Shown: positions 1 through 64,000 of the stretch, one piece after another | Layout: each line of letters opens with the position of its first letter | Position numbering within the stretch: position 1 is the first letter of the stretch | NCBI GenBank assembly: GCA_964478755.1 | Contig: CAYZJP010000006.1 | Span: 5,350-69,349 of the forward strand | Reading direction: 5' to 3' | Length of the DNA stretch: 64,000 nt | Source: an uncultured Klebsiella sp. | GTDB lineage: Bacteria > Verrucomicrobiota > Verrucomicrobiia > Limisphaerales > SXTU01 | Made by a program: the position numbers and the translations under genes | The notes under the pieces: generated by a model | Seen by the model: the letters and a program-made list of their open reading frames with translations, nothing else | Databases searched by the model: none | What the model was told of the DNA's origin: nothing

Positions 1-123
1 AGCGACGCAAAGAGCGCGGCGAAATCCATGCGCGTGTGCTACTGGAACGGGATGAACTTGGCGAGGCCGAAGCCGGGACTTCCCAGCACGTCACCGCTGG
101 GTCGCGTGACGAGGGGCAAGAAG

Positions 124-1905
124 TCAGGCATTGTCAAGCAGGTTGGTCTCCATCAAGCGGCGGAACACGCCTTGTTCCCGACGCGACAGTTCTTCCGGCG
201 TGCCCATCTCCGCGACTTGCCCCTCCGCCAGCACGACGACCTGGTCGGCCTGGCGCACTGTGGAGAGGCGATGGGTGATGACCACGATGGTGAGTTCTCC
301 CTGCAATTTTTCGATGGCCTCCTGGACGAAGCGCTCGTTGTCGTTGTCCAGCGAGCTGGTCGCCTCGTCGAGCAGCAGCAACGTTGGGCGGCACAGAAGC
401 GCACGCGCGAGCGTGAGCCGCTGGCGTTCGCCGCCGGAGAGGCGCACACCACGGTCGCCCACCACGGTGTCCAGACCGTGCGGCAGCCGCGCGACAAATT
501 CCTCCGCCGCCGCGGCGCGCAAAACGGATTTCAACTCGGCCTCGGTGGCGCCGGGCCTGGCCCAAAGGAGATTCGCGCGAATGGTGTCGTGAAAGAGGAA
601 CGGCTCCTGTGGAACGTGGCCAATGGAGGCCCGCCACGCGGCGAGCCGCGCACCGTCGAGCGGCTCGCCGTCCAAGAACACGCGGCCCTCGGCGGGCGTG
701 AGCAGGCCAAGCATGATGTCGGCGAGCGTGCTCTTGCCCGCGCCGGACGGGCCGACCAGCGCGGTCATGCGTCGCGCGGGCGCGACGAAGCTGACGTTCC
801 GCACCGCCGCGTGGTCTGCGGCCGGGTCGTAGCTGAACGAGACGTTTTCAAGGCGCACCTCGCGCTGGAGTTCCAGCGCGGATTGGCTTTCAGCCGACTC
901 CTCGCGGGCGGCATCGAGATCGGCGCGCAGTTTTTCCACGGCGTCGAAGGCGGGCTGGTAATGGACGACTTGCTGCCAGGTGGTTTGAATCGCACCGATG
1001 CGCGGCAGCAACCGCGTGAACACGAAGGCCATCAGCACCAGTTGTGCGGTGCCGAGCCGCGCCCACGCCACCGCCGCGTAGAGGAAGGCCATCAGCGCGA
1101 CCCAGCCGGCCAGCTCGAAGAACACACGCGAGGCGGAGAAGATGTGCCGCGAGGCGACGTAGTGCTCGGCAATGGCGTGGGTGGCGCGGCGGAACAACTC
1201 GAGATGACGGCCGCCGCGCCCGTGGCTTTTGGCCACCTTGAACCCCGCGAGATGCTCGGCGATGACAGAGTTCAACTCGGCGCGGCATTGCTGGCTGGTT
1301 TTCCCCGCCTCGTGTGCGCGACGGTTCAACGGGCGCAATATCAGCGCCATCATCAGCCCGCACCCCAGCGCCAGCGCCGTGAGCGGCGGTGATAGCATCA
1401 CCGCCACCGTAAGATGCACCAACGCCAACCCACACAGTCCGGCGAGCGCAATGCCCTGTTGCGCCGCGAAGCCGGCCTGATCCACTTCCTGCGTAAGTGC
1501 GCGGGTCAGGTCCGCCGCGCGCAGCCGCGTGAACACCAACCAGTTCACGTTGACCAGCGCCGCGTAAAGCCGGTCGCGAAGGTGTGCGATGTAGGCCGCC
1601 TCGATGCGTGCGTTGTGCTGGTCCGACACGCGGCGCAGCACCGCTTGCAACACGAGCAGTCCGACGAACGCGCACAGCACCAACTCGAAGCCCGGTGCGA
1701 CACCGAGGCCGGCGAAAACCTTGCGCCACACGTTCGCCAGGCCCGCCGCCGCCCGCACCTGGCCCAGCCCCAGCAGTTCCACCAGCGGCATCAGGAGCAG
1801 CAGACCCGCCGCCTCCAGCAATGCAACCACCAGCAACATCGCCGCAGACGTGGCGATGCGCCACCCGGCGTGGCGGAGGAAGCTGATTAGAAAAGCAGGT
1901 GGCAT
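124..1905 (-). CDS. ABC transporter, fused permease/ATP-binding protein (MsbA/PglK-like type I exporter)
   Basis: ORF 124..2172. The hydrophobic N-terminal half is followed by Walker A GPSGAGKST, signature LSGGERQRL and Walker B LLLLDEATSSLD. Start trimmed to the ATG at 1905 (MPPAFLISF), because the upstream part of the ORF runs through a terminator and the neighbouring GT2 gene. Confidence 0.85.
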   Translation of the reverse strand: MPPAFLISFLRHAGWRIATSAAMLLVVALLEAAGLLLLMPLVELLGLGQVRAAAGLANVWRKVFAGLGVAPGFELVLCAFVGLLVLQAVLRRVSDQHNARIEAAYIAHLRDRLYAALVNVNWLVFTRLRAADLTRALTQEVDQAGFAAQQGIALAGLCGLALVHLTVAVMLSPPLTALALGCGLMMALILRPLNRRAHEAGKTSQQCRAELNSVIAEHLAGFKVAKSHGRGGRHLELFRRATHAIAEHYVASRHIFSASRVFFELAGWVALMAFLYAAVAWARLGTAQLVLMAFVFTRLLPRIGAIQTTWQQVVHYQPAFDAVEKLRADLDAAREESAESQSALELQREVRLENVSFSYDPAADHAAVRNVSFVAPARRMTALVGPSGAGKSTLADIMLGLLTPAEGRVFLDGEPLDGARLAAWRASIGHVPQEPFLFHDTIRANLLWARPGATEAELKSVLRAAAAEEFVARLPHGLDTVVGDRGVRLSGGERQRLTLARALLCRPTLLLLDEATSSLDNDNERFVQEAIEKLQGELTIVVITHRLSTVRQADQVVVLAEGQVAEMGTPEELSRREQGVFRRLMETNLLDNA

Positions 1906-1977
1906 GATGGCGCGGCAGGCCGCAGAATTGCCCGCCGGCCTGCGGCGAAGATGACGCAGTCTGTCCGGCCGGCGAAA

Positions 1978-2012
1978 GAGGAAAAGAAAAAGCGCACCGG
2001 TCGGGTGCGCTT
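1978..2012 (-). terminator. Rho-independent terminator after the GT2 gene
   Basis: Minus strand: 8-9 bp GC-rich stem AGCGCACC / GGTGCGCT (1991-1998 pairs with 2004-2011) with a 5-nt loop, followed directly by TTTTTCTTTTCC. It starts about 23 nt downstream of the stop at 2036. Confidence 0.7.
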
Positions 2013-2035
2013 GAGCGGTAGGAATGATTACGATT

Positions 2036-2848
2036 TCAGCCGCCAACGATTTCGGACTTGGAACCTTGGGCTTTGGAATCGCCGTCCACCCACTTCGCCT
2101 CGATGAGCCGCAGGGACAGGAGCATTTCGGCCAGAGCACGCTGGAAGGCGTAATACCATCCGTCCCAGCCATCTAGAATCACGCCACGCGCGAACAGGGT
2201 GTAGAACATCACAACGGGCGGACCGAGCACGATAGTGCGGCGGAGGCGATCGTCGAAACCAAGTTTTTCCGTCGGAGTGCGTGCGAGCTTCTCGGCCTCC
2301 AGCTTCGCGTATCGATCCTGCGACCATACCCAGTGCGAGAACGGCTTGCGGTCGTCGTGCAAGATGCAGGTGTGCAACGCGCCAGTCGGGCCACCGGCTT
2401 GGAGCACTTGCGTGTGACCGTCCTGCACGTAGCGGCACTTGACGCGGCGGAAGAGCGCCAGCCGCGGCGGATACAGCGTGCCGCGCAAGGGCCGACCGTT
2501 GATGCAGTAGCGGAAGGAAGCTGCGTAGGCCGAGATGTCCGCCACTGAATTCAGTGTCTCGAGTTCTTCCTCGAAGCCCGCTTCCAAGATGTAGTCCGCA
2601 TCCAACGACAAGACCCATTCCGTGCGCACCTGTTCCAGGCCGAAGTTCCACTGCGCTGTATGGTGGTCGAACGGTCGCTCGACGAAGCGGACGTTCGGGT
2701 GCCGCGCCGCAATGGCCTTCGTCCCGTCGCGGCTGAGGCTGTCCACGACGACAATTTCCCGCGCCCATATGAGGCGTGCGAGGCAGCGTGCAATGTTCGC
2801 CTCCTCATTGTAGGTGATGATGAGCGGGGTGATGGAGGGGAGATTCAC
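2036..2848 (-). CDS. Glycosyltransferase family 2
   Basis: ORF 2036..3028. GT2 motifs are PLIITYNEEANIARCL and VVVDSLSRDGT, with DADY further on. Start placed at the GTG at 2848 (VNLPSITPLII), 5 nt after the upstream stop; the longer ORF would overlap the methyltransferase gene. Confidence 0.8.
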   Translation of the reverse strand: MNLPSITPLIITYNEEANIARCLARLIWAREIVVVDSLSRDGTKAIAARHPNVRFVERPFDHHTAQWNFGLEQVRTEWVLSLDADYILEAGFEEELETLNSVADISAYAASFRYCINGRPLRGTLYPPRLALFRRVKCRYVQDGHTQVLQAGGPTGALHTCILHDDRKPFSHWVWSQDRYAKLEAEKLARTPTEKLGFDDRLRRTIVLGPPVVMFYTLFARGVILDGWDGWYYAFQRALAEMLLSLRLIEAKWVDGDSKAQGSKSEIVGG

Positions 2849-2853
2849 GGAAT

Positions 2854-3492
2854 CTACGCCGGCTTGTCTGCCGCCATCACCATCGTCATCCAGAGAAATG
2901 GGACGCGACCCGCGCCGCGGAATTGGAAGTTCGAGAAACCCGCCTCGGTGAGCAACTGCGTGAATGTGCGGCGGCTCCAGAACTTGATGTGGCCGCAATC
3001 CCATAGCGGGGAGTGGTGGGAATCCCACTTGCCGGTTAAGGCGATGGCGAGGTTCTTTAAATATCCGTGGTAGGGAGTGGTGCAGATTAATCGCCCGCCG
3101 GGCTTCAAGGCGCGGTGGCAGCTCCGCACGTAGCTGCGCGGGTCGTAGAGATGCTCCACAACTTCCGTGCTGATGATGAAATCGAACGGTTCCCCGCCGA
3201 GCCGCGCGAGCAGGTCATCTGTGGCCGATACCAGCTCGAAGCGGCATTGTGGATACGCGCGCCGGGCCGTCTCAATCCCGGACTGGCTCAAGTCGGTGCC
3301 CGTCACTTGGCAGCCGAGCTTCGCAAACTCCCCGCAAGTGAAACCATTGCCGCAGCCCACATCCAGCACCCGCGCGCCAGCCAGCCGTTCGCGCGCGCCA
3401 CACAACTCAAGCACCTTCGGCATGAAATGCCGGTGCATATGAGAAGCGCCCGCACCGTGGAAGTTGTATTGGAGGTAGGCGGAATCAGCCAT
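2854..3492 (-). CDS. Class I SAM-dependent methyltransferase
   Basis: ORF 2854..3579. Motif I is VLDVGCGNGF and the post-I region is LKPGGRLI. Start trimmed to the ATG at 3492 (MADSAYLQ). Confidence 0.85.
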   Translation of the reverse strand: MADSAYLQYNFHGAGASHMHRHFMPKVLELCGARERLAGARVLDVGCGNGFTCGEFAKLGCQVTGTDLSQSGIETARRAYPQCRFELVSATDDLLARLGGEPFDFIISTEVVEHLYDPRSYVRSCHRALKPGGRLICTTPYHGYLKNLAIALTGKWDSHHSPLWDCGHIKFWSRRTFTQLLTEAGFSNFQFRGAGRVPFLWMTMVMAADKPA

Positions 3493-3508
3493 GTAAACAG
3501 TGGTGGCG

Positions 3509-4693
3509 TTACGCGCGCGAAGCCGCAAGGATGCGTGTGTATTCGTTCTGGATGCGTGTGGCCACGGCGGGCCAGGCAAAATTCCGCTCGATCAGCTCGC
3601 GTGCACGTTGCGCGAAGACAACGGGCGGCTCCGCAGACCGAAGGAGCCGTGTTAGTGAAGCGGCGACGGAGGTGACTTCCATCGGCGGAACTTCGCCCAA
3701 CTGGTGCCGTGCGACCCAGCCGGCCAGCGCCACGCCGGGCGTGACCACCACGGGCAGTCCGCCCGCCAGCGCTTCGAGGATGACGAGGCCGAAGTTCTCG
3801 GAGTGTGATGTAAGCGCGAACACATCCGCGCCCTGGAGCAGAGTTTGCTTCCAGTCGCCGGTGGCGAAGCCAACACGCCGGGTCCGCGCCGCCATGCCTG
3901 ACTCGTTGAGCAGTTGCGTAATGCGTGCTTCGTATGTCGGCGACTCAACATTGCCGGCAAGCACGAAACAAAGCGACTCGGCCTTGATCCGGGCGAGCGC
4001 GGAGATGAGAAGTTCCAACCCTTTTTTCGGGTGGACGCGAGACAGGAACAAAACAATCCGCGCTTCCGGCTTCAAGCCCAGTTTTTCCCGCAGCCGTATC
4101 CGCACGTCTGGCAGCGGAGCGGGTAGTTCGATGCCGTGTGAGGCGACAAATCCCGGTGCGCGCAAGCCCAGTCCGACCGCCTCTGCCTGTTCCTGCTCGG
4201 TCATGTAGTGGATTGCCGCCGCCCCATCCAAATTGGCACGTTCGACCAGTGCGAGGTAGATCTGTTTTTTCCAAGCACGGCACTGCAACGACCATAGGCA
4301 GAGCTGGCCCAATGGACGGCTCAAATAAGGCACGCGTTGCCGCCGGGCGGCGCACATGGCCCGGGTGGAGGCGTAGGAGAACACCGCATGCACGTGAACC
4401 AAATCGTAGCTGCGGAGGGTGCCGTCGAGCCAGCGACCGAGTGGAGATGAGCAGGCAAATTCCCGGAGCGAACGCAGGGGCGGCGAGAAGCGAGGGAAAA
4501 ATCGAACGGGAGCGCCATCGAACTCCGACAGTTGACCGAGCGGCACGTCCAAGACGCCCTCACCATCGTCATTCGTGGCGGCGATCTCAGCGTCCACACC
4601 TCGCGCCCGCAGCGCCTTGACCGTGGCCGTCACCGCGAGGCTGGGACCGCCGCGACTCGGCGAAACCGAAGGTATGACATGGAGGACGCGCAT
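3509..4693 (-). CDS. Glycosyltransferase family 4 (GT-B)
   Basis: N-terminus MRVLHVIPSVSPSRGG; C-terminal EX7E-type region SENFGLVILEALAGGLPVV. Confidence 0.85.
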   Translation of the reverse strand: MRVLHVIPSVSPSRGGPSLAVTATVKALRARGVDAEIAATNDDGEGVLDVPLGQLSEFDGAPVRFFPRFSPPLRSLREFACSSPLGRWLDGTLRSYDLVHVHAVFSYASTRAMCAARRQRVPYLSRPLGQLCLWSLQCRAWKKQIYLALVERANLDGAAAIHYMTEQEQAEAVGLGLRAPGFVASHGIELPAPLPDVRIRLREKLGLKPEARIVLFLSRVHPKKGLELLISALARIKAESLCFVLAGNVESPTYEARITQLLNESGMAARTRRVGFATGDWKQTLLQGADVFALTSHSENFGLVILEALAGGLPVVVTPGVALAGWVARHQLGEVPPMEVTSVAASLTRLLRSAEPPVVFAQRARELIERNFAWPAVATRIQNEYTRILAASRA

Positions 4694-4714
4694 TCGCACG
4701 ACCCACTTGGCCGC

Positions 4715-4912
4715 TCAAAACAGTGTGTATATGAACGGGGCCGCCGCCGTGCCCCCCAAGATGAGCAGCACGCCGATCGCCAGCAACGCCAGCAGCAATG
4801 GAATGAGCCAGTATTTCTTGTTCTCGCCGAGAAAGGCGATGAACTCTTTCACGAGGCCAGCCTGCTGCTGCTGATTGGCCCGCTCGAACTCGTTGGGTGG
4901 TTGCTCGCTCAT
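4715..4912 (-). CDS. DUF5989 / SxtK-like small membrane protein
   Basis: 65 aa starting at the internal ATG of ORF 4715..5023: MSEQPPNEF...KKYWLIPLLLALLAIGVLLILGG. It has a single TM segment and starts 4 nt after the SxtJ-like stop. Confidence 0.7.
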   Translation of the reverse strand: MSEQPPNEFERANQQQQAGLVKEFIAFLGENKKYWLIPLLLALLAIGVLLILGGTAAAPFIYTLF

Positions 4913-4916
4913 AAAA

Positions 4917-5357
4917 TCAGAATTGGCTGAAGTAGCGCCCCGGGTTGGACGTTGGCGGCGCTTCGAACCAGTAAGTTTTCGCCTGCGGGTCGGGCGTCTT
5001 GCGAATGGGCTGGCCACCGCCAAGTCGCTTCAGCAAACCGATGCCTGTCACCAGCACATAGAAAAGCAGTGCCAGCACGACGTTGCCGACGACAAGCCCG
5101 ATGCAGCAGGCCAGCCCATACCAGAGGACGTAGAACGGACCGGCCACAGCCGGCACGGCGTAAAAAAGCAGGCCAGTGCCGGCTCCGATGCCTCCAAGCT
5201 TCAGGGCGAAGCTGACGTCCGCGCCCTCGCCGCGCAACCAGCCGACGGCGAGGAAAACCAGCGCCAAGCAGGGGAAACCGATCATAAGGCTTTTCCCAAA
5301 CGTGCGACGCGCGGCCGTATCCGGGTTCCAGTTAACTTCTTTGAAGGGATTCAGCAT
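4917..5357 (-). CDS. SxtJ-like membrane protein
   Basis: 146 aa, MLNPFKEVNWNPDTAARRTFGKSL followed by several hydrophobic segments. This family is usually found next to O-carbamoyltransferases. Confidence 0.7.
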   Translation of the reverse strand: MLNPFKEVNWNPDTAARRTFGKSLMIGFPCLALVFLAVGWLRGEGADVSFALKLGGIGAGTGLLFYAVPAVAGPFYVLWYGLACCIGLVVGNVVLALLFYVLVTGIGLLKRLGGGQPIRKTPDPQAKTYWFEAPPTSNPGRYFSQF

Positions 5358-5384
5358 ACATTCGCTTTATCGGCCAAAGCAGAT

Positions 5385-6308
5385 TCAAGCCACAACCGCC
5401 AGAAACGTAGCACTTGGAAAATCGCCCGGCCCCACGGCCAGACCATCCGTTTGCAAGGCGGGTTCGTAGTGCGGCAACAAAGCCCGCAGTTTTTCCCCAG
5501 CCAAATAATGTAAACAGGACAAGGACACCTGAAGGCAAAATCGGCTGTTATGCGCGAGAAATGCATGCAGCAGCACGGATTCATGCTGGAAAAAAAGCGC
5601 GCCTGACAGGACGTGGCGATCGTAATCGTAGGGAAATAAGATGTCATGGAAGTGGACTCGCGCTCCTTTCTTGAGGCGGGGCAACCACTCCAGAATAATT
5701 CGGCTGACTTCTCCCGCTGGACCGAGTGTGTGGGTAGAGTCCACAAACAGCAGAGCTTCTGGTCCAAGCGTCTCGATATCCGTCAGCGGCAGATCTTGAG
5801 CCCGGCGGGAAATCAGGCGGATGGTGCCGTTGTCAGCTAGGTGCCTGAGGTAGATTGTCGGGTATGGTTCCACGCAGGTGATTTGCGGCTGATAGCCAGC
5901 ATGAGCAGCGGCCGCGATACACACAGCCGTTGAGACACCGCAACCCACTTGGAGAATCTCCGACGGACGTTGCGTAGCGATGTAGGCGAAGAGAAAATCC
6001 GCTTCGGCTCGTCCGTAACCGGGCTCGCCGTTTGCCTTACACGCTGCTCCGTGAACATCCACCCCTCGCAGATGCTCTACCAGTGCGGGCGTGAGACAGC
6101 CCCTAAGCATGTCCAATTGACTCTCGACCGCTGCCCCAGTCACACCCTTCATCGTATAAGGGCGACGCCACGAAGAATCCGCCCGCAGCTCGCGAAGGTT
6201 CGGGATCTCCGAGTAAAAGTGACGCGGAAGGATATCGAAGCCTGCGCGCTGTCCAAGTTCAAAACCCTTCCAGAGGCAGGCCTTGAGTAGATTTTTTAGT
6301 GGTCGCAT
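5385..6308 (-). CDS. Class I SAM-dependent methyltransferase
   Basis: ORF 5385..6449 trimmed to the ATG at 6308 (MRPLKNLL), because the upstream part of the ORF is an alternate frame of the repeat scar. SAM motif ILQVGCGVST. Confidence 0.75.
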   Translation of the reverse strand: MRPLKNLLKACLWKGFELGQRAGFDILPRHFYSEIPNLRELRADSSWRRPYTMKGVTGAAVESQLDMLRGCLTPALVEHLRGVDVHGAACKANGEPGYGRAEADFLFAYIATQRPSEILQVGCGVSTAVCIAAAAHAGYQPQITCVEPYPTIYLRHLADNGTIRLISRRAQDLPLTDIETLGPEALLFVDSTHTLGPAGEVSRIILEWLPRLKKGARVHFHDILFPYDYDRHVLSGALFFQHESVLLHAFLAHNSRFCLQVSLSCLHYLAGEKLRALLPHYEPALQTDGLAVGPGDFPSATFLAVVA

Positions 6309-6327
6309 TCGATTCCGAAAGTGTGAC

Positions 6328-6525
6328 TCAATCCAGCTTGAAGCTCTCGATGTGTTTCTTGCGCGCAGATTCATCCTGCTGGGGCTGTTCGGTGCGGCGC
6401 AGGACGCAGTTCTCCAGCACCAGCACAACCGCAAGGCACGGAAAGCCAATCACCAAGCTCCTGGCAAAAGTGCGCCGCGTCGCTAGGTCCGGGTGCCAGT
6501 TGACTTCTTTGAAGGGATTGAGCAT
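6328..6525 (-). pseudogene. In-frame chimera: sxtJ-like 5' end (~33 codons) fused to carbamoyltransferase 3' end (~32 codons)
   Basis: The 65-aa ORF is MLNPFKEVNWHPDLATRRTFARSLVIGFPCLAV + VLVLENCVLRRTEQPQQDESARKKHIESFKLD. The two halves match the N-terminus of 4917..5357 and the C-terminus of 8917..10767. Confidence 0.8.
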
Positions 6526-6528
6526 TGG

Positions 6529-7461
6529 TCAGGTGAGATTCGCCTTGTGGACAAAGAACATGTCACGCTCACTGCTGGCGTTGATCGCAGCGGCTTGCTT
6601 CATGCCCGTGGAATCAATGTGAAACGGCACATAGGACGCCAGCGCAACTTGGCTTTGCAATCCGCGCTCAAACCCCGGCAGCACTTCCAGCGTAAGGTCC
6701 GGCTTCCACTTATCAAGAATCGAAGCGAGCGCACCCAGAATCAAAGCCTCGGCTCCCTCGGCATCGATCTTGATCAGCGACCGGCCCGGACTCAGCATCG
6801 ACTCCAACGATTTAGCGGATATGATCGGGACATGGCGCTGGCGGATCTCCGAGGAGAACTGGGCAGAAAACTCCCGCAACAGGGAACCGTTGGTCAAGTG
6901 GCCTTGCGGCTCATGAAAGGCAGCGACGCCCCCCTCGGTTCCGACCGCGCACTTCAGCGCCTGCACCGCTTGGAAATCGTTCAGTTTCAAGTTCGTTTGC
7001 AGCCGCCAGTAGGCTTCATCCGAGGGCTCAAAGCAAAAGATCCTGTCCAATGATTTTCCGTGCCGTTGAAACAAGGTGGCGAAGAACAACGTGAAGATGC
7101 CGACATTGGCACCGATCTCAATGATGGTGTCGTAAGTCGGGATTCGGCTGCCAAGAGCCTGGAAAACTGAGCTTTCATAAGTGATCTCCCGGCGGAACAA
7201 GGCTTCCGCGTCAAATTCTCCCAGGTGTGGCTGAATGAGGAATTCAACATTGTGAGCCACGCGCACACGTTTGGGAGGCAGCTCAACCTCGGGCCAATGC
7301 GCGGCCTGCACACTGTTCTGCAACTGTTGGAGGTGTCGCCCCGGCGACAGACAGCGAGCGACACATGAAAGCGCCCGCAAATAGGCACCCGCAACCAGGC
7401 GGGGAGCACGTGCCACAGACTGGTGCCAATGTCTGCCGATGCTGCGATAGAGGGCTGACAT
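6529..7461 (-). CDS. FkbM family methyltransferase
   Basis: ORF 6529..7596 trimmed to the ATG at 7461 (MSALYRSI). FkbM motifs are IIEIGANVGIFT, FCFEPS and KIDAEGAE. The start overlaps the stop of the upstream fragment as TGAGATG. Confidence 0.85.
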   Translation of the reverse strand: MSALYRSIGRHWHQSVARAPRLVAGAYLRALSCVARCLSPGRHLQQLQNSVQAAHWPEVELPPKRVRVAHNVEFLIQPHLGEFDAEALFRREITYESSVFQALGSRIPTYDTIIEIGANVGIFTLFFATLFQRHGKSLDRIFCFEPSDEAYWRLQTNLKLNDFQAVQALKCAVGTEGGVAAFHEPQGHLTNGSLLREFSAQFSSEIRQRHVPIISAKSLESMLSPGRSLIKIDAEGAEALILGALASILDKWKPDLTLEVLPGFERGLQSQVALASYVPFHIDSTGMKQAAAINASSERDMFFVHKANLT

Positions 7462-7462
7462 C

Positions 7463-7759
7463 TCAGTCCAGCTTGAAGCTCTCGATGTATTGCTTCCGCA
7501 CGGACTCATCCTGCTGCGGCTGTTCGGTGCGGCGCAGGACGGAGTTCTCCAGCACGAGCGCGTCCATGTCCGACGCCATGAAGCAGCGGTAGGCATCCTC
7601 GGGCGTGCAGACGATCGGCTCGCCCCGGATGTTGAAGCTGGTGTTGATGATGACCCCGCAGCCGATCTGGCGCTTGAACTCTTTCATCAGCCGCCAGTAG
7701 CGACCGTGCCGCTCCTCGTCCACGGTCTGAAGGCGGGCGCTCATGTCCACATGTGTGAT
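7463..7759 (-). pseudogene. Detached 3' fragment (last 98 codons + stop) of a carbamoyltransferase gene
   Basis: The C-terminal part of ORF 7463..8425 reads ITHVDMSARLQTVDEERHGRYWRLMKEFKRQIGCGVIINTSFNIRGEPIVCTPEDAYRCFMASDMDALVLENSVLRRTEQPQQDESVRKQYIESFKLD. This matches the last 98 aa of 8917..10767 at 93 of 98 positions. Homology stops at about 7759, and the rest of that ORF is an alternate frame of the AT3 gene. Confidence 0.85.
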
Positions 7760-7788
7760 GATTGACAATGCAAAACTTTCCCATCCCG

Positions 7789-8892
7789 TTAACTCGGACC
7801 GAAGCGGTCCCGGAGCCAGCGGCGGACGTGTCCGGTATGCCGCTCGAAACAATAATAAATCCCCCAAGAGGCGGCGAGCACCGCAATCAGCTTGAGTATC
7901 AGGCTGACACACGAAGCCAAATCCACCTGTCTGCGACCGGGGAAATAGAATACCCATAAGCCCAGCATCACGTAGTGCGTGAGATAAAGTGTGTAGGAAA
8001 AATCCGCCCAGAACTTTCCGTGCCGTTCCAAACGGCTCACGGATTCCGAACCCGGTTGCCAAGCAGACAACACATGGACCATCAGGACAAAACCACTTGC
8101 CAGAATCAAGACAGACGTAGCCATATTCGGAATCCACCTCTGCCAAATAGTGATATTCACGGAAACGGTCCCGCTGTTCAACTGAGTCAAGACCATTCCG
8201 ATGCCGGCCAGCAAAAGTCCAACCAGCAACAAGCAGACGCGTCGCGTGACCGCCCCCAATTGATGGGCCACCGCCCCTGATAGCCAGCACCCGAGGTAAT
8301 GGACAGCGCCCATTTGGCATAGCACCGCCAAACTTGTGGCGGTCAACATAAGAAAAGCGACCCGCGCGTGGAACGATCCCGCGGTCGTGGTCGCAAGCGC
8401 GCAACCCCACAGAACATAAAACCACATTTCAAACGCCAGAGACCATAACGGCGCGTTGCCGCCAAAGACTCCGATAGTGGAAAACACTCCTTGCAATCCG
8501 AACAGATTGCCCGCCAACTCCATTCCCGATACTTCTCTTCGCTGGAGTAACGTGGCGAGCGCGGTCAGCCCCAAGGCAGGAACTAGGGGCACGTAAATAC
8601 GTGTGACGCGATCCAGCCAGTAAGCCGAGACATTGAAACGACCTTCGACAGCGCGCTGCAAAGACCGACCCCCGACCAGATAACCACTCAAAACAAAAAA
8701 TACCACAACGGCTTCGTGTCCAAGACGGGATAAGGCAAAAGCCAGTGCCGTCATCCAGCCTTTGTCATCCGAAGACAACGCGCCATATTCCAAGAAATGT
8801 GCCCCCCTGACGTGGCAGAGGAGCACCTGAAAGGCAGCCAAGAAACGGATCCAATCCAGCCAGTAATATCGATTTGTCTCAGAACAGTGCAT
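7789..8892 (-). CDS. Acyltransferase family 3 (AT3) membrane O-acyltransferase
   Basis: 367 aa, polytopic, with N-terminal AT3 signature YWLDWIRFLAAFQVLLCHV. No fused SGNH domain. Confidence 0.85.
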   Translation of the reverse strand: MHCSETNRYYWLDWIRFLAAFQVLLCHVRGAHFLEYGALSSDDKGWMTALAFALSRLGHEAVVVFFVLSGYLVGGRSLQRAVEGRFNVSAYWLDRVTRIYVPLVPALGLTALATLLQRREVSGMELAGNLFGLQGVFSTIGVFGGNAPLWSLAFEMWFYVLWGCALATTTAGSFHARVAFLMLTATSLAVLCQMGAVHYLGCWLSGAVAHQLGAVTRRVCLLLVGLLLAGIGMVLTQLNSGTVSVNITIWQRWIPNMATSVLILASGFVLMVHVLSAWQPGSESVSRLERHGKFWADFSYTLYLTHYVMLGLWVFYFPGRRQVDLASCVSLILKLIAVLAASWGIYYCFERHTGHVRRWLRDRFGPS

Positions 8893-8916
8893 TGAGAATC
8901 TCCGTGAGTCGGATAA

Positions 8917-10767
8917 CTAATCTAGTTTGAAGCTCTCGATGTATTGCTTCCGCGCGGACTCGTCCTGCTGCGGCTGCTCGGTGCGGCGCAGGACGCAGTT
9001 CTCCAGCACGAGCACATCCATGTCCGAGGCCATGAAGCAACGGTAAGCGTCCTGGGGGGTGCAGACAATCGGCTCGCCACGGATGTTGAAGCTGGTGTTG
9101 ATGATGACCCCGCAGCCGGTCTGGCGTTTGAACTCCTTCATCAGCCGCCAATATCTTCCATGCCGCTCCTCGTCCACAGTCTGGAGGCGCGCGCTCATGT
9201 CCACGTGCGTGATCGCCGGCAGCGTGGAGCGCGGCACATTCACGCGCTTGCGAAGGTCGGGATCTTTCATCAACTGCCGCTGCTCCGATGTGAGCGGAAG
9301 CCAGTGCTCTTTCTTCACGTCGGCCACCATGAGCATATAGGGCGACTCGCGGTCGTGGTCGAAATACTTCTGCACGTCCTCGATGAGCACACACGGGGCG
9401 AAGGGCCGGAAGCTCTCGCGGAACTTGATGCGCAGGTTCATCTGCGACTGCATCGCCGGGCTGCGGGCATCGCCGATGATGCTGCGCGCCCCAAGCGCAC
9501 GCGGGCCGAACTCCATCCGCCCGCTGAACCAGCCGACGACTTTTTCGGAGGCCATCTCCTGCGCGACGGCTTCGAGCAGCGCGGGCTCCTGCTCGTAAAA
9601 CGTGTAGCGGACTTGCTTCCCGTCGAGGAAGGCGCGGATTTCCTCGTTCGAGAACTTCGGGCCGAGCAGCGAGCCTTTGAGCGAATCCTTCCGCGCGGCG
9701 ACGTGCGTGCGCGGCTGGTCGAGCAACTGGTGATGGACGAAGAGCGCCGCGCCCAGCGCGCCGCCGGCATCGCCGGACGCGGGCGTGGCGAACACGTCGT
9801 CGAAGATTTTTTCCCGGAGCAATTTTCCGTTTGCGACGCAGTTGAGCGCGACGCCACCGGCGAGGCAGAGATTTTTGCTGCCGGTCAGTTCCTTCGCATG
9901 CCGGGCCATGCGCAGGACGACCTCCTCCGTGACTTTCTGAATCGAGGCGGCAATGTCCATCTCTCGCTGCGTGATGGCAGTTTCGGGATTGCGTGCAGGA
10001 CCGCCAAAGAGCGAGGCGAACTTGTCGTTCGTCATCGTGAGGCCCTGACAGTAGTTGAAATAGCTCATGTCCATCGCGAGCGAGCCGTCGGGCTTCACGT
10101 CCACGAGGTTCTTGAGGATGGTGTCCACAAAGCGCGGCTCGCCGTAGGGCGCAAGGCCCATGAGCTTGTATTCGCCGGAGTTGACCTTGAAGCCACAGAA
10201 GTAGGTGACTGCGCTGTAGAGCAGGCCGAGCGAATGCGGGAAATGCAGTGTCTTGAGAATTTTGATCTTGTTCCCCTGGCCGTGGCCGATGGTCGCCGTG
10301 TCCCATTCGCCGACGCCGTCGAGCGTGAGGATGGCCGCGTCCTCGTAGCGCGACGGGAAGAAGGTGCTGGCCGCGTGCGACTCATGGTGGCCGGTGAACG
10401 CGATGCGCTTCGTGTAGCGCCCGCCAAGCGCCTTCCGAATCTCGCGCGGAAGGTGCAGCTTGGTTTTCAGCCACAACGGCATCGCCATGAGAAAGGATTG
10501 GAAGCCTTCCGGCGCGAAGGCGAGGTAAGTCTCCAGCAGACGGTCGAACTTGAGCAGCGGCTTGTCGTAGAAGACGACGTAGTCGAGTTGTTCGGGCATG
10601 AGGCTAGCTTCGCGCAGGCAGTAGTCCACCGCGTGCGTGGGGAACTCGTGGTCGTGCTTGATGCGCGTGAAGCGTTCCTCCTGCGCGGCGGCGACAATGT
10701 CGCCGTCCACGACCAGCGCGGCGGCGCTGTCGTGGTAGAACGCGGAGAGGCCGAGGATGGCGGGCAT
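8917..10767 (-). CDS. Carbamoyltransferase (NodU/CmcH/SxtI family)
   Basis: 616 aa with GLSAFYHDSAAALV, HHESHAAS and C-terminal VIINTSFNIRGEPIV. Full-length copy of the sequence repeated at 7463 and 6328. Confidence 0.9.
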   Translation of the reverse strand: MPAILGLSAFYHDSAAALVVDGDIVAAAQEERFTRIKHDHEFPTHAVDYCLREASLMPEQLDYVVFYDKPLLKFDRLLETYLAFAPEGFQSFLMAMPLWLKTKLHLPREIRKALGGRYTKRIAFTGHHESHAASTFFPSRYEDAAILTLDGVGEWDTATIGHGQGNKIKILKTLHFPHSLGLLYSAVTYFCGFKVNSGEYKLMGLAPYGEPRFVDTILKNLVDVKPDGSLAMDMSYFNYCQGLTMTNDKFASLFGGPARNPETAITQREMDIAASIQKVTEEVVLRMARHAKELTGSKNLCLAGGVALNCVANGKLLREKIFDDVFATPASGDAGGALGAALFVHHQLLDQPRTHVAARKDSLKGSLLGPKFSNEEIRAFLDGKQVRYTFYEQEPALLEAVAQEMASEKVVGWFSGRMEFGPRALGARSIIGDARSPAMQSQMNLRIKFRESFRPFAPCVLIEDVQKYFDHDRESPYMLMVADVKKEHWLPLTSEQRQLMKDPDLRKRVNVPRSTLPAITHVDMSARLQTVDEERHGRYWRLMKEFKRQTGCGVIINTSFNIRGEPIVCTPQDAYRCFMASDMDVLVLENCVLRRTEQPQQDESARKQYIESFKLD

Positions 10768-10775
10768 CGTGATGG

Positions 10776-12056
10776 TCAGGGCTTGGCTTGAACCGGCACT
10801 GATTGCAGCAGCTTGGAACGGAGGACAGCCTCCGCGATGACTTGGTGCCCTTCGGCAGTCGGATGCGCGTCTTTCAGGAAGTGGAGCCAGCGCCCCGTTT
10901 TCTGGTGCAATTCACGCATCGGGGTCTGCGCGTCAACAAACCCGATGCCCAAGTCCTGGCAGTAACGGGAGACACGCCGGGTCGTGGCCTCGGGATCGTA
11001 TCGCTCGCTTGGAAAGGTGGCCTTGCGCAAATCGTCGTAAACTTGGGGTAGATAAGGGATGCCAGTCACGATCAGCTTCGCTCCCTGCCGATCCGCCTCG
11101 GTCTTGAGACCTTGTAGCAAGGCCTTGAACAGACGATGCTGATATTCGTGCGCGGGCGAGATTTCCTTCTCCATGACAATCTCCATGTTCGGCCACAAAG
11201 ACTGCCCTCCAACGCGCACCCTTGCGCCGATCATCAACATGAACTTCGAGCGGCGCAGTTGACGAAACGTGGCACTCTGATCACAGAGTCGGCGCACGGA
11301 CATTGCGAAGGTTAAATTGTGCCCGTATTCTTTGGCTGCCTCCTGCCGGGCAGGGATCCAGTGCTTCGGCACTAGTTTGCCCTGCTCGTCGAAGTCAAAG
11401 TAGTCGCGCTCCCGGTCGCCGCCGTAAATCCAACCGCCCCGGCCCGGCGGCAGGAGGTCATAAAAATCCGTCGCGTAAGACAGGCCGACGACCACATAGT
11501 GCGGCTTGAGGCGTGGTCCGTCGTCTCGCAGGCGGGACAAATACTGATGGAGGCTGTAGCCGGTGGTGCCTGCGTTGAACGTGCGGAAGATGTCGCTTCC
11601 GGCAGCGGCATTGAGCTGTTGCTCAAGCTGCTTGGCCCAGGTCTGGGTGGTGGAAATGCCGGTGGCGAACGTGTGCGAATCGCCCAGGATGAGCACACGC
11701 GTCTTCGCCACGTCCCCCGCCAAGTTTTCCTCACGGTCGTTCATGAAATGGGCGTTCACCCGGCCCGCAGCCACATACTCAGGAGTCCGATGAAGGTAGT
11801 CACCCGGCGCGGGCTTCCACCCCCAGTGCGGATCGTCTACCCAATGAGCCCCCTCGAAACTGGTTCGGCTCAATTCCCGCGCTTCCAGAATCCTGAACGC
11901 GGCCTCGGCGAGTATCGAGGCCAAGCCCAATCCCAGAAGCAAAGCAATCAAGCCGAAAACTAGCCGACGCCGACGAGACCGTCCTGGTTGGGGGGGCGCG
12001 TTCATATTTGCTGGGATGGGGCTGACAAAAGACAGTGCAAAATTCTCCGTGTTCAT
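10776..12056 (-). CDS. Membrane-anchored SGNH/GDSL hydrolase-fold protein
   Basis: ORF 10776..12161. It has an N-terminal TM segment (LVFGLIALLLGLGLASILA), block I VLILGDSHTF, block II FNAGTTGYS and a C-terminal DAHPTAEGH. The start is either the ATG at 12056 or the one at 12005. Confidence 0.75.
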   Translation of the reverse strand: MNTENFALSFVSPIPANMNAPPQPGRSRRRRLVFGLIALLLGLGLASILAEAAFRILEARELSRTSFEGAHWVDDPHWGWKPAPGDYLHRTPEYVAAGRVNAHFMNDREENLAGDVAKTRVLILGDSHTFATGISTTQTWAKQLEQQLNAAAGSDIFRTFNAGTTGYSLHQYLSRLRDDGPRLKPHYVVVGLSYATDFYDLLPPGRGGWIYGGDRERDYFDFDEQGKLVPKHWIPARQEAAKEYGHNLTFAMSVRRLCDQSATFRQLRRSKFMLMIGARVRVGGQSLWPNMEIVMEKEISPAHEYQHRLFKALLQGLKTEADRQGAKLIVTGIPYLPQVYDDLRKATFPSERYDPEATTRRVSRYCQDLGIGFVDAQTPMRELHQKTGRWLHFLKDAHPTAEGHQVIAEAVLRSKLLQSVPVQAKP

Positions 12057-12317
12057 CGTGCGAACGCGGGGCAAGACTAGTTGGACGCTAGACTGGAAAG
12101 CAAGCTCATCGCACTGATTTGTCAGCGGCCGCTTCTCCAATGTATTGGCCGTGCAGGGCATCGCAACCCAGCCGACTCATCGCCCTTCCCGGCCCACTGT
12201 CATCCACGGATTTGCGGTCGGCAGGGTTTCACCACCAATAGCCAAGCCACTCCCGTCACCTGGCGGCAGGGGCAGGCGCTGTCGTTTCCAGAAATCTCCG
12301 ATGGACAGGCGTCAGTT

Positions 12318-13451
12318 TCACGGCTGACTGGCTGAAGCGGCCGGCGTGCCCGGCTTGAGAATTGTTTTCTTCAATTCTTCGGCCAGCACATCGGCGCCAA
12401 GTGCCGTTACGTGGACTCCTGATTGGATGAAGCACTCTCTTCGTTGAGGGTGCTTCTCGAAGACCGCCGCGGCATCACAGATGGCAACGCCCTCTTCGCG
12501 TCCAATCGCCACAACGCGTTCGCGCCATTCTCGGACTCCATAAGTTAAATACCAGTTAGGGTCGCCGTTGTCACCGAAGCGTAAAATGACGGGTGTAGCC
12601 CCCTGCTCGCGGATGAACTTGAGATAGGCGCGCAGGGTCTTTTCAAGATTGGCCATCACATACGGGTGCTGTGTGGGGTGATGCACGGGCCGTTCACTCA
12701 AGACCGGCTCCCGATATTCTGCGGTGGCCTGCCTTTCGAACAGCTTCTTGATTCGATAATCCCACAGACGGACCAGCGCGCTGTGGCGAATCCAGAATCC
12801 GGCCTGGCCGAGATTCGTGGGCACGACGGACCAGCGCTGCTCCTTGAACAACCGGTCCAGCATGCCATGATCTTGCCGCGTGAACTGCTCAGCGGACTGC
12901 CCCTCGTTGACGCCCGCGAACAGCACGACGTAATCCGGTCGGAGCTGGGGAATCAGCCGGCGGCCCAGGGCAAACTCATGCGACAAGGCGAAACAAATCT
13001 GCCCTGCGTTCATCACCTCATCTTGGCTGTGGCCTGGCACCGCGCGTAACTTGCGCTGGAGAACACTCGGCCAGGCACCGTCTGTGTCCAGATTGTAACA
13101 GAACGTCGTCGAGCCGCCCGAGCAATAGATGCGCGTCGCCCCTTTGGGCTTGGTCGCGGGGAAGTCCTCGCGGTTGCGCAGGCCCCAGTTGTTCAGGAGC
13201 GAGTTCGAGTTATAGGCGTTGCGCCGGTGTGTGGCACCGAGTTCAGGGTCGGGCTCGTAGAGGCCGTAGCTCTTGCCAGGCACGCCATACTTGAAGTGGA
13301 TGACCACGCGCAGAGCCACTTCCCCGACCAGCAGCAGCACAACGATCAGTGCCGGCACTAGGCCAACGGCTAGCATCGCGAAGGTTCGCCTGCGATTCGG
13401 CACGAGAGGTTCGGCCGAGGATGAATTTGACTGTTCGCTATTTTGCTTCAT
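12318..13451 (-). CDS. Membrane-anchored SGNH-like protein (divergent catalytic blocks)
   Basis: ORF 12318..13634 trimmed to the ATG at 13451 (MKQNSEQ). TM segment FAMLAVGLVPALIVVLLLV; block I-like CSGGSTTF; block III-like LFAGVNEG. Confidence 0.65.
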   Translation of the reverse strand: MKQNSEQSNSSSAEPLVPNRRRTFAMLAVGLVPALIVVLLLVGEVALRVVIHFKYGVPGKSYGLYEPDPELGATHRRNAYNSNSLLNNWGLRNREDFPATKPKGATRIYCSGGSTTFCYNLDTDGAWPSVLQRKLRAVPGHSQDEVMNAGQICFALSHEFALGRRLIPQLRPDYVVLFAGVNEGQSAEQFTRQDHGMLDRLFKEQRWSVVPTNLGQAGFWIRHSALVRLWDYRIKKLFERQATAEYREPVLSERPVHHPTQHPYVMANLEKTLRAYLKFIREQGATPVILRFGDNGDPNWYLTYGVREWRERVVAIGREEGVAICDAAAVFEKHPQRRECFIQSGVHVTALGADVLAEELKKTILKPGTPAASASQP

Positions 13452-13461
13452 GGTAAACGCT

Positions 13462-15249
13462 TCAGCTCGCTGGACGGCCCGTCCAGCGTTCGAGGACGAA
13501 GATGCTCCACTTCCGATACCATGTCTGCGTGGGGACCGGTGCGTCAAGCTCGATTGTGGCAAACACTTCGCGCCACTCGCTGCCAAGCCATTGCTCGAAG
13601 GGAAATAGGAAGCCGCGCTTGGGTTGGTGGGCAATCCAGTCAGGCACCTCGGGCACGGCTTGGAGCAGAAACCGTTTGCCCGGTTGCAACCGAACCGCCG
13701 CCGGGATGCGCGCCACGGCGTCCATCACCGGCAGATCAAGGAACGGCACGCGCAATTCCAACCCGTGGGCCATGCTCATCGCGTCGCTGTCGCGCAAGAG
13801 TTGATTCCTCATGTAGCGCGTCAACTCCAGCCGGCTGACCGTGTCCTCGGGTGTGGGGTCTGCGGGAAATTCATCGCCGCCAAAATCTTCAATGGCATCC
13901 GCGCCTGTATAATGCCGAGTGAGCACGCACGCCTCCGCGGCGGTGAAGGTGCCGCGCAGCGCTGCGTAGGCCGTGTCCAGCCGCGCGGGTTGGCCCAGCA
14001 TCTCACCGAGACGGCGCAACGGCGGGCGCGCTGACCGTTGCAGCGCCGCGCGGATGCCCAAGCGCGCCGGGCCGGTCCAGTGGAGGCGGCGGTTCAGCCG
14101 CGCCAAGCGCGGCACTTCGCGGAAGGACTTGTAGCCGCCAAAGATTTCGTCTCCGCCGAGGCCGGAGAGCACAACCTTCATGCCCCGTTCGCGGGCGAAT
14201 TTGGACACGGCGAAGGTGTTCAACCCATCTATGCTCGGCTGGTCCATCGCGCGGAGGAACTGCCCGAACAAATCTCGCCCGGTCACGGCGTCCAGCGGCC
14301 ATTCCTCGTGGCGGGTTCCGAAGTGCGCTGCCGTGCGGCGCGCAAGGCCACCCTCGTCGGCCGACAAGCCCGGAAAAGTGATGGAGTAGGTATGCAGGTC
14401 AGTGCGGCCCGCCATGCGCGCCAACGCGACCAGCGCCGTCGAGTCAATCCCGCCGCTAAGAAAGACTCCGGCCGACACGTCGCTGATGAAGTGGTGCTCC
14501 ACCGAGTCGAGCAACGCACGGCGTGTGGACCGGATCGCATCCGCTTCGCCCACCGGCTCCGTGCCGAAACGCAGGGACCAGTAACGCCGCGCGTCCAGCC
14601 GCCCCTCCCGCCACACAGCCAGATGTCCGTCTTCGAGACAGCGGACGTCTCGAAGCAACGTGCGTGGTTCCGGCACTGAGCCAGTGCGGAAATAGCCATA
14701 AAGGCCTTGCGCATCCAATTCCCGTCCCACCAACCCGGAGGCCAGCAGCGCGCGCACCTCGGAGGCGAACACCAGCCGACCACGGGCTTCATGGAAGTAA
14801 AGTGGCTTGATGCCAAAGGGGTCACGTGCAAGCAGGCACGTCTTTTCTAGCTCGTCCCACAGCGCGAAGGCAAACATACCCCGCAATTTTTCCACACACG
14901 CCGGGCCATACGCTTCGTAGGCGCGGAGGATGACCTCGGTGTCCGAGTTGGAGCGGAACACTACGCCGAGCTTCTGCAAAGGTTCACGCAGCTCGCGGTA
15001 GTTGTAAATCTCGCCGTTGAAGACAATGGTGAAGCGCCCGTCCGGCGTGCTCATCGGCTGGTGCCCGGCAGGGCTGAGATCGAGGATGGACAGGCGCGCG
15101 TGCGCCAGTTCCGCGTGGCCACCCTGCGAACGGAACATTCCCTCGTCGTCGGGACCGCGATGTCGCAACGCGCCCAGCATCTTCGGGAGCACCAAAGCGA
15201 CGCGTTCAAGCGGCACGATAGTGTTCAGAATCCCGGCGATGCCGCACAT
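13462..15249 (-). CDS. Asparagine synthase (glutamine-hydrolysing) family amidotransferase
   Basis: 595 aa with N-terminal MCGIAG (Cys2 nucleophile) and PP-loop FLSGGIDS. Confidence 0.9.
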   Translation of the reverse strand: MCGIAGILNTIVPLERVALVLPKMLGALRHRGPDDEGMFRSQGGHAELAHARLSILDLSPAGHQPMSTPDGRFTIVFNGEIYNYRELREPLQKLGVVFRSNSDTEVILRAYEAYGPACVEKLRGMFAFALWDELEKTCLLARDPFGIKPLYFHEARGRLVFASEVRALLASGLVGRELDAQGLYGYFRTGSVPEPRTLLRDVRCLEDGHLAVWREGRLDARRYWSLRFGTEPVGEADAIRSTRRALLDSVEHHFISDVSAGVFLSGGIDSTALVALARMAGRTDLHTYSITFPGLSADEGGLARRTAAHFGTRHEEWPLDAVTGRDLFGQFLRAMDQPSIDGLNTFAVSKFARERGMKVVLSGLGGDEIFGGYKSFREVPRLARLNRRLHWTGPARLGIRAALQRSARPPLRRLGEMLGQPARLDTAYAALRGTFTAAEACVLTRHYTGADAIEDFGGDEFPADPTPEDTVSRLELTRYMRNQLLRDSDAMSMAHGLELRVPFLDLPVMDAVARIPAAVRLQPGKRFLLQAVPEVPDWIAHQPKRGFLFPFEQWLGSEWREVFATIELDAPVPTQTWYRKWSIFVLERWTGRPAS

Positions 15250-15257
15250 GAGCGCTT

Positions 15258-16145
15258 TCAGGCGTGAGGCCGAGTGGCGACGAGGTCGCTTCCCCCGGCC
15301 GTTTGAACGGCAGTGCCGGGCGTTTTGCCCGCAAGGTAATCCTTCACTGGCTGCAAACGAAATCCTTGCTCCAACAGAAACCTTTGGGCCGCGCCGGGTG
15401 TTATCCCGCTCTCAGGCCGTTTTTCCGCCCAGTCGTTGAACTCGAACACAACCACGGGTGCGGGTTCCTGACGCAGCAAACCGACAGCCCCCTGAAACAC
15501 GCCGAGTTCGAAACCCTCCACGTCAACCTTGATTAAATCCACCGATGATAATCCGTGCCGCGCGACTGCTGTGTCCAAACTCATGGTTGGCACCGCCACT
15601 CCGCTCCCACCGAACCGACAAGCAAGGGAACCCATTCCGAATTTAGCCTCTGGGGCGTCGTGGAACATGATGGTGTCCCCCTCCTTTTGTGTGACGGCGT
15701 AGTTTAGCGGGGTAAAATTGGCCAGCCGGTTCACCGCTGCGTTCGCGGACAGGTATTGGAAGATGGCAGGTGAAGCTTCGAATCCCAAGACCCGTCCATC
15801 CGGACAGCACGCTTGGGCCGCCCACAGCGACATGGCTCCGATGTTCGCCCCGACATCCAAGAAAGTTCCTGCCCGCCGCAGTGCCCGCTGGATTACTGCG
15901 CAGGTATCGCGGTCATAGCAGCCGTCTGTGAGCAGATGAAACGCTATCGGCTCGAGTAATGAAGGCGCCCGATAAATCAGCCCGGTCGTTTGAATCTCCA
16001 CAGATCCTGCCGACATCACCAAGTTTGTTATTGCACGGGCCAGCTTTGTCCTGCCCGGCAGGCGGTGGGGCATGCACCGTAAAAGATACAGCCAGCGAGG
16101 GATGGGTTGGCAGGCTGGAAATCTTATGGCTGAGGAACATTCCAT
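15258..16145 (-). CDS. FkbM family methyltransferase
   Basis: Motifs FLDVGANIGAMS, LGFEASP and IKVDVEGFE. Confidence 0.85.
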   Translation of the reverse strand: MECSSAIRFPACQPIPRWLYLLRCMPHRLPGRTKLARAITNLVMSAGSVEIQTTGLIYRAPSLLEPIAFHLLTDGCYDRDTCAVIQRALRRAGTFLDVGANIGAMSLWAAQACCPDGRVLGFEASPAIFQYLSANAAVNRLANFTPLNYAVTQKEGDTIMFHDAPEAKFGMGSLACRFGGSGVAVPTMSLDTAVARHGLSSVDLIKVDVEGFELGVFQGAVGLLRQEPAPVVVFEFNDWAEKRPESGITPGAAQRFLLEQGFRLQPVKDYLAGKTPGTAVQTAGGSDLVATRPHA

Positions 16146-16157
16146 GATGCACGCGGG

Positions 16158-17312
16158 CTACGGGCTCTGCGGCATCAAGCCCTTGAGACCTTTCGCCAGT
16201 TTCACAACAAACGCGTCAAACCCAAATTCCGCAATCACTTGGCGGCGGAGTTCCTCCGGCTGGGACAGAAGCGGGTGCGGATGACGGCCTTGCAAAACTC
16301 GCACCAGCGCATGGCCGATCTCGGCGACAGATGTCGGATTCACCAGCACACCGAACCGTCCGTCAGCCAGGGCGTCGGTGGAGCCGTCCCGGTTTCCTGC
16401 CACGACGGGTTTGCCGCTGGCCATGGCTTCGAGAAACACGATGCCAAATCCCTCGCCTGTGCTGGGCATGGCGAAGACATCGCACAGGCGGTAATAGTCG
16501 GGCAGTTCCGTGTCAGCGATGAAACCGGCCAGCGTGACGTGCGCTGTCAGTCCACGCACGCGGATCAGTTCGCGCAGACGCGGCAGATCATTGCCCGTCC
16601 CACCAATGAGGTAGTGGGCCTTAGGAACTTGCGCATGGATCGCCGGCAGGGCTTCCAGCAGGAGGTCGTAGCCCTTGTAGCGCTCACTGGCTGCGAGGCG
16701 GCAGAGGGTAAAAATGATTTTCTGGTCCGGGCGCAATCCGTGCCGCGTGAGGAGAGCGGATGGTTTGGGACCAGGCCGGAAGCGTTCGGCGGCGAAAGTA
16801 TTGGGCAGGATGGCAATTTTTCCGGTTGTGATTCCCTGGTCTGTGCGTAGCCGCTCGGCCGTGTAACGGCTGACGGCGAACACGCGGTCTGCGGCTTGCA
16901 AGGCGCGACGGCGCAGAGAATGAATCGGCCCCCAAACTTCGATGCCGTGCGCCACCACGGCAAAAGGCACGCCACGCAGTCTCTTCAGCAAATGAGCAAT
17001 CGGTGCAAAGTTCACGTGCGTGGTGACAATCACAGCGGGTGGACGGCGGAGGTTGGTCAGCAACAGATCGCCACCAAAGGCAAGCGACCTGCGCCATCGA
17101 GGGACATCACCGTATGATTTGATCCGCCAACGCACCGGGACGGAGCCGTCAGCAGGCGGGCCATTGAGCTTGGCGCAGGCTTGGAGCGGGTATTCAGCGA
17201 AAGCAGCCTGAAAAGCGCGGAATGCAAAAAAGGAGAAGGTTTGCAACCCTCCCCGGCTGGGTTCGAAATCCGGTGCCCATAGCTCAACGCGCGAACTGAT
17301 GTTTGATCTCAG
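16158..17312 (-). CDS. Glycosyltransferase family 4
   Basis: ORF 16158..17582. The GT4 core contains GEGFGIVFLEAMASGKPVV, and the conserved N-terminus starts at VELWAPDFEPSRGG. There is no in-frame ATG or GTG after the upstream stop at 17315, so the start is provisionally placed at the CTG at 17312 and is uncertain. Confidence 0.7.
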   Translation of the reverse strand: MRSNISSRVELWAPDFEPSRGGLQTFSFFAFRAFQAAFAEYPLQACAKLNGPPADGSVPVRWRIKSYGDVPRWRRSLAFGGDLLLTNLRRPPAVIVTTHVNFAPIAHLLKRLRGVPFAVVAHGIEVWGPIHSLRRRALQAADRVFAVSRYTAERLRTDQGITTGKIAILPNTFAAERFRPGPKPSALLTRHGLRPDQKIIFTLCRLAASERYKGYDLLLEALPAIHAQVPKAHYLIGGTGNDLPRLRELIRVRGLTAHVTLAGFIADTELPDYYRLCDVFAMPSTGEGFGIVFLEAMASGKPVVAGNRDGSTDALADGRFGVLVNPTSVAEIGHALVRVLQGRHPHPLLSQPEELRRQVIAEFGFDAFVVKLAKGLKGLMPQSP

Positions 17313-17314
17313 GG

Positions 17315-18709
17315 TTAGGGATCGGGATGAATCCCACTGCTCGAGGAATCGGCATTGGTGGCAAACGCACCATTCGCCGGTCTGTTCGGTGAGCGGGCTG
17401 GCACGGGCTTCGACTCCAAGAATTGCTTGTTTAAATGGAACATCACTGCGGCCGTGGCAAGCGACGCCGAGATGGCCACAAACGAACCCAGGAAATTGAG
17501 CAACGGCAGGCCCAGCAGCAGCCACACGGCAAACCGGTTGGTGCGCCCCTCTTGGAGACATTCGCCCGCCCTCAGATCGCACAAGGCAAGCAAGCCCCCC
17601 ATGATGATCGAGCCTATGATCAGCCCAACCCGGCCAAAATTGGCGTAAAGCTCCATGACTGGCCCAATCCCCACGCTGGTGCCATCAGGGAACTGTATGC
17701 CGGTCAACTCTCCCACGAGATTGCCACTCCCCGAAATTAGATCCTTGCCCGGCCAAAGGAAGCGCGGAATGATCGCGAAAAAAGCTGATTTGAATGATTC
17801 ACCTCGCCAGTAGTCAACCTCGCCGCGGGTCAGGCGGTTGATGGCTGCTCCCAACAGATAATTCTGGTTAAGCCGGCCATCCACCAGTTCGAACTGCGCC
17901 TCGGAGTGAGGATTAAACCAGTCGAACCTGGAAAAAGTGTCCGCGATTATCCGAGCGCGGCCCTGAAGAGCTTCACCGCCCCAGACTGAATCGCGGATAT
18001 CAACCCGGTCACGCATATACGTGACGTAGATGGACAAACCCACAAACAAAGCCACCGGCCCCAGCAGCAGCACCACGAAGCGAGGACGGAGGTTGGCAGC
18101 CACGAGGCTCACGATCAGGACGACGGAGTTGATGCCAAAGCCAATGAAGCCGCTTTGGATGATCGTGCTCGCGGGAAAAATGATCGTGCCTGCCACTAGT
18201 GCCGCCAGAAGCAGAAACGACCGCGCTTGAGCGGCCTGGTAGGCCAGAATTCCCCAAGCCGCCACGGTCAGGCTCGCCAGCGTGCTGGAAACGGCTGTCC
18301 CTGAGGGAATGAGGTTGAAGAGCGGGGCGAGCGCGTAACCGAAGACAGCACCCGCGAGAAAAATCCGCGAAGGCGAAATCCATTTTCTTTCGTTCTTGGC
18401 AGATTGTTCAGATGTCAATCTGCCGTAACTCCGCAGGATGAACCGGCTCGCCATCGCTCCCGCACACAGGCATCCCAAACTGAGCACTGCCTCGGGGAAG
18501 CCCACCGCCGTCTCCGCAGCAAATGAACTGTTGAACCACGGCAGCGCGTGCATGACTCCAGCCACGCCGTAGTTTTGGAGGAAATGCAACCAGTAGCCCA
18601 GCAACAGTCCAGCCCCTGGCGTCTTGCTTTGCAACGTCCACCAGAGGACGAAACCAGTGCAAGCCAGCAGGCCGAAAACTGCGGGGACAAGCTCGGGGTG
18701 TAGATTCAT
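17315..18709 (-). CDS. Polytopic membrane protein, putative polysaccharide polymerase (Wzy-like)
   Basis: 464 aa with about 10 or more hydrophobic segments and one large soluble loop. G+C is lower than in the neighbouring genes, and the gene sits between GT genes. The assignment rests on architecture and context only. Confidence 0.5.
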   Translation of the reverse strand: MNLHPELVPAVFGLLACTGFVLWWTLQSKTPGAGLLLGYWLHFLQNYGVAGVMHALPWFNSSFAAETAVGFPEAVLSLGCLCAGAMASRFILRSYGRLTSEQSAKNERKWISPSRIFLAGAVFGYALAPLFNLIPSGTAVSSTLASLTVAAWGILAYQAAQARSFLLLAALVAGTIIFPASTIIQSGFIGFGINSVVLIVSLVAANLRPRFVVLLLGPVALFVGLSIYVTYMRDRVDIRDSVWGGEALQGRARIIADTFSRFDWFNPHSEAQFELVDGRLNQNYLLGAAINRLTRGEVDYWRGESFKSAFFAIIPRFLWPGKDLISGSGNLVGELTGIQFPDGTSVGIGPVMELYANFGRVGLIIGSIIMGGLLALCDLRAGECLQEGRTNRFAVWLLLGLPLLNFLGSFVAISASLATAAVMFHLNKQFLESKPVPARSPNRPANGAFATNADSSSSGIHPDP

Positions 18710-19899
18710 GCGCAGGTCGCTGGTCTGGTCAGACGGCCCGTCTCCTCAGCGATACGGAGGAAATCCGCCGCCGCGTCACGCCAGTCGCGCTGGCGAAAAC
18801 TCGTGGAGAGGCAGCACGCCATCGTTTCAAGCTCCGCGCGGTGAGCGTCACACCAATTCAATCGTTCCACGAAACGCTCAGGCGAGCGAATGGGCAGCAC
18901 CCAGCCGTTCACCCCTTCGGTGATCAAATCCGTCCCCGCTCCGTTGGGCGTGGCGATCTGGGGCAGTCCCGCCGCGCACGCCTGCGCCATGACGGCAGGA
19001 AAACCGTCGTGAATGGTGGGAAAAACGAACAAATCGGCCCATGAATAGTGCGCGGGGAGTTCCCCCTGTGGCACCCGCGGAAAGAATTCAATCCGGCCCA
19101 GCAACGAGACGGCAAGGTTCATGGTCTCTAACGGCATTTTCCCGACAAAGCGGAAGCGGAAGCGCTTCTGCGGCAGTGCCCGCACAATTGCAGCGAAGTC
19201 GTGCATGCCCTTCTGGTAGGAAAAGGTGCCTACGTTCAGCACCCGCAACGGTGCTCCCGACACAATTCGTTGGCAACGTGCTTCGACCGTGCCGGGAGCG
19301 GGCTGGAATGCTGTGACACGAACACCTGACACCATCAGCCTCACCTGCGCCTGATCAAAGCCCCGGTCCAGAAACGTCTGCCGGGAGAAGCTCGACAGGG
19401 TCACTACCGCATCCGCCAGTCGGTATTCACGTTCCTCACGCGCCATGATCAACGGACTGGGCTTGTCCTGGGGCACCCCCGTGCGCTCATGCTCTGCGGC
19501 CAGCAGTTCGAATTGCGCCCTGATGTGCGCCGACCCTCGGGCCATCAGCCGTGCCCGTGCCCGCCGCGGCCCCCGCAGATGCTCCTCCGACACCCCGCTC
19601 CACGTGTAAGTCGCATCCCAGTCCTGCCCCGCCAACCGCCGCGCCAGCCACCGGCCAAACCACTCGTGCAGCCACAAATCCCGACGCAGATCGCGCCGGC
19701 GAGGATCCAGCCGGGCCCACAGGCGCACCGCCACCCCATGCGCCACGCAGCCTCGCACGTGCTCAGGCAAAAGTCCAAATCGTTTCGCTATAAAGGCCGG
19801 GTAATTCGTGAACACCGTCACGTTGTGACCGGCTTCGATCAGCGCGCGCGCCAGCTCAAACGCGTGAAAACGTCCGTGGACTCCGATCCCGATTTTCAT
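18706..19899 (-). CDS. Glycosyltransferase (GT4-like, GT-B)
   Basis: ORF 18706..20004 trimmed to the ATG at 19899 (MKIGIGVHGRFHAFE), which forms an ATGA overlap with the upstream stop. C-terminal motif IHDGFPAVMAQACAAGLPQI. Confidence 0.8.
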   Translation of the reverse strand: MKIGIGVHGRFHAFELARALIEAGHNVTVFTNYPAFIAKRFGLLPEHVRGCVAHGVAVRLWARLDPRRRDLRRDLWLHEWFGRWLARRLAGQDWDATYTWSGVSEEHLRGPRRARARLMARGSAHIRAQFELLAAEHERTGVPQDKPSPLIMAREEREYRLADAVVTLSSFSRQTFLDRGFDQAQVRLMVSGVRVTAFQPAPGTVEARCQRIVSGAPLRVLNVGTFSYQKGMHDFAAIVRALPQKRFRFRFVGKMPLETMNLAVSLLGRIEFFPRVPQGELPAHYSWADLFVFPTIHDGFPAVMAQACAAGLPQIATPNGAGTDLITEGVNGWVLPIRSPERFVERLNWCDAHRAELETMACCLSTSFRQRDWRDAAADFLRIAEETGRLTRPATCA

Positions 19900-21599
19900 C
19901 TCAACCCGTCCGGGGACGCCGATTGGAGCCGGCGCAGAAAATCGCTCCAGACGTAAAGCCGCCATGCCGTGGTGAAGTGGCAGAACATGTCTCGCAGACT
20001 CCAACTCATGGGTGGCTTGCGCAACGGCACCGGCAACTGCTCATCGAACAGCCGCTGTGCCTCGGGCGAAACGCGGTCCCGCAACCCCTCATAGCCAATC
20101 AATCCCCACATCCACCGAAGATTGATCACAAAACCCATTTTCCGACGCTCCAAAAACCAATTGGGCCAGCCCTGAAGCTGATCCTTCAATAGCGCTTTCA
20201 TTACCCCGCCGCGAGTCAACATCTCGAATGGCACGGTGCGCACGTAAGTCATCAGGTCCCAATCCACCAACGGGCACCGCACTTCGACCGCCTGCTCAGC
20301 CGAAGCTCGGTCCACCTTGGCGAAGCCGTGCCCGACCAGATGATCGGTCACCATGCTCGCTCCCCAAGCACTCATCCACGCCGGCACCGGTGGTCCACAC
20401 GGCACGTGGGTCGCCTCCACTCTCTCCCCTTCACCACCCGCATGCTTCCACATGGCCGGCCGGCCATAGCCTAGAAACACTTCATCCCCGCCATCTCCAG
20501 TGAGCAGCACGCGGCTCCGGCTGGCCACAGCGGACACCAATTCCGCCAACGGATAGAAGGAGATCATGGCCAGCGGTTCATCCTGCTGGGTCAGGCAATC
20601 GCGCAACTGCTGGCGCAAACGCCGGATGCCGGGGCGCACGACTTCGAGGGACAGGCCTATGCGTGCGGTGGCGTAGCGGGCAAACAGCTCATCGTTGCTC
20701 AACGGCAGCAGCGCCCCAAGCGTAAGCACCTTCAGCGGAGCGCAAAGCGCGCCTTGTCGTGCGATTTTGGCCGCGATGAGGGTGATGACTGTGGAGTCAA
20801 TGCCGCCCGAACAGAGCACGGCCGGCTGGGGGCTGTCCCGCAAGCGCCGCTCCACAGCTTGTTCCAGCAAATGGGCGACGGTGGCCGCCGCCTCCGCGAA
20901 CGGCTCGCCCTCATATCGCCGCCCCGCAGATGGCGCTTGAACGTGGCGTTGCCGCTCCACTCCCTGCCAATCCAATTCCACCACTTGGCCCGGAAACACC
21001 GGGGCGACGCCGCGCAACAGGCACTGATCCGGGCGAATGAAGCTCTCCCGCCAAAAAAATTCCACAGCCTCGGAATTAATCTCTGGCCTGTGCGCCTGCG
21101 CTGCGACGAGAGCCAGCACGCTGGAACCAAACAAGACTGCCTGCCCCCAGCGCGCGATGAACAGCGGCTTCTTCCCCACGGGATCTCGAGCCACGAAAAC
21201 CCGCCGGGCGCGAATGTCCACCAAGGCCAGGCTATACATACCGCGCAGCCGGTTCAGCCCCGCCAGTCCATGCAGCGCATACGCGGCGAGAATCACCTCG
21301 GTGTCGGAAGAAGTGTGGAACGGATAGGCCGCGAGATCACGCCGCAACTCCGGATAGTTGTAAATCTCTCCGTTGAAGACGACAACGAGGCCATGCTTCT
21401 GGTCCACCAGCGGTTGGGTGGCTCGCGGATCGGAATCCACAATGGCCAGCCGCGTGTGGAGCAGTTCCACTGTCCGGTCATCCGAATGCCAAACGGAATG
21501 GGAATCCGGCCCGCGTCGGTGCAAATACGGCAGCGCGCCGGTCAAGAGGCTTTGCGCAGCTCCCGGGCAGGAAAAGATTCTACCGATGAAACCGCACAT
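19896..21599 (-). CDS. Asparagine synthase family amidotransferase (second paralogue)
   Basis: 567 aa with MCGFIG at the N-terminus and PP-loop LCSGGIDS. Confidence 0.88.
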   Translation of the reverse strand: MCGFIGRIFSCPGAAQSLLTGALPYLHRRGPDSHSVWHSDDRTVELLHTRLAIVDSDPRATQPLVDQKHGLVVVFNGEIYNYPELRRDLAAYPFHTSSDTEVILAAYALHGLAGLNRLRGMYSLALVDIRARRVFVARDPVGKKPLFIARWGQAVLFGSSVLALVAAQAHRPEINSEAVEFFWRESFIRPDQCLLRGVAPVFPGQVVELDWQGVERQRHVQAPSAGRRYEGEPFAEAAATVAHLLEQAVERRLRDSPQPAVLCSGGIDSTVITLIAAKIARQGALCAPLKVLTLGALLPLSNDELFARYATARIGLSLEVVRPGIRRLRQQLRDCLTQQDEPLAMISFYPLAELVSAVASRSRVLLTGDGGDEVFLGYGRPAMWKHAGGEGERVEATHVPCGPPVPAWMSAWGASMVTDHLVGHGFAKVDRASAEQAVEVRCPLVDWDLMTYVRTVPFEMLTRGGVMKALLKDQLQGWPNWFLERRKMGFVINLRWMWGLIGYEGLRDRVSPEAQRLFDEQLPVPLRKPPMSWSLRDMFCHFTTAWRLYVWSDFLRRLQSASPDGLR

Positions 21600-21604
21600 A
21601 GTCG

Positions 21605-22636
21605 CTACGCTCCAAGGTCACCGAGCATGACTCGCAACCGGTCCGCATAAGTGTGCCCGCCCCCCGTGATGCGCGCATGGGCGGCGCGCACCAGCCGGTT
21701 TCGTTCTTCCGGCCGGCCAACCAAATCACGGGCCTTCGCGATCATCTCCGGAGGACTGCCGAAAAACACCGCGCACTCCCCTTCCGCGCCGAGCAATTCG
21801 TGATGTTCTTCGGTGTCCTCCAGCAACATGCATCCACCCATGGCCGGCACCTCAAACGTGCGCATTGCGTGACCATCACGATTCGCACGCCGCACCAAGC
21901 ACAACGAGAGTTTCGCCGCTGGCGTCACCCGGCGCAACGTGGCCAGGTCCGCCATGCCGCGTGCATATGGCCGCAGGCCCGCCTGCCGGTCCCAATACCC
22001 GCCGTAAAGTGCCACGTTCAGTCCGGCTGCGGCCAACGCTCTGACACAAGGCAGCCGGTCCGCATCCGCGCCGCCAGCGAAGATCACATCGACATCCCGT
22101 TCCTCCGGGCTGGCGCCCTCCGCCGGGAAGTGCAGCTCTGAGTTGTAACCAAACGGTAGATACCCGACCGTTCGACAGCCAAGCGCCCGGAGGTCATCCA
22201 AGTTCTTTCGCCGCGGGGAGAATACGGCATCATAGCGGGGCAGGACTTTCAGAAACCACGGCGCGAGCTGCGTGCGGTTCCACGGGTCGTCCGTGAGGAA
22301 GTTCAGGCTGGCAACTCCGCGAGACTGGATCTCTTCCAGCCCTGCGGACGACAGCGGTGCAAAACCGGTGGTGAGCAAATGCGTTGCTTTGAACTCGACG
22401 GTCCGTCGGACTGCCTCGCGGCTGAACAAGCCAAGCCGCGCCGGTCTCCTTCCCAACCGCCACATCAATGCCCGCACGAGCCGGCTCCGGCCGTGGGCCG
22501 TATCCGCGTCCAGCAGGAGTGTCTCCACACCGAGCCGCCGTGCCGCAGTGAGCAGATGCGCGCCGACATGCGCCTCCCCGCTGTTCCCCACGATCACTAG
22601 GCGAACAGTGGGCGAGCATGACTCAGTCTCGCTCAC
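21605..22636 (-). CDS. CgeB-like glycosyltransferase-fold protein (DUF3880 / Glyco_trans_1_2-like)
   Basis: 343 aa with C-terminal RTFEVPAMGGCMLLEDTEEH...RNRLVRAAHARI, typical of the CgeB-type family. The GTG start overlaps the next gene's stop as GTGA. Confidence 0.6.
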   Translation of the reverse strand: MSETESCSPTVRLVIVGNSGEAHVGAHLLTAARRLGVETLLLDADTAHGRSRLVRALMWRLGRRPARLGLFSREAVRRTVEFKATHLLTTGFAPLSSAGLEEIQSRGVASLNFLTDDPWNRTQLAPWFLKVLPRYDAVFSPRRKNLDDLRALGCRTVGYLPFGYNSELHFPAEGASPEERDVDVIFAGGADADRLPCVRALAAAGLNVALYGGYWDRQAGLRPYARGMADLATLRRVTPAAKLSLCLVRRANRDGHAMRTFEVPAMGGCMLLEDTEEHHELLGAEGECAVFFGSPPEMIAKARDLVGRPEERNRLVRAAHARITGGGHTYADRLRVMLGDLGA

Positions 22637-23661
22637 GACCGCCGCGCCCTAACGTAAACGCTGTCCGCCAACTGCCGCAGCAGCGCGCGCGTGGCCGCCC
22701 GCCCGCGCAGCCACTCGGACAACGCGATGAGCCGCCGTCGCGCCCGCCCCATCAACGGTGCGTCCGTCGCCTGCAGGCCCAGGCCAAAATAACAGTCCAC
22801 GCTCAGGTCGGCAGGCCCCACGGCCTGCCGGAACGTGTCCACCAATTCACCCGGCCGCCAATAGCGCACCTCAAATTCCCGGCCCTCACGGAAACCCCGG
22901 CGCAACTGGTGGTAAATGCTCCGCACGCCCAGCGCGTTGGGCATCTGAATGAGACACTCGCCGCCGGGCCGCAACACGCGCGCGACCTCGCCAAGGGTCT
23001 GGTGGGCGTCGGCCTTGCTGAAGTGCTGGACCACGCTGTAGGAAAACACGTTGTCGAAGGCGCCGGGACGGAATGGCAGAAAGCGTGCGTCACCAACGAC
23101 GAAGTCCGCCGCCACGCCGAGCCGCGCGCACATCCGTTTCGCCGCCAGCACCGCGCCAAGCGAGGGATCAAGGCCGACGGGCCGGTAGCCCTTGCGCGCG
23201 GCGGCCACGGACCACCGGCCCCAACTGCAGCCGATGTCCAGCAACCGCCGGCCTTCCCCCGGCGGCAGCCGCAGCTCGGGCATGGGAAACTCGGTGACTT
23301 TGCCGATGAGGTCGCGGTAGAGGATGCCGTTCGTGGCCGAGATGAGCACGGCGACGACCGGGTCCACGACCGCGCCGTTCTCCTCGCGCAGCCGCCGGGC
23401 CAGCTCGCGCTCCTCGTCCGACACGCCGACCGTGGCCAGGAACCAATCGTCGGGCCGGCGGCCCGCGAGCGCCTCGCGCGCGGCGGTGAGCGACGCATGC
23501 GCGAGTCCGATGGTTTGCGGCACGTCGTCGCGCAGGAGCACCGGCACGCCCTCCACCACCGGATACTCGGCCCCGCCGGGCGAGCGGAGGATCTCGCCGC
23601 TCCGGGTGAGCGGTTCACCCGTGCGCGGGCAGGTGAGGTTTTGCTGAAGCCAGGCGTCCAT
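22633..23661 (-). CDS. Class I SAM-dependent methyltransferase with N-terminal Trm112-like segment
   Basis: ORF 22633..23757 trimmed to the ATG at 23661 (MDAWLQQNLTCPRTGEPL...YPVVEGVPVLL). SAM motif LLDIGCSWGR. Confidence 0.8.
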   Translation of the reverse strand: MDAWLQQNLTCPRTGEPLTRSGEILRSPGGAEYPVVEGVPVLLRDDVPQTIGLAHASLTAAREALAGRRPDDWFLATVGVSDEERELARRLREENGAVVDPVVAVLISATNGILYRDLIGKVTEFPMPELRLPPGEGRRLLDIGCSWGRWSVAAARKGYRPVGLDPSLGAVLAAKRMCARLGVAADFVVGDARFLPFRPGAFDNVFSYSVVQHFSKADAHQTLGEVARVLRPGGECLIQMPNALGVRSIYHQLRRGFREGREFEVRYWRPGELVDTFRQAVGPADLSVDCYFGLGLQATDAPLMGRARRRLIALSEWLRGRAATRALLRQLADSVYVRARRS

Positions 23662-23663
23662 GT

Positions 23664-24860
23664 TCACCCTCGACCCGCCGCTGTCACAGAATGGTAAGCC
23701 GCTGCGATGCCTTCCGCCGCGCGGGCGACGGTGTAGCCCTCCATCTTTTTGCGACACTGCGTCCGCACGCTTTCCGCACCCACCAAGGGCAACGCGCGGA
23801 CCAAGGCCGCGGCCAGTGCAGATGCGGAGTCTGTCTCGCAGACCTCGCCGGTGCGGCCTGGCTCAATCAAGTCCGGCGCGCAGCCGACGGCTTCCGAGAC
23901 GATCGCAGGCAGGCCATGATGCAACGCTTCGTTGACAACCAAGCCCCAAGTTTCCCCGTGCCGGCTGGGCAGGACGAACAAATCGGCGGCGTGGTAATAC
24001 GCGCTGAGTTCGCGCTGCTGCTTGAAGCCCACATGGCGCACCGCCAACGGCGGAGCCGCATTGGCCAGCGAAAGCAAATTCCCCTTCAACTCGCCGTCAC
24101 CCACCAACAGCAGGACATAGCGCGAACGCTCGTGCTCCGGGAACTGGCGGATCGCCTCCAACAGCAAGTCTGGGCCCTTGCGCGGACTGAGTTTGCCACA
24201 GAAGACGATGACCCGCTGACCGTCGGTCACGCCGAGTTCGCGGCGCGTAGGCCCGCGTAACTCCGCCCGCGCTGCTTCATCGGTGCGGAACGGCGTCGTG
24301 TCCACGCAATAGGGCGAGCAGTAACTTTCATCACTGCCAAAACCCAGCCGACGGAAGTGCTCGCGGGAGCGCCGCCCTACGTGCAGCAGCGCAGCGCAAC
24401 GGCGATAGAACCAGCGGAGCGCCGTGTCCCGGGCCAACCGTTTCAGAAGGTTCCTTTGTTGGGCGTGGTCCGTCGTCTCGCCACGGAAGAGCACCGGCAG
24501 CCCTGCTCGCCACGCCGTGCGAAAGGCGTCGCTGTGGTAGCGCGGACTGTAGCCGACCGAGAGCACGGCGCGAGGTTGGACGCGCCGCAACACTTCGGCC
24601 AACCCACGCGTCGTCACTTGACGGTCATCGCTCGCGCCACTGTCCGCGACGCGCGAGAGGAAGACCGGCGTGCAACCCCGGAGTAGGTCCGCGTCCCAAG
24701 AGAAGCTGGCGTTGAACTCCGCGTCCCGGTAGCCGGCCATGCTGAAGTCCGAGCCATAAATCGCCGTGACTGGAATGCCGTGCGCCCGCTGCACCTCACG
24801 CCAGACGGGCGCGTGGTATTGGATCGGATGGGTTTCGATAACAGCCAGGCATGCTGTCAT
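23664..24860 (-). CDS. Glycosyltransferase family 4
   Basis: ORF 23664..25016 trimmed to the ATG at 24860 (MTACLAVIETHPIQYHAP). Motif GETWGLVVNEALHHGLPAI. Confidence 0.85.
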   Translation of the reverse strand: MTACLAVIETHPIQYHAPVWREVQRAHGIPVTAIYGSDFSMAGYRDAEFNASFSWDADLLRGCTPVFLSRVADSGASDDRQVTTRGLAEVLRRVQPRAVLSVGYSPRYHSDAFRTAWRAGLPVLFRGETTDHAQQRNLLKRLARDTALRWFYRRCAALLHVGRRSREHFRRLGFGSDESYCSPYCVDTTPFRTDEAARAELRGPTRRELGVTDGQRVIVFCGKLSPRKGPDLLLEAIRQFPEHERSRYVLLLVGDGELKGNLLSLANAAPPLAVRHVGFKQQRELSAYYHAADLFVLPSRHGETWGLVVNEALHHGLPAIVSEAVGCAPDLIEPGRTGEVCETDSASALAAALVRALPLVGAESVRTQCRKKMEGYTVARAAEGIAAAYHSVTAAGRG

Positions 24861-24973
24861 GGCGGCGCTGGGAAAATCGGTGCGCTTTGCGCACAAGCTT
24901 GCCCGATGAGGGCGGCGCGGCCAAATCCTTAAAACAGGAAGCAAATCATTGCGAACCAAGGAGAGCAGACTTT

Positions 24974-25613
24974 TCATTTTGGCTTCCTTGCCTGGGTGCC
25001 CAACGAAAAATCCCACGGCACAGGCAGTTCAATCAGATCAAACATGGGATCTCCGGAATCGCCATAACTCACCGCCTTGATGTCCACAAAACCGATTTCT
25101 AAAAGCTCCCCACGCAGCGACGCCTGATCCCAAAGCCATTGGTGGCGAGAATTACCGAAGGCTTTGCGTAAAAGACCCTCGACGCCTCGTGGCTCCCGTT
25201 CCATGCCAAGCCCCAACCGCCGCATCAGAATATGTGCCGCGTCGGGGCTGTTGTTCTGGCAATACTCATCCACCATCTCGCGAAGGTGCGGGATGAAGAA
25301 CCGGACCGCCCCCCCCGGGTGCCAGATACCGGAACACGTTCTTCAGTGCCGCACAGAAGCCTTCCCTAGTAAGGTGCTCAAAAACTTGGTCGGCGTAAAT
25401 CCGCTGGCTGACGCCGTTGGAAATCGGCAGCCCTGACACGATATCTCCATAGCGGGCCATCTTTCCCCAAGCCGGCAGCTTGAGAATCCGCGTCAGACCG
25501 GGAACTTTACTCAGCAAGAGCGTCGGGCTCTTGTCAAAATTGTGCCACCCTTCACGCGCATGCACGCCGCAACCCACCTGCACAGGGAGCAAGTCTGATT
25601 GATTCTGGTTCAT
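24974..25613 (-). pseudogene. SAM-dependent methyltransferase split by a +1 frameshift in a G8 run
   Basis: ORFs 25266..25613 (MNQNQ...VQVGCGVHAREGWHNFD...YLAPGGGG) and 24974..25276 are the two halves of one methyltransferase. Removing one G from the run at 25309-25316 gives the continuous reading YLAPGGAVRFFIPHLREMVDEY. Confidence 0.8.
25309..25316 (-). repeat. G8 (coding strand) homopolymer at the frameshift site
   Basis: Plus strand shows 8 consecutive C at 25309-25316, followed by GGG. Confidence 0.9.
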
Positions 25614-25769
25614 ATTGCAATGGTCCGCTGCCCCAATTTTAGCCTAACACTTGGTGCAAGTTTGCGCACGAGGAACAGTGCCCGCGTTGCAGGAAGAATA
25701 ACAATGCCGAAAACCTAAAACGGATCGTCAGCCAAGCGCGTCAGAACGCAGCCAATGCAAGCAGCCGAC

Positions 25770-26054
25770 TTACAGAACATTGCTTTTCACATGCGCCTCA
25801 TTTGGCTCGACCGCGATCACCCGCCCGCCCGCGCCCGCGCCCACGAGCAGGGACAGATGCAGCGCGTGTCCGCCCCAGTTTGTGCGCACATCCACCACCA
25901 CGTCTCCCGCCTGGACGAGCCGACCAAATGCCTGTTGCATCGGTTGTTCATGAGCAGAGTGCCAAGTCTCCATGCCCGTGATCGGGCTCACGCGGTAGCG
26001 CATCCCCCGCAGGGCCCGAACGCAATTCTGCGGACTGCACCATTGGGAAAGCAC
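25770..26054 (-). pseudogene. Truncated, degenerate FkbM methyltransferase remnant
   Basis: The 94-aa ORF contains GDVVVDVRTNWGGHALHLSLLVGAGAGGRVIAVEPN, a degraded version of the xDVGANIG...EP motif seen in the three intact FkbM genes. The reading frame ends after about one third of a normal FkbM protein. Confidence 0.65.
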
Positions 26055-26104
26055 AGCCGACGCACGAGATGTTTGAGAGGATTGTTCCGCATAGGCGAGC
26101 CTAA

Positions 26105-27253
26105 CTAGGCGGACTTTGCACAGTTCAACATGCGCAGCACGGGCGCGAACTGCGTCTCATAATTCCACTCATCAAGGATGCGTTGCCGCCCGCTGGCCCG
26201 TGCGGCTTCGGCCTCCACCGGGTGGTCGAGAAACCAGCTCACCGCCCCGGCGATGCTCCGGCCATCAGTCGGGTCGCAGGTGCGAGCGTAGCCCGGTTCC
26301 ACGAACAATGTGCGCCAGTCCGGAAGATCGGACACGAGTAGATTCAATCCGCAGGCGAGGTAGTCAAACGGCTTGTTCGATGCCCCGGTCATCGCGCGCA
26401 TGTTCAGGTCGCCGCTCGCAGCCGGCATGAAGGCGAGGCCGATGTCTGCACGAGCACAGTAGGGAAGCAAGTCGTGCCGACGACTGAACGCCCCGAGAAA
26501 TTTCACTCGTCCCGTTAAGTTCAGCCGCCCGGCTTCCGCCAAGAACTCCGTGATATAGTTGCGGTTGCCCTCGGTGGTGTATCCCGCGATTTCTAAGCTG
26601 ACGCGGTCTGGCAGTCGTGTGAGGGCGTGGACAACAGAGATTGGTAAGCGAAGCGCGTTGATCGAGCCGTGGTAAAAGAGCGTGCATCCGCCAACTCGTT
26701 TCCGTAATGGAAGCACATCGCGCTTGCCCGGGCAGTTCCAAACCGTCAGCACGGGGCACGCCGGGCGAACCGTCTCAGCAAATACTCGCGCCCGCTCCGC
26801 GTTGGGGAGCACGACGGCGGCGGCGCGCTGGCAGAGCCGGCGGCGCGCGCCAAGGATGCGGCGGAAGAAGGGCGTGGCATCGTTCACCGTCGGCGAATCA
26901 TGCTCATGGTAAATCACGCGCCGGCCTGGCAGCCGGCCGGCCAGCCAGGCCGCCGGGCACGTGAGAGGTTCGGACGCGTAAATCCATCGCGCACCGCTCC
27001 GCCACGAACGCCACCAAGTCCACAGGCAGAAGCCGGTGAAGTGCGCCTTCTGCCGCCAGCCGGGACCGGAGTAACGCCACCTCTCCGTGCGAATGCGCGG
27101 GTGCGGCTCAAATTGAAACGCATCCGCCTCGCCCAAAGCCCCGCTGCCGAGGAAGAGCACTTCCCAGCCGCAGTCAGCGAGAATCCGCGAGCTGTGCTCC
27201 AGAGGAGGATAGCCCGCCGGGTTGGTGTATTGGACATAGAGGATGCGCCTCAC
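26105..27253 (-). CDS. Glycosyltransferase (GT4-like)
   Basis: ORF 26105..27280. Start set to the GTG at 27253 (VRRILYVQYTNPAGYPP), which forms a GTGA overlap with the AT3 stop. Shows the GT-B C-terminal half. Confidence 0.7.
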   Translation of the reverse strand: MRRILYVQYTNPAGYPPLEHSSRILADCGWEVLFLGSGALGEADAFQFEPHPRIRTERWRYSGPGWRQKAHFTGFCLWTWWRSWRSGARWIYASEPLTCPAAWLAGRLPGRRVIYHEHDSPTVNDATPFFRRILGARRRLCQRAAAVVLPNAERARVFAETVRPACPVLTVWNCPGKRDVLPLRKRVGGCTLFYHGSINALRLPISVVHALTRLPDRVSLEIAGYTTEGNRNYITEFLAEAGRLNLTGRVKFLGAFSRRHDLLPYCARADIGLAFMPAASGDLNMRAMTGASNKPFDYLACGLNLLVSDLPDWRTLFVEPGYARTCDPTDGRSIAGAVSWFLDHPVEAEAARASGRQRILDEWNYETQFAPVLRMLNCAKSA

Positions 27254-28374
27254 GCCGGCTGCCTCCGCGCGGTGAACCATCCGTTCACGATCCTCCGGAC
27301 TTCCTCCGTGCGCCGCTCAAACAGCCACCAGACCAGATGTGATCCCGCGAGCGTGAGCGCCACGACGCCGGCATAGACCGCGAAGCCCACCGCGCCGGGC
27401 TGCCATTGCCGGCCTTGCAGCACGCCGAAGGAAAGGAAGGCGAGGAACGGGAAGTGAAAGAGGTAGAGCGTGTAGGAGGTGTTGCCAAAATACCGCGCCG
27501 GCCCGCGCCACCAACCGGTCCCGCCCGTGTCCGCCGCCAGCCGCGGCAACGTGGCCGCAAAGGCTGGCGCGATCCAGTAGTCCGCGCCCGCCAGCCCGCG
27601 CCACCGGTTCCACAAGAGCACGCCGCCCAAGCCAAGCAGCGCGCCCCAGAACACCGGAGCCGAGCGCGCCAGCTTTGCAATGCGCGAACGGCTGAACACG
27701 TAGGCCGCATATCCCGCCAGCCACATCAGGCCTGCGAGCAGAAAACCAACCGGCAGGAACACACCCGCCGCCAGCAGCAGCACGAGGAAGAACAGCCGTC
27801 CTCGCACGGGAGTCGTTCGGTGGCACATCGCGAATCCGAGGGGAAACATCAGATAATACCAGAACTCGTTCGCGAGCGACCACAGCGGGCCGTTGCTCCC
27901 GAAGGTCCGCACGACGATGGTTTGCAGAAAGCAGACATTGCCGAGCAGGGCGAGGACGCCGCTGTCCGCCGGCTCCGCCGTCGAGGGGCCGGAATGGATT
28001 CGCTCGTAATAGCGGCCATCGTAGCCCGCCCCGCCGCTCAACGTCCCGCCGGCCAGGTCCCAGCCCAGCGTCAGCGCCAGCGCCGGCAGCAGCACCAGCC
28101 AGAGCCGCGTCATCCGCCGCAGCGCGTAGTCCCCGAAGCTCCACCGGTTCGTCGCGAACCGCTCATGCACCGCGCCGCCGATCAGAAAGCCGCTCAGGAC
28201 AAAGAAGATGACCACGGCCTGGTGGCCGAAGCCCGTCAGCCCGTAGAAGGCGTCCGTCACGACGTTGCGCTCGGACACGGCGAAGTGTTCCACGAAGAGA
28301 AACGCGCGCAGGTGGCCGAGCAGGACCGCCAGCGCCGCCATGCCCCGCACGAGGTCAAGCTTGTCGAGCCGCAT
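27250..28374 (-). CDS. Acyltransferase family 3 (AT3) membrane O-acyltransferase
   Basis: 374 aa, MRLDKLDLVRGMAALAVLLGHL, polytopic, with no SGNH domain. G+C is much higher than in the paralogue at 7789. Confidence 0.85.
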   Translation of the reverse strand: MRLDKLDLVRGMAALAVLLGHLRAFLFVEHFAVSERNVVTDAFYGLTGFGHQAVVIFFVLSGFLIGGAVHERFATNRWSFGDYALRRMTRLWLVLLPALALTLGWDLAGGTLSGGAGYDGRYYERIHSGPSTAEPADSGVLALLGNVCFLQTIVVRTFGSNGPLWSLANEFWYYLMFPLGFAMCHRTTPVRGRLFFLVLLLAAGVFLPVGFLLAGLMWLAGYAAYVFSRSRIAKLARSAPVFWGALLGLGGVLLWNRWRGLAGADYWIAPAFAATLPRLAADTGGTGWWRGPARYFGNTSYTLYLFHFPFLAFLSFGVLQGRQWQPGAVGFAVYAGVVALTLAGSHLVWWLFERRTEEVRRIVNGWFTARRQPA

Positions 28375-29194
28375 GGGGTTGGGGGGATTCCCGCCGCGCC
28401 ACGACCTCGCCGTAGTTCTCGATCCGTCGCACCGGCGCGCCGTCGAGATGCTCGACCACGTAGCCGTGCCGGGCCAGCCGGTTTAGCAGGGAATCGCTGC
28501 TGGTGCCGCAGTAATGCCAGTTGTAGGGATGCACTTCTATGTAGATTCGGCGCGGGGATCGAGCGGCATCACGCAGCAGGGTATCCGCACCTTCGAGAAC
28601 CTCTTCTTCGAAGCCCTCCACGTCCACCTTGAGGATGTCCACGCGACGGTTTGCAAAATAGGTATCCAGCCGCATCACTGGCACTTCATGGGAGCCGGGT
28701 GTGCCTGCGGGCACGATCTGGTTCTGAATATCCTTCCCCCCGCTGAAGCTGATGCGTCCGTCCTGCGCGCCGACCGCCGCGTTGACAACCGTCAATTGCG
28801 ACTCCACTCCGTTGAACTTTGCATGAGTTTCCACCCATCTGTGATTCGCTGGATCAGGCTCAAACGCGATCACCCGCCCACCAGCTCCCACGCGTTTGGC
28901 TAACGCCACGGCATAAAGCCCAATGTGCGCACCCACATCTGCCACGGTATCGCCAGCCCGAAGATGGGACATGACGTGCCGCCACACGTCCGGCTCGTAG
29001 CTTTCGCCAAGATTGCGAAAGCGCGGCGCGATCAACATCCGGTCGGTGCCGTTGAGGTTGCGCTCCAGTCCTCGACGACCCAGACCGTTGACGATCCGGT
29101 CGTAAGCCGGCCGCGCCGCGTTCCACAACCAGTCCGCACGCTTCAGCCACACGCTGTGCCGCAGCCGCACACACGCCTGTTCAATCGCGTTCAT
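28355..29194 (-). CDS. FkbM family methyltransferase
   Basis: Motifs VADVGAHIGLYA, IAFEPDP and LKVDVEGFE. Confidence 0.85.
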   Translation of the reverse strand: MNAIEQACVRLRHSVWLKRADWLWNAARPAYDRIVNGLGRRGLERNLNGTDRMLIAPRFRNLGESYEPDVWRHVMSHLRAGDTVADVGAHIGLYAVALAKRVGAGGRVIAFEPDPANHRWVETHAKFNGVESQLTVVNAAVGAQDGRISFSGGKDIQNQIVPAGTPGSHEVPVMRLDTYFANRRVDILKVDVEGFEEEVLEGADTLLRDAARSPRRIYIEVHPYNWHYCGTSSDSLLNRLARHGYVVEHLDGAPVRRIENYGEVVARRESPQPHAARQA

Positions 29195-30539
29195 GTCTTA
29201 CGTCCCTCACCAGCCGTCGGTAAAGCACTGCCATCTCGCCCGCCGCCGCCGTCATCGTGCGCGGGGGCCGGATGTTCGCCCGCAACGCATCCAACCGCCT
29301 GCGATCCACCACCAAACCCCGCAGCGCAGCGGTCCAGTCCGCCTCCTGCGCTGCTTCGACCAGCAGGCCGTCCACCCCGTCGCGGACCAGTTCCGCAATG
29401 CCGCCAAGATGTGAGCCGAGAACGGGCACCCCGGCCGCGAAGGCTTCGAGCACCACCATTGGCCCTGTTTCCAGCCATTGGGAAGGCACGGCGAGCAGAT
29501 CATATCCGCGCAGAGTTTCCACCACCCGGCTGGCGGGCACGGACGAACGGAAATTGATGCGCGGGTCGCTCGCAGCGAGCTGCCGTAGCGAGTCTGCGTA
29601 AGCTTCTCCCACAGCCCCTTGGGCGATCCCGTAAACGTCCGCCGACAACTTCATCGTCGGCAGCCCTCGCACCGCTCGCACCAGCACATCAACGCCCTTT
29701 GTGCGATCCAGCCGGCCGAAAAAGGCGATGCGCAATGGCGGCTCCGCGATATCCCCTTCAGCTTTCGGTTTTCCGGTTTCCGCTCTGGCACGGCACGGCT
29801 CCTGGCACAAACCCTGTCGCGACAAGGTGATCTTCTCCGCCGGCACGTCGTTGCGAAGCAAAACCGCCCGCACCCATTCGCACACAGCCACAATGTGGTC
29901 CGCCTCGGCTAGAAACTCACGCGCACACCGTTGCCGCAGTGCTGTCAATTCTCTCGCCCTGACAGCCGTCCAAATCCCGCCCCGCATCCCGGCGCGACCA
30001 CACAGTTCGCCGGCAGCCGCCGGCACCGCTTCCAACGCCTGAACCGCCAGACGGTTCCCCCCCGCCCCCCCCAACGCCCCATCGCCGCCACAGCCCCCCG
30101 CCCATCCCCCGTCCCCCCCCTCCCCACCCCCCCCCCCCCCCGTGCCGCGCTGGCACGTGGCTGTGGGCGTGTGGTAGGTGTAAACCACCGGAATACGCCG
30201 CCGCCGAGCGGCCCGCAGCATCCGCAGCGAAACCCCACGCGTCTGAGCGTGCAGATGCACGACGGCCGGTCGTTCCTCATCAAGCACGCGCTCGAAACTC
30301 ACCGCAGCCATCGGATCCCCTTCTCCATAGAGGTCACGCAAATCGGAAATCTCCTCATTGAGACCATACCGCCGCACTCGCAAGCCAGCGTGCTCCTCCA
30401 CCGTCTCCCGTGCTGCCGGCGCGGCGATCACCGACTCGACGCCGCACTCGGCCAATCGCTGCGCGAGCGCTTCAACGTAAACCTCCGTCCCCCCGACCAC
30501 ATCAGGATAGAAGGCGAAGGGCACTTGGAGAACCTTCAC
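29181..30539 (-). CDS. Glycosyltransferase family 4 carrying an internal Gly-rich low-complexity segment
   Basis: ORF 29181..31019 trimmed to the GTG at 30539 (VKVLQVPFAFYPDVVGGTEVY), a GTGA overlap with the upstream stop. C-terminal motif ETGPMVVLEAFAAGVPVL. The central stretch GTGGGGGGEGGDGGWAGGCGGDGALGGAGG is encoded by the G-run tract. Confidence 0.75.
   Translation of the reverse strand: MKVLQVPFAFYPDVVGGTEVYVEALAQRLAECGVESVIAAPAARETVEEHAGLRVRRYGLNEEISDLRDLYGEGDPMAAVSFERVLDEERPAVVHLHAQTRGVSLRMLRAARRRRIPVVYTYHTPTATCQRGTGGGGGGEGGDGGWAGGCGGDGALGGAGGNRLAVQALEAVPAAAGELCGRAGMRGGIWTAVRARELTALRQRCAREFLAEADHIVAVCEWVRAVLLRNDVPAEKITLSRQGLCQEPCRARAETGKPKAEGDIAEPPLRIAFFGRLDRTKGVDVLVRAVRGLPTMKLSADVYGIAQGAVGEAYADSLRQLAASDPRINFRSSVPASRVVETLRGYDLLAVPSQWLETGPMVVLEAFAAGVPVLGSHLGGIAELVRDGVDGLLVEAAQEADWTAALRGLVVDRRRLDALRANIRPPRTMTAAAGEMAVLYRRLVRDVRHERD
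30057..30141 (-). repeat. G-run tract (G15, G4, G8, G5, G3, G6 ... G4, G8, G7 on the coding strand)
   Basis: The plus strand shows C runs: 15 C at 30127-30141, 8 C at 30113-30120, 8 C at 30065-30072, 7 C at 30057-30063 and several shorter ones. The run count and frame were checked against the translated ORF. Confidence 0.9.
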
Positions 30540-31531
30540 ACGGGCTGGCGAATCGCCGGGGTTCCCCGCCCAAGCAGGCGTTTGATCTGCTCGTAGAATC
30601 CGCGGCCCATCAGGGTGCCGGCCAGATGCCGCGCAACACCGGGCCGGAACAGCCATTGCGGTTGACGCCGCAAAGCCTCCCAATAGCAGCGCCGTGCGTC
30701 CGCGTCGTGATGCACGCCGAAATACTTCTCGGCAAAATCCACGTAGTGACTGGCGTAGGTGCCGGACTTGGCCAGCCACTTGGCCCGCTCCAGTGCGGGG
30801 TCCGCCTCGGTCTCGCTGAACACTTTGTCCAGCACCCACAGCACCGACGGTTCCTCGCTCTTGTTGAGCACCACCATATGATGATGATTCTGTGAGTGGA
30901 CGCGATAATCCGCCACCACCTCGTTGACGTAATAGTATTCGTGCCGGCGGGCTAGCATCACGTTGAAATACCAATCGTTGAACGCCAGCCCGTCCGGCAA
31001 GGGGCACGCGGACATCCACGCCTCGCGCCGCGCGATGGCCGTTGGGCGGCAGCTGTAGTTTTTCCTGAGGATGCGCAGCAGCTCATTGCCCTTGCGGTCG
31101 TGGGCGCCAAATTCGGAGCCGATCTTTGGCTGCGTAATTACTCCCTGCTCGTTGATGAGCGCCACGTCGCCAAAGACCAACCCCACCTCGGGATGGGCCT
31201 CGAGTTTGGGCACGGTCGCGGCCAGAAAGCCAGGCCGGTGGCGGTCATCGGGGTCAACGCGGACCAGGTATTTGCCCCGCGCCTCTCTCAGCCCTCGGTT
31301 GACCGTGACGATGTGGCCATGGTTCTTCTCGTGGACGATGACGCGCAGGCGCGGGTCGGCAAACTCGCGCAGAATCTCGAGTGTATTGTCCTTCGAACCG
31401 TCATCCACGGCGATGATCTCGAAGTCCTGACAACCCTCCTGTGCGATGATGCCGCTCAGACAGTCCGGCAGAAAGCGCCCGTAGTTGTAACACGGGACGA
31501 CGAATGAGACCAAAGGGACGCCACTGCTCAT
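30536..31531 (-). CDS. Glycosyltransferase family 2
   Basis: ORF 30536..32074 trimmed to the ATG at 31531 (MSSGVPLVSFVVPCYNYGRFL), an ATGA overlap with the upstream stop. Motifs IAVDDGSKDNT and VDPDD. Confidence 0.85.
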   Translation of the reverse strand: MSSGVPLVSFVVPCYNYGRFLPDCLSGIIAQEGCQDFEIIAVDDGSKDNTLEILREFADPRLRVIVHEKNHGHIVTVNRGLREARGKYLVRVDPDDRHRPGFLAATVPKLEAHPEVGLVFGDVALINEQGVITQPKIGSEFGAHDRKGNELLRILRKNYSCRPTAIARREAWMSACPLPDGLAFNDWYFNVMLARRHEYYYVNEVVADYRVHSQNHHHMVVLNKSEEPSVLWVLDKVFSETEADPALERAKWLAKSGTYASHYVDFAEKYFGVHHDADARRCYWEALRRQPQWLFRPGVARHLAGTLMGRGFYEQIKRLLGRGTPAIRQPV

Positions 31532-32238
31532 GCCAGCCAGTCCAAGGAAGCCTGCTTGATCACCCGCGCCGGCACTCCCGCCACGGTCGCGCCGTCCGGC
31601 ACATTCCGAATGACAACCGCACCCGCTCCAACGATGGCGTCGCGCCCGATGGTGATCTTTTCCTTCACCACCGCGCCTGCGCCGATGAACGCACCATCGC
31701 CCACGTTTACGTTGCCGCACAGCGTGGCGGCAGGATTGATGTTTACGAAGTCGCCGATCACGCAGTCGTGGGAAACGGATGCCTTCACGTTTAGGATGCA
31801 ATGCCGGCCCACGCGCACACGTGTGGTGAGGATCACGTTGGGCGCGAGCAACGTGCCCTCGCCGACCGTCACGTCGTAACCAATCTGCGCCGTCGGGTGC
31901 CGCAGCGTCCACGGACGGAGGTTCGCCTGGCGCAGGGCTTCGACCGCATGCACGATTTTCAACCGCACGGCATTGTTGCCAAAGGCGGTGATAAAATACA
32001 GCGCTCCGCGCAGTCGCGCGCGGGCCAGCTTTTCCAACGCGGGCAGCCCACCATGCACCTCGCTGTCCAGCCAAGGCCCGACCGCGCGGCTGTCGTCAAT
32101 GAAGCCCAGCAACCGGATGCGCTCCTTCGCCGCACGGAGATCGGCGAGATACGAACGCACTTCGCTGCCATGACCGCCAGCCCCGATGATAAGAACAGCC
32201 ACCTCCGAAATGCGCGGGGACGGGCTTTTCGTTTTCAC
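31528..32238 (-). CDS. NeuD/PglD-type sugar N/O-acetyltransferase (left-handed beta-helix)
   Basis: ORF 31528..32361 trimmed to the GTG at 32238. N-terminal Rossmann-like LIIGAGGHGSEV, then hexapeptide repeats ending in VPDGATVAGVPARVI. Confidence 0.8.
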   Translation of the reverse strand: MKTKSPSPRISEVAVLIIGAGGHGSEVRSYLADLRAAKERIRLLGFIDDSRAVGPWLDSEVHGGLPALEKLARARLRGALYFITAFGNNAVRLKIVHAVEALRQANLRPWTLRHPTAQIGYDVTVGEGTLLAPNVILTTRVRVGRHCILNVKASVSHDCVIGDFVNINPAATLCGNVNVGDGAFIGAGAVVKEKITIGRDAIVGAGAVVIRNVPDGATVAGVPARVIKQASLDWLA

Positions 32239-32261
32239 GCGGTATTGCTCGCGTCCACTGG

Positions 32262-33314
32262 TCAGCGCGTCACTGGGGCCATGCTGCGGGCCATGGACTC
32301 CATCAGGCCAACGAACTCCTTGTGATTCGCATCGCCGAACTGGGTCAGTTCCTTCATCCACTTGGCGTTGCGGTAGAAGATGGACTCGGGGTCCTGGATG
32401 CCGCCGTTGGTGATGGCATCCACGATTTCCTCGGCACCGAGGGCCACGTTCACGCGCGGCTGGAAGCCGGCCGCCTTCATGCGCGCGGTCGAGACATGGT
32501 AGTTGCGCGCGTCCTTGTCCGACGTGTCGAGATACTTGGGCTTCACGTGCGGGTTGATCCGCCGGAAGATGTCCACCAGGTCCACCACGCGCAGGTTCTC
32601 ATGCGCGATGTTGCAAACCAGGTGCTCCGTCCCCTTGGCCTCCGCGAAATGGACGAACGCGCGCGCGCAGTCCGAGATGTGCAGAAAGGGCCGCCATTGC
32701 AGGCCGTCGCCGAAGATGCGCACCTCGTTGTAGAGCGTGCTCATGAAGGCGAAGATGTTAATAACGAGGTCGAACCTCATGCGCGGCGAGTAGCCGTAGA
32801 GCGTGCCGTTACGCAGACTCACGGGCCGCCAGTCCGGAGTAGCAATCGAGGCGAGGAAGCGGTCCGAGTTGACTTTGGAGTGGGCATAGGCGGTAAGCGG
32901 ATTCACGAGGCCGGTCTCGTCCACTTCGCCGGGCGCCTCGCCATACACCGAGCACGACGACGAGAAAAGGAAACGTGCGCCACGGGCCTTCGCCGCCTCT
33001 GCGAGCGCCTGCGTGGCCTGGAAGTTGACCTGCTCGGTGAGCACGGGGTTCAGCTCCGCCGACGGGTCGTTCGAGATGGCCGCGAGGTGAATGACGCAGT
33101 CAATGTTCTCCAGCGCGCGCGCGCATTCCTGCTTGTCCTGCGTGAAGCGCCGCACGTCCTCACGGATAAGTTCGATGCCCGGTCGCAAGGTGCGCAGGTG
33201 CGAAGTGCCAAAGTAGCCAACGTCCACCACACGGACTTTATGGCCGCGGGCGAGCAATTTGGGGACCAACACGGAGCCGAGATAACCAGCCCCACCAGTG
33301 ACGAGGATGTTCAT
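32262..33314 (-). CDS. NAD-dependent sugar epimerase/dehydratase (extended SDR)
   Basis: MNILVTGGAGYLGS with the catalytic motif YAHSK. Start is the ATG at 33314. Confidence 0.85.
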   Translation of the reverse strand: MNILVTGGAGYLGSVLVPKLLARGHKVRVVDVGYFGTSHLRTLRPGIELIREDVRRFTQDKQECARALENIDCVIHLAAISNDPSAELNPVLTEQVNFQATQALAEAAKARGARFLFSSSCSVYGEAPGEVDETGLVNPLTAYAHSKVNSDRFLASIATPDWRPVSLRNGTLYGYSPRMRFDLVINIFAFMSTLYNEVRIFGDGLQWRPFLHISDCARAFVHFAEAKGTEHLVCNIAHENLRVVDLVDIFRRINPHVKPKYLDTSDKDARNYHVSTARMKAAGFQPRVNVALGAEEIVDAITNGGIQDPESIFYRNAKWMKELTQFGDANHKEFVGLMESMARSMAPVTR

Positions 33315-33327
33315 GTTAGAATTGCAA

Positions 33328-34080
33328 TCAGTCTTTCCGGGCCAGGCACCAGAGATGGGTGTCTTCAGGACGAACAAAGGTTGAGAGAACTGTCAGGCCG
33401 GCCGTTTTCACCGCCTCCCGCAAATCTTCATCCCGATATTTGTTGCCGTTGAATTCGGCCGGTTCGCCCGGTTGCCAGCGATGGGTGTCGGCGCGTTTGA
33501 GGCCCGTTTTGTAGAGCAGTTTCGCAGCGCGCCCCCCCAGCGAATCGCCGAACATGGTATCAGGATCCAAGCAACGCACGTCGAAGCGAAACAGCCCGCC
33601 CGATTTGAGCGTGCGATGCACCTCACGGAGGTAGTTCAGGATGATGCCGCCGTCGAAGATATGGATGAACACATCCACCGAGTAGGCGAAGTCAACCGTC
33701 CCGCCCGGGACCATGCCCAGGTCGTAGCCAGTGTTCACATACAACGAGAGTCGTGGGTCTGCGCCGGTGTTCTTTCGGGTGTAACCAATCATGGTCTCCG
33801 AAATGTCCACGCCGTAGAGCTTGCTGAATTTCACCCGCTTCTGCATCTGGCGAATCATGCGGCCCACCCCGCAGCCGACCTCCAGCAACACCGGCTGGGC
33901 GGAAAGCTGGATGTCTCTCAAGAGGATGTCCCCCGTGCTCTCGGCCAAGGCCAGGAATTTGGCCTCGTCGCCCTTGGACACGGTGTCCACCCGCGCAAAT
34001 GTTGCCTCGCGCTCATCGTTGGTGTTCCAGAATTTCCGCTGCTGTGCGGCGTAGGCTTCAAAATTTGGGTCAGCACTCAT
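33328..34080 (-). CDS. Class I SAM-dependent methyltransferase
   Basis: Motifs LLEVGCGVGR and LKSGGLF. The start is the ATG at 34080 or the one at 34113. Confidence 0.8.
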   Translation of the reverse strand: MSADPNFEAYAAQQRKFWNTNDEREATFARVDTVSKGDEAKFLALAESTGDILLRDIQLSAQPVLLEVGCGVGRMIRQMQKRVKFSKLYGVDISETMIGYTRKNTGADPRLSLYVNTGYDLGMVPGGTVDFAYSVDVFIHIFDGGIILNYLREVHRTLKSGGLFRFDVRCLDPDTMFGDSLGGRAAKLLYKTGLKRADTHRWQPGEPAEFNGNKYRDEDLREAVKTAGLTVLSTFVRPEDTHLWCLARKD

Positions 34081-35227
34081 GAGGGTTGGGAGGCGAGGGT
34101 TTTTTCTTGGCAAAGTATTCTTGCACCACGCTGAAAAGGCGGTCCATCTCCGTCTCGCTCATGACAGTGTGGATGGGAAGAGAGACCACGTTGTCCTTGA
34201 TGGCGTTGGTGAAGCTCAAATCCTGCTGCCGGTAACGGCCCCGGTAGAATTTCAGATCATGCGTGGCGGTGTAGTAGCGGCGCACGGCAATGTTCTTGCC
34301 GCCCATGTGGCGCACGAACTCCGTCGCTTCCTCGTTGAGGACGATCGGGAAATAGAGATACGGGCAGGTCACCTCGGGCGTGACCCGCATCTGCCGCAGC
34401 ATCCCACGCGACTCCAGCCCACCAAAGAACTCGCGATAATGCGCCGCGTTTTTCGCCCGGCTCGTCAAAATGAAGTCAATCTTCTCCAAGTTGCGCAGGC
34501 CCACCAGCGCACACACCTCGGTCATCTTGGAGTTCAATCCCGGAATGTCCACGTCGCCCCGGGTCTTCTCATACTGGCCAAAATCCCGAAGTCGGAGCAG
34601 GTAGTCCGCGATCTCCGGATCGCTGACAACATTACCGCCACCCTCCATCGAATTGAACACCTTCGTCGCGTGGAAGCTCACCATCTCGCTGAAACCGTAG
34701 GCACACGGAAACTTGTTGTTATACTTGGAGCCAAAAGCCGGCGCGTTGTCGAGCAAGACGGCGAGGTTCTGCGCCTTGGCCAGCGCGCCGAGTTTCTCCA
34801 AATCCACCAAGTTTCCGTAGGCCCCCACAGGCATGATCATCCGGATGTTGGGCGAGTCGGCCACGGCCTTGTCCAAGTCGAGCACCAAGCCCGCGTCCAC
34901 GTCGCAGAATACCGGCTTCAGGTTGTTGGTGACCAGCGCGTTGATCGTGCCGGAGAAGGTGAAGGACGGCACGAGCACCTCGAACGAGTCGTGCGGGCCA
35001 GCGCCGAGTTTGTGTTTCCACGCCTGAATGAGGTGGAAGAGGGCCAACTCGCCGTTGCAGTTGACCGACGGCCTGATTGGGCAGCCGAAGAACTCCTGCA
35101 GCTTCGCCTCAAACTGGCGGACATGCGGCGAATTGTTGGTGACCATCCCGGACTGGAGACACTGGGCAAACTCGGCCGAAAGCTCGGCTAGGTCCGGCAT
35201 GAAGGGGCGGACGATGTTGATCTGCAT
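34070..35227 (-). CDS. DegT/DnrJ/EryC1/StrS family sugar aminotransferase
   Basis: 385 aa with the PLP-lysine region SFHATKVFNSMEGG. Confidence 0.9.
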   Translation of the reverse strand: MQINIVRPFMPDLAELSAEFAQCLQSGMVTNNSPHVRQFEAKLQEFFGCPIRPSVNCNGELALFHLIQAWKHKLGAGPHDSFEVLVPSFTFSGTINALVTNNLKPVFCDVDAGLVLDLDKAVADSPNIRMIMPVGAYGNLVDLEKLGALAKAQNLAVLLDNAPAFGSKYNNKFPCAYGFSEMVSFHATKVFNSMEGGGNVVSDPEIADYLLRLRDFGQYEKTRGDVDIPGLNSKMTEVCALVGLRNLEKIDFILTSRAKNAAHYREFFGGLESRGMLRQMRVTPEVTCPYLYFPIVLNEEATEFVRHMGGKNIAVRRYYTATHDLKFYRGRYRQQDLSFTNAIKDNVVSLPIHTVMSETEMDRLFSVVQEYFAKKKPSPPNPHEC

Positions 35228-35362
35228 GGCGAACGGTGTAATTATAGTCGACGAACTGGAAAATCATTCTCCCTGGCGACAAACTGGAGGCGGAAGTTAC
35301 GTAAGTCAATGGCCTCGGCTTGCGAAGGCCTCAGCGAGGAATCCGACATTTCGTGCATTGGC

Positions 35363-36028
35363 TCACAAGTCACGTTGCCAGGTGATGTTCGAACGAAGCA
35401 CTTTCGCCGGAGTCCCCCCAATCAAGGAGTGCGGCGGATAATCCGCCGCGCACACCAAGGAATGACTTGCGACGACAATGCCGTCCCCCAGTCGAGCACC
35501 CTTGAGCACGCTGCTTCCATGGGCAACCCACACACGATTTCCAATGACTACGTCAGCCTGCGATGCCTGGCCATGAATTTCGTGCCAGTTCGAATCAGTG
35601 ACGAGGACGTTCCATGCACACAAGAAGTCATGACCAATCCGCACGCTGCGTTGGACCATGATGGTCGAGTTACAGGTTATCCCAGAATCCGATTCCAAGC
35701 GCTTCCCACCGATGTGCAGCGAAGCGCCTGCGGCGACGAAAATTCGCACGCCATTGCCAATCGTAAAATTGCCGTCGATTCGCAGCATACCTCCCTTGTG
35801 TATGACGATAGCCGCCGCCTCGTTTCCTCCCAAAAACGAGACCACTCGAAGGCTGCCGTTCAAAATCAGCTTGGCACCTGGCTCCTTGACTACATCGAAA
35901 GGGAAGCGGGGATGCTGACATAGTTCGATACTCCCTTTGCCCTCATCCACCAGCCGGCCAAGCCGTCGCTCCTCCAAGCCTCGCAACACTTTGCGAAACA
36001 CACGAACAGGCAAGGAGACTTTTGTCAC
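35363..36028 (-). CDS. Hexapeptide-repeat acetyltransferase
   Basis: The C-terminal half is typical of this fold: VIGNRVWVAHGSSVLKGARLGDGIVVASHSLV...LIGGTPAKVL. Confidence 0.75.
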   Translation of the reverse strand: MTKVSLPVRVFRKVLRGLEERRLGRLVDEGKGSIELCQHPRFPFDVVKEPGAKLILNGSLRVVSFLGGNEAAAIVIHKGGMLRIDGNFTIGNGVRIFVAAGASLHIGGKRLESDSGITCNSTIMVQRSVRIGHDFLCAWNVLVTDSNWHEIHGQASQADVVIGNRVWVAHGSSVLKGARLGDGIVVASHSLVCAADYPPHSLIGGTPAKVLRSNITWQRDL

Positions 36029-36167
36029 AAGAGCGGGCCGGGCTTGACCCGGCTTGACAGATCAACAATCGGTGCGGACCCGTCATCTGGGAAACCGCGA
36101 GATCTTCGCTGCCACGACGAATGAAGGCCCCGTGTTTTAGGATTAGCAGACAAGCCCATCCGGAAAA

Positions 36168-37265
36168 TCAGGCCGCATCAGAAACCCACGCGCGTTTAAG
36201 GCTCCGCCAGCGTCGTTTCGTCGGTTCCGGCAGCCGACCATAGGCTGCGTTAAGCAGGACAGGTAAGGCCGCGCTCAGGGCACGCAACTTGGCCAGAACT
36301 GTGCGTTGAGTCTCCAGAACCTTGAGCACACATTTCCACAAGTGAGGCAGGCTGCGGTGCCTCTTGAACAACAGTTTCACTGTCTTCCACTGCGTGCGCA
36401 CGAACTGCCGCTCGGCGTGGAGCAGATATTCTTGGCTGACCCCGAGGCGGCGATACTCCTTCAGGATGAAAGGCTGGACGTGGTTCAACAGATCGAGCAC
36501 CTCATCAGCCCACTCCTGTGCGCCGCTGCTCTGCACGGCGCAGGCTTCCGGAATGAAGTGGAAGCTGCAGTGCCCCTCGCAGGCGTAAAGGATGGCCAGA
36601 TGCGGAAAGGTGTTATTAAGGTTCGTGAAGAGACCGTCGCATCCAATGCGTTTGAGATCCAACTCGGCAATCCGCGCACGCCACACCGACGGCTTGAAGA
36701 TATGCGCCGGTATGCCGCAGAAGATGGAGATATCGCCGCCGCCGCATTCCAGGATGTCGCGCAGATGGTCGCTGCGCACGTCCTGTGCGTGCGGTGTGAT
36801 GCGCGCCTGCCACAGTTCGTTCATCGGCACGGAAACGCGGCCATTGAACACTATCAGCCAGTCGTCCAGAGACATCGTCGCCACATTCAGCAGAAGATAG
36901 TCCGCCGCCTCAGGGAGGGTGATCGCCGCCAGCACGCGGGCGATGCCTTCCTGCAGAGGGAAATCATCGTCGCCCAACATCCAGCAGTAGTCCGCACGCG
37001 GCATCTCGGTCCCCAGCCAGAAGAAGTGAGCATGTGCATGGACGTGCTGGTCTGGCTGCACGGCGCGCAATTGCGGCCAATCGGCAAAACGGTCTATCAC
37101 CGCCTGAGTATTGTCCGTGGAATGATTGTTGGAGACGACGACTTCGATAGCTGAACCGAACGGCTCCACTTGCCGGCGCATCCAAGCCAACGATTTCTCC
37201 AGCACTTTCGCCCGGTTGTAGGTGGGCACAAGAATGCTGAGCAACACGGGGAACTTTCTAGCCAT
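36168..37265 (-). CDS. Glycosyltransferase family 2
   Basis: ORF 36168..37334 trimmed to the ATG at 37265 (MARKFPVLLSILVPTYNRAKVL). Motifs VVSNNHSTDNT and GDDD. Confidence 0.8.
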   Translation of the reverse strand: MARKFPVLLSILVPTYNRAKVLEKSLAWMRRQVEPFGSAIEVVVSNNHSTDNTQAVIDRFADWPQLRAVQPDQHVHAHAHFFWLGTEMPRADYCWMLGDDDFPLQEGIARVLAAITLPEAADYLLLNVATMSLDDWLIVFNGRVSVPMNELWQARITPHAQDVRSDHLRDILECGGGDISIFCGIPAHIFKPSVWRARIAELDLKRIGCDGLFTNLNNTFPHLAILYACEGHCSFHFIPEACAVQSSGAQEWADEVLDLLNHVQPFILKEYRRLGVSQEYLLHAERQFVRTQWKTVKLLFKRHRSLPHLWKCVLKVLETQRTVLAKLRALSAALPVLLNAAYGRLPEPTKRRWRSLKRAWVSDAA

Positions 37266-37352
37266 GGGAAAGAAGCGTAGTTTGGAGTGTGAGCGGCGGC
37301 CATCCACTTGGCGTTTGTGCAGGCAGCTTAACACTAATTCATTGCGGAATCC

Positions 37353-39092
37353 TCAAGTGCCCTCCATCTCCAGCGGCTTCGCATACGGCTCCATCTCGGC
37401 GATGGACCGGCCGAAGGCCATTTTCGGATAGGCGTTTGCTGCGGTGGCAATGACTACCTCCAACAGGAACGGTGCGGCAGGGTCGGCCCAGCAGTCAGCC
37501 AGCGCGGCGGGAAGGTCATCAGATTCGGCGACAAGTGCGGACGGAACCCCGTAGGCTTGGGCCACCGACTTGAACGACGGGGCGGAGTAGCCCCAGAGCG
37601 TGGACTGGTAGCGCTCCTTGAAATAGGCCTCCTGAAACTGGCGCACCATGCCGTGGCACTGGTTGTTGAGCACGATCATTTTCAACGGCAACTGTTGCCG
37701 AACAACCGTCTGCAACTCTTGAATGTTGAGTTGGAAGCCGCCGTCCCCGGCGACGACCACGATGGGCCGGCTGCCGGCTGCAAGGCAGGCACCGATCGCA
37801 GCCGGCAACGCAAACCCCATCGCGCCCATGCCGCCAGAAGTGAGAAACCGCTGGCCCGGCCCGAGAACGAGCGACTGCGCAGCCCACATTTGGTGCTGGC
37901 CCACGTCCACAACGAACGCGGCGGCGACATCCGCCCGCGCGGAAACATGATGCATCAGCACGTTGGGATTGATGCCGGGCACGCCGTCCAGCTCGCGCGT
38001 ATCTGGCCATTGGGCCTTGAGCTGGCTGATGCGTCCGGTCCAGTCCGGGCGGGGCACTAGCGGACCGGGATGTTTTGCCGCGCAGGCCAGAAATGGTTGC
38101 AGCTCGCTCACGAGCGCGTGGCAGCCTTGGACCCGGTTGTTCATTTCATCCGGCTCGCAATCCACATGGTAGATGGCACGCCGCCCCTTGAAGTCGGTCG
38201 TATCGGCCCCGGTCTGGCGCACGTCCAAACGGCTGCCCAGCACGAGGAGAAAATCACTTTCACTCAAGGCGATGTTGGCCCAGCGATTTCCGTAGGAACC
38301 GATCAAACCCACACGCAACGGGTCTTCCGACGGCAAAACGTCCACCGCCATCAAGGAATGGACCACGGGCACTTGCAGACGCTGGCACCAAGCGCGAAAG
38401 CCCTCGGTGGCGCGGCCCGACCGGATGCCGCCACCGGCCAGGATCAAGGGTCGCTTCGCAGCGGCCAAGGCGGCGCAAACCCGCGACCAAAACTCCACCG
38501 ACTCCCGCGGCTCGCCCGCAATGAGCAGCGGCGGTGTGTTCAGTGCCAGCTTTTCAAGCCGACTCAAGTCCGTGATCTCTGCCCGTTGCACATCCATCGG
38601 GATATCTAGCAGCACCGGGCCAGGGCGTCCGCGCGTCGCTAGGGCGAAGGCTTCCTCTAACAGACGGGGCAGGTCGTCCGGCTGGTTGACCAGCCAGGCC
38701 GCCTTGGTCACGGGCTTCGCCATCGCCACGATGTCAGTCTCTTGAAAACCAAGCTGGCGGACGGCGCGATCACCCTTTTGCTCGTGACGGTTCACTTGAC
38801 CCGTGATGAACACGGCGGGAGTGGAATCAAAGTAGCAGCTCCCGATGGCCGTCAGCAGGTTGGTCGCCCCGGGACCACTGGTGGCCATGGCCACACCGGG
38901 CACGCCCGTGATCCGTCCATATCCCTCGGCGGCAAATCCGGCACCCTGCTCATGGTGCATGCTGACAATCTTGATCTGCGTCCGTTGGTGGAGCGAGTCG
39001 AGCAGAAAGGCGATCATCCCGCCGATCAACTCAAAGACATGAGTGACCTGCCGGCGTTCCAAATACAGCGCGATGTAATCGGCGGCTTTCAT
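37353..39092 (-). CDS. Thiamine-diphosphate-dependent enzyme, acetolactate synthase large-subunit family (YerE-like candidate)
   Basis: ORF 37353..39125 trimmed to the ATG at 39092. TPP motif GGMGAMGFALPAAIGA...VVVAGDGGFQLNIQEL. The gene lies directly downstream of the rfbF/G/H genes and the SDR. Confidence 0.8.
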   Translation of the reverse strand: MKAADYIALYLERRQVTHVFELIGGMIAFLLDSLHQRTQIKIVSMHHEQGAGFAAEGYGRITGVPGVAMATSGPGATNLLTAIGSCYFDSTPAVFITGQVNRHEQKGDRAVRQLGFQETDIVAMAKPVTKAAWLVNQPDDLPRLLEEAFALATRGRPGPVLLDIPMDVQRAEITDLSRLEKLALNTPPLLIAGEPRESVEFWSRVCAALAAAKRPLILAGGGIRSGRATEGFRAWCQRLQVPVVHSLMAVDVLPSEDPLRVGLIGSYGNRWANIALSESDFLLVLGSRLDVRQTGADTTDFKGRRAIYHVDCEPDEMNNRVQGCHALVSELQPFLACAAKHPGPLVPRPDWTGRISQLKAQWPDTRELDGVPGINPNVLMHHVSARADVAAAFVVDVGQHQMWAAQSLVLGPGQRFLTSGGMGAMGFALPAAIGACLAAGSRPIVVVAGDGGFQLNIQELQTVVRQQLPLKMIVLNNQCHGMVRQFQEAYFKERYQSTLWGYSAPSFKSVAQAYGVPSALVAESDDLPAALADCWADPAAPFLLEVVIATAANAYPKMAFGRSIAEMEPYAKPLEMEGT

Positions 39093-39103
39093 TCCGGGTG
39101 AAA

Positions 39104-40153
39104 TCAAACGGCAGCTCGCCACCAATTGGCCGTGCGACAGATGGCCTCGTTCAGAGGGATAGCCCCTTGGAGTCCCAGTTCCGTTGCGGCCCGGTTCACG
39201 TCCGGCACGTAACGGGAGGATGGCTGGCCTGGCACAGGTGATTGGTTCACCCGCACCGGCTGCGCGCAGTTCAAAGCTGTTTGCACCAACTCAGCTAGTT
39301 GCGCGATGGACACCGCTTGATTCGAACCGACGTTGTAAGCCCGTGCGGGAGTGCCTCGGACCAAGATCGTCCACAGCCACGCCACAAGATCGGCGGCGTA
39401 GAGATAGCTGCGATATGGCGTGCCGTCACCCCGCACTTGGATGGGCTGGCCCGCCAGCACGTCGCGAATGAAGTTGCCGATGGCAAACTGTCCGTCCAAC
39501 GGCAAGTGCGGACCGACGAAGGCGAAGCAGCGCGCCACCTTCACCGCGCAGTGGGTGCGCTGGGTCGCAAGCATACTCAACTGTTCCGCTGCGCGCTTGC
39601 CCTCACCGTAGGCGGATGCCACGTCCAACGGATCGGGTCCGCCACCAAAGTCTTCGGGAATATGCGTGAGATCGGACGGCTGCCGTCCGTAAACCGCACC
39701 GGAACTCACAAAGAGTAGCTTGCGCGTGCCGCGTTCAGCCGCGAACTGCAACACACGCCGAGAGCCATCCACAATCGTGTCGAACATCTCCTGCGGTTCA
39801 ACCGCCTCGTTTGTGGCCGTCCCCGCATGGATGACGTGAGAATAAATTCCGGCTGGGAAAACAAAATCACGCACATCGCCGCTGACTAGCTCGATGTCGC
39901 TCCGGCAGGTCAGGTGCGGAACCTTGGCGGCGAACACGCCGGGATTTCTGGTCAACACCACCGCCCGCGCTCCCAGACCCAGTGATTGATTCGCCCGGGC
40001 AAAACTCTCCAACAGCCAGCAGCCAAAAAACCCGGTGCCGCCGGTGATGAAAATTTGTTGACCGCGCAACTCCGCCCACAGGTCACGCGTCTGCTCCAGA
40101 ATCAAGGTCAAGTCCTCGTCGGGCAGCGGCGGGAGTGGTTGGGACAATTTCAC
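39104..40153 (-). CDS. NAD(P)-dependent sugar reductase/epimerase (extended SDR)
   Basis: Motifs FITGGTGFFGCWL and YGEGK. Sits between rfbH and the TPP enzyme. Confidence 0.8.
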   Translation of the reverse strand: MKLSQPLPPLPDEDLTLILEQTRDLWAELRGQQIFITGGTGFFGCWLLESFARANQSLGLGARAVVLTRNPGVFAAKVPHLTCRSDIELVSGDVRDFVFPAGIYSHVIHAGTATNEAVEPQEMFDTIVDGSRRVLQFAAERGTRKLLFVSSGAVYGRQPSDLTHIPEDFGGGPDPLDVASAYGEGKRAAEQLSMLATQRTHCAVKVARCFAFVGPHLPLDGQFAIGNFIRDVLAGQPIQVRGDGTPYRSYLYAADLVAWLWTILVRGTPARAYNVGSNQAVSIAQLAELVQTALNCAQPVRVNQSPVPGQPSSRYVPDVNRAATELGLQGAIPLNEAICRTANWWRAAV

Positions 40154-40159
40154 GACGAC

Positions 40160-41581
40160 TTAAGCGTGAGACATGACGAACTGGCGAATCGTGGCCAGCT
40201 CGAAGGCGAGCATTTCGTCCGTCAACCCGGGATAGGTGCCGAGGAAGAGCGCGGTGCGCATGATCGCATCGGCCCCGGCCAGCGTGCCGGCGACACGGAA
40301 GGACGAAGGACGGTCCTGTTTGAGTTGAACAAACGCGGGCTGACGCAGGAGGTTGCCGCCGAAGAGCATCCGGTTGCCGATTTTTTTTGCTTCCAAGTGC
40401 CGGGCCAATTCCGTGCGGGTGAAGGGCGCCGCCGGCTTGACGAGCAACAAGAAACCGAACCACGAGCAGTCGGTGCGATGGCCGCTAGCATCCCACATGA
40501 AGCCGTCCGGCGTCCACCCCGTCGCGTGCGTGGGCAATTGGAAGGTGAAGAATTCTTCGAGGTCGGCCAGCCCTTTGCGCAAGGCCTGCCAGTTGTCCAC
40601 GCGGGCGCGCACGAAGTCGGGCAGCTTCCGCAACTGCGCGCGGCCGATGGCGGCCTGCGGGTCCAGCGGCTTCAGGTTGTAGCCGAGGTGGCTGTAAATG
40701 TATTTGTGGTCATAGCCTTCCGGCAGTTCGCCGAGCTGCCAGCCGAAGCGCTTGTTGCAGGTGTTGTCCACGCCGCTCGCGCACCAGCAATCGCGGCCCC
40801 AGTCGCGGAAGCTCTCGACGAGCACCTTGAGCTTCATGTCCCGCACCACGTTCACCGCGCCGCCCTCGCCCATTGTCAGGTGATGCGGCGGGTAGAACGA
40901 CTGCGTGGACAGGTCGCCGAATGTGCCGGTCAGCTTGCCGTCGTAACGGCAGCCGAGCGCGTCGCAGTTGTCCTCGATGAGCCACAAGTTGTGGCGGCGG
41001 CAGAACTCCGCGACGGCCGCGAGGTCGAAGGGATTGCCCAGCGTGTGCGCCATGAAGATGGCCTTGGTCTTGCCCGGCGCGAAGGCCGCCTCAAGCTGGT
41101 CCACGCGGGCGTTGAGCGTCAGCGGATCGTTGTCAATGAACACGGGCACGCAGCCGTTCTGGAGGATGGGCGCGACGGTGGTGGGAAAACCGGCGGCGGT
41201 GGTGATGACCTCGTCGCCGGGACGCAATCGGCGGTCGCCGAGCTTGTGGCTGGTGAGCGCGGAGAAGGCGAGGAGGTTGGCGGAGGAGCCGGAGTTGACG
41301 AGGATGGATTTCTTGACGCCGAGATACGCGGCCAACTCGCGCTCAAAGGCGTCGCCTTCCGGACCGAGCGTGAGCCAGAAATCCAGCGTCGCACTGACAG
41401 CGGCCTCCACTTCGTCTTCGGTGAAGACGCGGCCCGCGTAGGGGATTGCGGTCTGGCCCGGGACGAATTCGGCCAGCCCATCGTTCGGCGTGTATCCCGG
41501 CCGGTTGGCGCAGTGCATCTGCCGGGAATACTCGCGGGTGAGGCGGAGTATTTCGGCTTTCAGTTGGGAGGGCGAGGACAT
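40160..41581 (-). CDS. rfbH: CDP-6-deoxy-L-threo-D-glycero-4-hexulose 3-dehydrase (E1; RfbH/DdhC-type)
   Basis: ORF 40160..41623 trimmed to the ATG at 41581. DegT fold in which His replaces the PLP lysine: SFYPPHHLTMGEGG here versus SFHATKVFNSMEGG in the DegT gene at 34070. Confidence 0.85.
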   Translation of the reverse strand: MSSPSQLKAEILRLTREYSRQMHCANRPGYTPNDGLAEFVPGQTAIPYAGRVFTEDEVEAAVSATLDFWLTLGPEGDAFERELAAYLGVKKSILVNSGSSANLLAFSALTSHKLGDRRLRPGDEVITTAAGFPTTVAPILQNGCVPVFIDNDPLTLNARVDQLEAAFAPGKTKAIFMAHTLGNPFDLAAVAEFCRRHNLWLIEDNCDALGCRYDGKLTGTFGDLSTQSFYPPHHLTMGEGGAVNVVRDMKLKVLVESFRDWGRDCWCASGVDNTCNKRFGWQLGELPEGYDHKYIYSHLGYNLKPLDPQAAIGRAQLRKLPDFVRARVDNWQALRKGLADLEEFFTFQLPTHATGWTPDGFMWDASGHRTDCSWFGFLLLVKPAAPFTRTELARHLEAKKIGNRMLFGGNLLRQPAFVQLKQDRPSSFRVAGTLAGADAIMRTALFLGTYPGLTDEMLAFELATIRQFVMSHA

Positions 41582-41585
41582 CGGG

Positions 41586-42707
41586 TCAAGAGCAAGCCCA
41601 CGCCAACTGGCGGGCACGGGCATCCGCCGCGTAGGCGCTGATTTGGTTGCGGGTGCGGGCTAGGGCGTCCTCTGCGTGAGCGTGGTCAGCCTGATACCAG
41701 CGCGCTGTTTCCGCCACCGCGTGGCTGAAGTCCCAGACGGGCTGCCAACCGAGCAGGTGATGCGCCTTGTCCGTGGCCACCTGGAGCAAACGGGCTTCAT
41801 GCACAGCCTGCGGGTCACTGCGGTCTTCCCAGCGGCCCGGCCAGTGGCGGAGGAATTCTTGGACCACTTCGGCCACCGTGCGGTTGGATTCGTTGTCCGG
41901 CCCGAAGTTGAAGGCGCTGCAAAACACGGCAGGCTCGAACAGCCGCAGGGCGGGTTGGGCCAACACCGCCCCGAGCCACAGGTAGCCGCTCAAGGGTTCA
42001 AGCACATGCTGCCACGGGCGGGTGGCGGTTCGGTTGCGGACGGCGATGACCTCACTCCGGCGCAGCGCACGTGCGCAGTCCGGCACGAGCCGGTCAGGGG
42101 CCCAGTCGCCGCCGCCGATGACGTTGCCCGCGCGCGCACTGGCAACCTTCACCGCCTGCGAGTCAGGGAAGAAGGATTTGCGCCATGATTGAATGGCCAG
42201 CTCGGCGGCGGCCTTGCTGGAACTGTAGGGATCGTGCCCGCCGAGCCGGTCGCCCTCCCGATAGCCATGCATCCACTCGCGGTTCTCGTAGCACTTGTCC
42301 GTGGTGACGAAGACGGCGGCGCAGGGATTCTGCAAGCCGCGCAGGGCATCAAGGACGTTTGCCGTGCCAATCACGTTCGTGGCGTAGGTTTCAAGCGGTT
42401 GCTCGTAGGACAGCCTCACCAGAGGCTGGGCAGCTAGATGGAACACAAAGTCCGGCCGGGCCGCATGAAGGGAACGGCGGACGGCGGCAACATCGCGCAC
42501 ATCGCCAATCTCGTGGCGCATCCTTGAGGCAAGGCCAAGCTGTTCAAACAACGCCGGCTCAGTGATGGGGGCCAGCGCAAAGCCATGCACGCGTGCGCCA
42601 AGCGCCAGCAGCCATTCCGCCAACCAGGAGCCCTTGAAGCCCGTGTGGCCGGAAAGCCAGACGGTGCGATTTTGATAGGCCTGTCCGAACATCACCATGT
42701 TTTCCAT
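41586..42707 (-). CDS. rfbG: CDP-glucose 4,6-dehydratase
   Basis: Motifs LSGHTGFKGSWL and YSSSK. The start is one of the ATGs at 42707, 42698 or 42692. Confidence 0.88.
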   Translation of the reverse strand: MENMVMFGQAYQNRTVWLSGHTGFKGSWLAEWLLALGARVHGFALAPITEPALFEQLGLASRMRHEIGDVRDVAAVRRSLHAARPDFVFHLAAQPLVRLSYEQPLETYATNVIGTANVLDALRGLQNPCAAVFVTTDKCYENREWMHGYREGDRLGGHDPYSSSKAAAELAIQSWRKSFFPDSQAVKVASARAGNVIGGGDWAPDRLVPDCARALRRSEVIAVRNRTATRPWQHVLEPLSGYLWLGAVLAQPALRLFEPAVFCSAFNFGPDNESNRTVAEVVQEFLRHWPGRWEDRSDPQAVHEARLLQVATDKAHHLLGWQPVWDFSHAVAETARWYQADHAHAEDALARTRNQISAYAADARARQLAWACS

Positions 42708-43465
42708 GGAGCGTCGCCCGCCTGCCACATCTGGGTGAGCATCTGCTGCTCGCGATAGGTGTCCATGCATTGCCAGAAACCGTGATGCTTGTAGGCCCGC
42801 ACCTGTCCCTGTTCAGCCAACCGACCCAACGGCTCCCGCTCCAGCACGCAATCGTCACCCGACAGATATTCGGCGATGCGCCGGTTAAGCACAAAGAAGC
42901 CGCCGTTGATATATTGGTCCTCCCTGACCTGTTTCTCCCTGAACGCCGCGACGCGCTCACCGGTGAGGACTAAATCGCCAAAGCGTCCGGCTGGCTGGAC
43001 AGCAGTGAGTGTGGCGACGGCACCCTGTCTCTGATGAAATGCGAGGGAAGCTTTGATGTCGCAGTTCGACAGCCCATCGCCGTATGTCAGGAAAAAGTCA
43101 TCTGTGTCAATGTGCGGCAGGGCGCGTTGGAGCCGGCCTCCAGTCATGGTGTTCAACCCGGTGTCGAGCAGTGTGACGGTCCAGTCCTCCTCGGCGTGCG
43201 TGTTGTGGTAGCGGACTTGTGGATTGCGCCCCAACCTGAGGGTCACGTCGCTCGTGTTCCAGTGGTAGTTCCGGAAGTAGTCCTTGATAACCTCGCCCTT
43301 GTAACCAAGGCAGAGGATGAAATCCTTGAACCCATGGCTGGCATAACCCTTCATGATGTGCCAGAGGACGGGCTGATCGCCGACGGGCACCATGGGCTTG
43401 GGGCGGAATTCAGTCTCTTCGCGCAGACGGGTGCCCAACCCGCCGCAGAGGATGACGACTTTCAT
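42692..43465 (-). CDS. rfbF: Glucose-1-phosphate cytidylyltransferase
   Basis: MKVVILCGGLGTRLREETEFRPKPMVPVG. Start computed from ORF 42692..43531, forming an ATGA overlap with the wzt stop. Confidence 0.9.
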   Translation of the reverse strand: MKVVILCGGLGTRLREETEFRPKPMVPVGDQPVLWHIMKGYASHGFKDFILCLGYKGEVIKDYFRNYHWNTSDVTLRLGRNPQVRYHNTHAEEDWTVTLLDTGLNTMTGGRLQRALPHIDTDDFFLTYGDGLSNCDIKASLAFHQRQGAVATLTAVQPAGRFGDLVLTGERVAAFREKQVREDQYINGGFFVLNRRIAEYLSGDDCVLEREPLGRLAEQGQVRAYKHHGFWQCMDTYREQQMLTQMWQAGDAPWKTW

Positions 43466-44805
43466 AAGGTGGAAGCTGCCGACAACTGCCTCGTGTGCCA
43501 AGGCAGGCGCGGGCGGATAGCGCCGATCCACATCCCGGTGTATTCCTTGCGCATCGCTCCATGGTCCACGGCATTGAATGTGAGGATTTCGTTGCGGGCC
43601 ACGCGAACGGCCCCGGCCCCGTTCAACAGAAAGACGCTCAACGAGTGGGGTCCGTCATTGAGGAAGTTTGCCGGAATGGTGAGGCAGCTTTGATAACGCC
43701 CAAAAGGATGCGGTCGCATGGCCCACTCGTCCCTACCTGCGTTGGCGGAGGGCGCGTTGGCAGTGGCGAACAGACAGCCTCCCAAGCCGGAGTTCACATG
43801 GATGCTAACCAGCACGGAAGTCCCGGCGCGTAAGACCTCGTAGTCCACCTGCACCTGGATATCCTGGTCCATGTTGGCCTCAGAGGTCACCTCGCCACTC
43901 GAAACAACACGCACGCCCCAGAGGCGCAGCGCGGCGTCCTGCGGGCATTCGTTCGCATCGCTCCATTCCACGGCACCACCGGAGGATCGCAACACGTGCA
44001 GGTATTGCTCGATGGTCTTCTCCACGGCATCGAACACGCGTAACCGGCCACGCTCCAGCAGGAGTCCCTGGCGGCACAAGGTTCGCACGACGGCCATGTT
44101 GTGGCTGACAAAGATCACCGTGCGCCCGCCACGGCTCACGTCCTGCATCTTTCCCAAGCACTTCTTCTGAAACTCAGCGTCGCCCACGGCCAGCACCTCA
44201 TCCACGATCAGGATTTCCGGCTCCAAGTGCGCCGCGACCGCGAAGGCCAGCCGCACATACATGCCCGAGCTGTAACGCTTGACCGGCGTGTCGAGAAACT
44301 TTTCAACCTCCGCAAAGGCCACGATCTCGTCGAATTTGATACGGATTTCGGCCCGAGTCATCCCGAGGATGGCTCCGTTCAGAAAGATGTTCTCCCGGCC
44401 AGTTAGCTCAGGATGAAAGCCCGTCCCGACTTCCAGCAGACTCGCCACCCGTCCTCGCAGGCGGATGCGCCCAGTGGTCGGCTCGGTGATGCGGCTCAAT
44501 AGCTTCAGGAGCGTGGATTTGCCAGCGCCGTTCCGCCCAATGATGCCAACCACCTCGCCCTGCTTTATCTCGAAGGATACATCCTTCAACGCCCAAAAAT
44601 CTTCCTCAGCGGATCTGGAAGAAGTGTTCAGCGCCTGACTCTGGCCCTCTCCGCGAGCGAGGCGGAGTGGCGAAAGCCGGCGGGCAAGATCCTTAACCTT
44701 GTCTGCAATCACATCGCGGAGAGCCGTGTAACGCTCGCGCTTCTGCTGGTGCTGGATGCGGTAGCACTTGCCAAGATTTTCAACCGTGATGATGGCTTCA
44801 GACAT
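43462..44805 (-). CDS. wzt: Polysaccharide ABC exporter ATP-binding protein with extended C-terminal domain (Wzt-type)
   Basis: Walker A GRNGAGKST, signature YSSGMYVRL and Walker B ILIVDEVLAVGD, plus about 190 extra C-terminal residues. Confidence 0.88.
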   Translation of the reverse strand: MSEAIITVENLGKCYRIQHQQKRERYTALRDVIADKVKDLARRLSPLRLARGEGQSQALNTSSRSAEEDFWALKDVSFEIKQGEVVGIIGRNGAGKSTLLKLLSRITEPTTGRIRLRGRVASLLEVGTGFHPELTGRENIFLNGAILGMTRAEIRIKFDEIVAFAEVEKFLDTPVKRYSSGMYVRLAFAVAAHLEPEILIVDEVLAVGDAEFQKKCLGKMQDVSRGGRTVIFVSHNMAVVRTLCRQGLLLERGRLRVFDAVEKTIEQYLHVLRSSGGAVEWSDANECPQDAALRLWGVRVVSSGEVTSEANMDQDIQVQVDYEVLRAGTSVLVSIHVNSGLGGCLFATANAPSANAGRDEWAMRPHPFGRYQSCLTIPANFLNDGPHSLSVFLLNGAGAVRVARNEILTFNAVDHGAMRKEYTGMWIGAIRPRLPWHTRQLSAASTL

Positions 44806-45641
44806 CAGATCACATCAGCGAAGGTCTTCTCGGTGCGCCGGAAATACCAGATGCCTAGCGCGCACATTGCGATGGTCACCAGCCAAGACGATGCCACGGT
44901 GCGCAGTTCCAGCGGGCTGGCTCCTTTCAGGCAGGCCCAACGGAAGCCCTCGATCACCCCAACCATCGGGTTCAAATCGTAGAGCCAGCGCAGATACTCA
45001 GGCACTCGTTCACTGCCGAAGCCAACAGGGGACACATACAAGCCGAATTGGACGATGAATGGCACGACATACCGGAAGTCGCGGTATTTCACGTTCAAGG
45101 CGCAGAGGAGAAGACCGGCACCTAGCGCGGCGGCAAAGGCCTGCAGGATGAAGAGCGGCAAGGTCAAGATGCGCCAGTCCGGTGTGAACTGATACCACAC
45201 CATCAACAACGCGAGCATTACGAGGGTGATGACGAAATCCACCAGGCTGGTGATCACCGAGCCGACGGGCACGATGAGCCGCGGAAAATACACCTTGGAA
45301 ATGAGCCCCGAGTTAGAGAGAAGCGAGCCGCTCGCCTCGGAAAACGCCGAGGCAAAGAATTGCCATGGCATCATCGCCGCGCTGACAAACAGCGCGTAAG
45401 GCAGGTCGGCGGGTGCCTCCAGCTTGGCGATACGGTTGAAGACCAAGGTGAACACCACCACCGTCACGAAGGGCCGGATCACCGCCCAGGCGATGCCGAT
45501 CACCGTCTGCTTGTAACGCACCAAGATGTCGCGCCAGGCCAGAATGTAGAACAACTCGCGGTAGTTCCACAGGTCGCGCCAATACTGTTGCTCGGTGCGG
45601 CCCGCCTCAATGACCAGCTCCCTAGATTTCTCGTTTGCCAT
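44805..45641 (-). CDS. wzm: ABC-2 type polysaccharide exporter permease (Wzm-type)
   Basis: ORF 44805..45653, start at the ATG at 45641 (MANEKS). Contains LAWRDILVRYKQTVIGIAWAVIRP and six hydrophobic segments. Confidence 0.88.
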   Translation of the reverse strand: MANEKSRELVIEAGRTEQQYWRDLWNYRELFYILAWRDILVRYKQTVIGIAWAVIRPFVTVVVFTLVFNRIAKLEAPADLPYALFVSAAMMPWQFFASAFSEASGSLLSNSGLISKVYFPRLIVPVGSVITSLVDFVITLVMLALLMVWYQFTPDWRILTLPLFILQAFAAALGAGLLLCALNVKYRDFRYVVPFIVQFGLYVSPVGFGSERVPEYLRWLYDLNPMVGVIEGFRWACLKGASPLELRTVASSWLVTIAMCALGIWYFRRTEKTFADVI

Positions 45642-45659
45642 GCCAGCGTTCAATCGCAG

Positions 45660-46316
45660 TCAGTAGCGGCACCAGTAGTAAGCCATCAACACGCACTCAT
45701 GCTCGAAGGCCAGCAGGCCCTCCTTGGTGCGCCACCAGTGATCCACGTCATAATCCGGGACTGCCACGGCCACCACGCTGGCCTGCATCCCGGCGGGCCA
45801 CCTCAGCCGCCGCACCAGCCACGCCTTCCGCCGTGTGGCAAATGGCGACGCGGGCAAAACCACCCGCGTTACGCGGTTGCTCCGGACCCAGCCCTGCAAG
45901 GCCACCATCTCGCTGTGCATTGTCGCCAGCTCCTCGCCGACCACGACCAACGCCGACTCCGGCACGCCGGCTTTGCCCAGCTCGTTCAACCGCCACTGAA
46001 GCCGGGGCTCGGTGATCCCGGCGCGATCCGTGGGCTGCGTCTCTTCGCGCAGTAGCACCAATCGGTCGACCTTGTGCTCCCGAAACCAGTCGATCGCACG
46101 GTCGAACGATTGCGCGCGCGCGCCGGCACTGAGTGCGACTGCGTCGGCAGAACTGAACTGGTCGGACACGACCCACCCCCGCGCCGCGATGCGCAATGCG
46201 GGCCGCCAGAAACACCCGGCGAGCACTCCCAACAGCACGCAACCCGCAGGCAGCCAGCGCAACGCCCGCCACCGGCCACCGGCGGCGGCGCCATTATTTG
46301 AGGGCGTAGAAGACAC
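45660..46316 (-). CDS. DUF218 (YdcF/ElyC/SanA-like) protein with N-terminal anchor
   Basis: 218 aa with a TM segment followed by the DUF218-type core (DAVALSAG...VDRLVLL...). Start codon is GTG. Confidence 0.6.
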   Translation of the reverse strand: MSSTPSNNGAAAGGRWRALRWLPAGCVLLGVLAGCFWRPALRIAARGWVVSDQFSSADAVALSAGARAQSFDRAIDWFREHKVDRLVLLREETQPTDRAGITEPRLQWRLNELGKAGVPESALVVVGEELATMHSEMVALQGWVRSNRVTRVVLPASPFATRRKAWLVRRLRWPAGMQASVVAVAVPDYDVDHWWRTKEGLLAFEHECVLMAYYWCRY

Positions 46317-46953
46317 TCTTGATCAGTTCCGATTGAAACGAGATGACGCCGCGTTCGTCCCGCCACCACTCCTGCCAGCGATAGCCCGGCGGGTCCACTA
46401 CCGTGACCAGCAGGCGTGTTTCCGAGCCGTGGAACAACTTGCGCCCAAGCCGGCTCAGGCGACGCGTGTGGTAAGGATCGGTCGGCACGAGGATCGTTCG
46501 CGCGCCGTTTGTTTTAGCCCACACACGAACGGCGAGAATCTCATCGTTCGTGCTGTTGACCGCGTGGCCGACCAGCTCGTGTGCGCTGCGCGGCACGCCT
46601 TCGTGTTCCAGCACGCGCCCGATCAATTCAGTTTCCGGACTGACGGTCCGTCCCAAGCTCGCGTCCTCGACAGAGAGCGCGATGTCGGGATAAAGCACCT
46701 TGGCTGTCTTGCCGTCCTTGAACAGGCGCGCGGCGGCGAATGTGCGATACTGCGCGCCGCCGCCCCGCACCATGATCGCATCGGCGTGCTCGATGGGATC
46801 GTTCACCACCCACGCGTAAATCATCCCCGTCAGCCAGCGCTCACGCGTCTGCCACGCAACGCCCGCTAGCAACGCACATCCCAGCGCGATCGCGCCCAGC
46901 CACTTCAACCAGCGCTTGCGCCGGAGGCTGACAACGGTGGAGGTGGCGGTCAT
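46294..46953 (-). CDS. DUF218 (YdcF/ElyC/SanA-like) protein with N-terminal anchor
   Basis: 219 aa with DAIMVRGGG ... NSTNDEILAVRVWAKTNGARTILVPTDPYHTRR. Confidence 0.7.
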   Translation of the reverse strand: MTATSTVVSLRRKRWLKWLGAIALGCALLAGVAWQTRERWLTGMIYAWVVNDPIEHADAIMVRGGGAQYRTFAAARLFKDGKTAKVLYPDIALSVEDASLGRTVSPETELIGRVLEHEGVPRSAHELVGHAVNSTNDEILAVRVWAKTNGARTILVPTDPYHTRRLSRLGRKLFHGSETRLLVTVVDPPGYRWQEWWRDERGVISFQSELIKSVFYALK

Positions 46954-46968
46954 CGGGGGAAAGGGACT

Positions 46969-47979
46969 TCAGCTCTGTGCGTCGGCGAGATACCAGTGCA
47001 CCGTCTCGCGGAGACCAGTCTCGAACGTGTGCGCGGGCCGCCAGCCGAGCTCGCGGTCAATCTTGGCGGCGTCAACCGCGTAGCGGCGGTCGTGGCCGGG
47101 GCGGTCTTTCACGAAGGTGATGAGCTTGCGCGAATTGCCGCCGAGCTGCGGGGCCAATTCGTCCACGAGGTCGCAGATGAGTTCCACGATGCGGAGGTTG
47201 GGCCACTCGTTGTGGCCGCCGATGCAGTAGGTCTCGCCGTTGCGTCCACGCAAAAGTGTTTGCCAGAGGGCTTGCGCATGATCGGTCACGTAGAGCCAGT
47301 CGCGGACGTTCATGCCGTCGCCGTAAACTGGAATGGGCTGACGGGCAGCCGCTTTCCCGATGACGACGGGGATGAGTTTCTCAGGGAACTGGCGCGGGCC
47401 ATAGTTGTTCGAGCAGTTCGTGATGACGGTGTCCAGGCCGTAGGTGTGGTGATACGCACGGACGAGCAGATCGCTGGCGGCCTTGCTTGCGGCGTAAGGC
47501 GAGTTCGGCGCGTAGGGCGTGGTCTCGGTGAAGTGGCCCGTCGTGCCGAGGCTGCCGAAGACTTCATCGGTGCTGACGTGCAAGAAACGCGCGCACAACT
47601 TGGAACCTAAAACTTGAAACTCGGAACTGCTCCACTGGGCGCGGCAGGCTTCGAGGAGGTTGAAGGTGCCGACGATGTTGGTCTGGATGAAGTCGCCGGG
47701 GCCTTCGATGGAGCGGTCCACGTGCGACTCTGCCGCGAGGTGCAGGACATGCGTGATGGCGTGCTCGCTCACGACGCGGAGCGTGGCGGTCTTGTCGCGC
47801 AAGTCCACTTGCTCGAAGCGATACTTTGGATGCGCGGCGACGGACTGCGCGTTCTCCAAGCAACCCGCGTAGGTGAGGCAGTCGAGGTTCACGACGCGCG
47901 CGACTTCCGGCTGCGCCACCACGTGATCGAGCACATGAGAGCCGATGAAGCCGCAACCGCCGGTGACGAGGAGGTTCAC
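46969..47979 (-). CDS. rfbB: dTDP-glucose 4,6-dehydratase
   Basis: Motifs [13 protein letters not shown] and YAASK. Start set to the GTG at 47979; the ORF track begins at the TTG at 47991. Confidence 0.9.
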
Positions 47980-47983
47980 TGGC

Positions 47984-48868
47984 TCAGGCAAGATTGCCGA
48001 TGCGCCGGAACTCGGCGGCGACGCCCTGCAGGTAATCGCGATACTCGCAACCCGGCATCTTCGCCGTGAGTGCCTCGAACTGCTCCACGCTCAGGAAGCC
48101 GCGCCGCAGGGCCGCTTCCTCCGGGCAGCCGATCTTCACACCCTGCCGCTTCTCGATGGTCTGCACATAGGCAGACGCATCATGCAAACTCGTGCTCGTG
48201 CCGGCGTCGAGCCACGCGAAGCCGCGGCTGAGGCGACGCACCGCGAGCCGTTCACGGCGGAGGTATTCCTTGTTCAAGTCGGTGATTTCCAATTCACCGC
48301 GTGGTGAGGGCTTCAGCGCCTTGGTGAGCGCGACCACCTCGTTGTCGTAGAGATACACGCCCGGCACGGCGTAGTTGCTCTTTGGCTGCCTGGGCTTTTC
48401 CTCCAGTGAAATGGCCCGACCGCTGGCATCGAATTCCACCACGCCGTAGCGCTGCGGATCGTGGACGTGATAGGCAAAGATGGTCGCTCCGCCGGCAAAC
48501 TCCGCGACGGCGCGCGGGAAGGTGTCGTCGCCGGAGAAGATGTTGTCGCCCAGGATGAGCGTCACCGCGTCGCGCCCGATGAAGGACTCGGCGATGAGAA
48601 ACGCCTGCGCGATGCCCTCGGGCTTCGCCTGCTCGCGATACTCGATGCTTACGCCCCACGCGGAGCCGTCGCCGAGAAGCTGGCGGAAGCGCGGCAGATC
48701 GTGCGGCGTGGAAATGAGGCACAGTTCACGGACGCCGCTGGCCATGAGCGTGGTCAGCGGGTAATAGACCATCGGCTTGTCATAGACGGGCTGGAGCTGT
48801 TTGCTGGCCACCAAGGTCAGTGGAAACAACCGGGAGCCTGCGCCGCCTGCGAGGATTATGCCTTTCAT
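47984..48868 (-). CDS. rfbA: Glucose-1-phosphate thymidylyltransferase
   Basis: [18 protein letters not shown]. Start is the ATG at 48868. Confidence 0.92.
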
Positions 48869-48875
48869 GGCGACC

Positions 48876-50627
48876 TCAATTCTTCCGCGTGACGATCCAG
48901 TCACCCAGCACGAGCACGTCCATCTTCGTGCGCAGGAAGCAATCGAGCGCTTCCTCGGGCCGGCAGACCACGGGCTCGTTCTCGTTGAACGACGTGTTCA
49001 GCACCATCGGCACACCGGTCAGCGCACGGTAGCTGTCGATGAGCCGGTGATAGCGCGGGTTGGTTTCCTGGTGGACGGTCTGCAACCTGCCTGAACCGTC
49101 CACGTGCGTGGTGGCCGGCACAAGCGCGCGTTTCTCAGCGCGGACTTGGAAAACTTCCATCATGAAGGGCACGTCGTCCTCCTGCTCAAACCACTCGGCC
49201 ACGTGCTCGCGCAAGATGCTCGGCGCAAACGGGCGGAAGCTCTCGCGGCGTTTGATCTTGAGGTTGAGAATGTCCTTCATGTCCGCGCGGCGCGGGTCGC
49301 CGAGGATGGAGCGGTTGCCCAGCGCGCGCGGCCCCCATTCCATGCGGCCTTGGAACCAGCCGATGACTTTGCCTTCAATGATGGCCTGCGCCGTGCGGCG
49401 GCAAAGTTCCCCTTCGTCGGCAAGATGCTCAGTGGTGCAACTCTCCGCGCGGATGTCCGCCGCCTTGCGGTCGAGAAGCATCTTCATCTCCGCTTCAGTC
49501 GCGCTCGGACCCCAGTATCCGTGGTCCATGGGCAGGCGTGTTTTCACATCGCCGAGCCGGTTGGCGACGACAAACGCGGAGCCGATGGCACCGCCAGCAT
49601 CGCCCGCCGCAGCGGGAAGATACATCCGCTTGAACGGTGACTTGAGGTAAATCTTCCCGTTTGCGACGGAGTTCATCGCGCAGCCGCCGGAAAGCGCGAG
49701 GTTCGGGCAGCGATACTTCGCGTGCAACGTGTGGAGCAGCGCGAAGAACGTCTCCTCATACATCGCCTGCGCCGATCGGGCCAAATCCTTGTGCCGCTGG
49801 TCGAGCGGCTCGCCGGCTTTGCGCGCAGGGCCGAGAAGTTTTTCCAGCTCGGGGCTGAAGACCGTGCCAATCTCGGGCGAGCAGTTGTCCCACGTGTAGT
49901 GGACGTTCTCGCGGTGGTGCCGGAAGAACTCCAAGGCGAGCTTGAACGTGCCGTCGAACTGCACACGCACGATTTGCCGCATCTGCTCCAGAAACTTTGG
50001 CTCACCGTAGGGTGCGAGACCCATGACCTTGTATTCGTCGCCGTAATGCGGAAAGCCGATGAACTGCGTGATGGCCGTGTAGAAGAGGCCCAGTGAGTGG
50101 GGGAAGTAAACCCGTCCGTCAATATGGATGCTCCCGCCGCGCCCCATGCCCCACGCCGAGCTGGCGAAATCCCCGAAGCCGTCCACCGAGAGGCACACCG
50201 CCTGGTCGAAGTTCCCGACGTGAAACGCGGAGGCGAGGTGCGCGAGGTGATGCTCGACGTGGTGCATCTGCGCACGCAGCGTCTCGCCCGGCAAGGCCGC
50301 ACGCACCGAGTCTTCGAAGGACGACGCGCGGCGGATGTTGCGGATGCGATTGAGGATCAACTTCGGGCTGGGCATCCGACGCAGCGCGTAGGCCACGCGG
50401 CGGAAATTGTTCACCGACGGATCACGGTTGATGGCGACGTGCTCGACGTCCGCGAGCTTGAGACCGTCCTCGCGCAACACGTAGCGGATCGCCTCCGACG
50501 GCATACCTGACCAGTGTTTCACGCGGCGGAAGCGCTCCTCCTCCGCGCACGCGACAAGCTTGCCATCACGCACGAGGCAAGCAGCGGAATCACCGTGAAA
50601 CGCGTTCAGTCCGAGAATGACAGCCAT
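48876..50627 (-). CDS. Carbamoyltransferase (NodU/CmcH family), second paralogue
   Basis: ORF 48876..50696 trimmed to the ATG at 50627 (MAVILGLNAFHGDSAACLV). Contains HHLAHLASAF and VLNTSFNENEPVV. It lacks the C-terminal tail found in the copy at 8917. Confidence 0.9.
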   Translation of the reverse strand: MAVILGLNAFHGDSAACLVRDGKLVACAEEERFRRVKHWSGMPSEAIRYVLREDGLKLADVEHVAINRDPSVNNFRRVAYALRRMPSPKLILNRIRNIRRASSFEDSVRAALPGETLRAQMHHVEHHLAHLASAFHVGNFDQAVCLSVDGFGDFASSAWGMGRGGSIHIDGRVYFPHSLGLFYTAITQFIGFPHYGDEYKVMGLAPYGEPKFLEQMRQIVRVQFDGTFKLALEFFRHHRENVHYTWDNCSPEIGTVFSPELEKLLGPARKAGEPLDQRHKDLARSAQAMYEETFFALLHTLHAKYRCPNLALSGGCAMNSVANGKIYLKSPFKRMYLPAAAGDAGGAIGSAFVVANRLGDVKTRLPMDHGYWGPSATEAEMKMLLDRKAADIRAESCTTEHLADEGELCRRTAQAIIEGKVIGWFQGRMEWGPRALGNRSILGDPRRADMKDILNLKIKRRESFRPFAPSILREHVAEWFEQEDDVPFMMEVFQVRAEKRALVPATTHVDGSGRLQTVHQETNPRYHRLIDSYRALTGVPMVLNTSFNENEPVVCRPEEALDCFLRTKMDVLVLGDWIVTRKN

Positions 50628-50777
50628 GCGCCGCGGAAAGAAATCAGGCCAAGCTGCCGCCCTTGGTCGGGAGCCGGAAAACTCCGGCCAGACCATGCTG
50701 GCGCACCGCGTTCGATTGTCTGTTTCGCGACACGAGGTCGGAAACCGTCTGCCCTGCCCGGCGAACCGGGCGAAAAG

Positions 50778-51308
50778 TCACTTGCCGAGGAACCGGATCA
50801 GCAGCGGCAGCAGGCCCGCCGCGCGCCGGTGCCAGTTCTCCAACTGCTTCACACGCTGGACGACGTGCGTCCGCTGCTCCGCCGACGCACTGGCGGCCAG
50901 CCGCTTGAGCCGCGCGAGCCGGTCCTCGCCGCTGTCCAAGTGCGGCTCGATTTGCTCCTTGAGGAACCCCGTCGCCAGCGCGCGCAGGCCGACTTCGGCC
51001 TCGTAACGATCGCAGCGGGAACCATTCTCGGCACTGAGACGCACCGCGCCCGTGCTGCGGAGGAATTTCAGGCCCTGGCTTGCCGAGCCTTTGCTGATGT
51101 CCAGCCGCGCGGCGATCTCGTCCAAGCTCAACGGAGCATGGGAGATGTAGAGCAAACCGTAAATCTGACCGACGGACTTGGGCAGCCCCACCACCTGCGA
51201 CAAGCCCACAAACAGTTCCACTGCCTCGGCTTCCAAAGCCGTGAGTGCAGTCGGTGCCGGAGCGCTGGCCAGGCGGCTGTTTGAGCTTTCGGTGGCGTTG
51301 AGGGCCAT
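50778..51308 (-). CDS. GbsR/MarR-family winged-helix transcriptional regulator
   Basis: LPKSVGQIYGLLYISHAPLSLDEIAARLDISKGSASQGLKFLRSTGAV. The start is the ATG at 51308 or the GTG/ATG at 51341/51338. Confidence 0.7.
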   Translation of the reverse strand: MALNATESSNSRLASAPAPTALTALEAEAVELFVGLSQVVGLPKSVGQIYGLLYISHAPLSLDEIAARLDISKGSASQGLKFLRSTGAVRLSAENGSRCDRYEAEVGLRALATGFLKEQIEPHLDSGEDRLARLKRLAASASAEQRTHVVQRVKQLENWHRRAAGLLPLLIRFLGK

Positions 51309-51344
51309 AAACGACAGGCCCGCACTCAAGCAGATCATCACTTA

Positions 51345-51366
51345 TTGTTCAATAATTTTTGAACAA
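51345..51366. promoter_or_regulatory. AT-rich perfect inverted repeat TTGTTCA-N8-TGAACAA (candidate operator/promoter element)
   Basis: TTGTTCAATAATTTTTGAACAA lies immediately upstream of the GbsR/MarR gene. It is conspicuous in otherwise GC-rich DNA. Confidence 0.45.
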
Positions 51367-51439
51367 CTCTCCAACGACACCACTTCCCAGCCAAAGTGAA
51401 GCCGAGGCCTGCACCCCCATCGAGAACCGCGCTCGGCTA

Positions 51440-52573
51440 CTACTTCAGTGCCGCGCGGATCACCGGCTCGAAGATGTCCGCCTGCCGCATGAAACCGAGG
51501 TCATTCGCGTGCGAGGCGTCCGTCGCGCCGTCGGCATCGTCGCCGTAAAGATGGTCGCCGCCGATGTAGTGCAGCTTCGCAACACCGTCCTTCTTCAACT
51601 GCTCGTAGGCGGCCCGCAACGCGGCGTGGTTGTCGTCGTGGAATTTTTTCTTCGCGGGCGTGATCCAGTCATTCGTGAAGCGCCGGTCCTCGACGAGCAC
51701 GATGGGGGTGTTGGGCCGCGACGCGCGGAGCTGTTTCACCAGCGGGATGCACTTGGCCGTCACATCCGCCGGTCCCATGTTCGGCAGGCAGTCAATCACA
51801 TACACGGCGGCGTCAATCTCCGTCAGCAGCTCGCCCACGGCGGCGTCCATGCGGCCGTTGCCGGAGAAACCGACGTTGATGACGGGCCGGTCGAAACGCC
51901 GGCCGAGAATCGCCGTATGCACCATGCCGGGCCGCGACGCACACGCGCCGTGAGTGATGGACGTGCCGTAGAAGATGATCGGCTTCTCCGTGCGCGGCGC
52001 GAGGCCCTCGAACTTCGCGCCCGCCGGCACGCCGATTTCGAGCGACTCGATGCCGTTGTAGAGCGGGAGATAGGCCGCGTATTCGCGTTCGCCGGGCGCG
52101 AGATCGCTGATGATGGTGGCCTCGACCTTCGGCGAGCTGGGCCGCGTGACGTTGACCCACTTCCATTTTTCGTCGGTGTCGCGCGCGTAGAGGTCGAGGC
52201 CGCTGACGCCGGTGGCGGGCATGTGCGGCATGGCGAGGTTCGTCTTGGAGAGCGTGTAGCGCGTGTAGATGGCCTTCGCGTCCGTCTTGAAGCGCACCAT
52301 CATGCCGGCGCTGTCGCGGCTCAGGCTCCAGACGGCGGACGTGACCTTGCCCTCGGCCTTGGCGGGCAGGCGGTCGAACCACCGCTTGCGCTCCTGATCG
52401 GCCCAGCCACGGCCCTCGACGCCCCACTTCGTCACGTCATGCCATGCAGCATCGGCGGGAATCGCATTCGCAGCAGCTTTGGGCGGCGCGGGTTTCACCG
52501 CCGGCTTGGGCGCGGGCTGCTGGGCAACAACCGTGGTGGCGAGGACGAACGCGAGGAAGAGGGCGGATCTCAT
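51440..52573 (-). CDS. Secreted SGNH/GDSL-type carbohydrate esterase
   Basis: ORF 51440..52657 trimmed to the ATG at 52573 (MRSALFLAFVLATTVVAQQ, signal-peptide-like). Blocks IIFYGTSITHG and FSGNG. Confidence 0.75.
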   Translation of the reverse strand: MRSALFLAFVLATTVVAQQPAPKPAVKPAPPKAAANAIPADAAWHDVTKWGVEGRGWADQERKRWFDRLPAKAEGKVTSAVWSLSRDSAGMMVRFKTDAKAIYTRYTLSKTNLAMPHMPATGVSGLDLYARDTDEKWKWVNVTRPSSPKVEATIISDLAPGEREYAAYLPLYNGIESLEIGVPAGAKFEGLAPRTEKPIIFYGTSITHGACASRPGMVHTAILGRRFDRPVINVGFSGNGRMDAAVGELLTEIDAAVYVIDCLPNMGPADVTAKCIPLVKQLRASRPNTPIVLVEDRRFTNDWITPAKKKFHDDNHAALRAAYEQLKKDGVAKLHYIGGDHLYGDDADGATDASHANDLGFMRQADIFEPVIRAALK

Positions 52574-52649
52574 GGCGAGGGCGGAATGTTTCTGAACTGG
52601 GTTCACGCGAGGAGTCTTGGCCGGGCGCAGGCCGGGCGTCAACGCCGTG

Positions 52650-52715
52650 TCACTCAAACAGCCCCTGAATCTCCTCCCACGTCAGGTTGTCCGCGAGGGT
52701 TTCCTCACCGCCGAG
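52650..52715 (-). pseudogene. Detached copy of the last 21 codons + stop of the SNF2 helicase gene
   Basis: Encodes LGGEETLADNLTWEEIQGLFE*, identical in protein to the end of 53293..56454. There are 7 nucleotide differences in 66 nt and all are silent. Confidence 0.8.
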
Positions 52716-52784
52716 GGCAGTGGACTCCGCTGCTGCTTCGGAGCCGGACTTGCTTGCAGTGAGAGGCATCGCTAGTTTCGGAGC

Positions 52785-52988
52785 ATGAAGTTTCGCTTGT
52801 TGGTCACGCTGGATGAACAGACGCACCGTTGGTCGGCGGTTTTCCCCGAATTGCCCGGCTGTGCCACGGCGGGCGACACTGAGGCGGAGGCTGTAGCGAA
52901 CGCCAAAGAAGCGCTCGACCTGTGGTTCGAGCCGACCCCCGTGAAACTGGCCAAAAGTGCCAAGCTGTTGGAACTCGCGGTGCCGTGA
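52785..52988 (+). CDS. hicB: HicB-family antitoxin (short, UPF0150-type, no DNA-binding domain)
   Basis: 67 aa: MKFRLLVTLDEQTHRWSAVFPELPGCATAGDTEAEAVANAKEAL. Confidence 0.8.
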   Translation: MKFRLLVTLDEQTHRWSAVFPELPGCATAGDTEAEAVANAKEALDLWFEPTPVKLAKSAKLLELAVP

Positions 52989-53202
52989 GCCGCGCTTTCC
53001 AATCCGCAACGCGAAGGAGGTCGTGCAGGTTCTCCGTCGGCACGGCTTCGCGTTGGTGGGTCAGGCCGGAAGCCATCAGAAATGGCGGCATCCCAACGGA
53101 CGGCAGGTCATCGTGGCGATGCACGGGAGCAAGCCCATCCCGATTGGCACGCTCAAGAGCATCATCGAAGGCAGTGGCTTGGGCGTGGAGGAGTTTCGGT
53201 AG
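52957..53202 (+). CDS. hicA: HicA-family mRNA interferase toxin
   Basis: KEVVQVLRRHGFALVGQAGSHQKWRHPNGRQVIVAMHGSKPIPIGTLKSII. The GTG start at 52957 overlaps hicB, and the exact start is uncertain. Confidence 0.8.
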   Translation: MPSCWNSRCREPRFPIRNAKEVVQVLRRHGFALVGQAGSHQKWRHPNGRQVIVAMHGSKPIPIGTLKSIIEGSGLGVEEFR

Positions 53203-53292
53203 TTTGGCAGCGGGTGATCAAAGCAGTGTGGAGCAGCAAGGCCAGGGACTGAGCTTTGCCAAGCCAGAAAGAGTGAAGTTGTCCCGGCCAAT

Positions 53293-56200
53293 TCACTCAA
53301 ACAACCCTTGAATTTCCTCCCAAGTCAAATTGTCCGCGAGGGTTTCCTCGCCGCCGAGCGTGGCCTTGATGATCGCGCGCTTCTTTTGCTGAAGGGCTAA
53401 AATCTTCTCCTCCACGGTGCCGCGTGCGATGAGCTTGTAGCTCGTCACCACGCGGGTTTGGCCGATGCGGTGCGCGCGGTCAGTGGCCTGGTCTTCCACT
53501 GCGGGGTTCCACCACGGGTCGAAGTGAACGACGGTGTCCGCGCCTGTGAGTGTGAGGCCCACGCCACCGGCTTTCAGGCTGATGAGGAAGACGGGAATCT
53601 TCGCGTTGCCCTGAAACTTCTCCACCACCGCGCCTCGGTTCGTGGTCGAGCCGTCGAGGTAACAGAACTCGATGTTGTCCGCCGCGAGCTTGTCCTTCAG
53701 CAGCGCGAGCATGGTGGTGAACTGGCTGAAGACGAGCACGCGATGCCCGCCGTCAATGGCCTCCTCCAGCAGTTCGCCGAACATCGCCAGCTTGCCCGAG
53801 CTGTCGTCGGTGAACTCGGCGTCCTCTATCTTGAGAAGCCGCAGGTCGCAGCAGATTTGCCGCAGCCGCAGCAGCGCATTGAGCACGACCATCTTGCTCT
53901 TCGCGAGGCCCTGCGCACCGACGGCGTCCATGACTTCCTTTTTGCTGACGGCGAGAACCTGCTTGTAAATCTCCGCCTGGTCGTCGGTGAGTTCGCAGTA
54001 GGAAACTTGTTCGAGCTTCGCGGGCAAATCTTTCGCCACCTCGGTCTTGAGTCGGCGCAGAATGAAGGGCCGCAGCCGCCGTCCGAGCCGCGCCGGCACG
54101 GCCTCGTCCTTGTCACGCGTGATGGGCTGCTCGTAGCGCTCCTTGAAGTCCGCCGCCGAGCCGAGATAGCCGGGCATGAGGAAGTCGAAGATGCTCCAAA
54201 GGTCGAGCACCGAGTTCTCCATCGGCGTGCCGGTGAGCACGAGCCGGTGCGTGGTCTGCACAGCCTTCACGGCCTGCGAGTTCTGCGTCTGGCGGTTCTT
54301 GATGTGCTGCGCTTCGTCGAGCACGAGCGTGTCGAACTCGAACTCACGATACTTCTCCGCGTCGCGCCGGATGAGCGCGTAACTGGTGATGACAAGCTGG
54401 CTCCACGCAACTTCATCGAAGCGCGCGTGGCGGCTCGCGCCGTGCAGCGCGACGGCCTTCAACTGCGGCGTGAACTTCTTCGCCTCCGCGAGCCAGTTGA
54501 AGACAAGCGAGGTCGGGCACACGATCAAGACCGGGCCGGAGAGCTTGCGGTTCGTGTGACACGAGTGGAGGAACGCGAGCGTCTGGAGCGTTTTGCCAAG
54601 ACCCATTTCGTCCGCGAGAATGCCCCCGAATTTGTTCTCGCGGAGAAACTGCAACCACGCGACGCCCTGCCGCTGATACGGACGCAACACGTCTTCGAGC
54701 GCGCCGAGCGGCGGGCAGGTGAGCTTTGTCTGGCCGCTCTGCTGCGACGCGCGTTCACGCCAGCCAGCCGCAGCTTGCACCTGCCAGCCAGGCTGCTGCC
54801 GAAGCGTGGCATCGAGGAAGCCCGCCTGCACGTCGCTGAAGCGGTAGCCGCGCGCGTGCTGCTGCGGCGCGCAGTCTCGCAGCACTTCGTTGAACTCCTC
54901 CAGCGCGCCCGTATCAATCAGCGCGATGCGGCCGTTCTTCAGGCGCGTCGTGCCGTTGCCGGAGAGAATGAGCCGCTGGATGTCGGCGGCGGAAAACTTT
55001 TCGCCGTCCGCCGAGCCGAGCGACATCTCGACATCAAACCACCGCTCGCCCGACGGACGAATCTCGAAGCGCGGTTCCAGCCGCTCGAAGTTCTTGGTCG
55101 TGCTGTGCTGCAACCGCTCTTCCAGCGAAACGTCCCATTCCTTCTGGAGACGCGGGTAATCCTTCGCGAAGAAGCGCACGACCGCGCTTTCGCCGTGGAG
55201 ATTCCAGCGCCCTTGCGCGTCGGGACCGTTGAAGCCCGCGCGCCGCATCCGTTCCGCCGCCGCGACCTCGGCACTGAAGTCACGCGTCGAGTAGCGCGTG
55301 GTGCACTTCGGGTCCGGCAGCCAGAGCGATTCGTCCTTCGCGGTCACGCCCACGGTCATGATGCGCGGGCCGTAAGCGCACTGGAGTTGGGCCTGCACCT
55401 GCGCCAGACCGCCGTTGAGCGCGAGGATGAAGCGCGGCGACTGCGGCTCCAGTGTGAATTCATCAATGCCGAAGTTCGCGTCCACCTCGCTCTCGGCTTC
55501 GAGCACGACGAGCTCCTGACTGAGGAAGAGCGGCACGCGCGTGCGCGGCAGTTTCATCGGTGCTCGGAACAGCTCGCGCCACTGCTTCGGCAGGCCCACC
55601 GGCTCCAGCGAGTCACCGCGAAACGCCCAGAGCGACTCGCCCGCGATGAGCGTGGGCGCGCGAAGATTCGACGGGAGGTTCAGGCGAATCTCCCCGGACG
55701 TTTCCAGCGTGACCTCGACGGGCACGCGCCACGAGGTCGCGCCGATGGCGAGCGGCTGGCCGCGTCCGAGCGCCACGCGCGGGTGCCCTCCGAGCGCGTC
55801 GAGCAGTTGCGTCAACTCGACGAGATTGAGCATGAGGCCGCCGGGCGTTTCGTCGCCGGCGAGTTCCTCGGCCTTGTCGAGCAGGCGCGCGTCCTCGGGC
55901 GAGAGCGCGAAGGGCTGGTTCATCGGCAGCGCGCTCAACGGCGCGCGGCCCTTGGCCCACTTGCCCTCGAACGTGACCATGACTTTCCCGCGCTCGATGC
56001 CTTGCGCGAAAGTCGGCGGGAGGATGACGGAGATTTCGAGCGGCTGGCCGTTGGCGGCGCGCTTCAGCTTCGGCCCCGGCTGCGGCTCCGGCTCGCGCGC
56101 GACGGACCGAGTCGTTCCGAACCGTGCAGGCAGTGGTGTCGCCGTGTCGCTCCCACGCGGGGCGGGCTTGTTGCTCAAAATATGATGCAGCCCCACCGCC

Positions 56201-56454
56201 ACCGAGTGCGCGCAGATGAGGCCGGCCTCGCGGGAAGCGCGGCACGTGCAGAGGTTGTCAATGTCCACCGGCCCCTTGATGACCAGCCCGGCGCGGTAGG
56301 ATGAAGTGCCTTCCTGCACGACGCCCTTGAGCAGCGGCGGCGTCCAGTTCGAGGAGAGCACGCGTTCCGAAGCCAGCAGCGACCGGGCGTTTTTGACCGC
56401 CTCCCAGCCCGCCGCCCTCGTGAAGAAGGCTTCCGTCAACTCGGTGAAACTCAT
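53293..56454 (-). CDS. SWIM zinc-finger / SNF2-family helicase fusion
   Basis: ORF 53293..56586 trimmed to the ATG at 56454 (MSFTELTEAFF). SWIM motif CTCRASREAGLICAHSVAV. Helicase motifs LADEMGLGKT, DEAQHIKN and QATDRAHRIGQ. Confidence 0.9.
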   Translation of the reverse strand: MSFTELTEAFFTRAAGWEAVKNARSLLASERVLSSNWTPPLLKGVVQEGTSSYRAGLVIKGPVDIDNLCTCRASREAGLICAHSVAVGLHHILSNKPAPRGSDTATPLPARFGTTRSVAREPEPQPGPKLKRAANGQPLEISVILPPTFAQGIERGKVMVTFEGKWAKGRAPLSALPMNQPFALSPEDARLLDKAEELAGDETPGGLMLNLVELTQLLDALGGHPRVALGRGQPLAIGATSWRVPVEVTLETSGEIRLNLPSNLRAPTLIAGESLWAFRGDSLEPVGLPKQWRELFRAPMKLPRTRVPLFLSQELVVLEAESEVDANFGIDEFTLEPQSPRFILALNGGLAQVQAQLQCAYGPRIMTVGVTAKDESLWLPDPKCTTRYSTRDFSAEVAAAERMRRAGFNGPDAQGRWNLHGESAVVRFFAKDYPRLQKEWDVSLEERLQHSTTKNFERLEPRFEIRPSGERWFDVEMSLGSADGEKFSAADIQRLILSGNGTTRLKNGRIALIDTGALEEFNEVLRDCAPQQHARGYRFSDVQAGFLDATLRQQPGWQVQAAAGWRERASQQSGQTKLTCPPLGALEDVLRPYQRQGVAWLQFLRENKFGGILADEMGLGKTLQTLAFLHSCHTNRKLSGPVLIVCPTSLVFNWLAEAKKFTPQLKAVALHGASRHARFDEVAWSQLVITSYALIRRDAEKYREFEFDTLVLDEAQHIKNRQTQNSQAVKAVQTTHRLVLTGTPMENSVLDLWSIFDFLMPGYLGSAADFKERYEQPITRDKDEAVPARLGRRLRPFILRRLKTEVAKDLPAKLEQVSYCELTDDQAEIYKQVLAVSKKEVMDAVGAQGLAKSKMVVLNALLRLRQICCDLRLLKIEDAEFTDDSSGKLAMFGELLEEAIDGGHRVLVFSQFTTMLALLKDKLAADNIEFCYLDGSTTNRGAVVEKFQGNAKIPVFLISLKAGGVGLTLTGADTVVHFDPWWNPAVEDQATDRAHRIGQTRVVTSYKLIARGTVEEKILALQQKKRAIIKATLGGEETLADNLTWEEIQGLFE

Positions 56455-56568
56455 CCGCGCGACTGTGGCGCACGTTCGGCACGGTTGGCAAAAATTTTCC
56501 AAAGCGTCGGCCCCAGGAGAGCAGACTTGCAATACGCGGCCCAAACCGTTCGTCTGCCAGAAGCACAA

Positions 56569-58584
56569 ATGCTCAACGCGACGCATTCATCCTCACTCGG
56601 CCCCCCGGCGCGAGGCATGGCTGCGCTGGCGTTGGGCTTGCAGCTCTGGTGCGCGGCGACGGCCGCGTTCGGGGCCGGCGCGGGCAGCGCGGACCCACAC
56701 GCTCATTGGTCGTTCCAGCCGGTGCGAAAGCCGGCGGTGCCGGGCGTGAAAGATTCCGGCTGGGTAAAGTCACCGGTGGACGCCTTCGTCCTCGCGAAGC
56801 TGGAGGAGCGCAAGTGGCAGCCCGCGCCCGCAGCGAGTCCGGTGGATTGGCTGCGGCGCGTTTACTTCGACCTGACGGGCTTGCCGCCGTCGCCGGAGGA
56901 AGTCGCGGCATTTTTGGCTGACCCTTCTCCCGACGCCCGCGAGCGCGTCGTGGACAAGTTGCTGGACAGCGAGCGGTATGGTGAGCGCTGGGCGCAACAC
57001 TGGCTGGACGTGGTGCGCTTCGCGGAATCCGAGGGCTTCGAGTATGACCGACACCTGCCGGACGCGTGGCGGTTCCGCGATTACGTCATCGCCTCGCTGA
57101 ACGCGGACAAGCCGTTCGACCGCTTCATCGCCGAACAACTAGCGGGCGATGAAATCGAACCGGAAAACCGCGAGTGCCAGTCCGCCTCCATCTTTCATCG
57201 CCTCGGCGCGGTGCGACGCAACGCGGGCAACCCTGACATCGCGCTAAGTCGCAACGAGGTGCTCACCGAGCGCACGGACATTGTGGGCACGGCGTTCCTC
57301 GGTCTGACGGTCGGCTGCGCGCGCTGCCACGATCACAAGCTCGAACCCATTTCGCAGAAAGATTATTACCGGCTGCAGGCCTACTTCGCCGCGACGGAGG
57401 AGCATAATGTTTCGCTCGCGACGGCGGAGGAGAAGAAAGCTTGGGAGGAGCGCAGCAAGCAGCTTCAAGGCGAAATCAACGCGCTCAAGAGCAAGGCGAA
57501 GGCCGCTGCCGGCGAGGAGCGCGTGCGGCTGATGGCGCAGATCGAAACGCTCGAAGACCAGTTGCCCGCGCCACCCGCCACCATTCCCGCCACTTGGAAC
57601 GACGCGCAGAAGCGGACGGCGATCACGGTGCTGAAGCGCGGCGTGTGGGAGCAAAAGGGCGAGCCGGTCGGGCCGCGCCCGCCTGATGTGCTCGTGGCTG
57701 ACGCGCGGCCTGAACTTGCCGCCGACGTGGCGAACCCCCGCACCCAGCTCGCGCGTTGGATCACCGACACGCACAATCCGCTCACCGCACGTGTCATGGC
57801 GAACCGCATCTGGCAGCACCACTTCGGCGTGGGCATCGTGAAGACGCCAAATGACTTTGGCCTGCACGGCGACCGGCCGAGCCATCCCGAACTGCTCGAC
57901 TGGCTGGCAACATCGTTCGTCGAGAACGGCTGGCGGTTGAAGCCGTTGCACCGGCTTATCGTGTTGAGCAACGCCTATGCGCAGGCGAGTTCGACCGCGA
58001 ACGCGACCGTCGCGCGGCTCGACCCGGAGAATCGTTTTCTGTCGCACTTCAACCGCCGCCGCCTTTCCGCCGAGGAGATTCGCGACTCGATGCTCGCCGT
58101 GTCGGGCCGGCTCAACCTCCGCACCGGCGGCCCGAGCGTGATGGTGCCCGTGGACGCCGAACTCGTGAAGCTGCTCTACAAGCCGTCGCAGTGGCAGCTC
58201 GCGAAGGACGCCACCGAGCACGACCGTCGCTCGATCTATCTCTTCGCCAAGCGCAACCTGCGCCTGCCGTTCATGGAGGCGTTCGACGCGCCTGCGCTCC
58301 AGACGACCTGCGCCCGTCGCGAGTCCAGCACGCACGCGCCGCAGGCGCTGGAGCTGTTGAACGGAAAACTCTCGAACGAACTTGCCGATGCCTTTGCGCA
58401 CCGGCTTGAGATCGAGTGCGGCGGCGACTCGCAGCGCATCGTGACCCGCGCATGTCAGCTTGCGACTGGCCGCGCGCCAACCGAGTCTGAACGCAAACTT
58501 GCACTGACGTTTCTCCGCGAACAGCCATTGCGCGAATTCGCGCTGGCGACATTCAACCTCAACGCGTTTCTCTATGTTCCCTGA
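56569..58584 (+). CDS. DUF1549/DUF1553 domain protein (PVC-type)
   Basis: ORF 56485..58584 trimmed to the ATG at 56569, followed by a signal-like N-terminus. Contains RRVYFDLTGLPPSPEE, CARCHDHKLEP and NRIWQHHFGVGIV. Confidence 0.85.
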   Translation: MLNATHSSSLGPPARGMAALALGLQLWCAATAAFGAGAGSADPHAHWSFQPVRKPAVPGVKDSGWVKSPVDAFVLAKLEERKWQPAPAASPVDWLRRVYFDLTGLPPSPEEVAAFLADPSPDARERVVDKLLDSERYGERWAQHWLDVVRFAESEGFEYDRHLPDAWRFRDYVIASLNADKPFDRFIAEQLAGDEIEPENRECQSASIFHRLGAVRRNAGNPDIALSRNEVLTERTDIVGTAFLGLTVGCARCHDHKLEPISQKDYYRLQAYFAATEEHNVSLATAEEKKAWEERSKQLQGEINALKSKAKAAAGEERVRLMAQIETLEDQLPAPPATIPATWNDAQKRTAITVLKRGVWEQKGEPVGPRPPDVLVADARPELAADVANPRTQLARWITDTHNPLTARVMANRIWQHHFGVGIVKTPNDFGLHGDRPSHPELLDWLATSFVENGWRLKPLHRLIVLSNAYAQASSTANATVARLDPENRFLSHFNRRRLSAEEIRDSMLAVSGRLNLRTGGPSVMVPVDAELVKLLYKPSQWQLAKDATEHDRRSIYLFAKRNLRLPFMEAFDAPALQTTCARRESSTHAPQALELLNGKLSNELADAFAHRLEIECGGDSQRIVTRACQLATGRAPTESERKLALTFLREQPLREFALATFNLNAFLYVP

Positions 58585-60004
58585 GCCGCGAGTCCATTCG
58601 CGCATCACCCGGACGCGCCGCGAGTTCATCCGCGATTCGGCGTGCGGCTTCGGCGGGCTGGCTCTGGCCGCGCTGCTGCACGAGGAGCAGACCCGCGCGG
58701 CGTCGGTGAACCCGCTCGCGGCGAAAACGGCGCATCTGCCGGCCTCGGCGCGTTCGGTCATCTTTCTCTACATGGCCGGCGGGCCGAGTCACATTGAGAC
58801 GTTCGATCCCAAGCCCTTGCTGAATGAACTCACCGGCCAGCCGAGACCAAAGGAGTTTGGCGAGGCGAAATACCAGTTCATCAAGAACGGCGCGAAGTTG
58901 CTCGGCACGAAGCGCACCTTTCAGAAGCACGGAAAAAGCGGCATCGAAGTCAGCGACCTGTTCCCGCACCTTGCGACGTGCGTGGACGATCTCGCCATCA
59001 TCCGCTCCTGCACCGGCGACGCCGTGGTGCATTCGGCGGCGCAGTATGAACTGCTCACCGGCCGCGTCGTGCCCGGCTACCCGAGCATGGGTTCGTGGAT
59101 GCTCTACGGCCTCGGCGCGGAGAGCCGCTCGCTGCCGGGCTACGTCGTGATGCCGGACCCGGCGGGCGCGCTCGAAGGCGGCCAGCCGATGTTCATGCAC
59201 GGCTTTCTGCCGGCGGCGTATCAACCGACGATGTTCCGGCCCGGCGGCCAGCCAGTGTTGAACTTGAATTTGCCTGACGGCGTCTCGCTGTCGCAACGCG
59301 AACGCACGCTGCGGCTCATCCGGGAATTGAATCAGGCCACGTTGCCGAAGGAAGATTTCGAGTTCGACGCGCGCATCAGCGCCTACGATCTCGCGTTCAA
59401 AATGCAGACCGAGGCGCCCGGCGTGCTCGACCTTTCGCGCGAGCCGCAGGAGACGCTCGACCTCTACGGCATCGGGAAGGAGCGCACGAACGACTACGGC
59501 CGCCGTTGTCTGCTCGCGCGACGGCTTGTCGAGAACGGCGTGCGCTTTGTGACCGTCGTGGCCGGCGGCGGCGCGGGCAACATGCAGTGGGACGCGCACA
59601 GCGACATCGAGGAAAACCACTTGCGCAAGGCCAGCGAAACCGACCTGCCCATCGCCGGTCTGTTGAAGGACTTGAAGCGCCGCGGCCTGCTCGACAGCAC
59701 GCTCGTCGTGTGGGGCGGTGAATTTGGCCGCTCGCCCGAAGCCGAGTCTGGCAGAGGCCGCGACCATCACAACCTCGGCTTCTCGATGTGGATGGCCGGC
59801 GGCGGCGTGAAAGGTGGCACGATCGTCGGCGCGACGGACCCCATCGGCCTGCACGCCATCGAGCAGCCGCATCACTTTCGGGACATCCACGCGACAATTC
59901 TCCATCAGCTCGGCCTCGACCAGCACCAGCTCACTTATCCGCACCTGGGCCGCGACGAGCGGCTCACCTTCATCGAGGGAAATGTGATCACGGACATCGT
60001 CTGA
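58574..60004 (+). CDS. DUF1501 (sulfatase-fold) protein with Tat-like signal
   Basis: Contains [21 protein letters not shown] and C-terminal [21 protein letters not shown]. Confidence 0.85.
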
Positions 60005-60014
60005 CGCCGCACCC

Positions 60015-61301
60015 ATGCGCGCCACTTCGCTCATCCGCATCGTGCAGCTCGGGATCAAGAGTCTCCTGCTGCACAAGATGCGCTCCGGCCTGACGATGCT
60101 GGGCATCATCTTCGGCGTGTGCTCGGTCATCGCGATGCTCGCGATCGGCGAGGGCGCGAGCTACGAGGCGCAGCAGGCGATCAAGAAGCTCGGCTCGAGC
60201 AACATCATCCTCCGCAGCATCAAGCCCGCGCAGGACTCCAAGACCGCCAACTCCGGGCGCAGCTACGTCAACGAATACGGCATCACCTACGGCGACGTCA
60301 CGCGGCTGGACGCCACCATCCCCGGCATCCGGCGCGTGCTGCCCATGCGCATCATCCGCGACGAGGTGCGCTTCAACAACCTCGTCCAGCAGGCCCAGAT
60401 CATCGGCACCCATCCCATCTATCCCGAGATGAGCAGCGTGGAAATCCTGCGCGGCCGTTTCCTCACCGAGACTGACGAGACGCACATGAACAACGTCTGC
60501 GTGCTCACCGTGAGCCTCGCGGAAAACCTTTTCCCCTACCAGGATCCGCTCGAGGAGGAGGTGAAGATCGGCTCGGAATACTTCACCGTCGTCGGCCTGT
60601 TGCGCGAGCGCGCCACCGCCGAGAAACGCCCGCAGTCCGGCCAGACCGAGGGCCAGCCGCTGGACAGCAACGTCTATATGCCGTTGTCCGCGACCCGCGC
60701 CCGCTTCGGCGAGACCATCATCCGCCGCTCCGCCGGCACCTACGAGGCCGAGAAGGTCCAGCTCCACCAGGTCACCGTGCAGTTTCATTCCGTGGACGAC
60801 GTGGAAACCGCCGTGCCGCAAATCCGCACGCTGCTGAAGCGCTTTCATCCCAAGAGCGACTACGAGATCATCGTGCCATTGGAGCTGCTGCGCCAGGCCG
60901 AGCAGACCAAGCACATCTTCAACATCGTGCTCGGCTCCATCGCCGCCATCTCGCTCGTCGTCGGCGGCATCGGCATCATGAACATCATGCTCGCCACTGT
61001 CACCGAGCGGACCCGCGAGATCGGCATCCGCCGCGCGCTCGGCGCGAAGAAGCAGGACATCATCACGCAATTCCTCGTCGAGACGGTCGTGCTCTCCGTC
61101 GGCGGCGGACTCATCGGCGTGGTGGTGGGCGTGCTGACGCCGCTCCTGGTGTCGCAGCTCACCGACATGAAGACCATCGTCACCCCGCTGTCCGTGCTGA
61201 TTTCCTTCAGCATCTCCGGTGCGGTGGGCGTGGTGTTTGGGATTTACCCGGCCTCGCGCGCGGCGGCTCTCGACCCCATCGAGGCGCTGCGGCACGAATA
61301 G
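60015..61301 (+). CDS. MacB/FtsX-type ABC transporter permease
   Basis: 428 aa with an N-terminal TM segment, a large periplasmic domain, and a C-terminal FtsX region ([20 protein letters not shown]). No adjacent ATPase gene. Confidence 0.8.
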
Positions 61302-61365
61302 CGGTGTCCCATGCGTCCACAGAACAGTTCGACTGCGCGCGCCCCGGCGATTATTGTTTCGCACC

Positions 61366-61755
61366 ATGAGCAAAGACGCATCGCGGGAACTGGTCGCTGA
61401 GATGGCGGGCGTTTATCGGGACGCGGAGGAGGCACGGGTCGCAAACTTCCAACGGCTCAACGCGGAATCGCATCTGCGGGATCGCCCCATCTGCGCCGGC
61501 CAGACGGTGTGGACGGTTTTTCTGGAGCCGGTCACGCCCGAGAACGCAGCCGACCATCCGGGCTACGTTCTGTTCGCGGGAGAAGTCCACGACACGCGGG
61601 AGGCGGCCTACGAAGTCGTGATCAATGGACGGCTGCAGACCTTCGAGCGCGTCCGGCTCCACCTCCGGCGAGAGGACGCTGAACAGGAGGCGCTGGTCTG
61701 CAACGCGGCCATCGCCCGTCGTCTGGCCGAGTTGCACGACGGGGAACTGGCCTGA
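61366..61755 (+). CDS. Hypothetical protein
   Basis: 129-aa ORF from the ATG at 61366 (MSKDASRELVAEMAG), with coding-like codon usage. I recognise no motif in it. Confidence 0.45.
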   Translation: MSKDASRELVAEMAGVYRDAEEARVANFQRLNAESHLRDRPICAGQTVWTVFLEPVTPENAADHPGYVLFAGEVHDTREAAYEVVINGRLQTFERVRLHLRREDAEQEALVCNAAIARRLAELHDGELA

Positions 61756-61876
61756 GCCGCTTCAACTGCCCGGTTTGGAACCGGGAAAGATTTTTACGGA
61801 CGACTCAATCCTGCCGTCGGGGAAACAAATCCGCGGGGAAATTGAAGAAGCGTGCCGTCGAGGCAATCGGACTAGC

Positions 61877-64000
61877 GTGCCTTTGAATGCGCAGCCATTC
61901 GTTCCGCCCCAGCGTCGCCGGGGCCAGCGTCGCGCACTGCTCCTGTCCCTCCTGCTCGCGGGACCGGGCTTCGCCGCCGAGTCCGCGCGCCCGGTCAGCT
62001 TCGTGAACGACGTGGTTCCCATGTTGACGAAGGCGGGCTGCAACTCGGGCGCCTGCCACGCGAAGGCGGGCATGGGTCAGAATGGATTTCAACTCTCGCT
62101 GCTCGGCTTCGAACCCCAGGAGGACTACGAGCATTTGGTCAAGGAGGCGCGGGGCCGCCGCGTGTTCGCCGCGTCGCCGGAGCAGAGTTTGTTTCTGATG
62201 AAGGCCTCCAACCGCCTGCCGCATGGTGGCGGGCAGCGGCTCGACCCGGATTCGGAAGGCTACCGGCTGTTGCGAGCCTGGCTCCAGCAGGGCACGCCGT
62301 ATGACAAGGATTCTGCGCCCAAACTCGTGTCGCTCGACGTGCAGCCGCCGCGCAAGACACTCAAGGTCAAAAGCGAGCAGCAGCTCAAGGTCACGGCGCG
62401 CTACGCCGACGGCCGCACGCGCGATGTCACGGCGGTCGCCCTCTATGAGGCCAACGACCGCGCGATGGCCGACGCCACCGAGTCCGGCCGCGTGAAGATT
62501 TATGACATCCCCGGCAACGTGGCGGTGATGGTGCGCTACCAAGGGTTGGCCGCCGTCTGCAATGTCTCCATTCCTCTTGGCGCGCCGGTGAAGCATCTGC
62601 CGCCGAACAAGAACTTCATTGACCAGTTTGTCTTCGCGAACTTGAAGCTCATCGGCGTGCCGCCCTCGCCGGTGTGTGACGACGCCACGTTCATTCGCCG
62701 CGTCTCGCTCGACATCGCGGGGCGTTTGCCGACGGTGAAGGAGGCCGAGCTGTTTCTCGCCAGCACCGACCCGGCGAAGCGCGACAAGCTGGTGGACGCG
62801 CTGCTCACCAGCCCGGACTACGCGGACTTCTTCGCGAACAAGTGGACGGCGCTGCTGAAGAACAAGCGCGACGACGCCAACGACATCACCGCGAACTTCG
62901 CCTTTCACTCGTGGGTGCGCGACAGCCTGCTGGCGAACAAGCCTTACGACCAGATGGTGCGCCAGCTTCTCGCGGCCACCGGCACCATCGCGGGCAATCC
63001 GCCCGTGGCCTGGTATAAGCGCGTGAAGCAGCCGACCGAGCAGCTCGAGGACGTGGCACAGCTTTTCCTCGGGGTGCGGATGCAGTGCGCGCAATGCCAC
63101 GACCATCCCTTCGAGCGCTGGAGCCAGCACGACTACTACAGCATGTCGGCGTTCTTCAGCCAGATCGGCCGCAAGCCCACGGCGACGGCGGGCGAGGATG
63201 TCATCTTTCACAAACGCGGCGTTGCGCAGACCGAGAACAAGAAAACCAGGCAGCCTGTGAAGCCCGCCGGCCTCGGCGAGCCGGCACTGGAAATTCCGCC
63301 TGACGAAGACCCGCGCCTGCGCCTCGCCGATTGGATGGGCAACAAAAGCAATCCATTCTTCGCGAAGGCGCTCGTGAACCGCTATTGGAAACACTTCTTC
63401 AAGCGCGGCCTCATCGAGCCGGAGGACGACATCCGCGACACGAACCCGCCGTCGAACCCCGAGCTGCTCGACGCGCTGGCGAGGCATTTCATCGAGAGCG
63501 GCTACGACTTGAAGGCCGTCGTGCGCGTCATCACGCAGTCGTCCACCTACCAGCTCAGCTCGGTGCCGAACCAGCACAACGGCGTGGACCGGCAAAACTT
63601 CTCGCACTTCTATCCGCGCCGGATGCAGGCCGAGGTGCTGCTCGATTCGATTGACCAGTTCACCGGCGCGCGCACGGACTTCGCGGACCTGCCGCCCGGC
63701 ACGCGCGCGATTGCGCTGCCGGACAACAGTTACAATCGCGGTTCAGCCTTCCTGAAAGTCTTCGGCCGTCCCGAGGGCGCGAGCGTCTGCGAGTGTGAGC
63801 GCGCCTCCTCCGCGAGCCTCGCGCAGAGCCTGCACCTGATGAACGCAAGCGACGTGAAGGCCAAGCTCGCCACGAGCGGTGGCCGTGCTGACACGCTCGT
63901 GAAAAGCGACAAGCCTGAACCGGAAAAAATCCGCGAGTTGTATCTCGCCGCCTTCGCGCGCGAGCCGCAGTCGCACGAGCAGTCCGTCGCGGAAGAATAT
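61877..64000 (+). CDS. DUF1549/DUF1553 protein with N-terminal Cys motif and Ig-like domain (3' partial, runs off the window)
   Basis: My own translation of the plus strand (this frame is not in the ORF track because it has no stop in the window) gives: signal-like LLLSLLLAGPGFAA, KAGCNSGACHAKAGMGQNGFQLSLLGF, RRVSLDIAGRLPT, CAQCHDHPFERW and NRYWKHFFKRGLIEP. Start provisionally placed at the GTG at 61877. Confidence 0.75.
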   Translation, partial: MPLNAQPFVPPQRRRGQRRALLLSLLLAGPGFAAESARPVSFVNDVVPMLTKAGCNSGACHAKAGMGQNGFQLSLLGFEPQEDYEHLVKEARGRRVFAASPEQSLFLMKASNRLPHGGGQRLDPDSEGYRLLRAWLQQGTPYDKDSAPKLVSLDVQPPRKTLKVKSEQQLKVTARYADGRTRDVTAVALYEANDRAMADATESGRVKIYDIPGNVAVMVRYQGLAAVCNVSIPLGAPVKHLPPNKNFIDQFVFANLKLIGVPPSPVCDDATFIRRVSLDIAGRLPTVKEAELFLASTDPAKRDKLVDALLTSPDYADFFANKWTALLKNKRDDANDITANFAFHSWVRDSLLANKPYDQMVRQLLAATGTIAGNPPVAWYKRVKQPTEQLEDVAQLFLGVRMQCAQCHDHPFERWSQHDYYSMSAFFSQIGRKPTATAGEDVIFHKRGVAQTENKKTRQPVKPAGLGEPALEIPPDEDPRLRLADWMGNKSNPFFAKALVNRYWKHFFKRGLIEPEDDIRDTNPPSNPELLDALARHFIESGYDLKAVVRVITQSSTYQLSSVPNQHNGVDRQNFSHFYPRRMQAEVLLDSIDQFTGARTDFADLPPGTRAIALPDNSYNRGSAFLKVFGRPEGASVCECERASSASLAQSLHLMNASDVKAKLATSGGRADTLVKSDKPEPEKIRELYLAAFAREPQSHEQSVAEEY

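Follow-up and report, generated by a model that had tools for sequence, protein, structure and literature searches.

Background

Does the 65-codon open reading frame (ORF) at 6328–6525 on the minus strand encode something that this locus uses, or is it a scar left where two genes were joined? The window analysed here is the whole 64,000-nt stretch of contig CAYZJP010000006.1, and coordinates given without a contig refer to it. A preliminary description had read the ORF as an in-frame fusion of the start of an SxtJ-like gene and the end of a carbamoyltransferase (CT) gene, formed by a microhomology-mediated deletion. It had also proposed that the ORF might still be translated, either as a coupling relay for the downstream methyltransferase gene or as a small hydrophobic peptide.

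Three known systems offer points of comparison. In the cyanobacterial saxitoxin cluster, the carbamoyltransferase gene sxtI is adjoined by two short uncharacterised ORFs, sxtJ and sxtK (PMC2885083), and the cluster also holds a GDSL-lipase gene, sxtL (PMC2684587). In Yersinia pseudotuberculosis, the tyv remnant of the Abe module has been attributed to two crossovers, one homologous and the other intragenic (PMC5399914). In homology-facilitated illegitimate recombination, the documented joins are 3–10 bp long (PMC6382021). Its other hallmarks are a homologous anchor at one end and uptake of the foreign DNA through RecA-dependent transformation.

Results

The ORF begins with ATG and encodes 65 aa, with the product MLNPFKEVNWHPDLATRRTFARSLVIGFPCLAVVLVLENCVLRRTEQPQQDESARKKHIESFKLD. 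Searching both halves within the window by tblastn bore out that the ORF joins the 5' end of an SxtJ gene in frame to the 3' end of a CT gene. Residues 1–36 resemble the N-terminal start of the 146-aa SxtJ-like protein at 4917–5357 (−) (75% aa identity, E 1e-15), and residues 34–65 correspond to residues 585–616 of the CT at 8917–10767 (−) (93.8% aa identity, E 2e-13). The SxtJ-derived share is the first 33–37 codons and the CT-derived share is the last 32, joined in frame; at the nucleotide level these parts are ~74% and ~88% identical to their respective parents in the window. The SxtJ-derived half (codons 1–33, 6427–6525, −) is 94.6% identical to the intact SxtJ start on contig L034, compared with 74% to 5257–5357. 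The CT-derived half (6328–6413, −) runs to the native CT stop, lies in a 101-nt triple repeat, and is collinear with the passage from the CT end into the Methyltransf_24 gene in L050, a relative described below.

The spacings given earlier were also correct. The TGA stop of the preceding FkbM gene (6529–6531) is separated by 3 nt from the ATG of the ORF (6523–6525), and its TGA stop (6328–6330) by 19 nt from the ATG of the Methyltransf_24 (MT24) gene (6306–6308). The ORF has all 11 invariant residues of the SxtJ-family N-terminus, and its residues 19–37 are hydrophobic, with a mean Kyte-Doolittle hydropathy of 2.1. It has no match in Pfam or NCBIfam. A PF19588 match over the ~100-residue multi-helix membrane domain that marks the SxtJ family is accordingly lacking, as is the pair of Carbam_trans_N and Carbam_trans_C domains that marks a CT, both from the ORF (last 32 CT residues) and from a second CT remnant at 7463–7760 (last ~99). 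Neither the ORF product nor P0003 has a recorded exact match.

On the minus strand, the genes run in the order SGNH, CT, AT3, CT remnant, FkbM, SxtJ'::CT' ORF, MT24, SxtJ, DUF5989, and GT4 onward. The intact CT (8917–10767, 616 aa; Pfam Carbam_trans_N 2e-96, Carbam_trans_C 4e-72) is of the type from which the repeated 3' ends derive, and it shares 89–96% aa identity with the CTs of Limisphaerales/Pedosphaera MAGs. It is followed by two extra cassettes, an Acyl_transf_3 (AT3) O-acyltransferase (7789–8892, −; PF01757 2e-19) and an FkbM-family methyltransferase of 310 aa (6529–7461, −; TIGR01444 2.5e-23), while the Methyltransf_24 O-methyltransferase (5385–6308, −; Pfam 1.5e-11) is the resident cassette of the backbone. 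The cassettes have a GC content of 55–57% compared with 62.6% for the CT. An SGNH/GDSL hydrolase gene (10776–12161, −) lies directly upstream of the CT; an SGNH gene also stands in this place in the relatives L047 and L050, although their copies do not align to the window's at the DNA level.

Between the two extra cassettes lies a third copy of the CT 3' end in the window, which had been overlooked before. This second-CT remnant (7463–7760, −) comprises the last ~99 codons and the stop, begins 28 nt past the AT3 stop, and ends 1 nt ahead of the true FkbM start. It is collinear with the CT 3' end of L034 and matches CT residues ~516–616 at 93% aa identity (E 6e-57, tblastn), and as DNA it is a 293-nt direct repeat of 8921–9213 at 90% identity. 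The remnant is an open frame for which gene callers give a 93-aa protein, P0007. The left internal junction is the 28-nt filler before it (7761–7788, −), a stretch with no match to CT or SxtJ; the sequence is homologous to L034 from 7760 onwards. The remnant also bears on the annotation of the FkbM gene. A 355-aa ORF at 6529–7596 was considered as this gene and rejected, as its 45 extra codons are the CT remnant in another frame. The true start is the ATG at 7461, which gives the length of the homologue P0010 (310 aa, 95% identical).

Downstream of MT24, the intact SxtJ-like membrane protein (4917–5357, −; 146 aa) scores 17.7 bits against PF19588, below the cut-off of 24.4. Among its aligned relatives, 23 of 27 match this family (best E 5e-10), and the gene has the expected neighbours, a CT upstream and a small DUF5989 (SxtK-type) protein downstream (4715–4915, −; PF19451 2.3e-19). 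Neither the SxtJ-like nor the DUF5989 protein has a match in NCBIfam. Across 26 SxtJ-like proteins, the 11 invariant columns all fall within residues 1–28, in the pattern MxNPFKEVNWxP...F...GF, and the PF19588 match starts only at residue 18, leaving most of these residues outside the model. Residues 1–28 are a conserved N-terminal motif that has so far gone unrecognised.

Elsewhere in the window, we observed a distant second CT paralogue at 48885–50627 (−) with 35% identity, a second Acyl_transf_3 at 27253–28359 (−), and two more FkbM-like matches at 28574–29002 (−) and 15441–15866 (−). Given these further CT, AT3, and FkbM-like matches, the window is largely a glycan-synthesis region.

The junction itself was located by a three-way alignment of the window with the SxtJ and the CT of L034. 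The window strand reads ...CCTTGCGGTT GTGCTGGTGCTGG AGAACTGC..., the L034 SxtJ reads ...CCTTGCGGTT GTGCTGCTGCTGG CTGGCGG..., and the L034 CT reads ...GACATGGAC GTGCTGGTGCTGG AGAACTGC.... The crossover block is therefore the 13-nt microhomology GTGCTGGTGCTGG at 6414–6426 (−). The site had been placed at about 6424–6430, which needs this correction, while the proposed microhomology in a run of GTG and CTG codons was recovered. Written as GTGCTG(G/C)TGCTGG, it matches at 12 of 13 positions between the parents and encodes V-L-(L/V)-L in both genes, so that the breakpoint coincides with sequence common to both. No other 13-mer of the L034 SxtJ recurs in the 3' 600 nt of the L034 CT with one mismatch or fewer, and the block lies in codon phase 0 in both parent genes. 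Because the microhomology is phase-matched in both parents, the fusion comes out in frame without any selection. The block also contains GCTGGTGC, which agrees with the E. coli Chi site GCTGGTGG at seven of eight bases; Chi sites vary between phyla, and the likeness may mean nothing.

The surroundings of the ORF were then compared with those of relatives. A genome scan gave 30 loci, which on the basis of record titles and CT identity are essentially all from Verrucomicrobiota MAGs. Two relatives, L050 (GCA_974479545.1) and L047, carry the backbone AsnB-SGNH-CT-MT24-SxtJ-DUF5989-GT4-MT-GT2-ABC. L050 aligns to the window from 10773 to 8915 (the CT, 88.9%) and then from 6426 to 138 (75%, 6.3 kb). 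In blastn alignments with L050 and L047, the CT alignment stops at 8915 and collinearity resumes at 6426, leaving 2,488 nt (6427–8914, −) that are extra relative to the syntenic backbone. This segment contains the acyltransferase, the CT remnant, FkbM, and the 5' stub of SxtJ, and on either side of it the CT end recurs as an imperfect direct repeat of 101 nt (8919–9019 and 6330–6430; 88% identity). AT3 is absent from this place in both backbones. The ORF is the right-hand seam of this 2.5 kb of extra DNA.

A search of relatives for the unfused parental arrangement, as had been suggested, found it on both sides: CT-FkbM-SxtJ in L034, and CT-MT24-SxtJ in L012, L047, and L050. Each part of the ORF has a full-length intact homologue, and the unfused orders exist in relatives. 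On L034, a 2,059-nt JGI contig, the end of an intact CT is followed by FkbM and a complete 146-aa SxtJ; contig positions 303–1647 are 94.1% identical to window positions 7760–6414 over 1347 nt. A metagenome scan with FkbM found no relative, and this parent was reached through a protein search followed by contig look-up. On the other side, the MT24 homologues between CT and SxtJ in L012, L047, and L050 are 65–71% identical to that of the window, and neither the metagenome scan nor the protein search found one above 71%, so the CT-side parent is known by type only. The 96-nt CT part does not point to a nearest donor, since all CT ends of the clade are 88–94% identical. The closest backbone relative found reaches at best 75% at the nucleotide level, which we count against reading the ORF as a scar.

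The fused form is not conserved outside its lineage: neither a search of 5.8 billion proteins nor the 30 related genome loci yielded an SxtJ-CT fusion orthologue. In relatives, the basic order is CT-SxtJ-DUF5989 with nothing between. In many loci, among them most of the closest relatives, CT and SxtJ are separated by an insert that is usually one gene. The inserts are Acyl_transf_3 genes of three unrelated kinds (L004/L005; L006; L007–L009), Methyltransf_24 (L012, L047–L051), FkbM (L034–L040), an SGNH hydrolase (L017, L021), or an MBOAT with an unknown gene (L023). At least seven different cassettes fill this place, and the AT3 of L006 is 52% identical to that of the window. Since relatives carry different genes there, the boundary between CT and SxtJ is a variable slot in Verrucomicrobiota of the Limisphaerales/Pedosphaera type. 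An integron-like cassette system was considered and rejected, as the cassettes have no flanking sites: no inverted repeats border them, and the spacers are 1–40 nt.

Several side observations were made in these loci. Two short ENA contigs, L001 (596–709) and L002 (596–709, then 715–792), carry a CT remnant of ~37 codons, with an unrelated gene ~265 nt upstream and an SxtJ start 5 nt downstream; the remnant starts within a few codons of the window breakpoint. It looks like an independent loss of most of a CT. A further remnant of ~45 codons in L003 (196–363) has a start that overlaps an unrelated upstream stop as ATGA and is followed by an acyltransferase-like gene. CT 5'-end remnants were seen in L018 (6730–6900 and 10659–11038), L035 (1152–1250), and L036 (1817–1915), 1.3 kb upstream of full CT genes, suggesting that the upstream side of CT also gathers scars. 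L018 also has two tandem DUF5989 genes. In the Pedosphaera MAG L012, Methyltransf_24 (3120–4042) is split into two overlapping frames near 3662–3704, either by a frameshift or by an assembly error. Some taxon labels clash with content: L004, L005, and L008 are named 'uncultured Klebsiella sp.', L009 'Acidobacteria', and L011 and L023 'Proteobacteria', and their CTs share 89–94% identity with the copies in Limisphaerales MAGs, so the names probably stem from mistakes in binning or labelling.

Synonymous and non-synonymous divergence was estimated from Nei-Gojobori counts. The second-CT remnant gave the same values against the L034 CT and against the window's own CT (dS 0.53, dN/dS 0.05; 24 synonymous and 6 non-synonymous changes in each case), and the CT part of the ORF differs from the window CT by 9 synonymous and 2 non-synonymous changes (dS 0.61, dN/dS 0.045). 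Overall, the three CT ends differ from each other with a dS of 0.34–0.6 and a dN/dS of 0.05–0.2. This low dN/dS indicates that they are diverged alleles, shaped by strong constraint inside working CT genes of different lineages. Meanwhile, FkbM has a dS of only 0.13 against L034 (dN/dS 0.17; 26 synonymous, 15 non-synonymous), which points to a recent import, and the FkbM segment appears to share recent ancestry with the unfused locus. For the SxtJ stub (dS 0.11, dN/dS 0.33 against L034), the counts of 3 synonymous and 3 non-synonymous changes are too small to separate constraint from youth. The intact start, frame, and stop, the kept motif, and the lack of a non-synonymous excess count against a scar, but purifying selection and youth would explain them alike.

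These divergence values bear on one alternative, in which the interval from the CT end to the SxtJ start underwent an old tandem duplication within the genome, each copy later receiving cassettes. Such a duplication would yield exactly this kind of junction ORF, SxtJ-N::CT-C between a full CT and a full SxtJ. However, copies with a dS of 0.34–0.6 decaying neutrally in place should have gathered tens of non-synonymous changes, where 2–6 were found at a dN/dS of 0.05–0.2, and this pattern rules out an old in-situ duplication decaying neutrally. The FkbM-SxtJ' segment is also ~94–95% identical to an unfused locus elsewhere, and we regard the duplication as extremely improbable. A different concern is that the locus was misassembled, with coexisting strain variants of the types CT-AT3-SxtJ, CT-FkbM-SxtJ, and CT-MT24-SxtJ chained through their common CT ends. 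In its favour, the sequence comes from a metagenome and has three CT ends, and unitigs break at exact repeats of up to 32 nt. Because of one of these, the 32-nt exact repeat 6385–6416 = 8974–9005, we rely on the original assembler for connecting the last ~60 nt of the ORF to the gene downstream. In run X2, both flanks are present without mismatch, yet there is no contig for 6427–6562 (136 nt); at a depth of ~6, this gap may be a drop-out. Against a misassembly, chaining through shared sequence cannot make a new SxtJ'::CT or AT3-filler-CT junction, and both junctions lie within error-free unitigs. The right one is covered by a 1265-nt unitig of run X1, a rock metagenome, spanning 6391–7655, and the left one at 7760 by unitigs of X1 and of X2, which is from the same study (7635–8490/9007). 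The junction unitig has a depth of 7.1 compared with 7.4 and 6.9 for the flanking unitigs, and depth is even (5.4–7.4) over the single-copy segments. A sequencing error at the junction, which would have undone the fusion, is unlikely for the same reason: the X1 unitig is error-free at the depth of its flanks. The repeats are just 74–90% identical and shorter than typical reads, and the unfused FkbM-SxtJ continuation is not in X1. For the order of the segments we depend on the original assembler, whereas the chimeric junction is independent of it; a misassembly is highly improbable. The seam was confirmed in X1 alone, and the fusion is known solely from the X1/X2 study. In six other runs from freshwater and drinking-water metagenomes (X3, X5, X7, X8, X25, and X29), contigs follow the window through the end of FkbM and into the start of SxtJ, diverge from it exactly at 6414, and continue into an intact SxtJ of the L034 type. 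Only the unfused form was seen there, suggesting that this parent is widespread.

Two further alternatives would give the ORF a role. As a coupling relay, ribosomes would restart 3 nt past FkbM, read the 65 codons, and stop 19 nt before MT24, reproducing native CT-MT24 coupling, so that the resident methyltransferase would still be made. The ORF starts near the upstream stop and ends near the downstream start, and similar spacings occur in unfused loci: ~13–20 nt from the CT stop to the MT24 ATG in L012, L047, and L050, and 1 nt from the FkbM stop to the SxtJ ATG in L034. The genes of the locus follow each other closely on a single strand, no terminator motif separates them, and a scan of the remnants for promoter and terminator motifs found none. 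All four CT-end remnants found (two in the window, L001/L002, and L003, with its ATGA overlap) are open frames with start codons, which also counts against a mere scar. However, the in-frame state follows from the phase-matched microhomology and hence is no evidence of selection, open frames are commonplace in 63% GC DNA, and the ORF is a singleton without a conserved orthologue in the protein and locus searches. A relay role is unlikely, although preserved coupling to MT24 is plausible. The same doubt applies to a broader proposal, in which the 3' end of CT and the 5' start of SxtJ would be standing homology arms of a single-gene cassette slot, Verrucomicrobial lineages would swap and stack glycan-decorating enzymes through it, phase-matched microhomologies would keep the seams translatable and the stacked cassettes translationally coupled, and the ORF would be a retained relay; we consider this improbable too. 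As a small membrane peptide, the product would be a truncated SxtJ, with the motif and one helix, that modulates or competes with full-length SxtJ or CT. The ORF keeps residues 1–28 with all invariant columns of the 26 SxtJ-like proteins, and its stretch at residues 19–37 is hydrophobic. Yet motif retention is expected of a young remnant, the first transmembrane helix is cut and runs into the charged CT tail, the peptide has neither a Pfam or NCBIfam match nor an orthologue, and SxtJ itself is functionally uncharacterised (PMC2885083). Such a function is very unlikely. Neither proposed role was thus supported: the in-frame state is automatic, no fused orthologue was found, and the six metagenomes have the unfused form. 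The ORF may be translated, though incidentally only and into a product with no function of its own. Nucleotide-level elements gave no other reason for retention. Rfam had no match at E <= 1 over 4600–12400, and an element embedded in the CT 3' end was rejected because synonymous divergence is not lowered there (pS 0.40 in the last 32 CT codons vs 0.29–0.38 elsewhere, in five relatives).

Discussion

Taken with its surroundings, the ORF is most probably a recent recombination junction scar at the edge of a 2.5-kb two-cassette insertion, without a function of its own. The recipient would have been a Verrucomicrobial sugar-modification operon with the backbone CT-MT24-SxtJ-DUF5989-GT4-MT-GT2-ABC. 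Other variants of the locus would have contributed 2.5 kb of foreign DNA comprising AT3, the final 99 codons of a CT from elsewhere, FkbM, and ~33 codons from the start of the SxtJ next to it, and the right end of this DNA would have been joined to the resident CT 3' end at the 13-nt microhomology. Such a join would preserve both the SxtJ start, 3 nt past the FkbM stop, and the native CT stop, 19 nt before MT24. The route may have been homology-facilitated illegitimate recombination, or unequal crossover or deletion. The divergence of the CT ends suggests recombination between allelic variants from different lineages, and the similarity of FkbM to L034 suggests that the event was recent.

The earlier proposal of a microhomology-mediated deletion holds only in part. 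The microhomology is present, but a deletion was not established, since the window has a 2.5-kb insertion relative to the backbone and the CT ends resemble alleles. From the sequence comparisons, a join between two allelic variants of the locus would fit no worse than a deletion within a single genome. An insertion, an unequal crossover, and a deletion between once-complete tandem modules all give the same seam, and cannot be told apart from it.

The nearest known kind is a gene remnant at a recombination junction in a polysaccharide (O-antigen or capsule) cluster. As in the tyv/Abe case of Y. pseudotuberculosis (PMC5399914), a surface-glycan locus would have been rebuilt by a module swap between lineages, one crossover in shared sequence and another within a gene would have left a truncated gene at the seam, and the imported genes are lower in GC than the conserved ones. 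That case involves a sugar-pathway module, whereas the unit here is a single modifying enzyme within an operon. Two further differences are that two different genes form an intact chimeric ORF at the seam and that the host belongs to an uncultured Verrucomicrobial lineage.

As in homology-facilitated illegitimate recombination (PMC6382021), foreign DNA would lie beside a homologous anchor (CT, ~89%), with its other end joined at a microhomology, although the block here is 13 nt, 12 of them matching, against the 3–10 bp joins recorded there. The CT is a plausible anchor at 89% identity, but its crossover point is not mappable, and unequal crossover or deletion of a tandem module yields the same product. 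The arrangement of a full gene A, then a fusion with a 5' part from B and a 3' part from A, then a full gene B is also that of chimeras from tandem duplication and unequal crossover, but here the repeats come from diverged alleles rather than from the genome's own copy, and each unit has a different cassette.

The gene neighbourhood resembles the sxtI-sxtJ-sxtK triad (PMC2885083, PMC2684587) in having an O-carbamoyltransferase followed by two short ORFs, with a GDSL/SGNH gene nearby. In contrast to the saxitoxin cluster, the triad here lies within a glycosyltransferase and ABC-transporter locus with no sign of toxin synthesis, and the SxtJ-like protein of the window falls below the Pfam cut-off.

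Conclusions

On its own, the ORF matters little, and it should be annotated as a chimeric remnant and not as a gene. Two annotation fixes are also due, for the FkbM start and for the second CT remnant. The value lies in the context, which documents, with both parent orders in hand, the stacking of three modifying enzymes (one O-acyl and two O-methyl) beside a CT. It adds a fresh example of a junction remnant, from an uncultured phylum and at the scale of single genes, with both parents recovered, the CT-side parent by type. The boundary between CT and SxtJ is a recurrent site of gene turnover, and the link of SxtJ and DUF5989 to carbohydrate-modifying enzymes is a small clue to the role of the SxtJ/SxtK family.

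What the first reader, a model, noticed from the sequence alone, without database searches (positions are those of the whole stretch)
7463..7759. The detached carbamoyltransferase tail differs from the intact copy almost only at silent sites
I aligned 7463-7759 with 8917-9213 by hand. Of 98 codons, 29 differ: 24 changes are silent and 5 alter the amino acid (T>I, Q>E, V>A, C>S, A>V). There are no indels, and the stops differ (TGA versus TAG). A dead fragment decaying in place should not show this bias. Most of the divergence therefore arose while both ends belonged to functional genes. That implies either two different lineages with recent import and truncation, or a fragment that is still under selection. 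At 13 of 20 informative silent sites, the end attached to the intact gene has A/T where the detached end has G/C. This hints that the attached end arrived with the lower-GC AT3 cassette and displaced the native end.
Basis: seen in the sequence. Interest (0 to 1): 0.7.

Follow-up and report, generated by a model that had tools for sequence, protein, structure and literature searches.

The report
Displaced carbamoyltransferase gene ends: recombination scars
The detached gene end is real and carries almost only silent differences because it is a leftover from a different lineage's working carbamoyltransferase gene, stranded when sugar-modifying genes were stacked behind that gene by sloppy recombination; it is a tidy record of gene import, not a new kind of system.

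Summary
Observation confirmed. 7463-7759 and 8917-9213 (minus strand) align without gaps, with 32 nucleotide differences: 24 silent codons, 5 replacements and different stops. dN=0.026, dS=0.53, dN/dS=0.05. These values equal those between whole carbamoyltransferase (CT) orthologues of different genomes, and the two ends are not sister sequences.

The window holds three stacked blocks:
- CT-AT3.
- tail1 (98 codons)-FkbM methyltransferase-5' piece of sxtJ.
- tail2 (~32 codons, fused in frame to that sxtJ piece)-second methyltransferase-sxtJ-DUF5989.

Each block occurs elsewhere as a clean CT-cassette-sxtJ locus; for the FkbM block the match is 94% nucleotide identity. CT-sxtJ-DUF5989 is normally contiguous (116 loci, median gap 7 nt). 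Only the closest clade carries inserts there, and none of 25 checked relatives has remnants.

The two truncation points differ. One junction has a 12-of-14 microhomology, and no recombinase was seen. Independent Logan assemblies cross both junctions.

Best reading: scars of one-ended homologous plus illegitimate recombination, as proposed for Rhs and T6SS arrays. Tail1's own changes (3 replacements, 1 silent) suggest relaxed constraint, not selection. The GC hint is not significant (14 versus 7, p=0.19). Which end is native is unresolved.

The parts
8917..10767 (-). Intact O-carbamoyltransferase (CT) gene, 616 aa. Its last 98 codons plus stop (8917-9213) are the attached end, here called tail0.
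   Evidence: Pfam Carbam_trans_N (2e-96) and Carbam_trans_C (4e-72). It is 93-96% amino-acid identical to many Limisphaerales/Verrucomicrobiota proteins.
7789..8892 (-). Cassette 1: AT3-family acyltransferase, 367 aa. It starts 24 nt after the CT stop codon.
   Evidence: Pfam Acyl_transf_3. Homologues sit alone between CT and sxtJ in L171 (68% aa) and L005 (52% aa).
7760..7788 (-). 29-nt spacer after the AT3 stop codon. Junction J1 lies at 7760/7759, where CT codon 519 begins abruptly.
   Evidence: Read directly from the sequence. L171 also has a 29-nt AT3-sxtJ spacer, with only weak similarity to this one. The Logan contig L170 matches window 9007-7635 exactly and crosses J1.
7463..7759 (-). 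tail1, the detached CT 3' end named in the finding. It holds codons 519-616 plus a TGA stop.
   Evidence: 89.2% nucleotide identity to 8917-9213 with dN/dS 0.05. Private changes are T32I, V67A and C73S plus 1 silent change.
6529..7461 (-). Cassette 2: FkbM-family methyltransferase (MT1), 310 aa. Its ATG lies 1 nt after the tail1 stop codon.
   Evidence: Pfam Methyltransf_21. Homologues about 95% amino-acid identical sit in clean CT-MT1-sxtJ loci L165 and L172, and L174 shows MT1 followed by an intact sxtJ. In L165 the same 1-nt spacing follows the CT stop.
6328..6525 (-). Chimeric 65-codon ORF. The first ~35 codons are a foreign sxtJ 5' end (6525 to about 6421). They are fused in frame to tail2, the last ~32 codons of a CT gene plus stop (about 6426-6328).
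   Evidence: ORF translation. The sxtJ part is 94% identical to the L165 sxtJ but only 74% to the window's own sxtJ. tail2 is 88% identical to the attached end.
6414..6427 (-). Junction J2, a microhomology patch reading TGTGCTGGTGCTGG. The sxtJ and CT sequences agree at 12 of its 14 positions.
   Evidence: Three-way comparison of the window, the L165 sxtJ and the CT ends. The Logan contig L173 matches window 7655-6391 exactly and crosses J2.
5385..6308 (-). Cassette 3: Methyltransf_24-family methyltransferase (MT2), 307 aa.
   Evidence: Pfam. L009 has CT-MT2 homologue-sxtJ-DUF5989, collinear with window 6426-4707 at 71% nucleotide identity.
4917..5357 (-). Intact sxtJ-like gene, 146 aa. In most genomes this gene directly follows CT.
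   Evidence: Weak Pfam SxtJ hit (E=0.006, below the gathering score). A homologue begins a median of 7 nt after the CT stop in 116 loci.
4715..4912 (-). DUF5989 (SxtK-like) gene, 65 aa. It is the third member of the CT-sxtJ-DUF5989 triad.
   Evidence: Pfam DUF5989, 2e-19. Conserved gene order in other loci.

Best explanation
The detached CT ends are recombination scars, not working genes.

Background. In this group of Verrucomicrobiota (Limisphaerales-like), a surface-polysaccharide gene cluster contains the conserved triad CT-sxtJ-DUF5989. The short gap between CT and sxtJ is a slot that holds one interchangeable sugar-modifying gene: an acyltransferase or a methyltransferase.

Normal exchange. 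The slot's content is normally swapped cleanly by homologous recombination, with CT and sxtJ serving as flanking arms. CT is by far the most conserved DNA in the cluster.

What happened here. DNA from another lineage was joined by homology on one side only, and by an illegitimate, microhomology-guided join on the other. This is homology-facilitated illegitimate recombination or a close variant. It happened twice, or once with an already composite donor. The resident cassette was therefore not replaced. The new cassette was added next to it, and a 5'-truncated copy of a CT 3' end was trapped between cassettes: 98 codons at one junction and about 32 at the other, plus a 112-nt sxtJ 5' piece.

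Why the differences are silent. The attached and trapped ends come from different functional alleles of a strongly constrained gene, so they differ almost only at silent sites. Since detachment, the 98-codon fragment has begun to drift.

Consequence. The net effect is a cluster that now encodes a carbamoyltransferase, an O-acyltransferase and two methyltransferases in series.

Shown: the anatomy, the divergence pattern, the single-cassette counterparts of each block, the junction sequences and the independent assemblies.
Inferred: the recombination mechanism, the order and direction of events, and the effect on the glycan.
For: Divergence equals that between genomes.
- The two ends give dS 0.53 and dN 0.026.
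- Whole CT genes compared between this window and five other genomes give dS 0.48-0.65 and dN 0.023-0.039.
- The two ends are sisters in only 2% of bootstraps.

The slot is real.
- In 116 loci whose CT is under 88% amino-acid identical to the window's, sxtJ starts a median of 7 nt after the CT stop (maximum 232 nt).
- In 13 of 20 loci with CT at 88% identity or more, a 1-2.7 kb insert sits there.
- These inserts are snug, and a blastn search of 25 close loci found no CT-end remnants.

Each window block has a clean counterpart elsewhere.
- CT-AT3-sxtJ occurs in L171 and L005.
- CT-MT1-sxtJ occurs in L165 and L172, and window 7760-6414 is 94% identical to them.
- CT-MT2-sxtJ occurs in L009.

The trapped sxtJ piece is foreign. 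It is 94% identical to the L165 sxtJ. The window's own sxtJ is only 73% identical to the sxtJ of L165 and L172.

CT ends recombine independently of the cassette. Against L165, tail1 is 89.6% identical while MT1 is 95.5% identical (Fisher p=0.0004).

CT is the best available homology arm. It is 84-90% nucleotide identical where its neighbours are 65-78%.

The junctions look illegitimate.
- The truncation points differ (codon 519 versus about codon 585).
- J2 has a 12-of-14 microhomology.
- J1 follows a 29-nt spacer.
- No recombinase appears among the Pfam-annotated neighbours.

The structure is not an assembly artefact. Logan contigs from two sequencing runs match the window exactly across J1 and J2.

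The same kind of scar occurs elsewhere.
- In this window, an SNF2 helicase end is duplicated around a hicAB pair, with all 7 differences silent.
- In distant loci L129 and L131, a CT-end fragment is fused to a truncated acyltransferase gene, and L131 carries two in-frame stops.

The mechanism has been proposed for similar arrays. Kirchberger et al. 2017 (PMC5361080) invoke it for T6SS arrays and note that it was also hypothesised for Rhs loci.
Against: - No intermediate genome was found, either CT-MT1-sxtJ'::tail2-MT2 or CT-AT3-tail1-MT1-sxtJ. The order and polarity of events are therefore inferred.
- The actual donors are not sampled. The best MT1 relatives have CT ends only about 90% identical to tail1.
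- J1 shows at most a 3-nt microhomology (ATC), and the origin of the 29-nt spacer is only weakly traceable to L171.
- Natural transformation, or any other DNA-uptake route, is not documented for this organism.
- The evidence for drift after detachment rests on four substitutions.
- A Campbell-type single crossover of a circularised fragment would give the same end product.
Confidence: 0.75

Rival explanations
1. The fragment is still under purifying selection because it is translated into a small protein, or is needed as coding sequence, for example for translational coupling into the methyltransferase.
For: - The frame is open with no indels or stops, although random substitution at this density would introduce a stop 63% of the time.
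- An in-frame ATG lies at fragment codon 6, and a gene caller predicts an ORF there.
- The MT1 ATG lies 1 nt after the fragment's stop, as in the native CT-MT1 loci.
Against: - The silent bias is fully explained by inheritance from a functional allele, because dS and dN equal the values between genomes.
- The fragment's private changes are 3 replacements to 1 silent. One replaces a residue conserved in 152 of 160 homologues, and another gives a residue seen in none of 160.
- It holds only 98 of the 170 positions of the C-terminal domain and lacks the N-terminal domain entirely.
- None of 25 close relatives keeps such a fragment.
- A comparable fragment in L131 carries in-frame stops.
Confidence: 0.05
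2. The fragment is a recent duplicate of the intact gene's end, made within this genome and now decaying in place.
For: It is a direct repeat in the same orientation, 1454 nt from the intact end.
Against: - dS of 0.53 with dN/dS of 0.05 is incompatible with neutral decay.
- The two copies are sisters in only 2% of bootstraps.
- Six other genomes' ends are closer to the attached copy than the fragment is, and more than thirteen are closer to the fragment than the attached copy is.
Confidence: 0.01
3. The structure is a metagenome assembly chimera that stitches together three co-occurring strains carrying CT-AT3, CT-MT1 and CT-MT2.
For: - The window comes from a metagenome-assembled contig.
- The CT ends share identical runs of 39 and 27 nt, which can confuse de Bruijn graph assemblers.
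- The Logan contigs break within the 39-nt identical run.
Against: - The junctions are not at shared k-mers. J1 joins a unique 29-nt spacer to CT codon 519, and J2 is a 14-nt imperfect patch.
- Independent Logan assemblies of two runs, SRR12313479 and SRR12313480, reproduce both junctions exactly.
Confidence: 0.03
4. The cassettes were inserted by a site-specific system, either integron-like or an integrative element that carries a replacement 3' end, as phages and islands do in tRNA genes or icd. On this view the CT end acts as the attachment site.
For: - The layout is superficially similar: an array of single-gene cassettes, each preceded by a copy of the same sequence.
- Elements that insert into a gene's 3' end typically bring a replacement end that differs silently. 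This point is from my own knowledge of e14/phage 21 in icd and was not checked here.
Against: - The two fragments start at different points (codon 519 versus about codon 585). One junction lies inside sxtJ and the other in an intergenic spacer.
- No integrase or recombinase appears among the Pfam-annotated genes around the locus or in the syntenic loci.
- Relatives with one cassette show no repeats.
Confidence: 0.03
5. The outcome is the same but the mechanism differs. A circularised foreign fragment, consisting of a CT-end piece plus a cassette, integrated by a single Campbell-type crossover within the CT end. This duplicates the homology.
For: - It produces exactly the observed layout of intact gene, insert, then 5'-truncated copy.
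- The truncated copy's boundary would be the fragment's own end (structure).
Against: - The homology available would be only 297 nt, or 101 nt for the second fragment, at about 89% identity.
- It also requires an illegitimate circularisation join.
- With these data it cannot be told apart from one-ended linear recombination.
Confidence: 0.12

Closest known systems
C-terminal displacement and 'orphan' arrays in Rhs/CdiA loci and T6SS effector-immunity arrays. Sources: Jackson et al. 2009, as cited in PMC5361080, and Kirchberger et al. 2017 (PMC5361080).
   Same: - An intact gene is followed by 5'-truncated copies of its own 3' region, each with its own downstream cargo.
- New modules are added by a homologous anchor on one side and an illegitimate join on the other, which pushes older material downstream.
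- Clean homologous replacement is the commoner outcome, and scars are the rare one.
   Different: - In those systems the displaced 3' region is the variable toxin domain, and the cargo is its immunity gene.
- Here the 3' end is the most conserved DNA in the cluster and acts only as the homology arm.
- The variable parts here are separate glycan-modifying enzymes.
- No toxin or immunity logic is involved.
Homology-facilitated illegitimate recombination in transformable bacteria. Sources: de Vries & Wackernagel 2002, Prudhomme et al. 2002 and Meier & Wackernagel 2003, as cited in PMC5361080; also PMC3240628.
   Same: A one-sided homologous anchor, foreign DNA added at the other end through a short microhomology, and no recombinase needed.
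   Different: - This is inferred from sequence, not observed.
- The illegitimate joins fall inside the region that is itself homologous to the donor, so a duplication results. The insertion-deletion named in the title of Prudhomme et al. 2002 (cited in PMC5361080) would not duplicate anything.
- DNA uptake by this organism is unknown.
Cassette exchange in capsule and O-antigen loci between conserved flanking genes. This comparison is general knowledge and was not checked in the paper library.
   Same: - Variable glycan genes sit between conserved genes that serve as recombination arms.
- Gene remnants at junctions record past exchanges.
   Different: - The slot here is a single intergenic gap inside the cluster, between CT and sxtJ.
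- The arms are a carbamoyltransferase and its small partner genes.
The SxtI-SxtJ-SxtK carbamoylation trio of saxitoxin clusters (PMC2679770).
   Same: The gene order is a carbamoyltransferase followed by a small SxtJ-like gene and a DUF5989/SxtK-like gene.
   Different: - The context here is a glycosyltransferase-rich polysaccharide cluster, not a toxin pathway.
- The SxtJ Pfam hit falls below the family's cut-off.

Membership tests
Displaced 3'-end ('orphan') arrays made by one-ended recombination | An intact gene followed in the same orientation by 5'-truncated copies of its own 3' end | tested here: met
   tail1 at 7463-7759 and tail2 at about 6328-6426 lie downstream of CT at 8917-10767.
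Displaced 3'-end ('orphan') arrays made by one-ended recombination | The copies are alleles from different lineages, not duplicates made in place | tested here: met
   dS is 0.53 and dN/dS 0.05. The copies are sisters in only 2% of bootstraps. These values equal divergence between genomes.
Displaced 3'-end ('orphan') arrays made by one-ended recombination | Each copy is followed by different cargo that occurs elsewhere as a single module | tested here: met
   AT3, MT1 and MT2 each occur singly between CT and sxtJ in L171/L005, L165/L172 and L009 respectively.
Displaced 3'-end ('orphan') arrays made by one-ended recombination | Junctions are illegitimate: their positions vary and they show microhomology rather than a shared core site | tested here: met
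   The truncations fall at codon 519 and about codon 585. J2 has a 12-of-14 patch, and J1 follows a 29-nt spacer.
Displaced 3'-end ('orphan') arrays made by one-ended recombination | The recombination event itself is observed | not testable with these tools
   This needs transformation experiments or a sampled intermediate genome.
Polymorphic toxin systems (Rhs/CdiA) | The variable C-terminal domain is a toxin, followed by a cognate immunity gene | tested here: not met
   The ends are 93-95% amino-acid identical to each other. The downstream genes are acyl- and methyltransferases.
Integrative element or integron-type site-specific insertion | A recombinase gene and a common core sequence at all junctions | tested here: not met
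   No recombinase family appears among the Pfam hits for the locus or its syntenic relatives. The junction positions differ. Pfam was not run on every ORF in the window.
NodU/CmcH-type O-carbamoyltransferase (asked of the detached fragment) | A complete Carbam_trans_N domain plus a complete Carbam_trans_C domain | tested here: not met
   The fragment holds only the last 98 residues, whereas the intact gene's C-terminal domain spans residues 402-595. The intact gene at 8917-10767 meets both criteria.
CT-SxtJ-DUF5989 triad | The three genes are adjacent and in the same orientation | tested here: met
   DUF5989 scores 2e-19. SxtJ scores E=0.006, below the family cut-off. The gene order holds in 136 loci, but here three cassettes interrupt it.

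The most novel reading that the evidence does not exclude
The conserved CT 3' end, together with the sxtJ 5' end, acts as a recombinase-free landing pad. Selection would keep these sequences unusually uniform across species, which would explain a dS about half that of the neighbouring genes and a GC3 of 0.86. Glycan-modifying cassettes could then be gained, stacked and lost by homologous recombination. On this view the trapped ends are kept because they allow later excision or reshuffling; the identical runs of 39 and 27 nt would permit deletion of AT3. This would be an integron-like cassette system that works without an integrase.
Probability: 0.08. Interest if true: 0.7.

Novelty: new member of a known kind. 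Interest (0 to 1): 0.4.

Why it matters
This locus is an unusually legible record of how a surface-polysaccharide cluster in uncultured Verrucomicrobiota gains decorating enzymes.
- All three stacked blocks have single-cassette counterparts in other metagenomes.
- Both illegitimate junctions can be read to the base.
- It extends the 'displacement by one-ended recombination' model, known from toxin-immunity arrays, to ordinary glycan-modification genes.

It also carries two practical lessons.
- A low dN/dS in a gene fragment does not show present-day selection when the fragment was imported from another lineage.
- Such fragments mark recombination hot spots, and gene callers will annotate them as small ORFs.

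Tried and rejected
The count is 14 versus 7 (p=0.19), and tail0's GC3 equals the CT mean. I rejected this as evidence.
- **Search for a breakpoint inside CT.** I ranked 19 relatives by identity in sliding windows. L001, L005 and L007 stay nearest along most of the gene, including the attached end. No breakpoint was found, and differences of 2-3 nt are too small to decide.
- **Attempt to fix the polarity of events.**
  - I compared flank similarity to L005, L004 and L171, and I compared private changes in tail1 (4 in 294 nt) with tail2 (0 in about 96 nt). Both were inconclusive.
  - I looked for intermediates among the MT1 cluster members L165, L172 and L174. All are clean single-cassette loci.
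- **Search for CT-end remnants in 25 close relatives.** A blastn search with word size 7 found none.
- **Promoter and terminator scan of 4600-11000.** Nothing falls at the fragments. The terminator-like count is below the shuffled expectation.
- **Look-up of the window's own CT protein.** It is not on record in the contig index. The AT3 and MT1 look-ups gave the Logan contigs instead.
- **The 29-nt spacer.** It gives no blastn hit in any locus. By eye it resembles the L171 AT3 end and spacer only weakly.
- **ABC-transporter rows.** These used an arbitrary 5' cut and should be ignored.

Full report
**1. The observation**

All relevant genes are on the minus strand. Window 7759-7463 aligns with 9213-8917 without gaps.
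- There are 32 nucleotide differences in 297 nt (89.2% identity), falling 2, 5 and 25 at codon positions 1, 2 and 3.
- 29 sense codons differ: 24 silently and 5 with a replacement. Written attached end to detached end, these are T32I, Q54E, V67A, C73S and A87V.
- The stop codons are TAG (attached) and TGA (detached).
- Nei-Gojobori gives dS=0.53, dN=0.026 and dN/dS=0.05, with Fisher p=5e-13.
- In 5000 simulations of 30 randomly placed substitutions, none gave 5 or fewer amino-acid changes, and 63% created a stop codon.

A third, shorter copy lies at about 6328-6430.

**2. Anatomy of the locus**

Reading 5' to 3' on the minus strand:
- An SGNH-family gene.
- CT at 10767-8917: 616 aa, with Carbam_trans_N and Carbam_trans_C domains.
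- A 24-nt gap.
- An AT3 acyltransferase at 8892-7789.
- A 29-nt spacer at 7788-7760.
- tail1 at 7759-7463.
- A 1-nt gap.
- An FkbM methyltransferase, MT1, at 7461-6529.
- A 65-codon ORF at 6525-6328. Its first ~35 codons are an sxtJ 5' end. Its last ~32 codons are a CT end (tail2), fused in frame.
- A Methyltransf_24 methyltransferase, MT2, at 6308-5385.
- An intact sxtJ-like gene at 5357-4917.
- DUF5989 at 4912-4715.
- GT4, a methyltransferase, GT2 and an ABC exporter.

This is a polysaccharide-type cluster. The closest CT proteins, at 93-96% amino-acid identity, come from Limisphaerales, Pedosphaera and other Verrucomicrobiota assemblies.

**3. What is normal at this position**

I fetched 164 loci encoding relatives of the CT.
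- In 116 loci whose CT is under 88% identical to the window's, the sxtJ homologue starts a median of 7 nt after the CT stop. The maximum gap is 232 nt.
- In 13 of 20 loci with CT at 88% identity or more, there is a 1-2.7 kb insert at exactly that point.
- Most of these inserts carry one gene, and L012 carries two. Some encode Acyl_transf_3 proteins of families different from the window's AT3.
- The inserts fit snugly between the CT stop and the sxtJ ATG.
- A blastn search with word size 7 found no CT-end remnant in any of 25 close loci.

The CT|sxtJ gap is therefore a clade-specific slot for interchangeable modification genes, and it is normally exchanged cleanly.

**4. Each block of the window exists elsewhere as a single-cassette locus**

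- **CT-AT3-sxtJ.** Found in L171 (AT3 68% aa) and L005 (52% aa).
- **CT-MT1-sxtJ.**
  - Found in L165 and L172, where MT1 is about 95% amino-acid identical.
  - Window 7760-6414 aligns as one piece at 94% nucleotide identity.
  - In L165, MT1 starts 1 nt after the CT stop, as in the window.
  - L174 shows MT1 followed by an intact sxtJ, and L166-169 are more distant versions of CT-MT1-sxtJ.
- **CT-MT2-sxtJ-DUF5989.** Found in L009, collinear with window 6426-4707.

The trapped sxtJ piece is 94% identical to the L165 sxtJ. The window's own intact sxtJ is only 73% identical to the sxtJ of L165 and L172. The MT1 block therefore came from a lineage different from the one that supplied the downstream flank.

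**5. The ends are alleles from different lineages**

- dS and dN between tail0 and tail1 equal those between the window's whole CT gene and the CT of five other genomes (dS 0.48-0.65, dN 0.023-0.039).
- In an NJ tree of 25 ends, tail0 and tail1 are sisters in 2% of bootstraps.
- tail0 is nearest to L007, L005 and L002. tail1 is nearest to L008, L004 and L002.
- Against L165, tail1 is 89.6% identical while the adjoining MT1 is 95.5% identical (p=0.0004). Yet CT is normally the best-conserved gene of the cluster, at 84-90% nucleotide identity where neighbours are at 65-78%.

CT ends are evidently reshuffled relative to the cassettes. This is what one expects if CT is the crossover arm.

**6. Is the fragment under selection now?**

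I compared it with more than 22 relatives.
- tail1 has four private substitutions: one silent and three replacements.
  - T32I, at a site where 152 of 160 homologues have T.
  - V67A.
  - C73S, where none of 160 homologues has S.
- tail0's private changes all leave the protein unchanged.
- A 3:1 ratio matches the neutral expectation of about 3.6:1, given by the ratio of replacement to silent sites. With so few events, however, the contrast is only suggestive (one-sided p=0.07).
- The fragment lacks the whole N-terminal domain and nearly half of the C-terminal domain.

The low dN/dS is therefore inherited history, not present constraint.

**7. The junctions**

- **J2 (6427-6414).** The sequence reads TGTGCTGGTGCTGG. 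The sxtJ sequence (TGTGCTGCTGCTGG) and the CT sequence (TGTGCTCGTGCTGG) agree at 12 of 14 positions. The switch falls between 6421 and 6420, and the fusion happens to be in frame.
- **J1 (7760/7759).** It joins a 29-nt spacer after the AT3 stop to CT codon 519, with at most a 3-nt ATC overlap. L171 also has a 29-nt AT3-sxtJ spacer, with faint similarity.

The two fragments are truncated at different points. No recombinase family appears in the Pfam-annotated neighbourhood or in syntenic loci. These features fit illegitimate joins, not site-specific ones.

**8. Not an assembly artefact**

- Logan contig L170 (run SRR12313479) matches window 9007-7635 exactly and crosses J1.
- Logan contig L173 (run SRR12313480) matches window 7655-6391 exactly and crosses J2.
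- Both contigs break within the 39-nt run that is identical between tail0 and tail1, as expected for a true repeat.

**9. Mechanism**

The simplest account is one-ended homologous recombination with an illegitimate second join, known as homology-facilitated illegitimate recombination. The same process has been proposed for T6SS effector-immunity arrays and hypothesised for Rhs orphan arrays (PMC5361080; PMC3240628). Two polarities are equally parsimonious.
- **(a) Anchors on the CT side.** The resident locus was CT-MT2-sxtJ. CT-MT1-sxtJ' was added first, and CT-AT3 was added later. The attached end would then be imported.
- **(b) Anchors on the sxtJ side.** The resident locus was CT-AT3-sxtJ. 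tail1-MT1 and tail2-MT2 were added later. The attached end would then be native.

The tests bearing on polarity do not settle it.
- Sliding-window comparison shows no breakpoint between the CT body and tail0, and both share L005 and L007 among their nearest relatives. That fits (b), or fits (a) if the whole CT gene was imported.
- Flank comparisons conflict. L005 is closest in the flanks, but L171 is closest in AT3.

I leave the direction open. A Campbell-type insertion of a circularised fragment would give the same product.

**10. Consequence (inferred)**

- The cluster now encodes carbamoyl-, acyl- and two methyl-transfer activities in one co-oriented run.
- Each cassette keeps its native upstream context, because that context lies in the retained CT end.
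- The promoter and terminator scan shows nothing at the fragments.

**11. Generality**

- The same window holds a second scar of this type. The last 66 nt of an SNF2 helicase gene (53358-53293) recur at 52715-52650 with 7 differences, all silent. The two copies bracket a hicA/hicB pair.
- In distant low-GC loci L129 and L131, a CT-end fragment is fused to the 5' part of a hexapeptide-repeat-like (LbH) acyltransferase gene, identified by eye and not Pfam-tested. In L131 it carries two in-frame stops.

**12. Verdict**

The fragment is a recombination scar and a new example of a known process in a new gene context. Interest is moderate.

Noticed in passing
window 52650-53358 (with the SNF2 gene at 53293-56586): The last 66 nt of a 1097-aa SNF2-family helicase gene recur about 640 nt downstream. 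The copies are 89% identical, and all 7 differences are silent (22 of 22 amino acids identical). A hicA/hicB toxin-antitoxin pair lies on the opposite strand between the two copies. This is the same scar type as the CT ends.
   Followed up: partly
L131 4978-5136 and L129 5168-5260: In two marine-type, low-GC loci with CT-sxtJ-DUF5989, a further CT-end fragment lies about 2 kb downstream. It is fused to the 5' part of a hexapeptide-repeat-like (LbH) acyltransferase gene, identified by eye and not Pfam-tested. It resembles the window's CT (62-84% aa) more than the resident CT's end does (57%). In L131 it has two in-frame stops.
   Followed up: partly
window 8917-10767 compared with its neighbours: The CT gene is an island of conservation and codon bias. 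Its dS is 0.5-0.65, against 0.9-1.6 for the larger neighbouring genes in the same genome pairs. Its GC3 is 0.86, against 0.59-0.77. Either strong codon selection or frequent exchange of CT between lineages could explain this.
   Followed up: partly
window 6328-6525: The sxtJ 5' piece and the second CT end are fused in frame into a 65-codon ORF. The protein collection holds its product as a protein (one member, from NCBI). It is probably a by-product, but it retains the sxtJ N-terminal hydrophobic stretch.
   Followed up: no
window 48876-50696: A second, distant carbamoyltransferase paralogue of 606 aa, 35% identical to the first, lies 40 kb away. No sxtJ-type neighbour was checked for it.
   Followed up: no
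L009 3120-4039: The MT2 homologue between CT and sxtJ in this Pedosphaera assembly matches in two reading frames (3120-3665 and 3662-4039). This indicates either a frameshifted pseudogene or an assembly error.
   Followed up: no
L006, L008, L015: Three third-party assemblies titled 'uncultured Klebsiella sp.' carry CT loci 93-94% amino-acid identical to this Limisphaerales-type gene, within similar polysaccharide-cluster contexts. The taxonomic labels look wrong.
   Followed up: no
window 7626-7664 and 9080-9118: The Logan contigs end or start within the 39-nt run that is identical between the two CT ends. This is also the longest stretch available for homologous deletion of AT3.
   Followed up: no

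Follow-up and report, generated by a model that had tools for sequence, protein, structure and literature searches.

Detached gene ends beside accessory genes at two loci of a Limisphaerales genome as probable marks of cassette stacking by recombination

Two loci at which accessory genes adjoin a conserved gene were identified in the window (the whole 64-kb stretch of DNA that was analysed). At the first, where all features lie on the minus strand, the conserved anchor is a carbamoyltransferase (CT) gene (8917..10767, 616 aa; Pfam Carbam_trans_N and Carbam_trans_C), the product of which shares 85-96% amino acid identity with those of Limisphaerales relatives. Its attached 3' end (98 codons and TAG, 8917..9213) was assigned by alignment to a family of direct repeats (D1/D2). 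It is followed by a first cargo gene, encoding a membrane acyltransferase of the AT3 family (7789..8892; Pfam Acyl_transf_3), with its ATG 24 nt past the CT stop codon and a GC3 of 0.62 compared to 0.86 for CT; other AT3 genes occupy this site in relatives. A stretch of 29 nt (joint A, 7760..7788) runs from the AT3 stop codon to the first base of CT stub 2, a detached copy of the last 98 codons of CT with a TGA stop (7463..7759), which aligned with the attached end over 293 nt at 90% identity (32 of 297 nt differing). Joint A is an illegitimate joint, with no parental sequence for comparison. The second cargo gene, that of an FkbM-family methyltransferase of 310 aa (6529..7461; Pfam Methyltransf_21), starts 1 nt past the stop codon of stub 2. 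A shorter detached copy, CT stub 3 (the last 32-33 codons and TGA, 6328..6430), is 88% identical to the attached end and precedes the third cargo gene, for a methyltransferase of the Methyltransf_24 class (5385..6308; Pfam), whose ATG lies 19 nt past the stub's stop codon, a spacing equal to that in relative L005. The locus ends with a resident full-length gene for an sxtJ-like membrane protein (4917..5357, 146 aa; weak Pfam SxtJ match), the right-hand conserved flank, and with a gene for a small DUF5989 membrane protein (4715..5023; Pfam DUF5989 and synteny), the third of a conserved CT-sxtJ-DUF5989 triad, whose true start is probably internal to the listed ORF.

The homology of every detached 3' copy was found to stop exactly at the stop codon, which varies between TAG and TGA among the CT copies, and the cargo genes start 1-24 nt beyond it. 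The three cargo genes of the CT locus are mutually unrelated by Pfam, and the GC3 of the cargo is 0.59-0.68 compared to 0.76-0.86 for the flanking genes. The repeats of this locus were also seen to flank genes that would alter surface polysaccharide.

A third scar at the CT locus had been overlooked in the initial annotation. The first 33 codons of an sxtJ-like gene (sxtJ' stub, 6427..6525, minus strand), with homology to sxtJ beginning exactly at the ATG, are joined in frame to CT stub 3, forming a chimeric ORF of 65 codons (6328-6525) with a 5' half from sxtJ' and a 3' half from stub 3. This ORF was observed to possess an ATG and the donor's translation-initiation context. The junction (joint B) lies in a microhomology, GTGCTG(N)TGCT, common to sxtJ codons 34-37 and CT codons -33 to -30; microhomology was assessable at this one of the three window joints. 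The sxtJ' stub matches sxtJ of relative L166 at 94 of 99 nt, compared to only 73 of 99 nt for the resident sxtJ. In L166, CT, FkbM and sxtJ were found on one contig as a single cassette, its FkbM protein (P0121) sharing 95% amino acid identity with that of the window; FkbM and the sxtJ' stub are together 95% identical to L166, and the resident sxtJ matches at 74%. As judged from these identities, the sxtJ' stub and FkbM arrived together.

At the second locus the anchor is a SNF2_assoc/SNF2 helicase gene (53293..56586, minus strand; 1097 aa as listed; Pfam families on orthologues) with 88% nucleotide identity to that of L081. Its attached end (last 21 codons and TGA, 53293..53358, minus strand) and a detached copy of the same length (SNF2 stub, 52650..52715, minus strand) enclose a hicBA pair on the plus strand. 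This comprises a hicB antitoxin gene (52785..52988, 67 aa; Pfam HicB_lk_antitox) and a hicA toxin ORF (52957..53202, 81 aa from the GTG at 52957; Pfam HicA_toxin), which belongs to a widespread 72-aa family and in which a 1-nt deletion relative to homologues puts the canonical GTG start at 52985 out of frame. The spacer between the stub and hicB (52716..52784, unstranded), which includes joint C, is collinear and alignable with the equivalent spacer in L170 and L177/L180. On its other side, the stub lies within 2-5 nt of DNA upstream of a GxDLY/SGNH esterase gene (51440..52573, minus strand; Pfam), the native downstream neighbour of SNF2 by synteny in L081 and L163. As this DNA is also present in those two relatives, the stub is likely to be the ancestral gene end. 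The attached end is the outlier among the nine copies compared (53-58 of 63 nt to the others, with 53-60 of 63 nt shared among all nine), and its GC3 is 0.64 compared to 0.85 for the whole gene. The alignments thus bear out the initial annotation in placing accessory DNA between attached and detached 3' ends at both loci.

As the genome was derived from a metagenome, these repeats could in principle have arisen by concatenation of co-existing strains' alleles with different cassettes through words common to the CT or SNF2 ends; such words, of 32 and 39 nt, do exist, and Logan contigs break at repeats. Against this, every novel joint was recovered inside unitigs of two independent metagenome runs (X1 and X2) with zero differences, including joints A, B and C, which link sequences without a common word longer than 6 nt. 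Depth was uniform, at about 6-7x over cargo and flanks, and not additive when the CT body was compared with each cargo gene and the flanks (about 6-10x), with double-depth unitigs only at words common to two copies. The same architecture was also present in unrelated assemblies made by different pipelines (L177-179 and L170-172, three samples each). The structure is not an assembly artefact, and a chimera of this type is extremely unlikely.

Comparison of the copies by codon identified 25 synonymous and 5 nonsynonymous differences between CT and stub 2, 9 (in sense codons) and 3 between CT and stub 3, and 7 and 0 between the two SNF2 ends, which are identical at 59 of 66 nt. The pooled 41 synonymous to 8 nonsynonymous differences agree with the earlier description of direct repeats that differ mostly silently. 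Under neutral decay of the detached copy, binomial tests gave p = 9e-7, 0.02 and 1e-3 for the three comparisons and 3e-8 when pooled, and in-situ duplication followed by neutral decay was rejected on this excess of silent differences. If a gene end were duplicated in tandem, with the copies diverging afterwards and unrelated DNA inserted between them, direct repeats in tandem would result, and two relatives hold features of that kind: 45-nt intergenic repeats beside hicBA in L174 (98% identical), which look like a local target duplication, and a tract of about 90 nt identical between the two copies in L014. For the window we nevertheless give this explanation hardly any credence, on account of the silent excess, the mutually unrelated cargo genes, the sxtJ' stub that matches another lineage at 95% and the resident gene at 74%, and stub variants that are common to other species. 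Most amino acid variants in the CT stubs (E, V, KKH) also occur naturally in relatives, with three private substitutions at otherwise invariant residues in stub 2, and the three CT ends of the window are mutually 88-92% alike, the same level as between species of the clade. The detached copies are xenologous, as capture anchored on homology from diverged lineages predicts; this part of the original proposal is therefore supported. At the CT stop codon, divergence jumps from 4.4% to 10.4% (Fisher p = 4e-4), indicating separate histories for the cassette and the anchor end. Stub 2 and the attached CT end are equally close to the CT end of L166 (both 264 of 294 nt); because stub 2 is no closer, its co-transfer with FkbM from an L166-like donor would need an additional recombination event.

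Examination of relatives showed that both sites are insertion hotspots, being empty or holding other single cassettes or a different toxin-antitoxin pair. Most Verrucomicrobiota have CT, sxtJ and DUF5989 side by side, and sxtJ directly adjoins CT in most relatives. In the closest clade the CT|sxtJ junction is empty in L006 and L007 and otherwise holds differing single cassettes (five different AT3 genes, a Methyltransf_24 gene, or a 2.7-kb insert including an MBOAT gene); the single cassette of L005 encodes a homologue of the Methyltransf_24 cargo with 64-74% amino acid identity. At the SNF2|SGNH junction, L081 and L163 hold a HEPN/nucleotidyltransferase pair, and L173 has hicBA at the SNF2 junction without a stub. 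The CT|sxtJ site matches the pattern of the minimal mobile elements of Neisseria, in which different whole-gene cassettes without mobility genes lie between two conserved genes and are exchanged by homologous recombination in the flanks. Those elements are described as clean allelic replacements, stacking with duplicated gene-end stubs not being known as a defining trait.

The footprint itself recurs at the same two gene families in L004, L113, L143 and L177-180, in agreement with the previous suggestion that its presence at two loci is no coincidence, and further scars were found in L004, L113, L143, L014 and L022, the last as a GT2'::'Glf joint. Self-BLAST of the 64 kb found no other short-range direct repeats of this kind, and the CT and SNF2 repeats are therefore not background. 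With no more than these two loci showing the footprint within 64 kb, the general route of gene gain in this organism that the initial annotation put forward is at most a candidate. Three SNF2 ends lie in tandem in L177-179, where the near stub retains an intact stop codon and carries 9 synonymous and 3 nonsynonymous differences, and the far stub is decayed with its stop codon lost. The emphasis of the initial annotation on 3' ends holds for CT and SNF2 and proved too narrow, given the 5' stubs of sxtJ in the window, of CT in L014 and of cas4 in L167.

That annotation had also noted the lack of a resident recombinase, and indeed no integrase or transposase was found in the window by Pfam analysis of about 50 ORFs, nor were tRNA genes, Rfam features or att-like or attC-like sites present. 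A recombinase acting in trans is nonetheless conceivable, in which case the repeats would be the attL/attR cores of small non-autonomous integrative elements that insert at the 3' ends of genes and accrete in tandem, as CIMEs do beside ICEs. Accretion of this type at the 3' end of fda in Streptococcus thermophilus, and other elements that provide a surrogate 3' end, give direct repeats flanking cargo, three-repeat tandem arrays and a restored gene; both a tyrosine recombinase and a fixed att core are required there. The repeat-cargo-repeat layout, the three-repeat arrays of the window CT locus and L177, the insertion at gene ends with the reading frame restored and the discrete stub-hicBA-stub unit of L170 are all reminiscent of such elements. 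Unlike in these, repeat length differs between events at one target (at CT, 98, 32 and about 13-20 codons; at SNF2, 21, 44 and about 19-27), and neither a recombinase nor a core could be detected in the window. Similarity spans the whole stub with scattered silent differences rather than a short identical core, and the joints share no common motif, with boundaries free of hairpins and inverted repeats. At joint B, two genes are fused at a microhomology of 6 nt. In addition, the conserved hicBA sequence ends at the coding region, and elsewhere the pair is flanked by unrelated local repeats (the cas4 5' end; the 45-nt intergenic repeat), therefore showing no common att. The site-specific form of capture that had been offered as an alternative is contradicted by these features, and an enzyme in trans is considered improbable.

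It is even less probable that selection maintains the stubs for a function of their own, such as encoding translated peptides or serving as recombination substrates by which genes modifying surface glycans would be lost and gained in a programmed manner. Intact reading frames and stop codons, the start codon and initiation context of the chimeric ORF and the predicted surface-polysaccharide role of the flanked genes are in keeping with such a function. The private substitutions in stub 2, the decay of stubs in L004, L143, L170 and L177 and a lack of deletion or excision variants in the two runs speak against it.

The gene-end stubs are probably marks of cassette stacking by homology-anchored and illegitimate recombination (sequential displacement), and not of a mobile-element enzyme. 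This reading rests on the xenologous copies, the hotspots, the existence of a donor-type allele, the one microhomology joint, the varying stub lengths, the lack of a recombinase and the decay gradient in the array of a relative. Both loci would exchange whole-gene cargo between diverged lineages, with the conserved flanking gene as homology anchor. In an occasional event, an incoming fragment made up of the 3' part of the anchor gene and new cargo would be integrated by one homologous crossover within the anchor gene and one illegitimate, microhomology-mediated joint, which would fall inside the recipient's own anchor copy and not beyond it, a process named homology-facilitated illegitimate recombination (HFIR) and resulting in sequential displacement. 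The anchor gene would be kept whole, with the donor 3' end substituting for that of the recipient, while the old 3' end would be shifted downstream as a silent stub still joined to its former downstream sequence. Repetition would stack cargo units, each with a stub behind it and the newest beside the anchor gene. What we infer here is the succession of events in the window, the way in which the DNA entered and the dependence on RecA. As the available relatives are about 88% identical, breakpoints within SNF2 or CT could not be placed. Since the CT|sxtJ junction is a spacer of 5-12 nt within an operon, only joints back inside the anchor gene would spare both neighbours, which would make scars common. 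Inserts do begin a few nucleotides past the stop codon, as first reported; rather than targeting, this probably reflects operon packing and selection, because only joints sparing both flanking genes would survive.

A possible, though doubtful, alternative is Campbell-type integration, in which a circle of cargo and one gene-end copy, arising when the two repeats of a unit already in place recombine or when a fragment circularises illegitimately, enters by a single RecA-mediated crossover in the resident gene end and regenerates an attached and a detached copy. The final topology would be identical, including the b|a joints sxtJ'::'CT and GT2'::'Glf (L022), and Jackson et al. 2009 (PMC2935791) put forward a model of this type for the tip arrays of Rhs. 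Three lineages that differ in their downstream genes share a collinear stub-spacer-hicBA unit, and in L170-172 a stub-hicBA-stub unit with no SNF2 gene nearby, its hicA 5-6 nt from the second stub, could be a copy of a circle of more than unit length; this arrangement is not explained by left-anchored HFIR at SNF2. However, no circular form or excision joint was found in the two runs holding the genome (although rare variants are lost from contigs), RecA acts poorly on homology of 63-100 bp, a small non-replicating circle has no evident route from cell to cell, and the decay gradient of L177 fits ordered displacement at least as well.

The low frequency of HFIR also speaks against sequential displacement by this route. 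In laboratory systems it occurs orders of magnitude less often than ordinary double crossover (PMC5361080), and four scars in a 64-kb window are therefore many, unless selection against joints in tiny spacers strongly enriches them. HFIR of transformable bacteria (de Vries & Wackernagel 2002; Prudhomme et al. 2002; Meier & Wackernagel 2003; as cited in later work) likewise combines one homologous anchor with one joint at a short GC-rich microhomology and traps foreign DNA beside the anchor; it was defined in the laboratory with selected markers, and natural footprints that retain duplicated anchor ends have seldom been documented.

Sequential displacement arrays have been described for the T6SS effector-immunity clusters of Vibrio cholerae (Kirchberger et al. 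2017, PMC5361080). As in the window, the upstream anchor is constant and a new module lies beside it, the old one being shifted downstream and in some cases taking along the previous gene's 3' end; integrases play no part, HFIR was proposed, and scarred events are less common than clean homologous replacement. T6SS cargo consists of toxin/immunity pairs, with orphan immunity genes thought to be selected, whereas the cargo here consists of glycan-modification enzymes and a toxin-antitoxin pair, and the displaced piece is the silent end of a housekeeping-type gene including its stop codon, leaving the protein unchanged. Rhs (PMC2935791) and CDI systems also hold dissociated downstream units, each with a remnant of the conserved core, and decoupled histories of core and tip; orphan cdiA-CT/cdiI modules are attributed to Poole et al. 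2011 as cited in PMC5361080, and for Rhs recombination with laterally acquired alternatives, possibly through circular intermediates, was proposed (PMC2935791). The variable part in those systems is the C-terminus of the same protein, so that the toxin changes, while in the window the anchor protein is preserved and separate genes vary.

A process of this kind is thus already known from toxin loci and is here found at ordinary genes. As a by-product, each stub would constitute a second arm homologous to the same gene. If this holds, cargo and stub could enter any genome with that gene by plain homologous recombination, regardless of the downstream sequence.

Two loci of the window were found to carry detached copies of gene ends (stubs) interleaved with accessory genes. 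The initial annotation had described such copies for the 3' ends of a carbamoyltransferase gene (CT) and an SNF2 helicase gene, which proved correct in all particulars and was extended here by a 5' stub of an sxtJ-like gene. At the first locus, entirely on the minus strand, CT (10767 to 8917) is followed by an AT3 acyltransferase gene (8892 to 7789), a CT stub of 98 codons plus stop (stub 2, 7759 to 7463), an FkbM methyltransferase gene (7461 to 6529), a 65-codon chimeric ORF (6525 to 6328), a Methyltransf_24 methyltransferase gene (6308 to 5385), a full-length sxtJ-like gene (5357 to 4917) and then DUF5989. In the chimeric ORF, a copy of the first 33 codons of an sxtJ-like gene (sxtJ') runs in frame into a copy of the final 32 codons of CT with their stop (stub 3). 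At the second locus, SNF2 (56586 to 53293, minus strand) is followed by hicA and hicB on the opposite strand (52785-53202), a 21-codon SNF2 stub plus stop (52715 to 52650, minus strand) and then a GxDLY/SGNH esterase gene (SGNH). The cargo consists of AT3, FkbM, Methyltransf_24 and HicBA, with a carbamoyltransferase and an SNF2 helicase as anchor proteins. In every stub the stop codon is the limit of homology, while the homology of the sxtJ stub starts at the ATG. No further short-range repeats of this type were found in the 64-kb window. An assembly artefact, by which the joints would be chimeric, is disfavoured: every novel joint was recovered in two independent runs, whose contigs have an even depth that doubles solely on words common to two copies, and this recurrence excludes an assembly chimera.

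The host is an uncultured, Pedosphaera-like member of the Limisphaerales (Verrucomicrobiota), with the top CT matches being metagenome-assembled genomes (MAGs) of that group at 85-96% amino acid identity; it is known from metagenomes only, and the window sequence is present in two rock-metagenome runs. Exact-protein look-ups for the window CT and SNF2 gave no match. Approximately 3.5-50.7 kb of the window forms one large surface-polysaccharide cluster, encoding many GT4 and GT2 glycosyltransferases, two asparagine-synthase homologues, a Wzy-like protein, DegT aminotransferases, epimerases, dehydratases, an ABC-2 exporter pair, nucleotidyl-transferases and a second carbamoyltransferase. This paralogue (48876-50696, minus strand, 606 aa) occupies the opposite end of the cluster, has no sxtJ or DUF5989 partner and shares about 70-73% nucleotide identity with CT in conserved blocks. 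Deeper in the cluster, a second AT3 (27250-28374) lies beside a second FkbM (28355-29194) on the minus strand (27250-29194), with a third FkbM at 15258-16145; no stubs were detected adjoining the second AT3 or the extra FkbM genes. The SNF2 protein (53293-56586, minus strand) matched the PADLOC models DpdE (E = 1e-173) and ZorD (E = 3e-122). Partner genes of these defence systems are absent nearby, and the matches probably stem from the helicase core alone. None of the small cargo ORFs matched a PADLOC model.

Comparison of the stubs with their attached counterparts was used to examine duplication in situ. Were the copies made in place and left to drift, approximately 60% of their differences would be expected to be nonsynonymous. 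Instead, 25 synonymous and 5 nonsynonymous codon differences separate CT from stub 2 (p = 9e-7), 9 and 3 sense-codon differences separate CT from stub 3 (p = 0.02), and 7 and 0 separate the SNF2 end from its stub (p = 1e-3), rejecting this null in each case. Pairwise identity among the three CT ends of the window is 88-92%, which is the between-species distance in the clade, and most of their amino acid variants are natural variants of relatives; the SNF2 ends behave likewise (nine copies from six genomes compared). Most of the divergence therefore arose at a time when each copy was a working gene end in a different lineage, and in-situ duplication is disfavoured. Selection on the stubs is also disfavoured; private changes number three in stub 2 and none or one in stub 3, numbers too small for an age gradient within the window. 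Both attached gene ends are in frame and full-length, with the stubs as their xenologues, and the attached SNF2 end is an outlier in composition and sequence among all copies. No clear closest pair emerged when stubs were compared with CT ends of relatives carrying the matching cassette (all pairs 85-93% identical), nor could a recombination breakpoint be resolved inside SNF2 by binned identity against five relatives at approximately 88% identity.

For one cassette a donor-type allele was found. The sole near-identical homologue of the window FkbM (95% amino acid identity) was found on contig L166, in the order CT 3' end, FkbM, sxtJ; as in the window, 1 nt separates FkbM from the CT stop. FkbM together with the sxtJ' stub is 95% identical to L166 at the DNA level (94/99 positions for the stub), whereas the resident sxtJ of the window matches at only 73/99, which indicates that FkbM and the first 33 sxtJ codons entered together from an L166-like locus. 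FkbM diverges from L166 by 4.4%, and the CT end, although a far more conserved sequence, by 10.4% (Fisher p = 4e-4), a step showing that cassettes and anchor-gene ends recombine independently; stub 2 and the attached copy stand at equal distances from the L166 CT end. The joint between sxtJ' and stub 3 (joint B) lies at GTGCTG(N)TGCT, common to sxtJ (GTC GTG CTG CTG CTC in relatives) and CT (GAC GTG CTG GTG CTG). This has the sequence of a typical microhomology joint and explains the in-frame fusion of the two genes. Of the three window joints, which also include those between AT3 and stub 2 (joint A) and within the spacer between the SNF2 stub and hicB (joint C), parental sequence for comparison was available for joint B, where the microhomology is GTGCTG.

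Direct adjacency of CT, sxtJ and DUF5989, with a CT|sxtJ spacer of 5-12 nt, was observed across Verrucomicrobiota and beyond; the triad is also tightly linked in Planctomycetota, Acidobacteriota and others (L001-L080), and its presumed function is to O-carbamoylate a glycan or lipid with the help of two small membrane partners. Within the closest clade, L006 and L007 have nothing in the spacer and the others have a single cassette there: one of five different AT3 genes, a Methyltransf_24 gene (in L005) or a 2.7-kb insert that includes an MBOAT gene. Among loci L001-L011 a scar of the gene's own end was found only in L004, where a decayed CT stub (ARKQYTERCKLA and stop, compared with VRKQYIESFKLD and stop) stands at the native distance to sxtJ. 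The CT loci of three MAGs labelled 'uncultured Klebsiella sp.' (L002, L004, L011) and one labelled 'Proteobacteria bacterium' (L008) share 89-94% protein identity with Limisphaerales, and the taxonomic labels of these records look wrong.

At the SNF2|SGNH junction, hicA and hicB are adjacent genes matching Pfam PF07927 (E = 5e-19) and PF15919 (E = 1e-9), respectively, from which hicBA is predicted to be a HicAB type II toxin-antitoxin (TA) module. Relative to L170, window hicA (52957-53202, plus strand) has a 1-nt deletion around 52984-52992, two codons past the canonical GTG (52985); its 81-aa ORF is kept only from an upstream in-frame GTG at 52957, with a 32-nt overlap with hicB, and the predicted toxin may be N-terminally altered or inactive. 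Two relatives (L081 and L163) carry a HEPN/nucleotidyltransferase pair where the window has hicBA, so that two different TA-like modules occupy one site. This MNT-type pair (L081:7354-8194, L163:3608-4911) is on the strand opposite SNF2 and is stubless. In both relatives homology to the window restarts 2-5 nt past the stop of the window SNF2 stub, indicating that the stub and SGNH form the ancestral junction, still intact. The contig with the closest hicA (L173) has the order SGNH, hicBA, ORF, SNF2 with no stub, and its SNF2 end is identical to the window stub at 60/63 positions. Sampling of the junction through SGNH found that gene in other contexts in several relatives. In a lake-water metagenome (run X5, window 52600-53430), an abundant relative (50-150x) was observed with hicBA at the SNF2 locus; its joints (53202 to 52650, 53212 to 53292 and 52626 to 52830) point to arrangements without the 80-nt spacer and/or the stub, and several alleles of this hotspot therefore appear to coexist in nature.

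Stacking was seen in a relative, on contigs from three samples (L177-179). Downstream of the orthologous SNF2 come, in this order, a 68-aa gene, a 44-codon SNF2 stub, a 172-aa gene, hicBA, another stub and an unrelated gene. The near, 44-codon stub keeps its stop and carries 9 synonymous and 3 nonsynonymous changes, while the far stub is heavily decayed (KATLGGKEPLVNNLMWEEL...) and has lost its stop, giving a clear decay gradient of the kind that displacement arrays have when their oldest unit is the most distant from the constant gene. The hicB-side stub, spacer and hicBA of L177 are collinear with the window, and its middle stub with a 17-nt flank resembles the attached SNF2 end and flank of the window. 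From these two likenesses, L177 looks like a window-like state plus one more displacement, the newest unit adjoining the gene.

A survey of about 2 Mb of fetched loci identified scars of this kind elsewhere. In L113 (7260-8174), a low-GC organism with an SNF2 homologue only approximately 49% identical, the last 26 SNF2 codons are duplicated around a pilin-like gene with a prepilin N-terminal motif, and a paralogous pilin-like gene follows, the stub lying between the two; the footprint consequently reaches a distant lineage. A decayed 143-nt SNF2 stub was found in L143. In L022 (716-915; 4846-5051), a diverged (87%) 3' stub of Glf, a UDP-galactopyranose-mutase-like gene, runs into a 5' stub of the next gene, GT2 (60 nt, 100% identical). 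This fusion is approximately 4 kb away, with the whole CT-sxtJ-DUF5989 module between, and makes another b|a chimeric joint. The initial proposal of capture at gene 3' ends was too narrow, since mirror-image scars exist at 5' ends: besides the sxtJ stub of the window, in L014 (8464-8640 vs 9995-10170) a gene of 396 aa has been inserted downstream of a CT 5' stub of about 58 codons, and three contigs (L167-169) have a cas4 5' stub. An approximately 90-nt tract of the L014 stub is identical to the full gene with diverged sequence either side, which suggests recent gene conversion between the copies. L167-169 (L167:1960-2700) hold a type V-B CRISPR locus in which hicBA (73% nucleotide identity to that of the window) is inserted between cas12b (C2c1) and cas4, with the cas4 stub beside it; the attached (MSEAPVQTNAGLEAQPVMPVRRLNNF) and detached (MSEAGIQTQGGLEIQPPMPVRRPDNF) copies are diverged.

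Two further contexts of hicBA, a very widespread and highly conserved TA pair, were bracketed by repeats. In L170-172 (L170:4672-5289), bare SNF2 3'-end copies of approximately 63 nt, 95% alike, stand on both sides of hicBA with no SNF2 gene nearby. The arrangement does not fit any simple model; possible sources are relocation of a unit and a circular intermediate. In L174-176 (L174:2208-2785), hicBA lies between 45-nt intergenic direct repeats with one base different, which resemble a local duplication of the target and so contrast with the xenologous window repeats. Repeats of local sequence bracket hicBA in four of the five contexts sampled, a hint that its insertion regularly duplicates the target.

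Site-specific capture, another proposal of the initial annotation, found no support. Site-specific elements (ICE/IME/CIME) have att repeats fixed in sequence and extent, whereas stub lengths differ between events at one target (98, 32 and approximately 15 codons at CT; 21, 44 and approximately 19-27 codons at SNF2) without a shared core, and no motif, hairpin or inverted repeat common to the joints was found. Integron cassettes likewise differ, having an attC hairpin with intI/attI, whereas the window cargo lies 1-29 nt from its neighbours without IntI and without inverted repeats at its boundaries. No tyrosine or serine recombinase was identified among the approximately 50 annotated ORFs of the window, in agreement with the claim that none is resident, and no integrase, transposase, tRNA or Rfam family was found anywhere in the 64 kb; promoter and terminator scans of the window gave nothing relevant. 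A recombinase encoded outside the window could still act in trans, although this is disfavoured, the joints having no core or motif in common. Coexisting deletion or excision variants were sought in the runs containing the genome, where only the window structure was seen at 96% likeness. Excision-like joints appearing at low stringency were rejected as CT genes of other organisms.

The evidence fits sequential displacement by homology-facilitated illegitimate recombination (HFIR), in which homology-anchored recombination between diverged alleles would be combined with one illegitimate joint. HFIR has extended homology to the resident anchor gene on one side and, on the other, an illegitimate joint of approximately 3-10 nt of usually GC-rich microhomology; by definition it also includes RecA and uptake of linear DNA (transformation or equivalent). 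The extended homology is seen here in the full-length, in-frame xenologous ends and in the donor-type CT-FkbM-sxtJ allele of L166. Such displacement has been proposed for the T6SS effector-immunity arrays of V. cholerae (PMC5361080) and for Rhs loci (PMC2935791). The layout of those arrays, a constant upstream gene and units each with its remnant, is found at CT (two stubs), SNF2 (one) and L177 (two); Rhs, CDI and T6SS arrays carry polymorphic toxin tips and cognate immunity genes, and the window cargo is neither. The minimal mobile element, with different cassettes between the same conserved genes and no mobility genes, is matched by both CT|sxtJ (empty, AT3 variants, Methyltransf_24, FkbM or the MBOAT insert) and SNF2|SGNH (hicBA or HEPN/nucleotidyltransferase). 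With a spacer of approximately 10 nt, illegitimate joints that spare both neighbours would fall back inside the anchor gene and create a stub. The apparent precision with which inserts begin at the stop codon, noted initially, is thus a result of operon packing. A Campbell-type variant via circular intermediates would give a final topology identical to that of HFIR, and is a less probable alternative to it.

Under HFIR-type displacement, a stub would also provide a second arm homologous to the anchor gene, by which cargo and stub could enter a naive copy through an ordinary double crossover in any downstream context. This would account for the hicBA-plus-stub unit being found upstream of three different genes. 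Two lineages have the unit next to SNF2 but differ in the gene that comes after it, and in one further case it is double-stubbed with no SNF2 nearby. On this basis hicBA with its SNF2 stub would be a self-homing cassette, with the CT|sxtJ glycan hotspot using the same device. That stubs are a working part of recombinase-free cassette mobility, with the unit or an excised circle homing and stacking through two arms that match one gene, is a tentative proposal, and we consider it rather unlikely. No directly applicable paper on TA modules between direct repeats or on double illegitimate recombination was found in the paper collection searched.

The footprint is real, recurrent and interpretable. 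The process is already known from displacement arrays and HFIR; here it involves non-toxin genes and silent stubs and leaves the anchor protein unchanged. Natural footprints of HFIR are seldom caught outside polymorphic-toxin loci, and the one described here is unusually legible: the copies differ at silent sites, an allele of the donor type exists, one joint lies in a microhomology and arrays in relatives have a decay gradient. It sits in ordinary genes of an uncultured member of Verrucomicrobiota, at a surface-glycan hotspot and a toxin-antitoxin hotspot, and the data show hicBA spreading together with a piece of a former neighbour. These findings suggest that accessory genes stacked behind conserved ones with no mobile-element enzyme contribute generally to gene gain, and that short detached in-frame copies of gene ends could serve as a searchable genomic signature of it.
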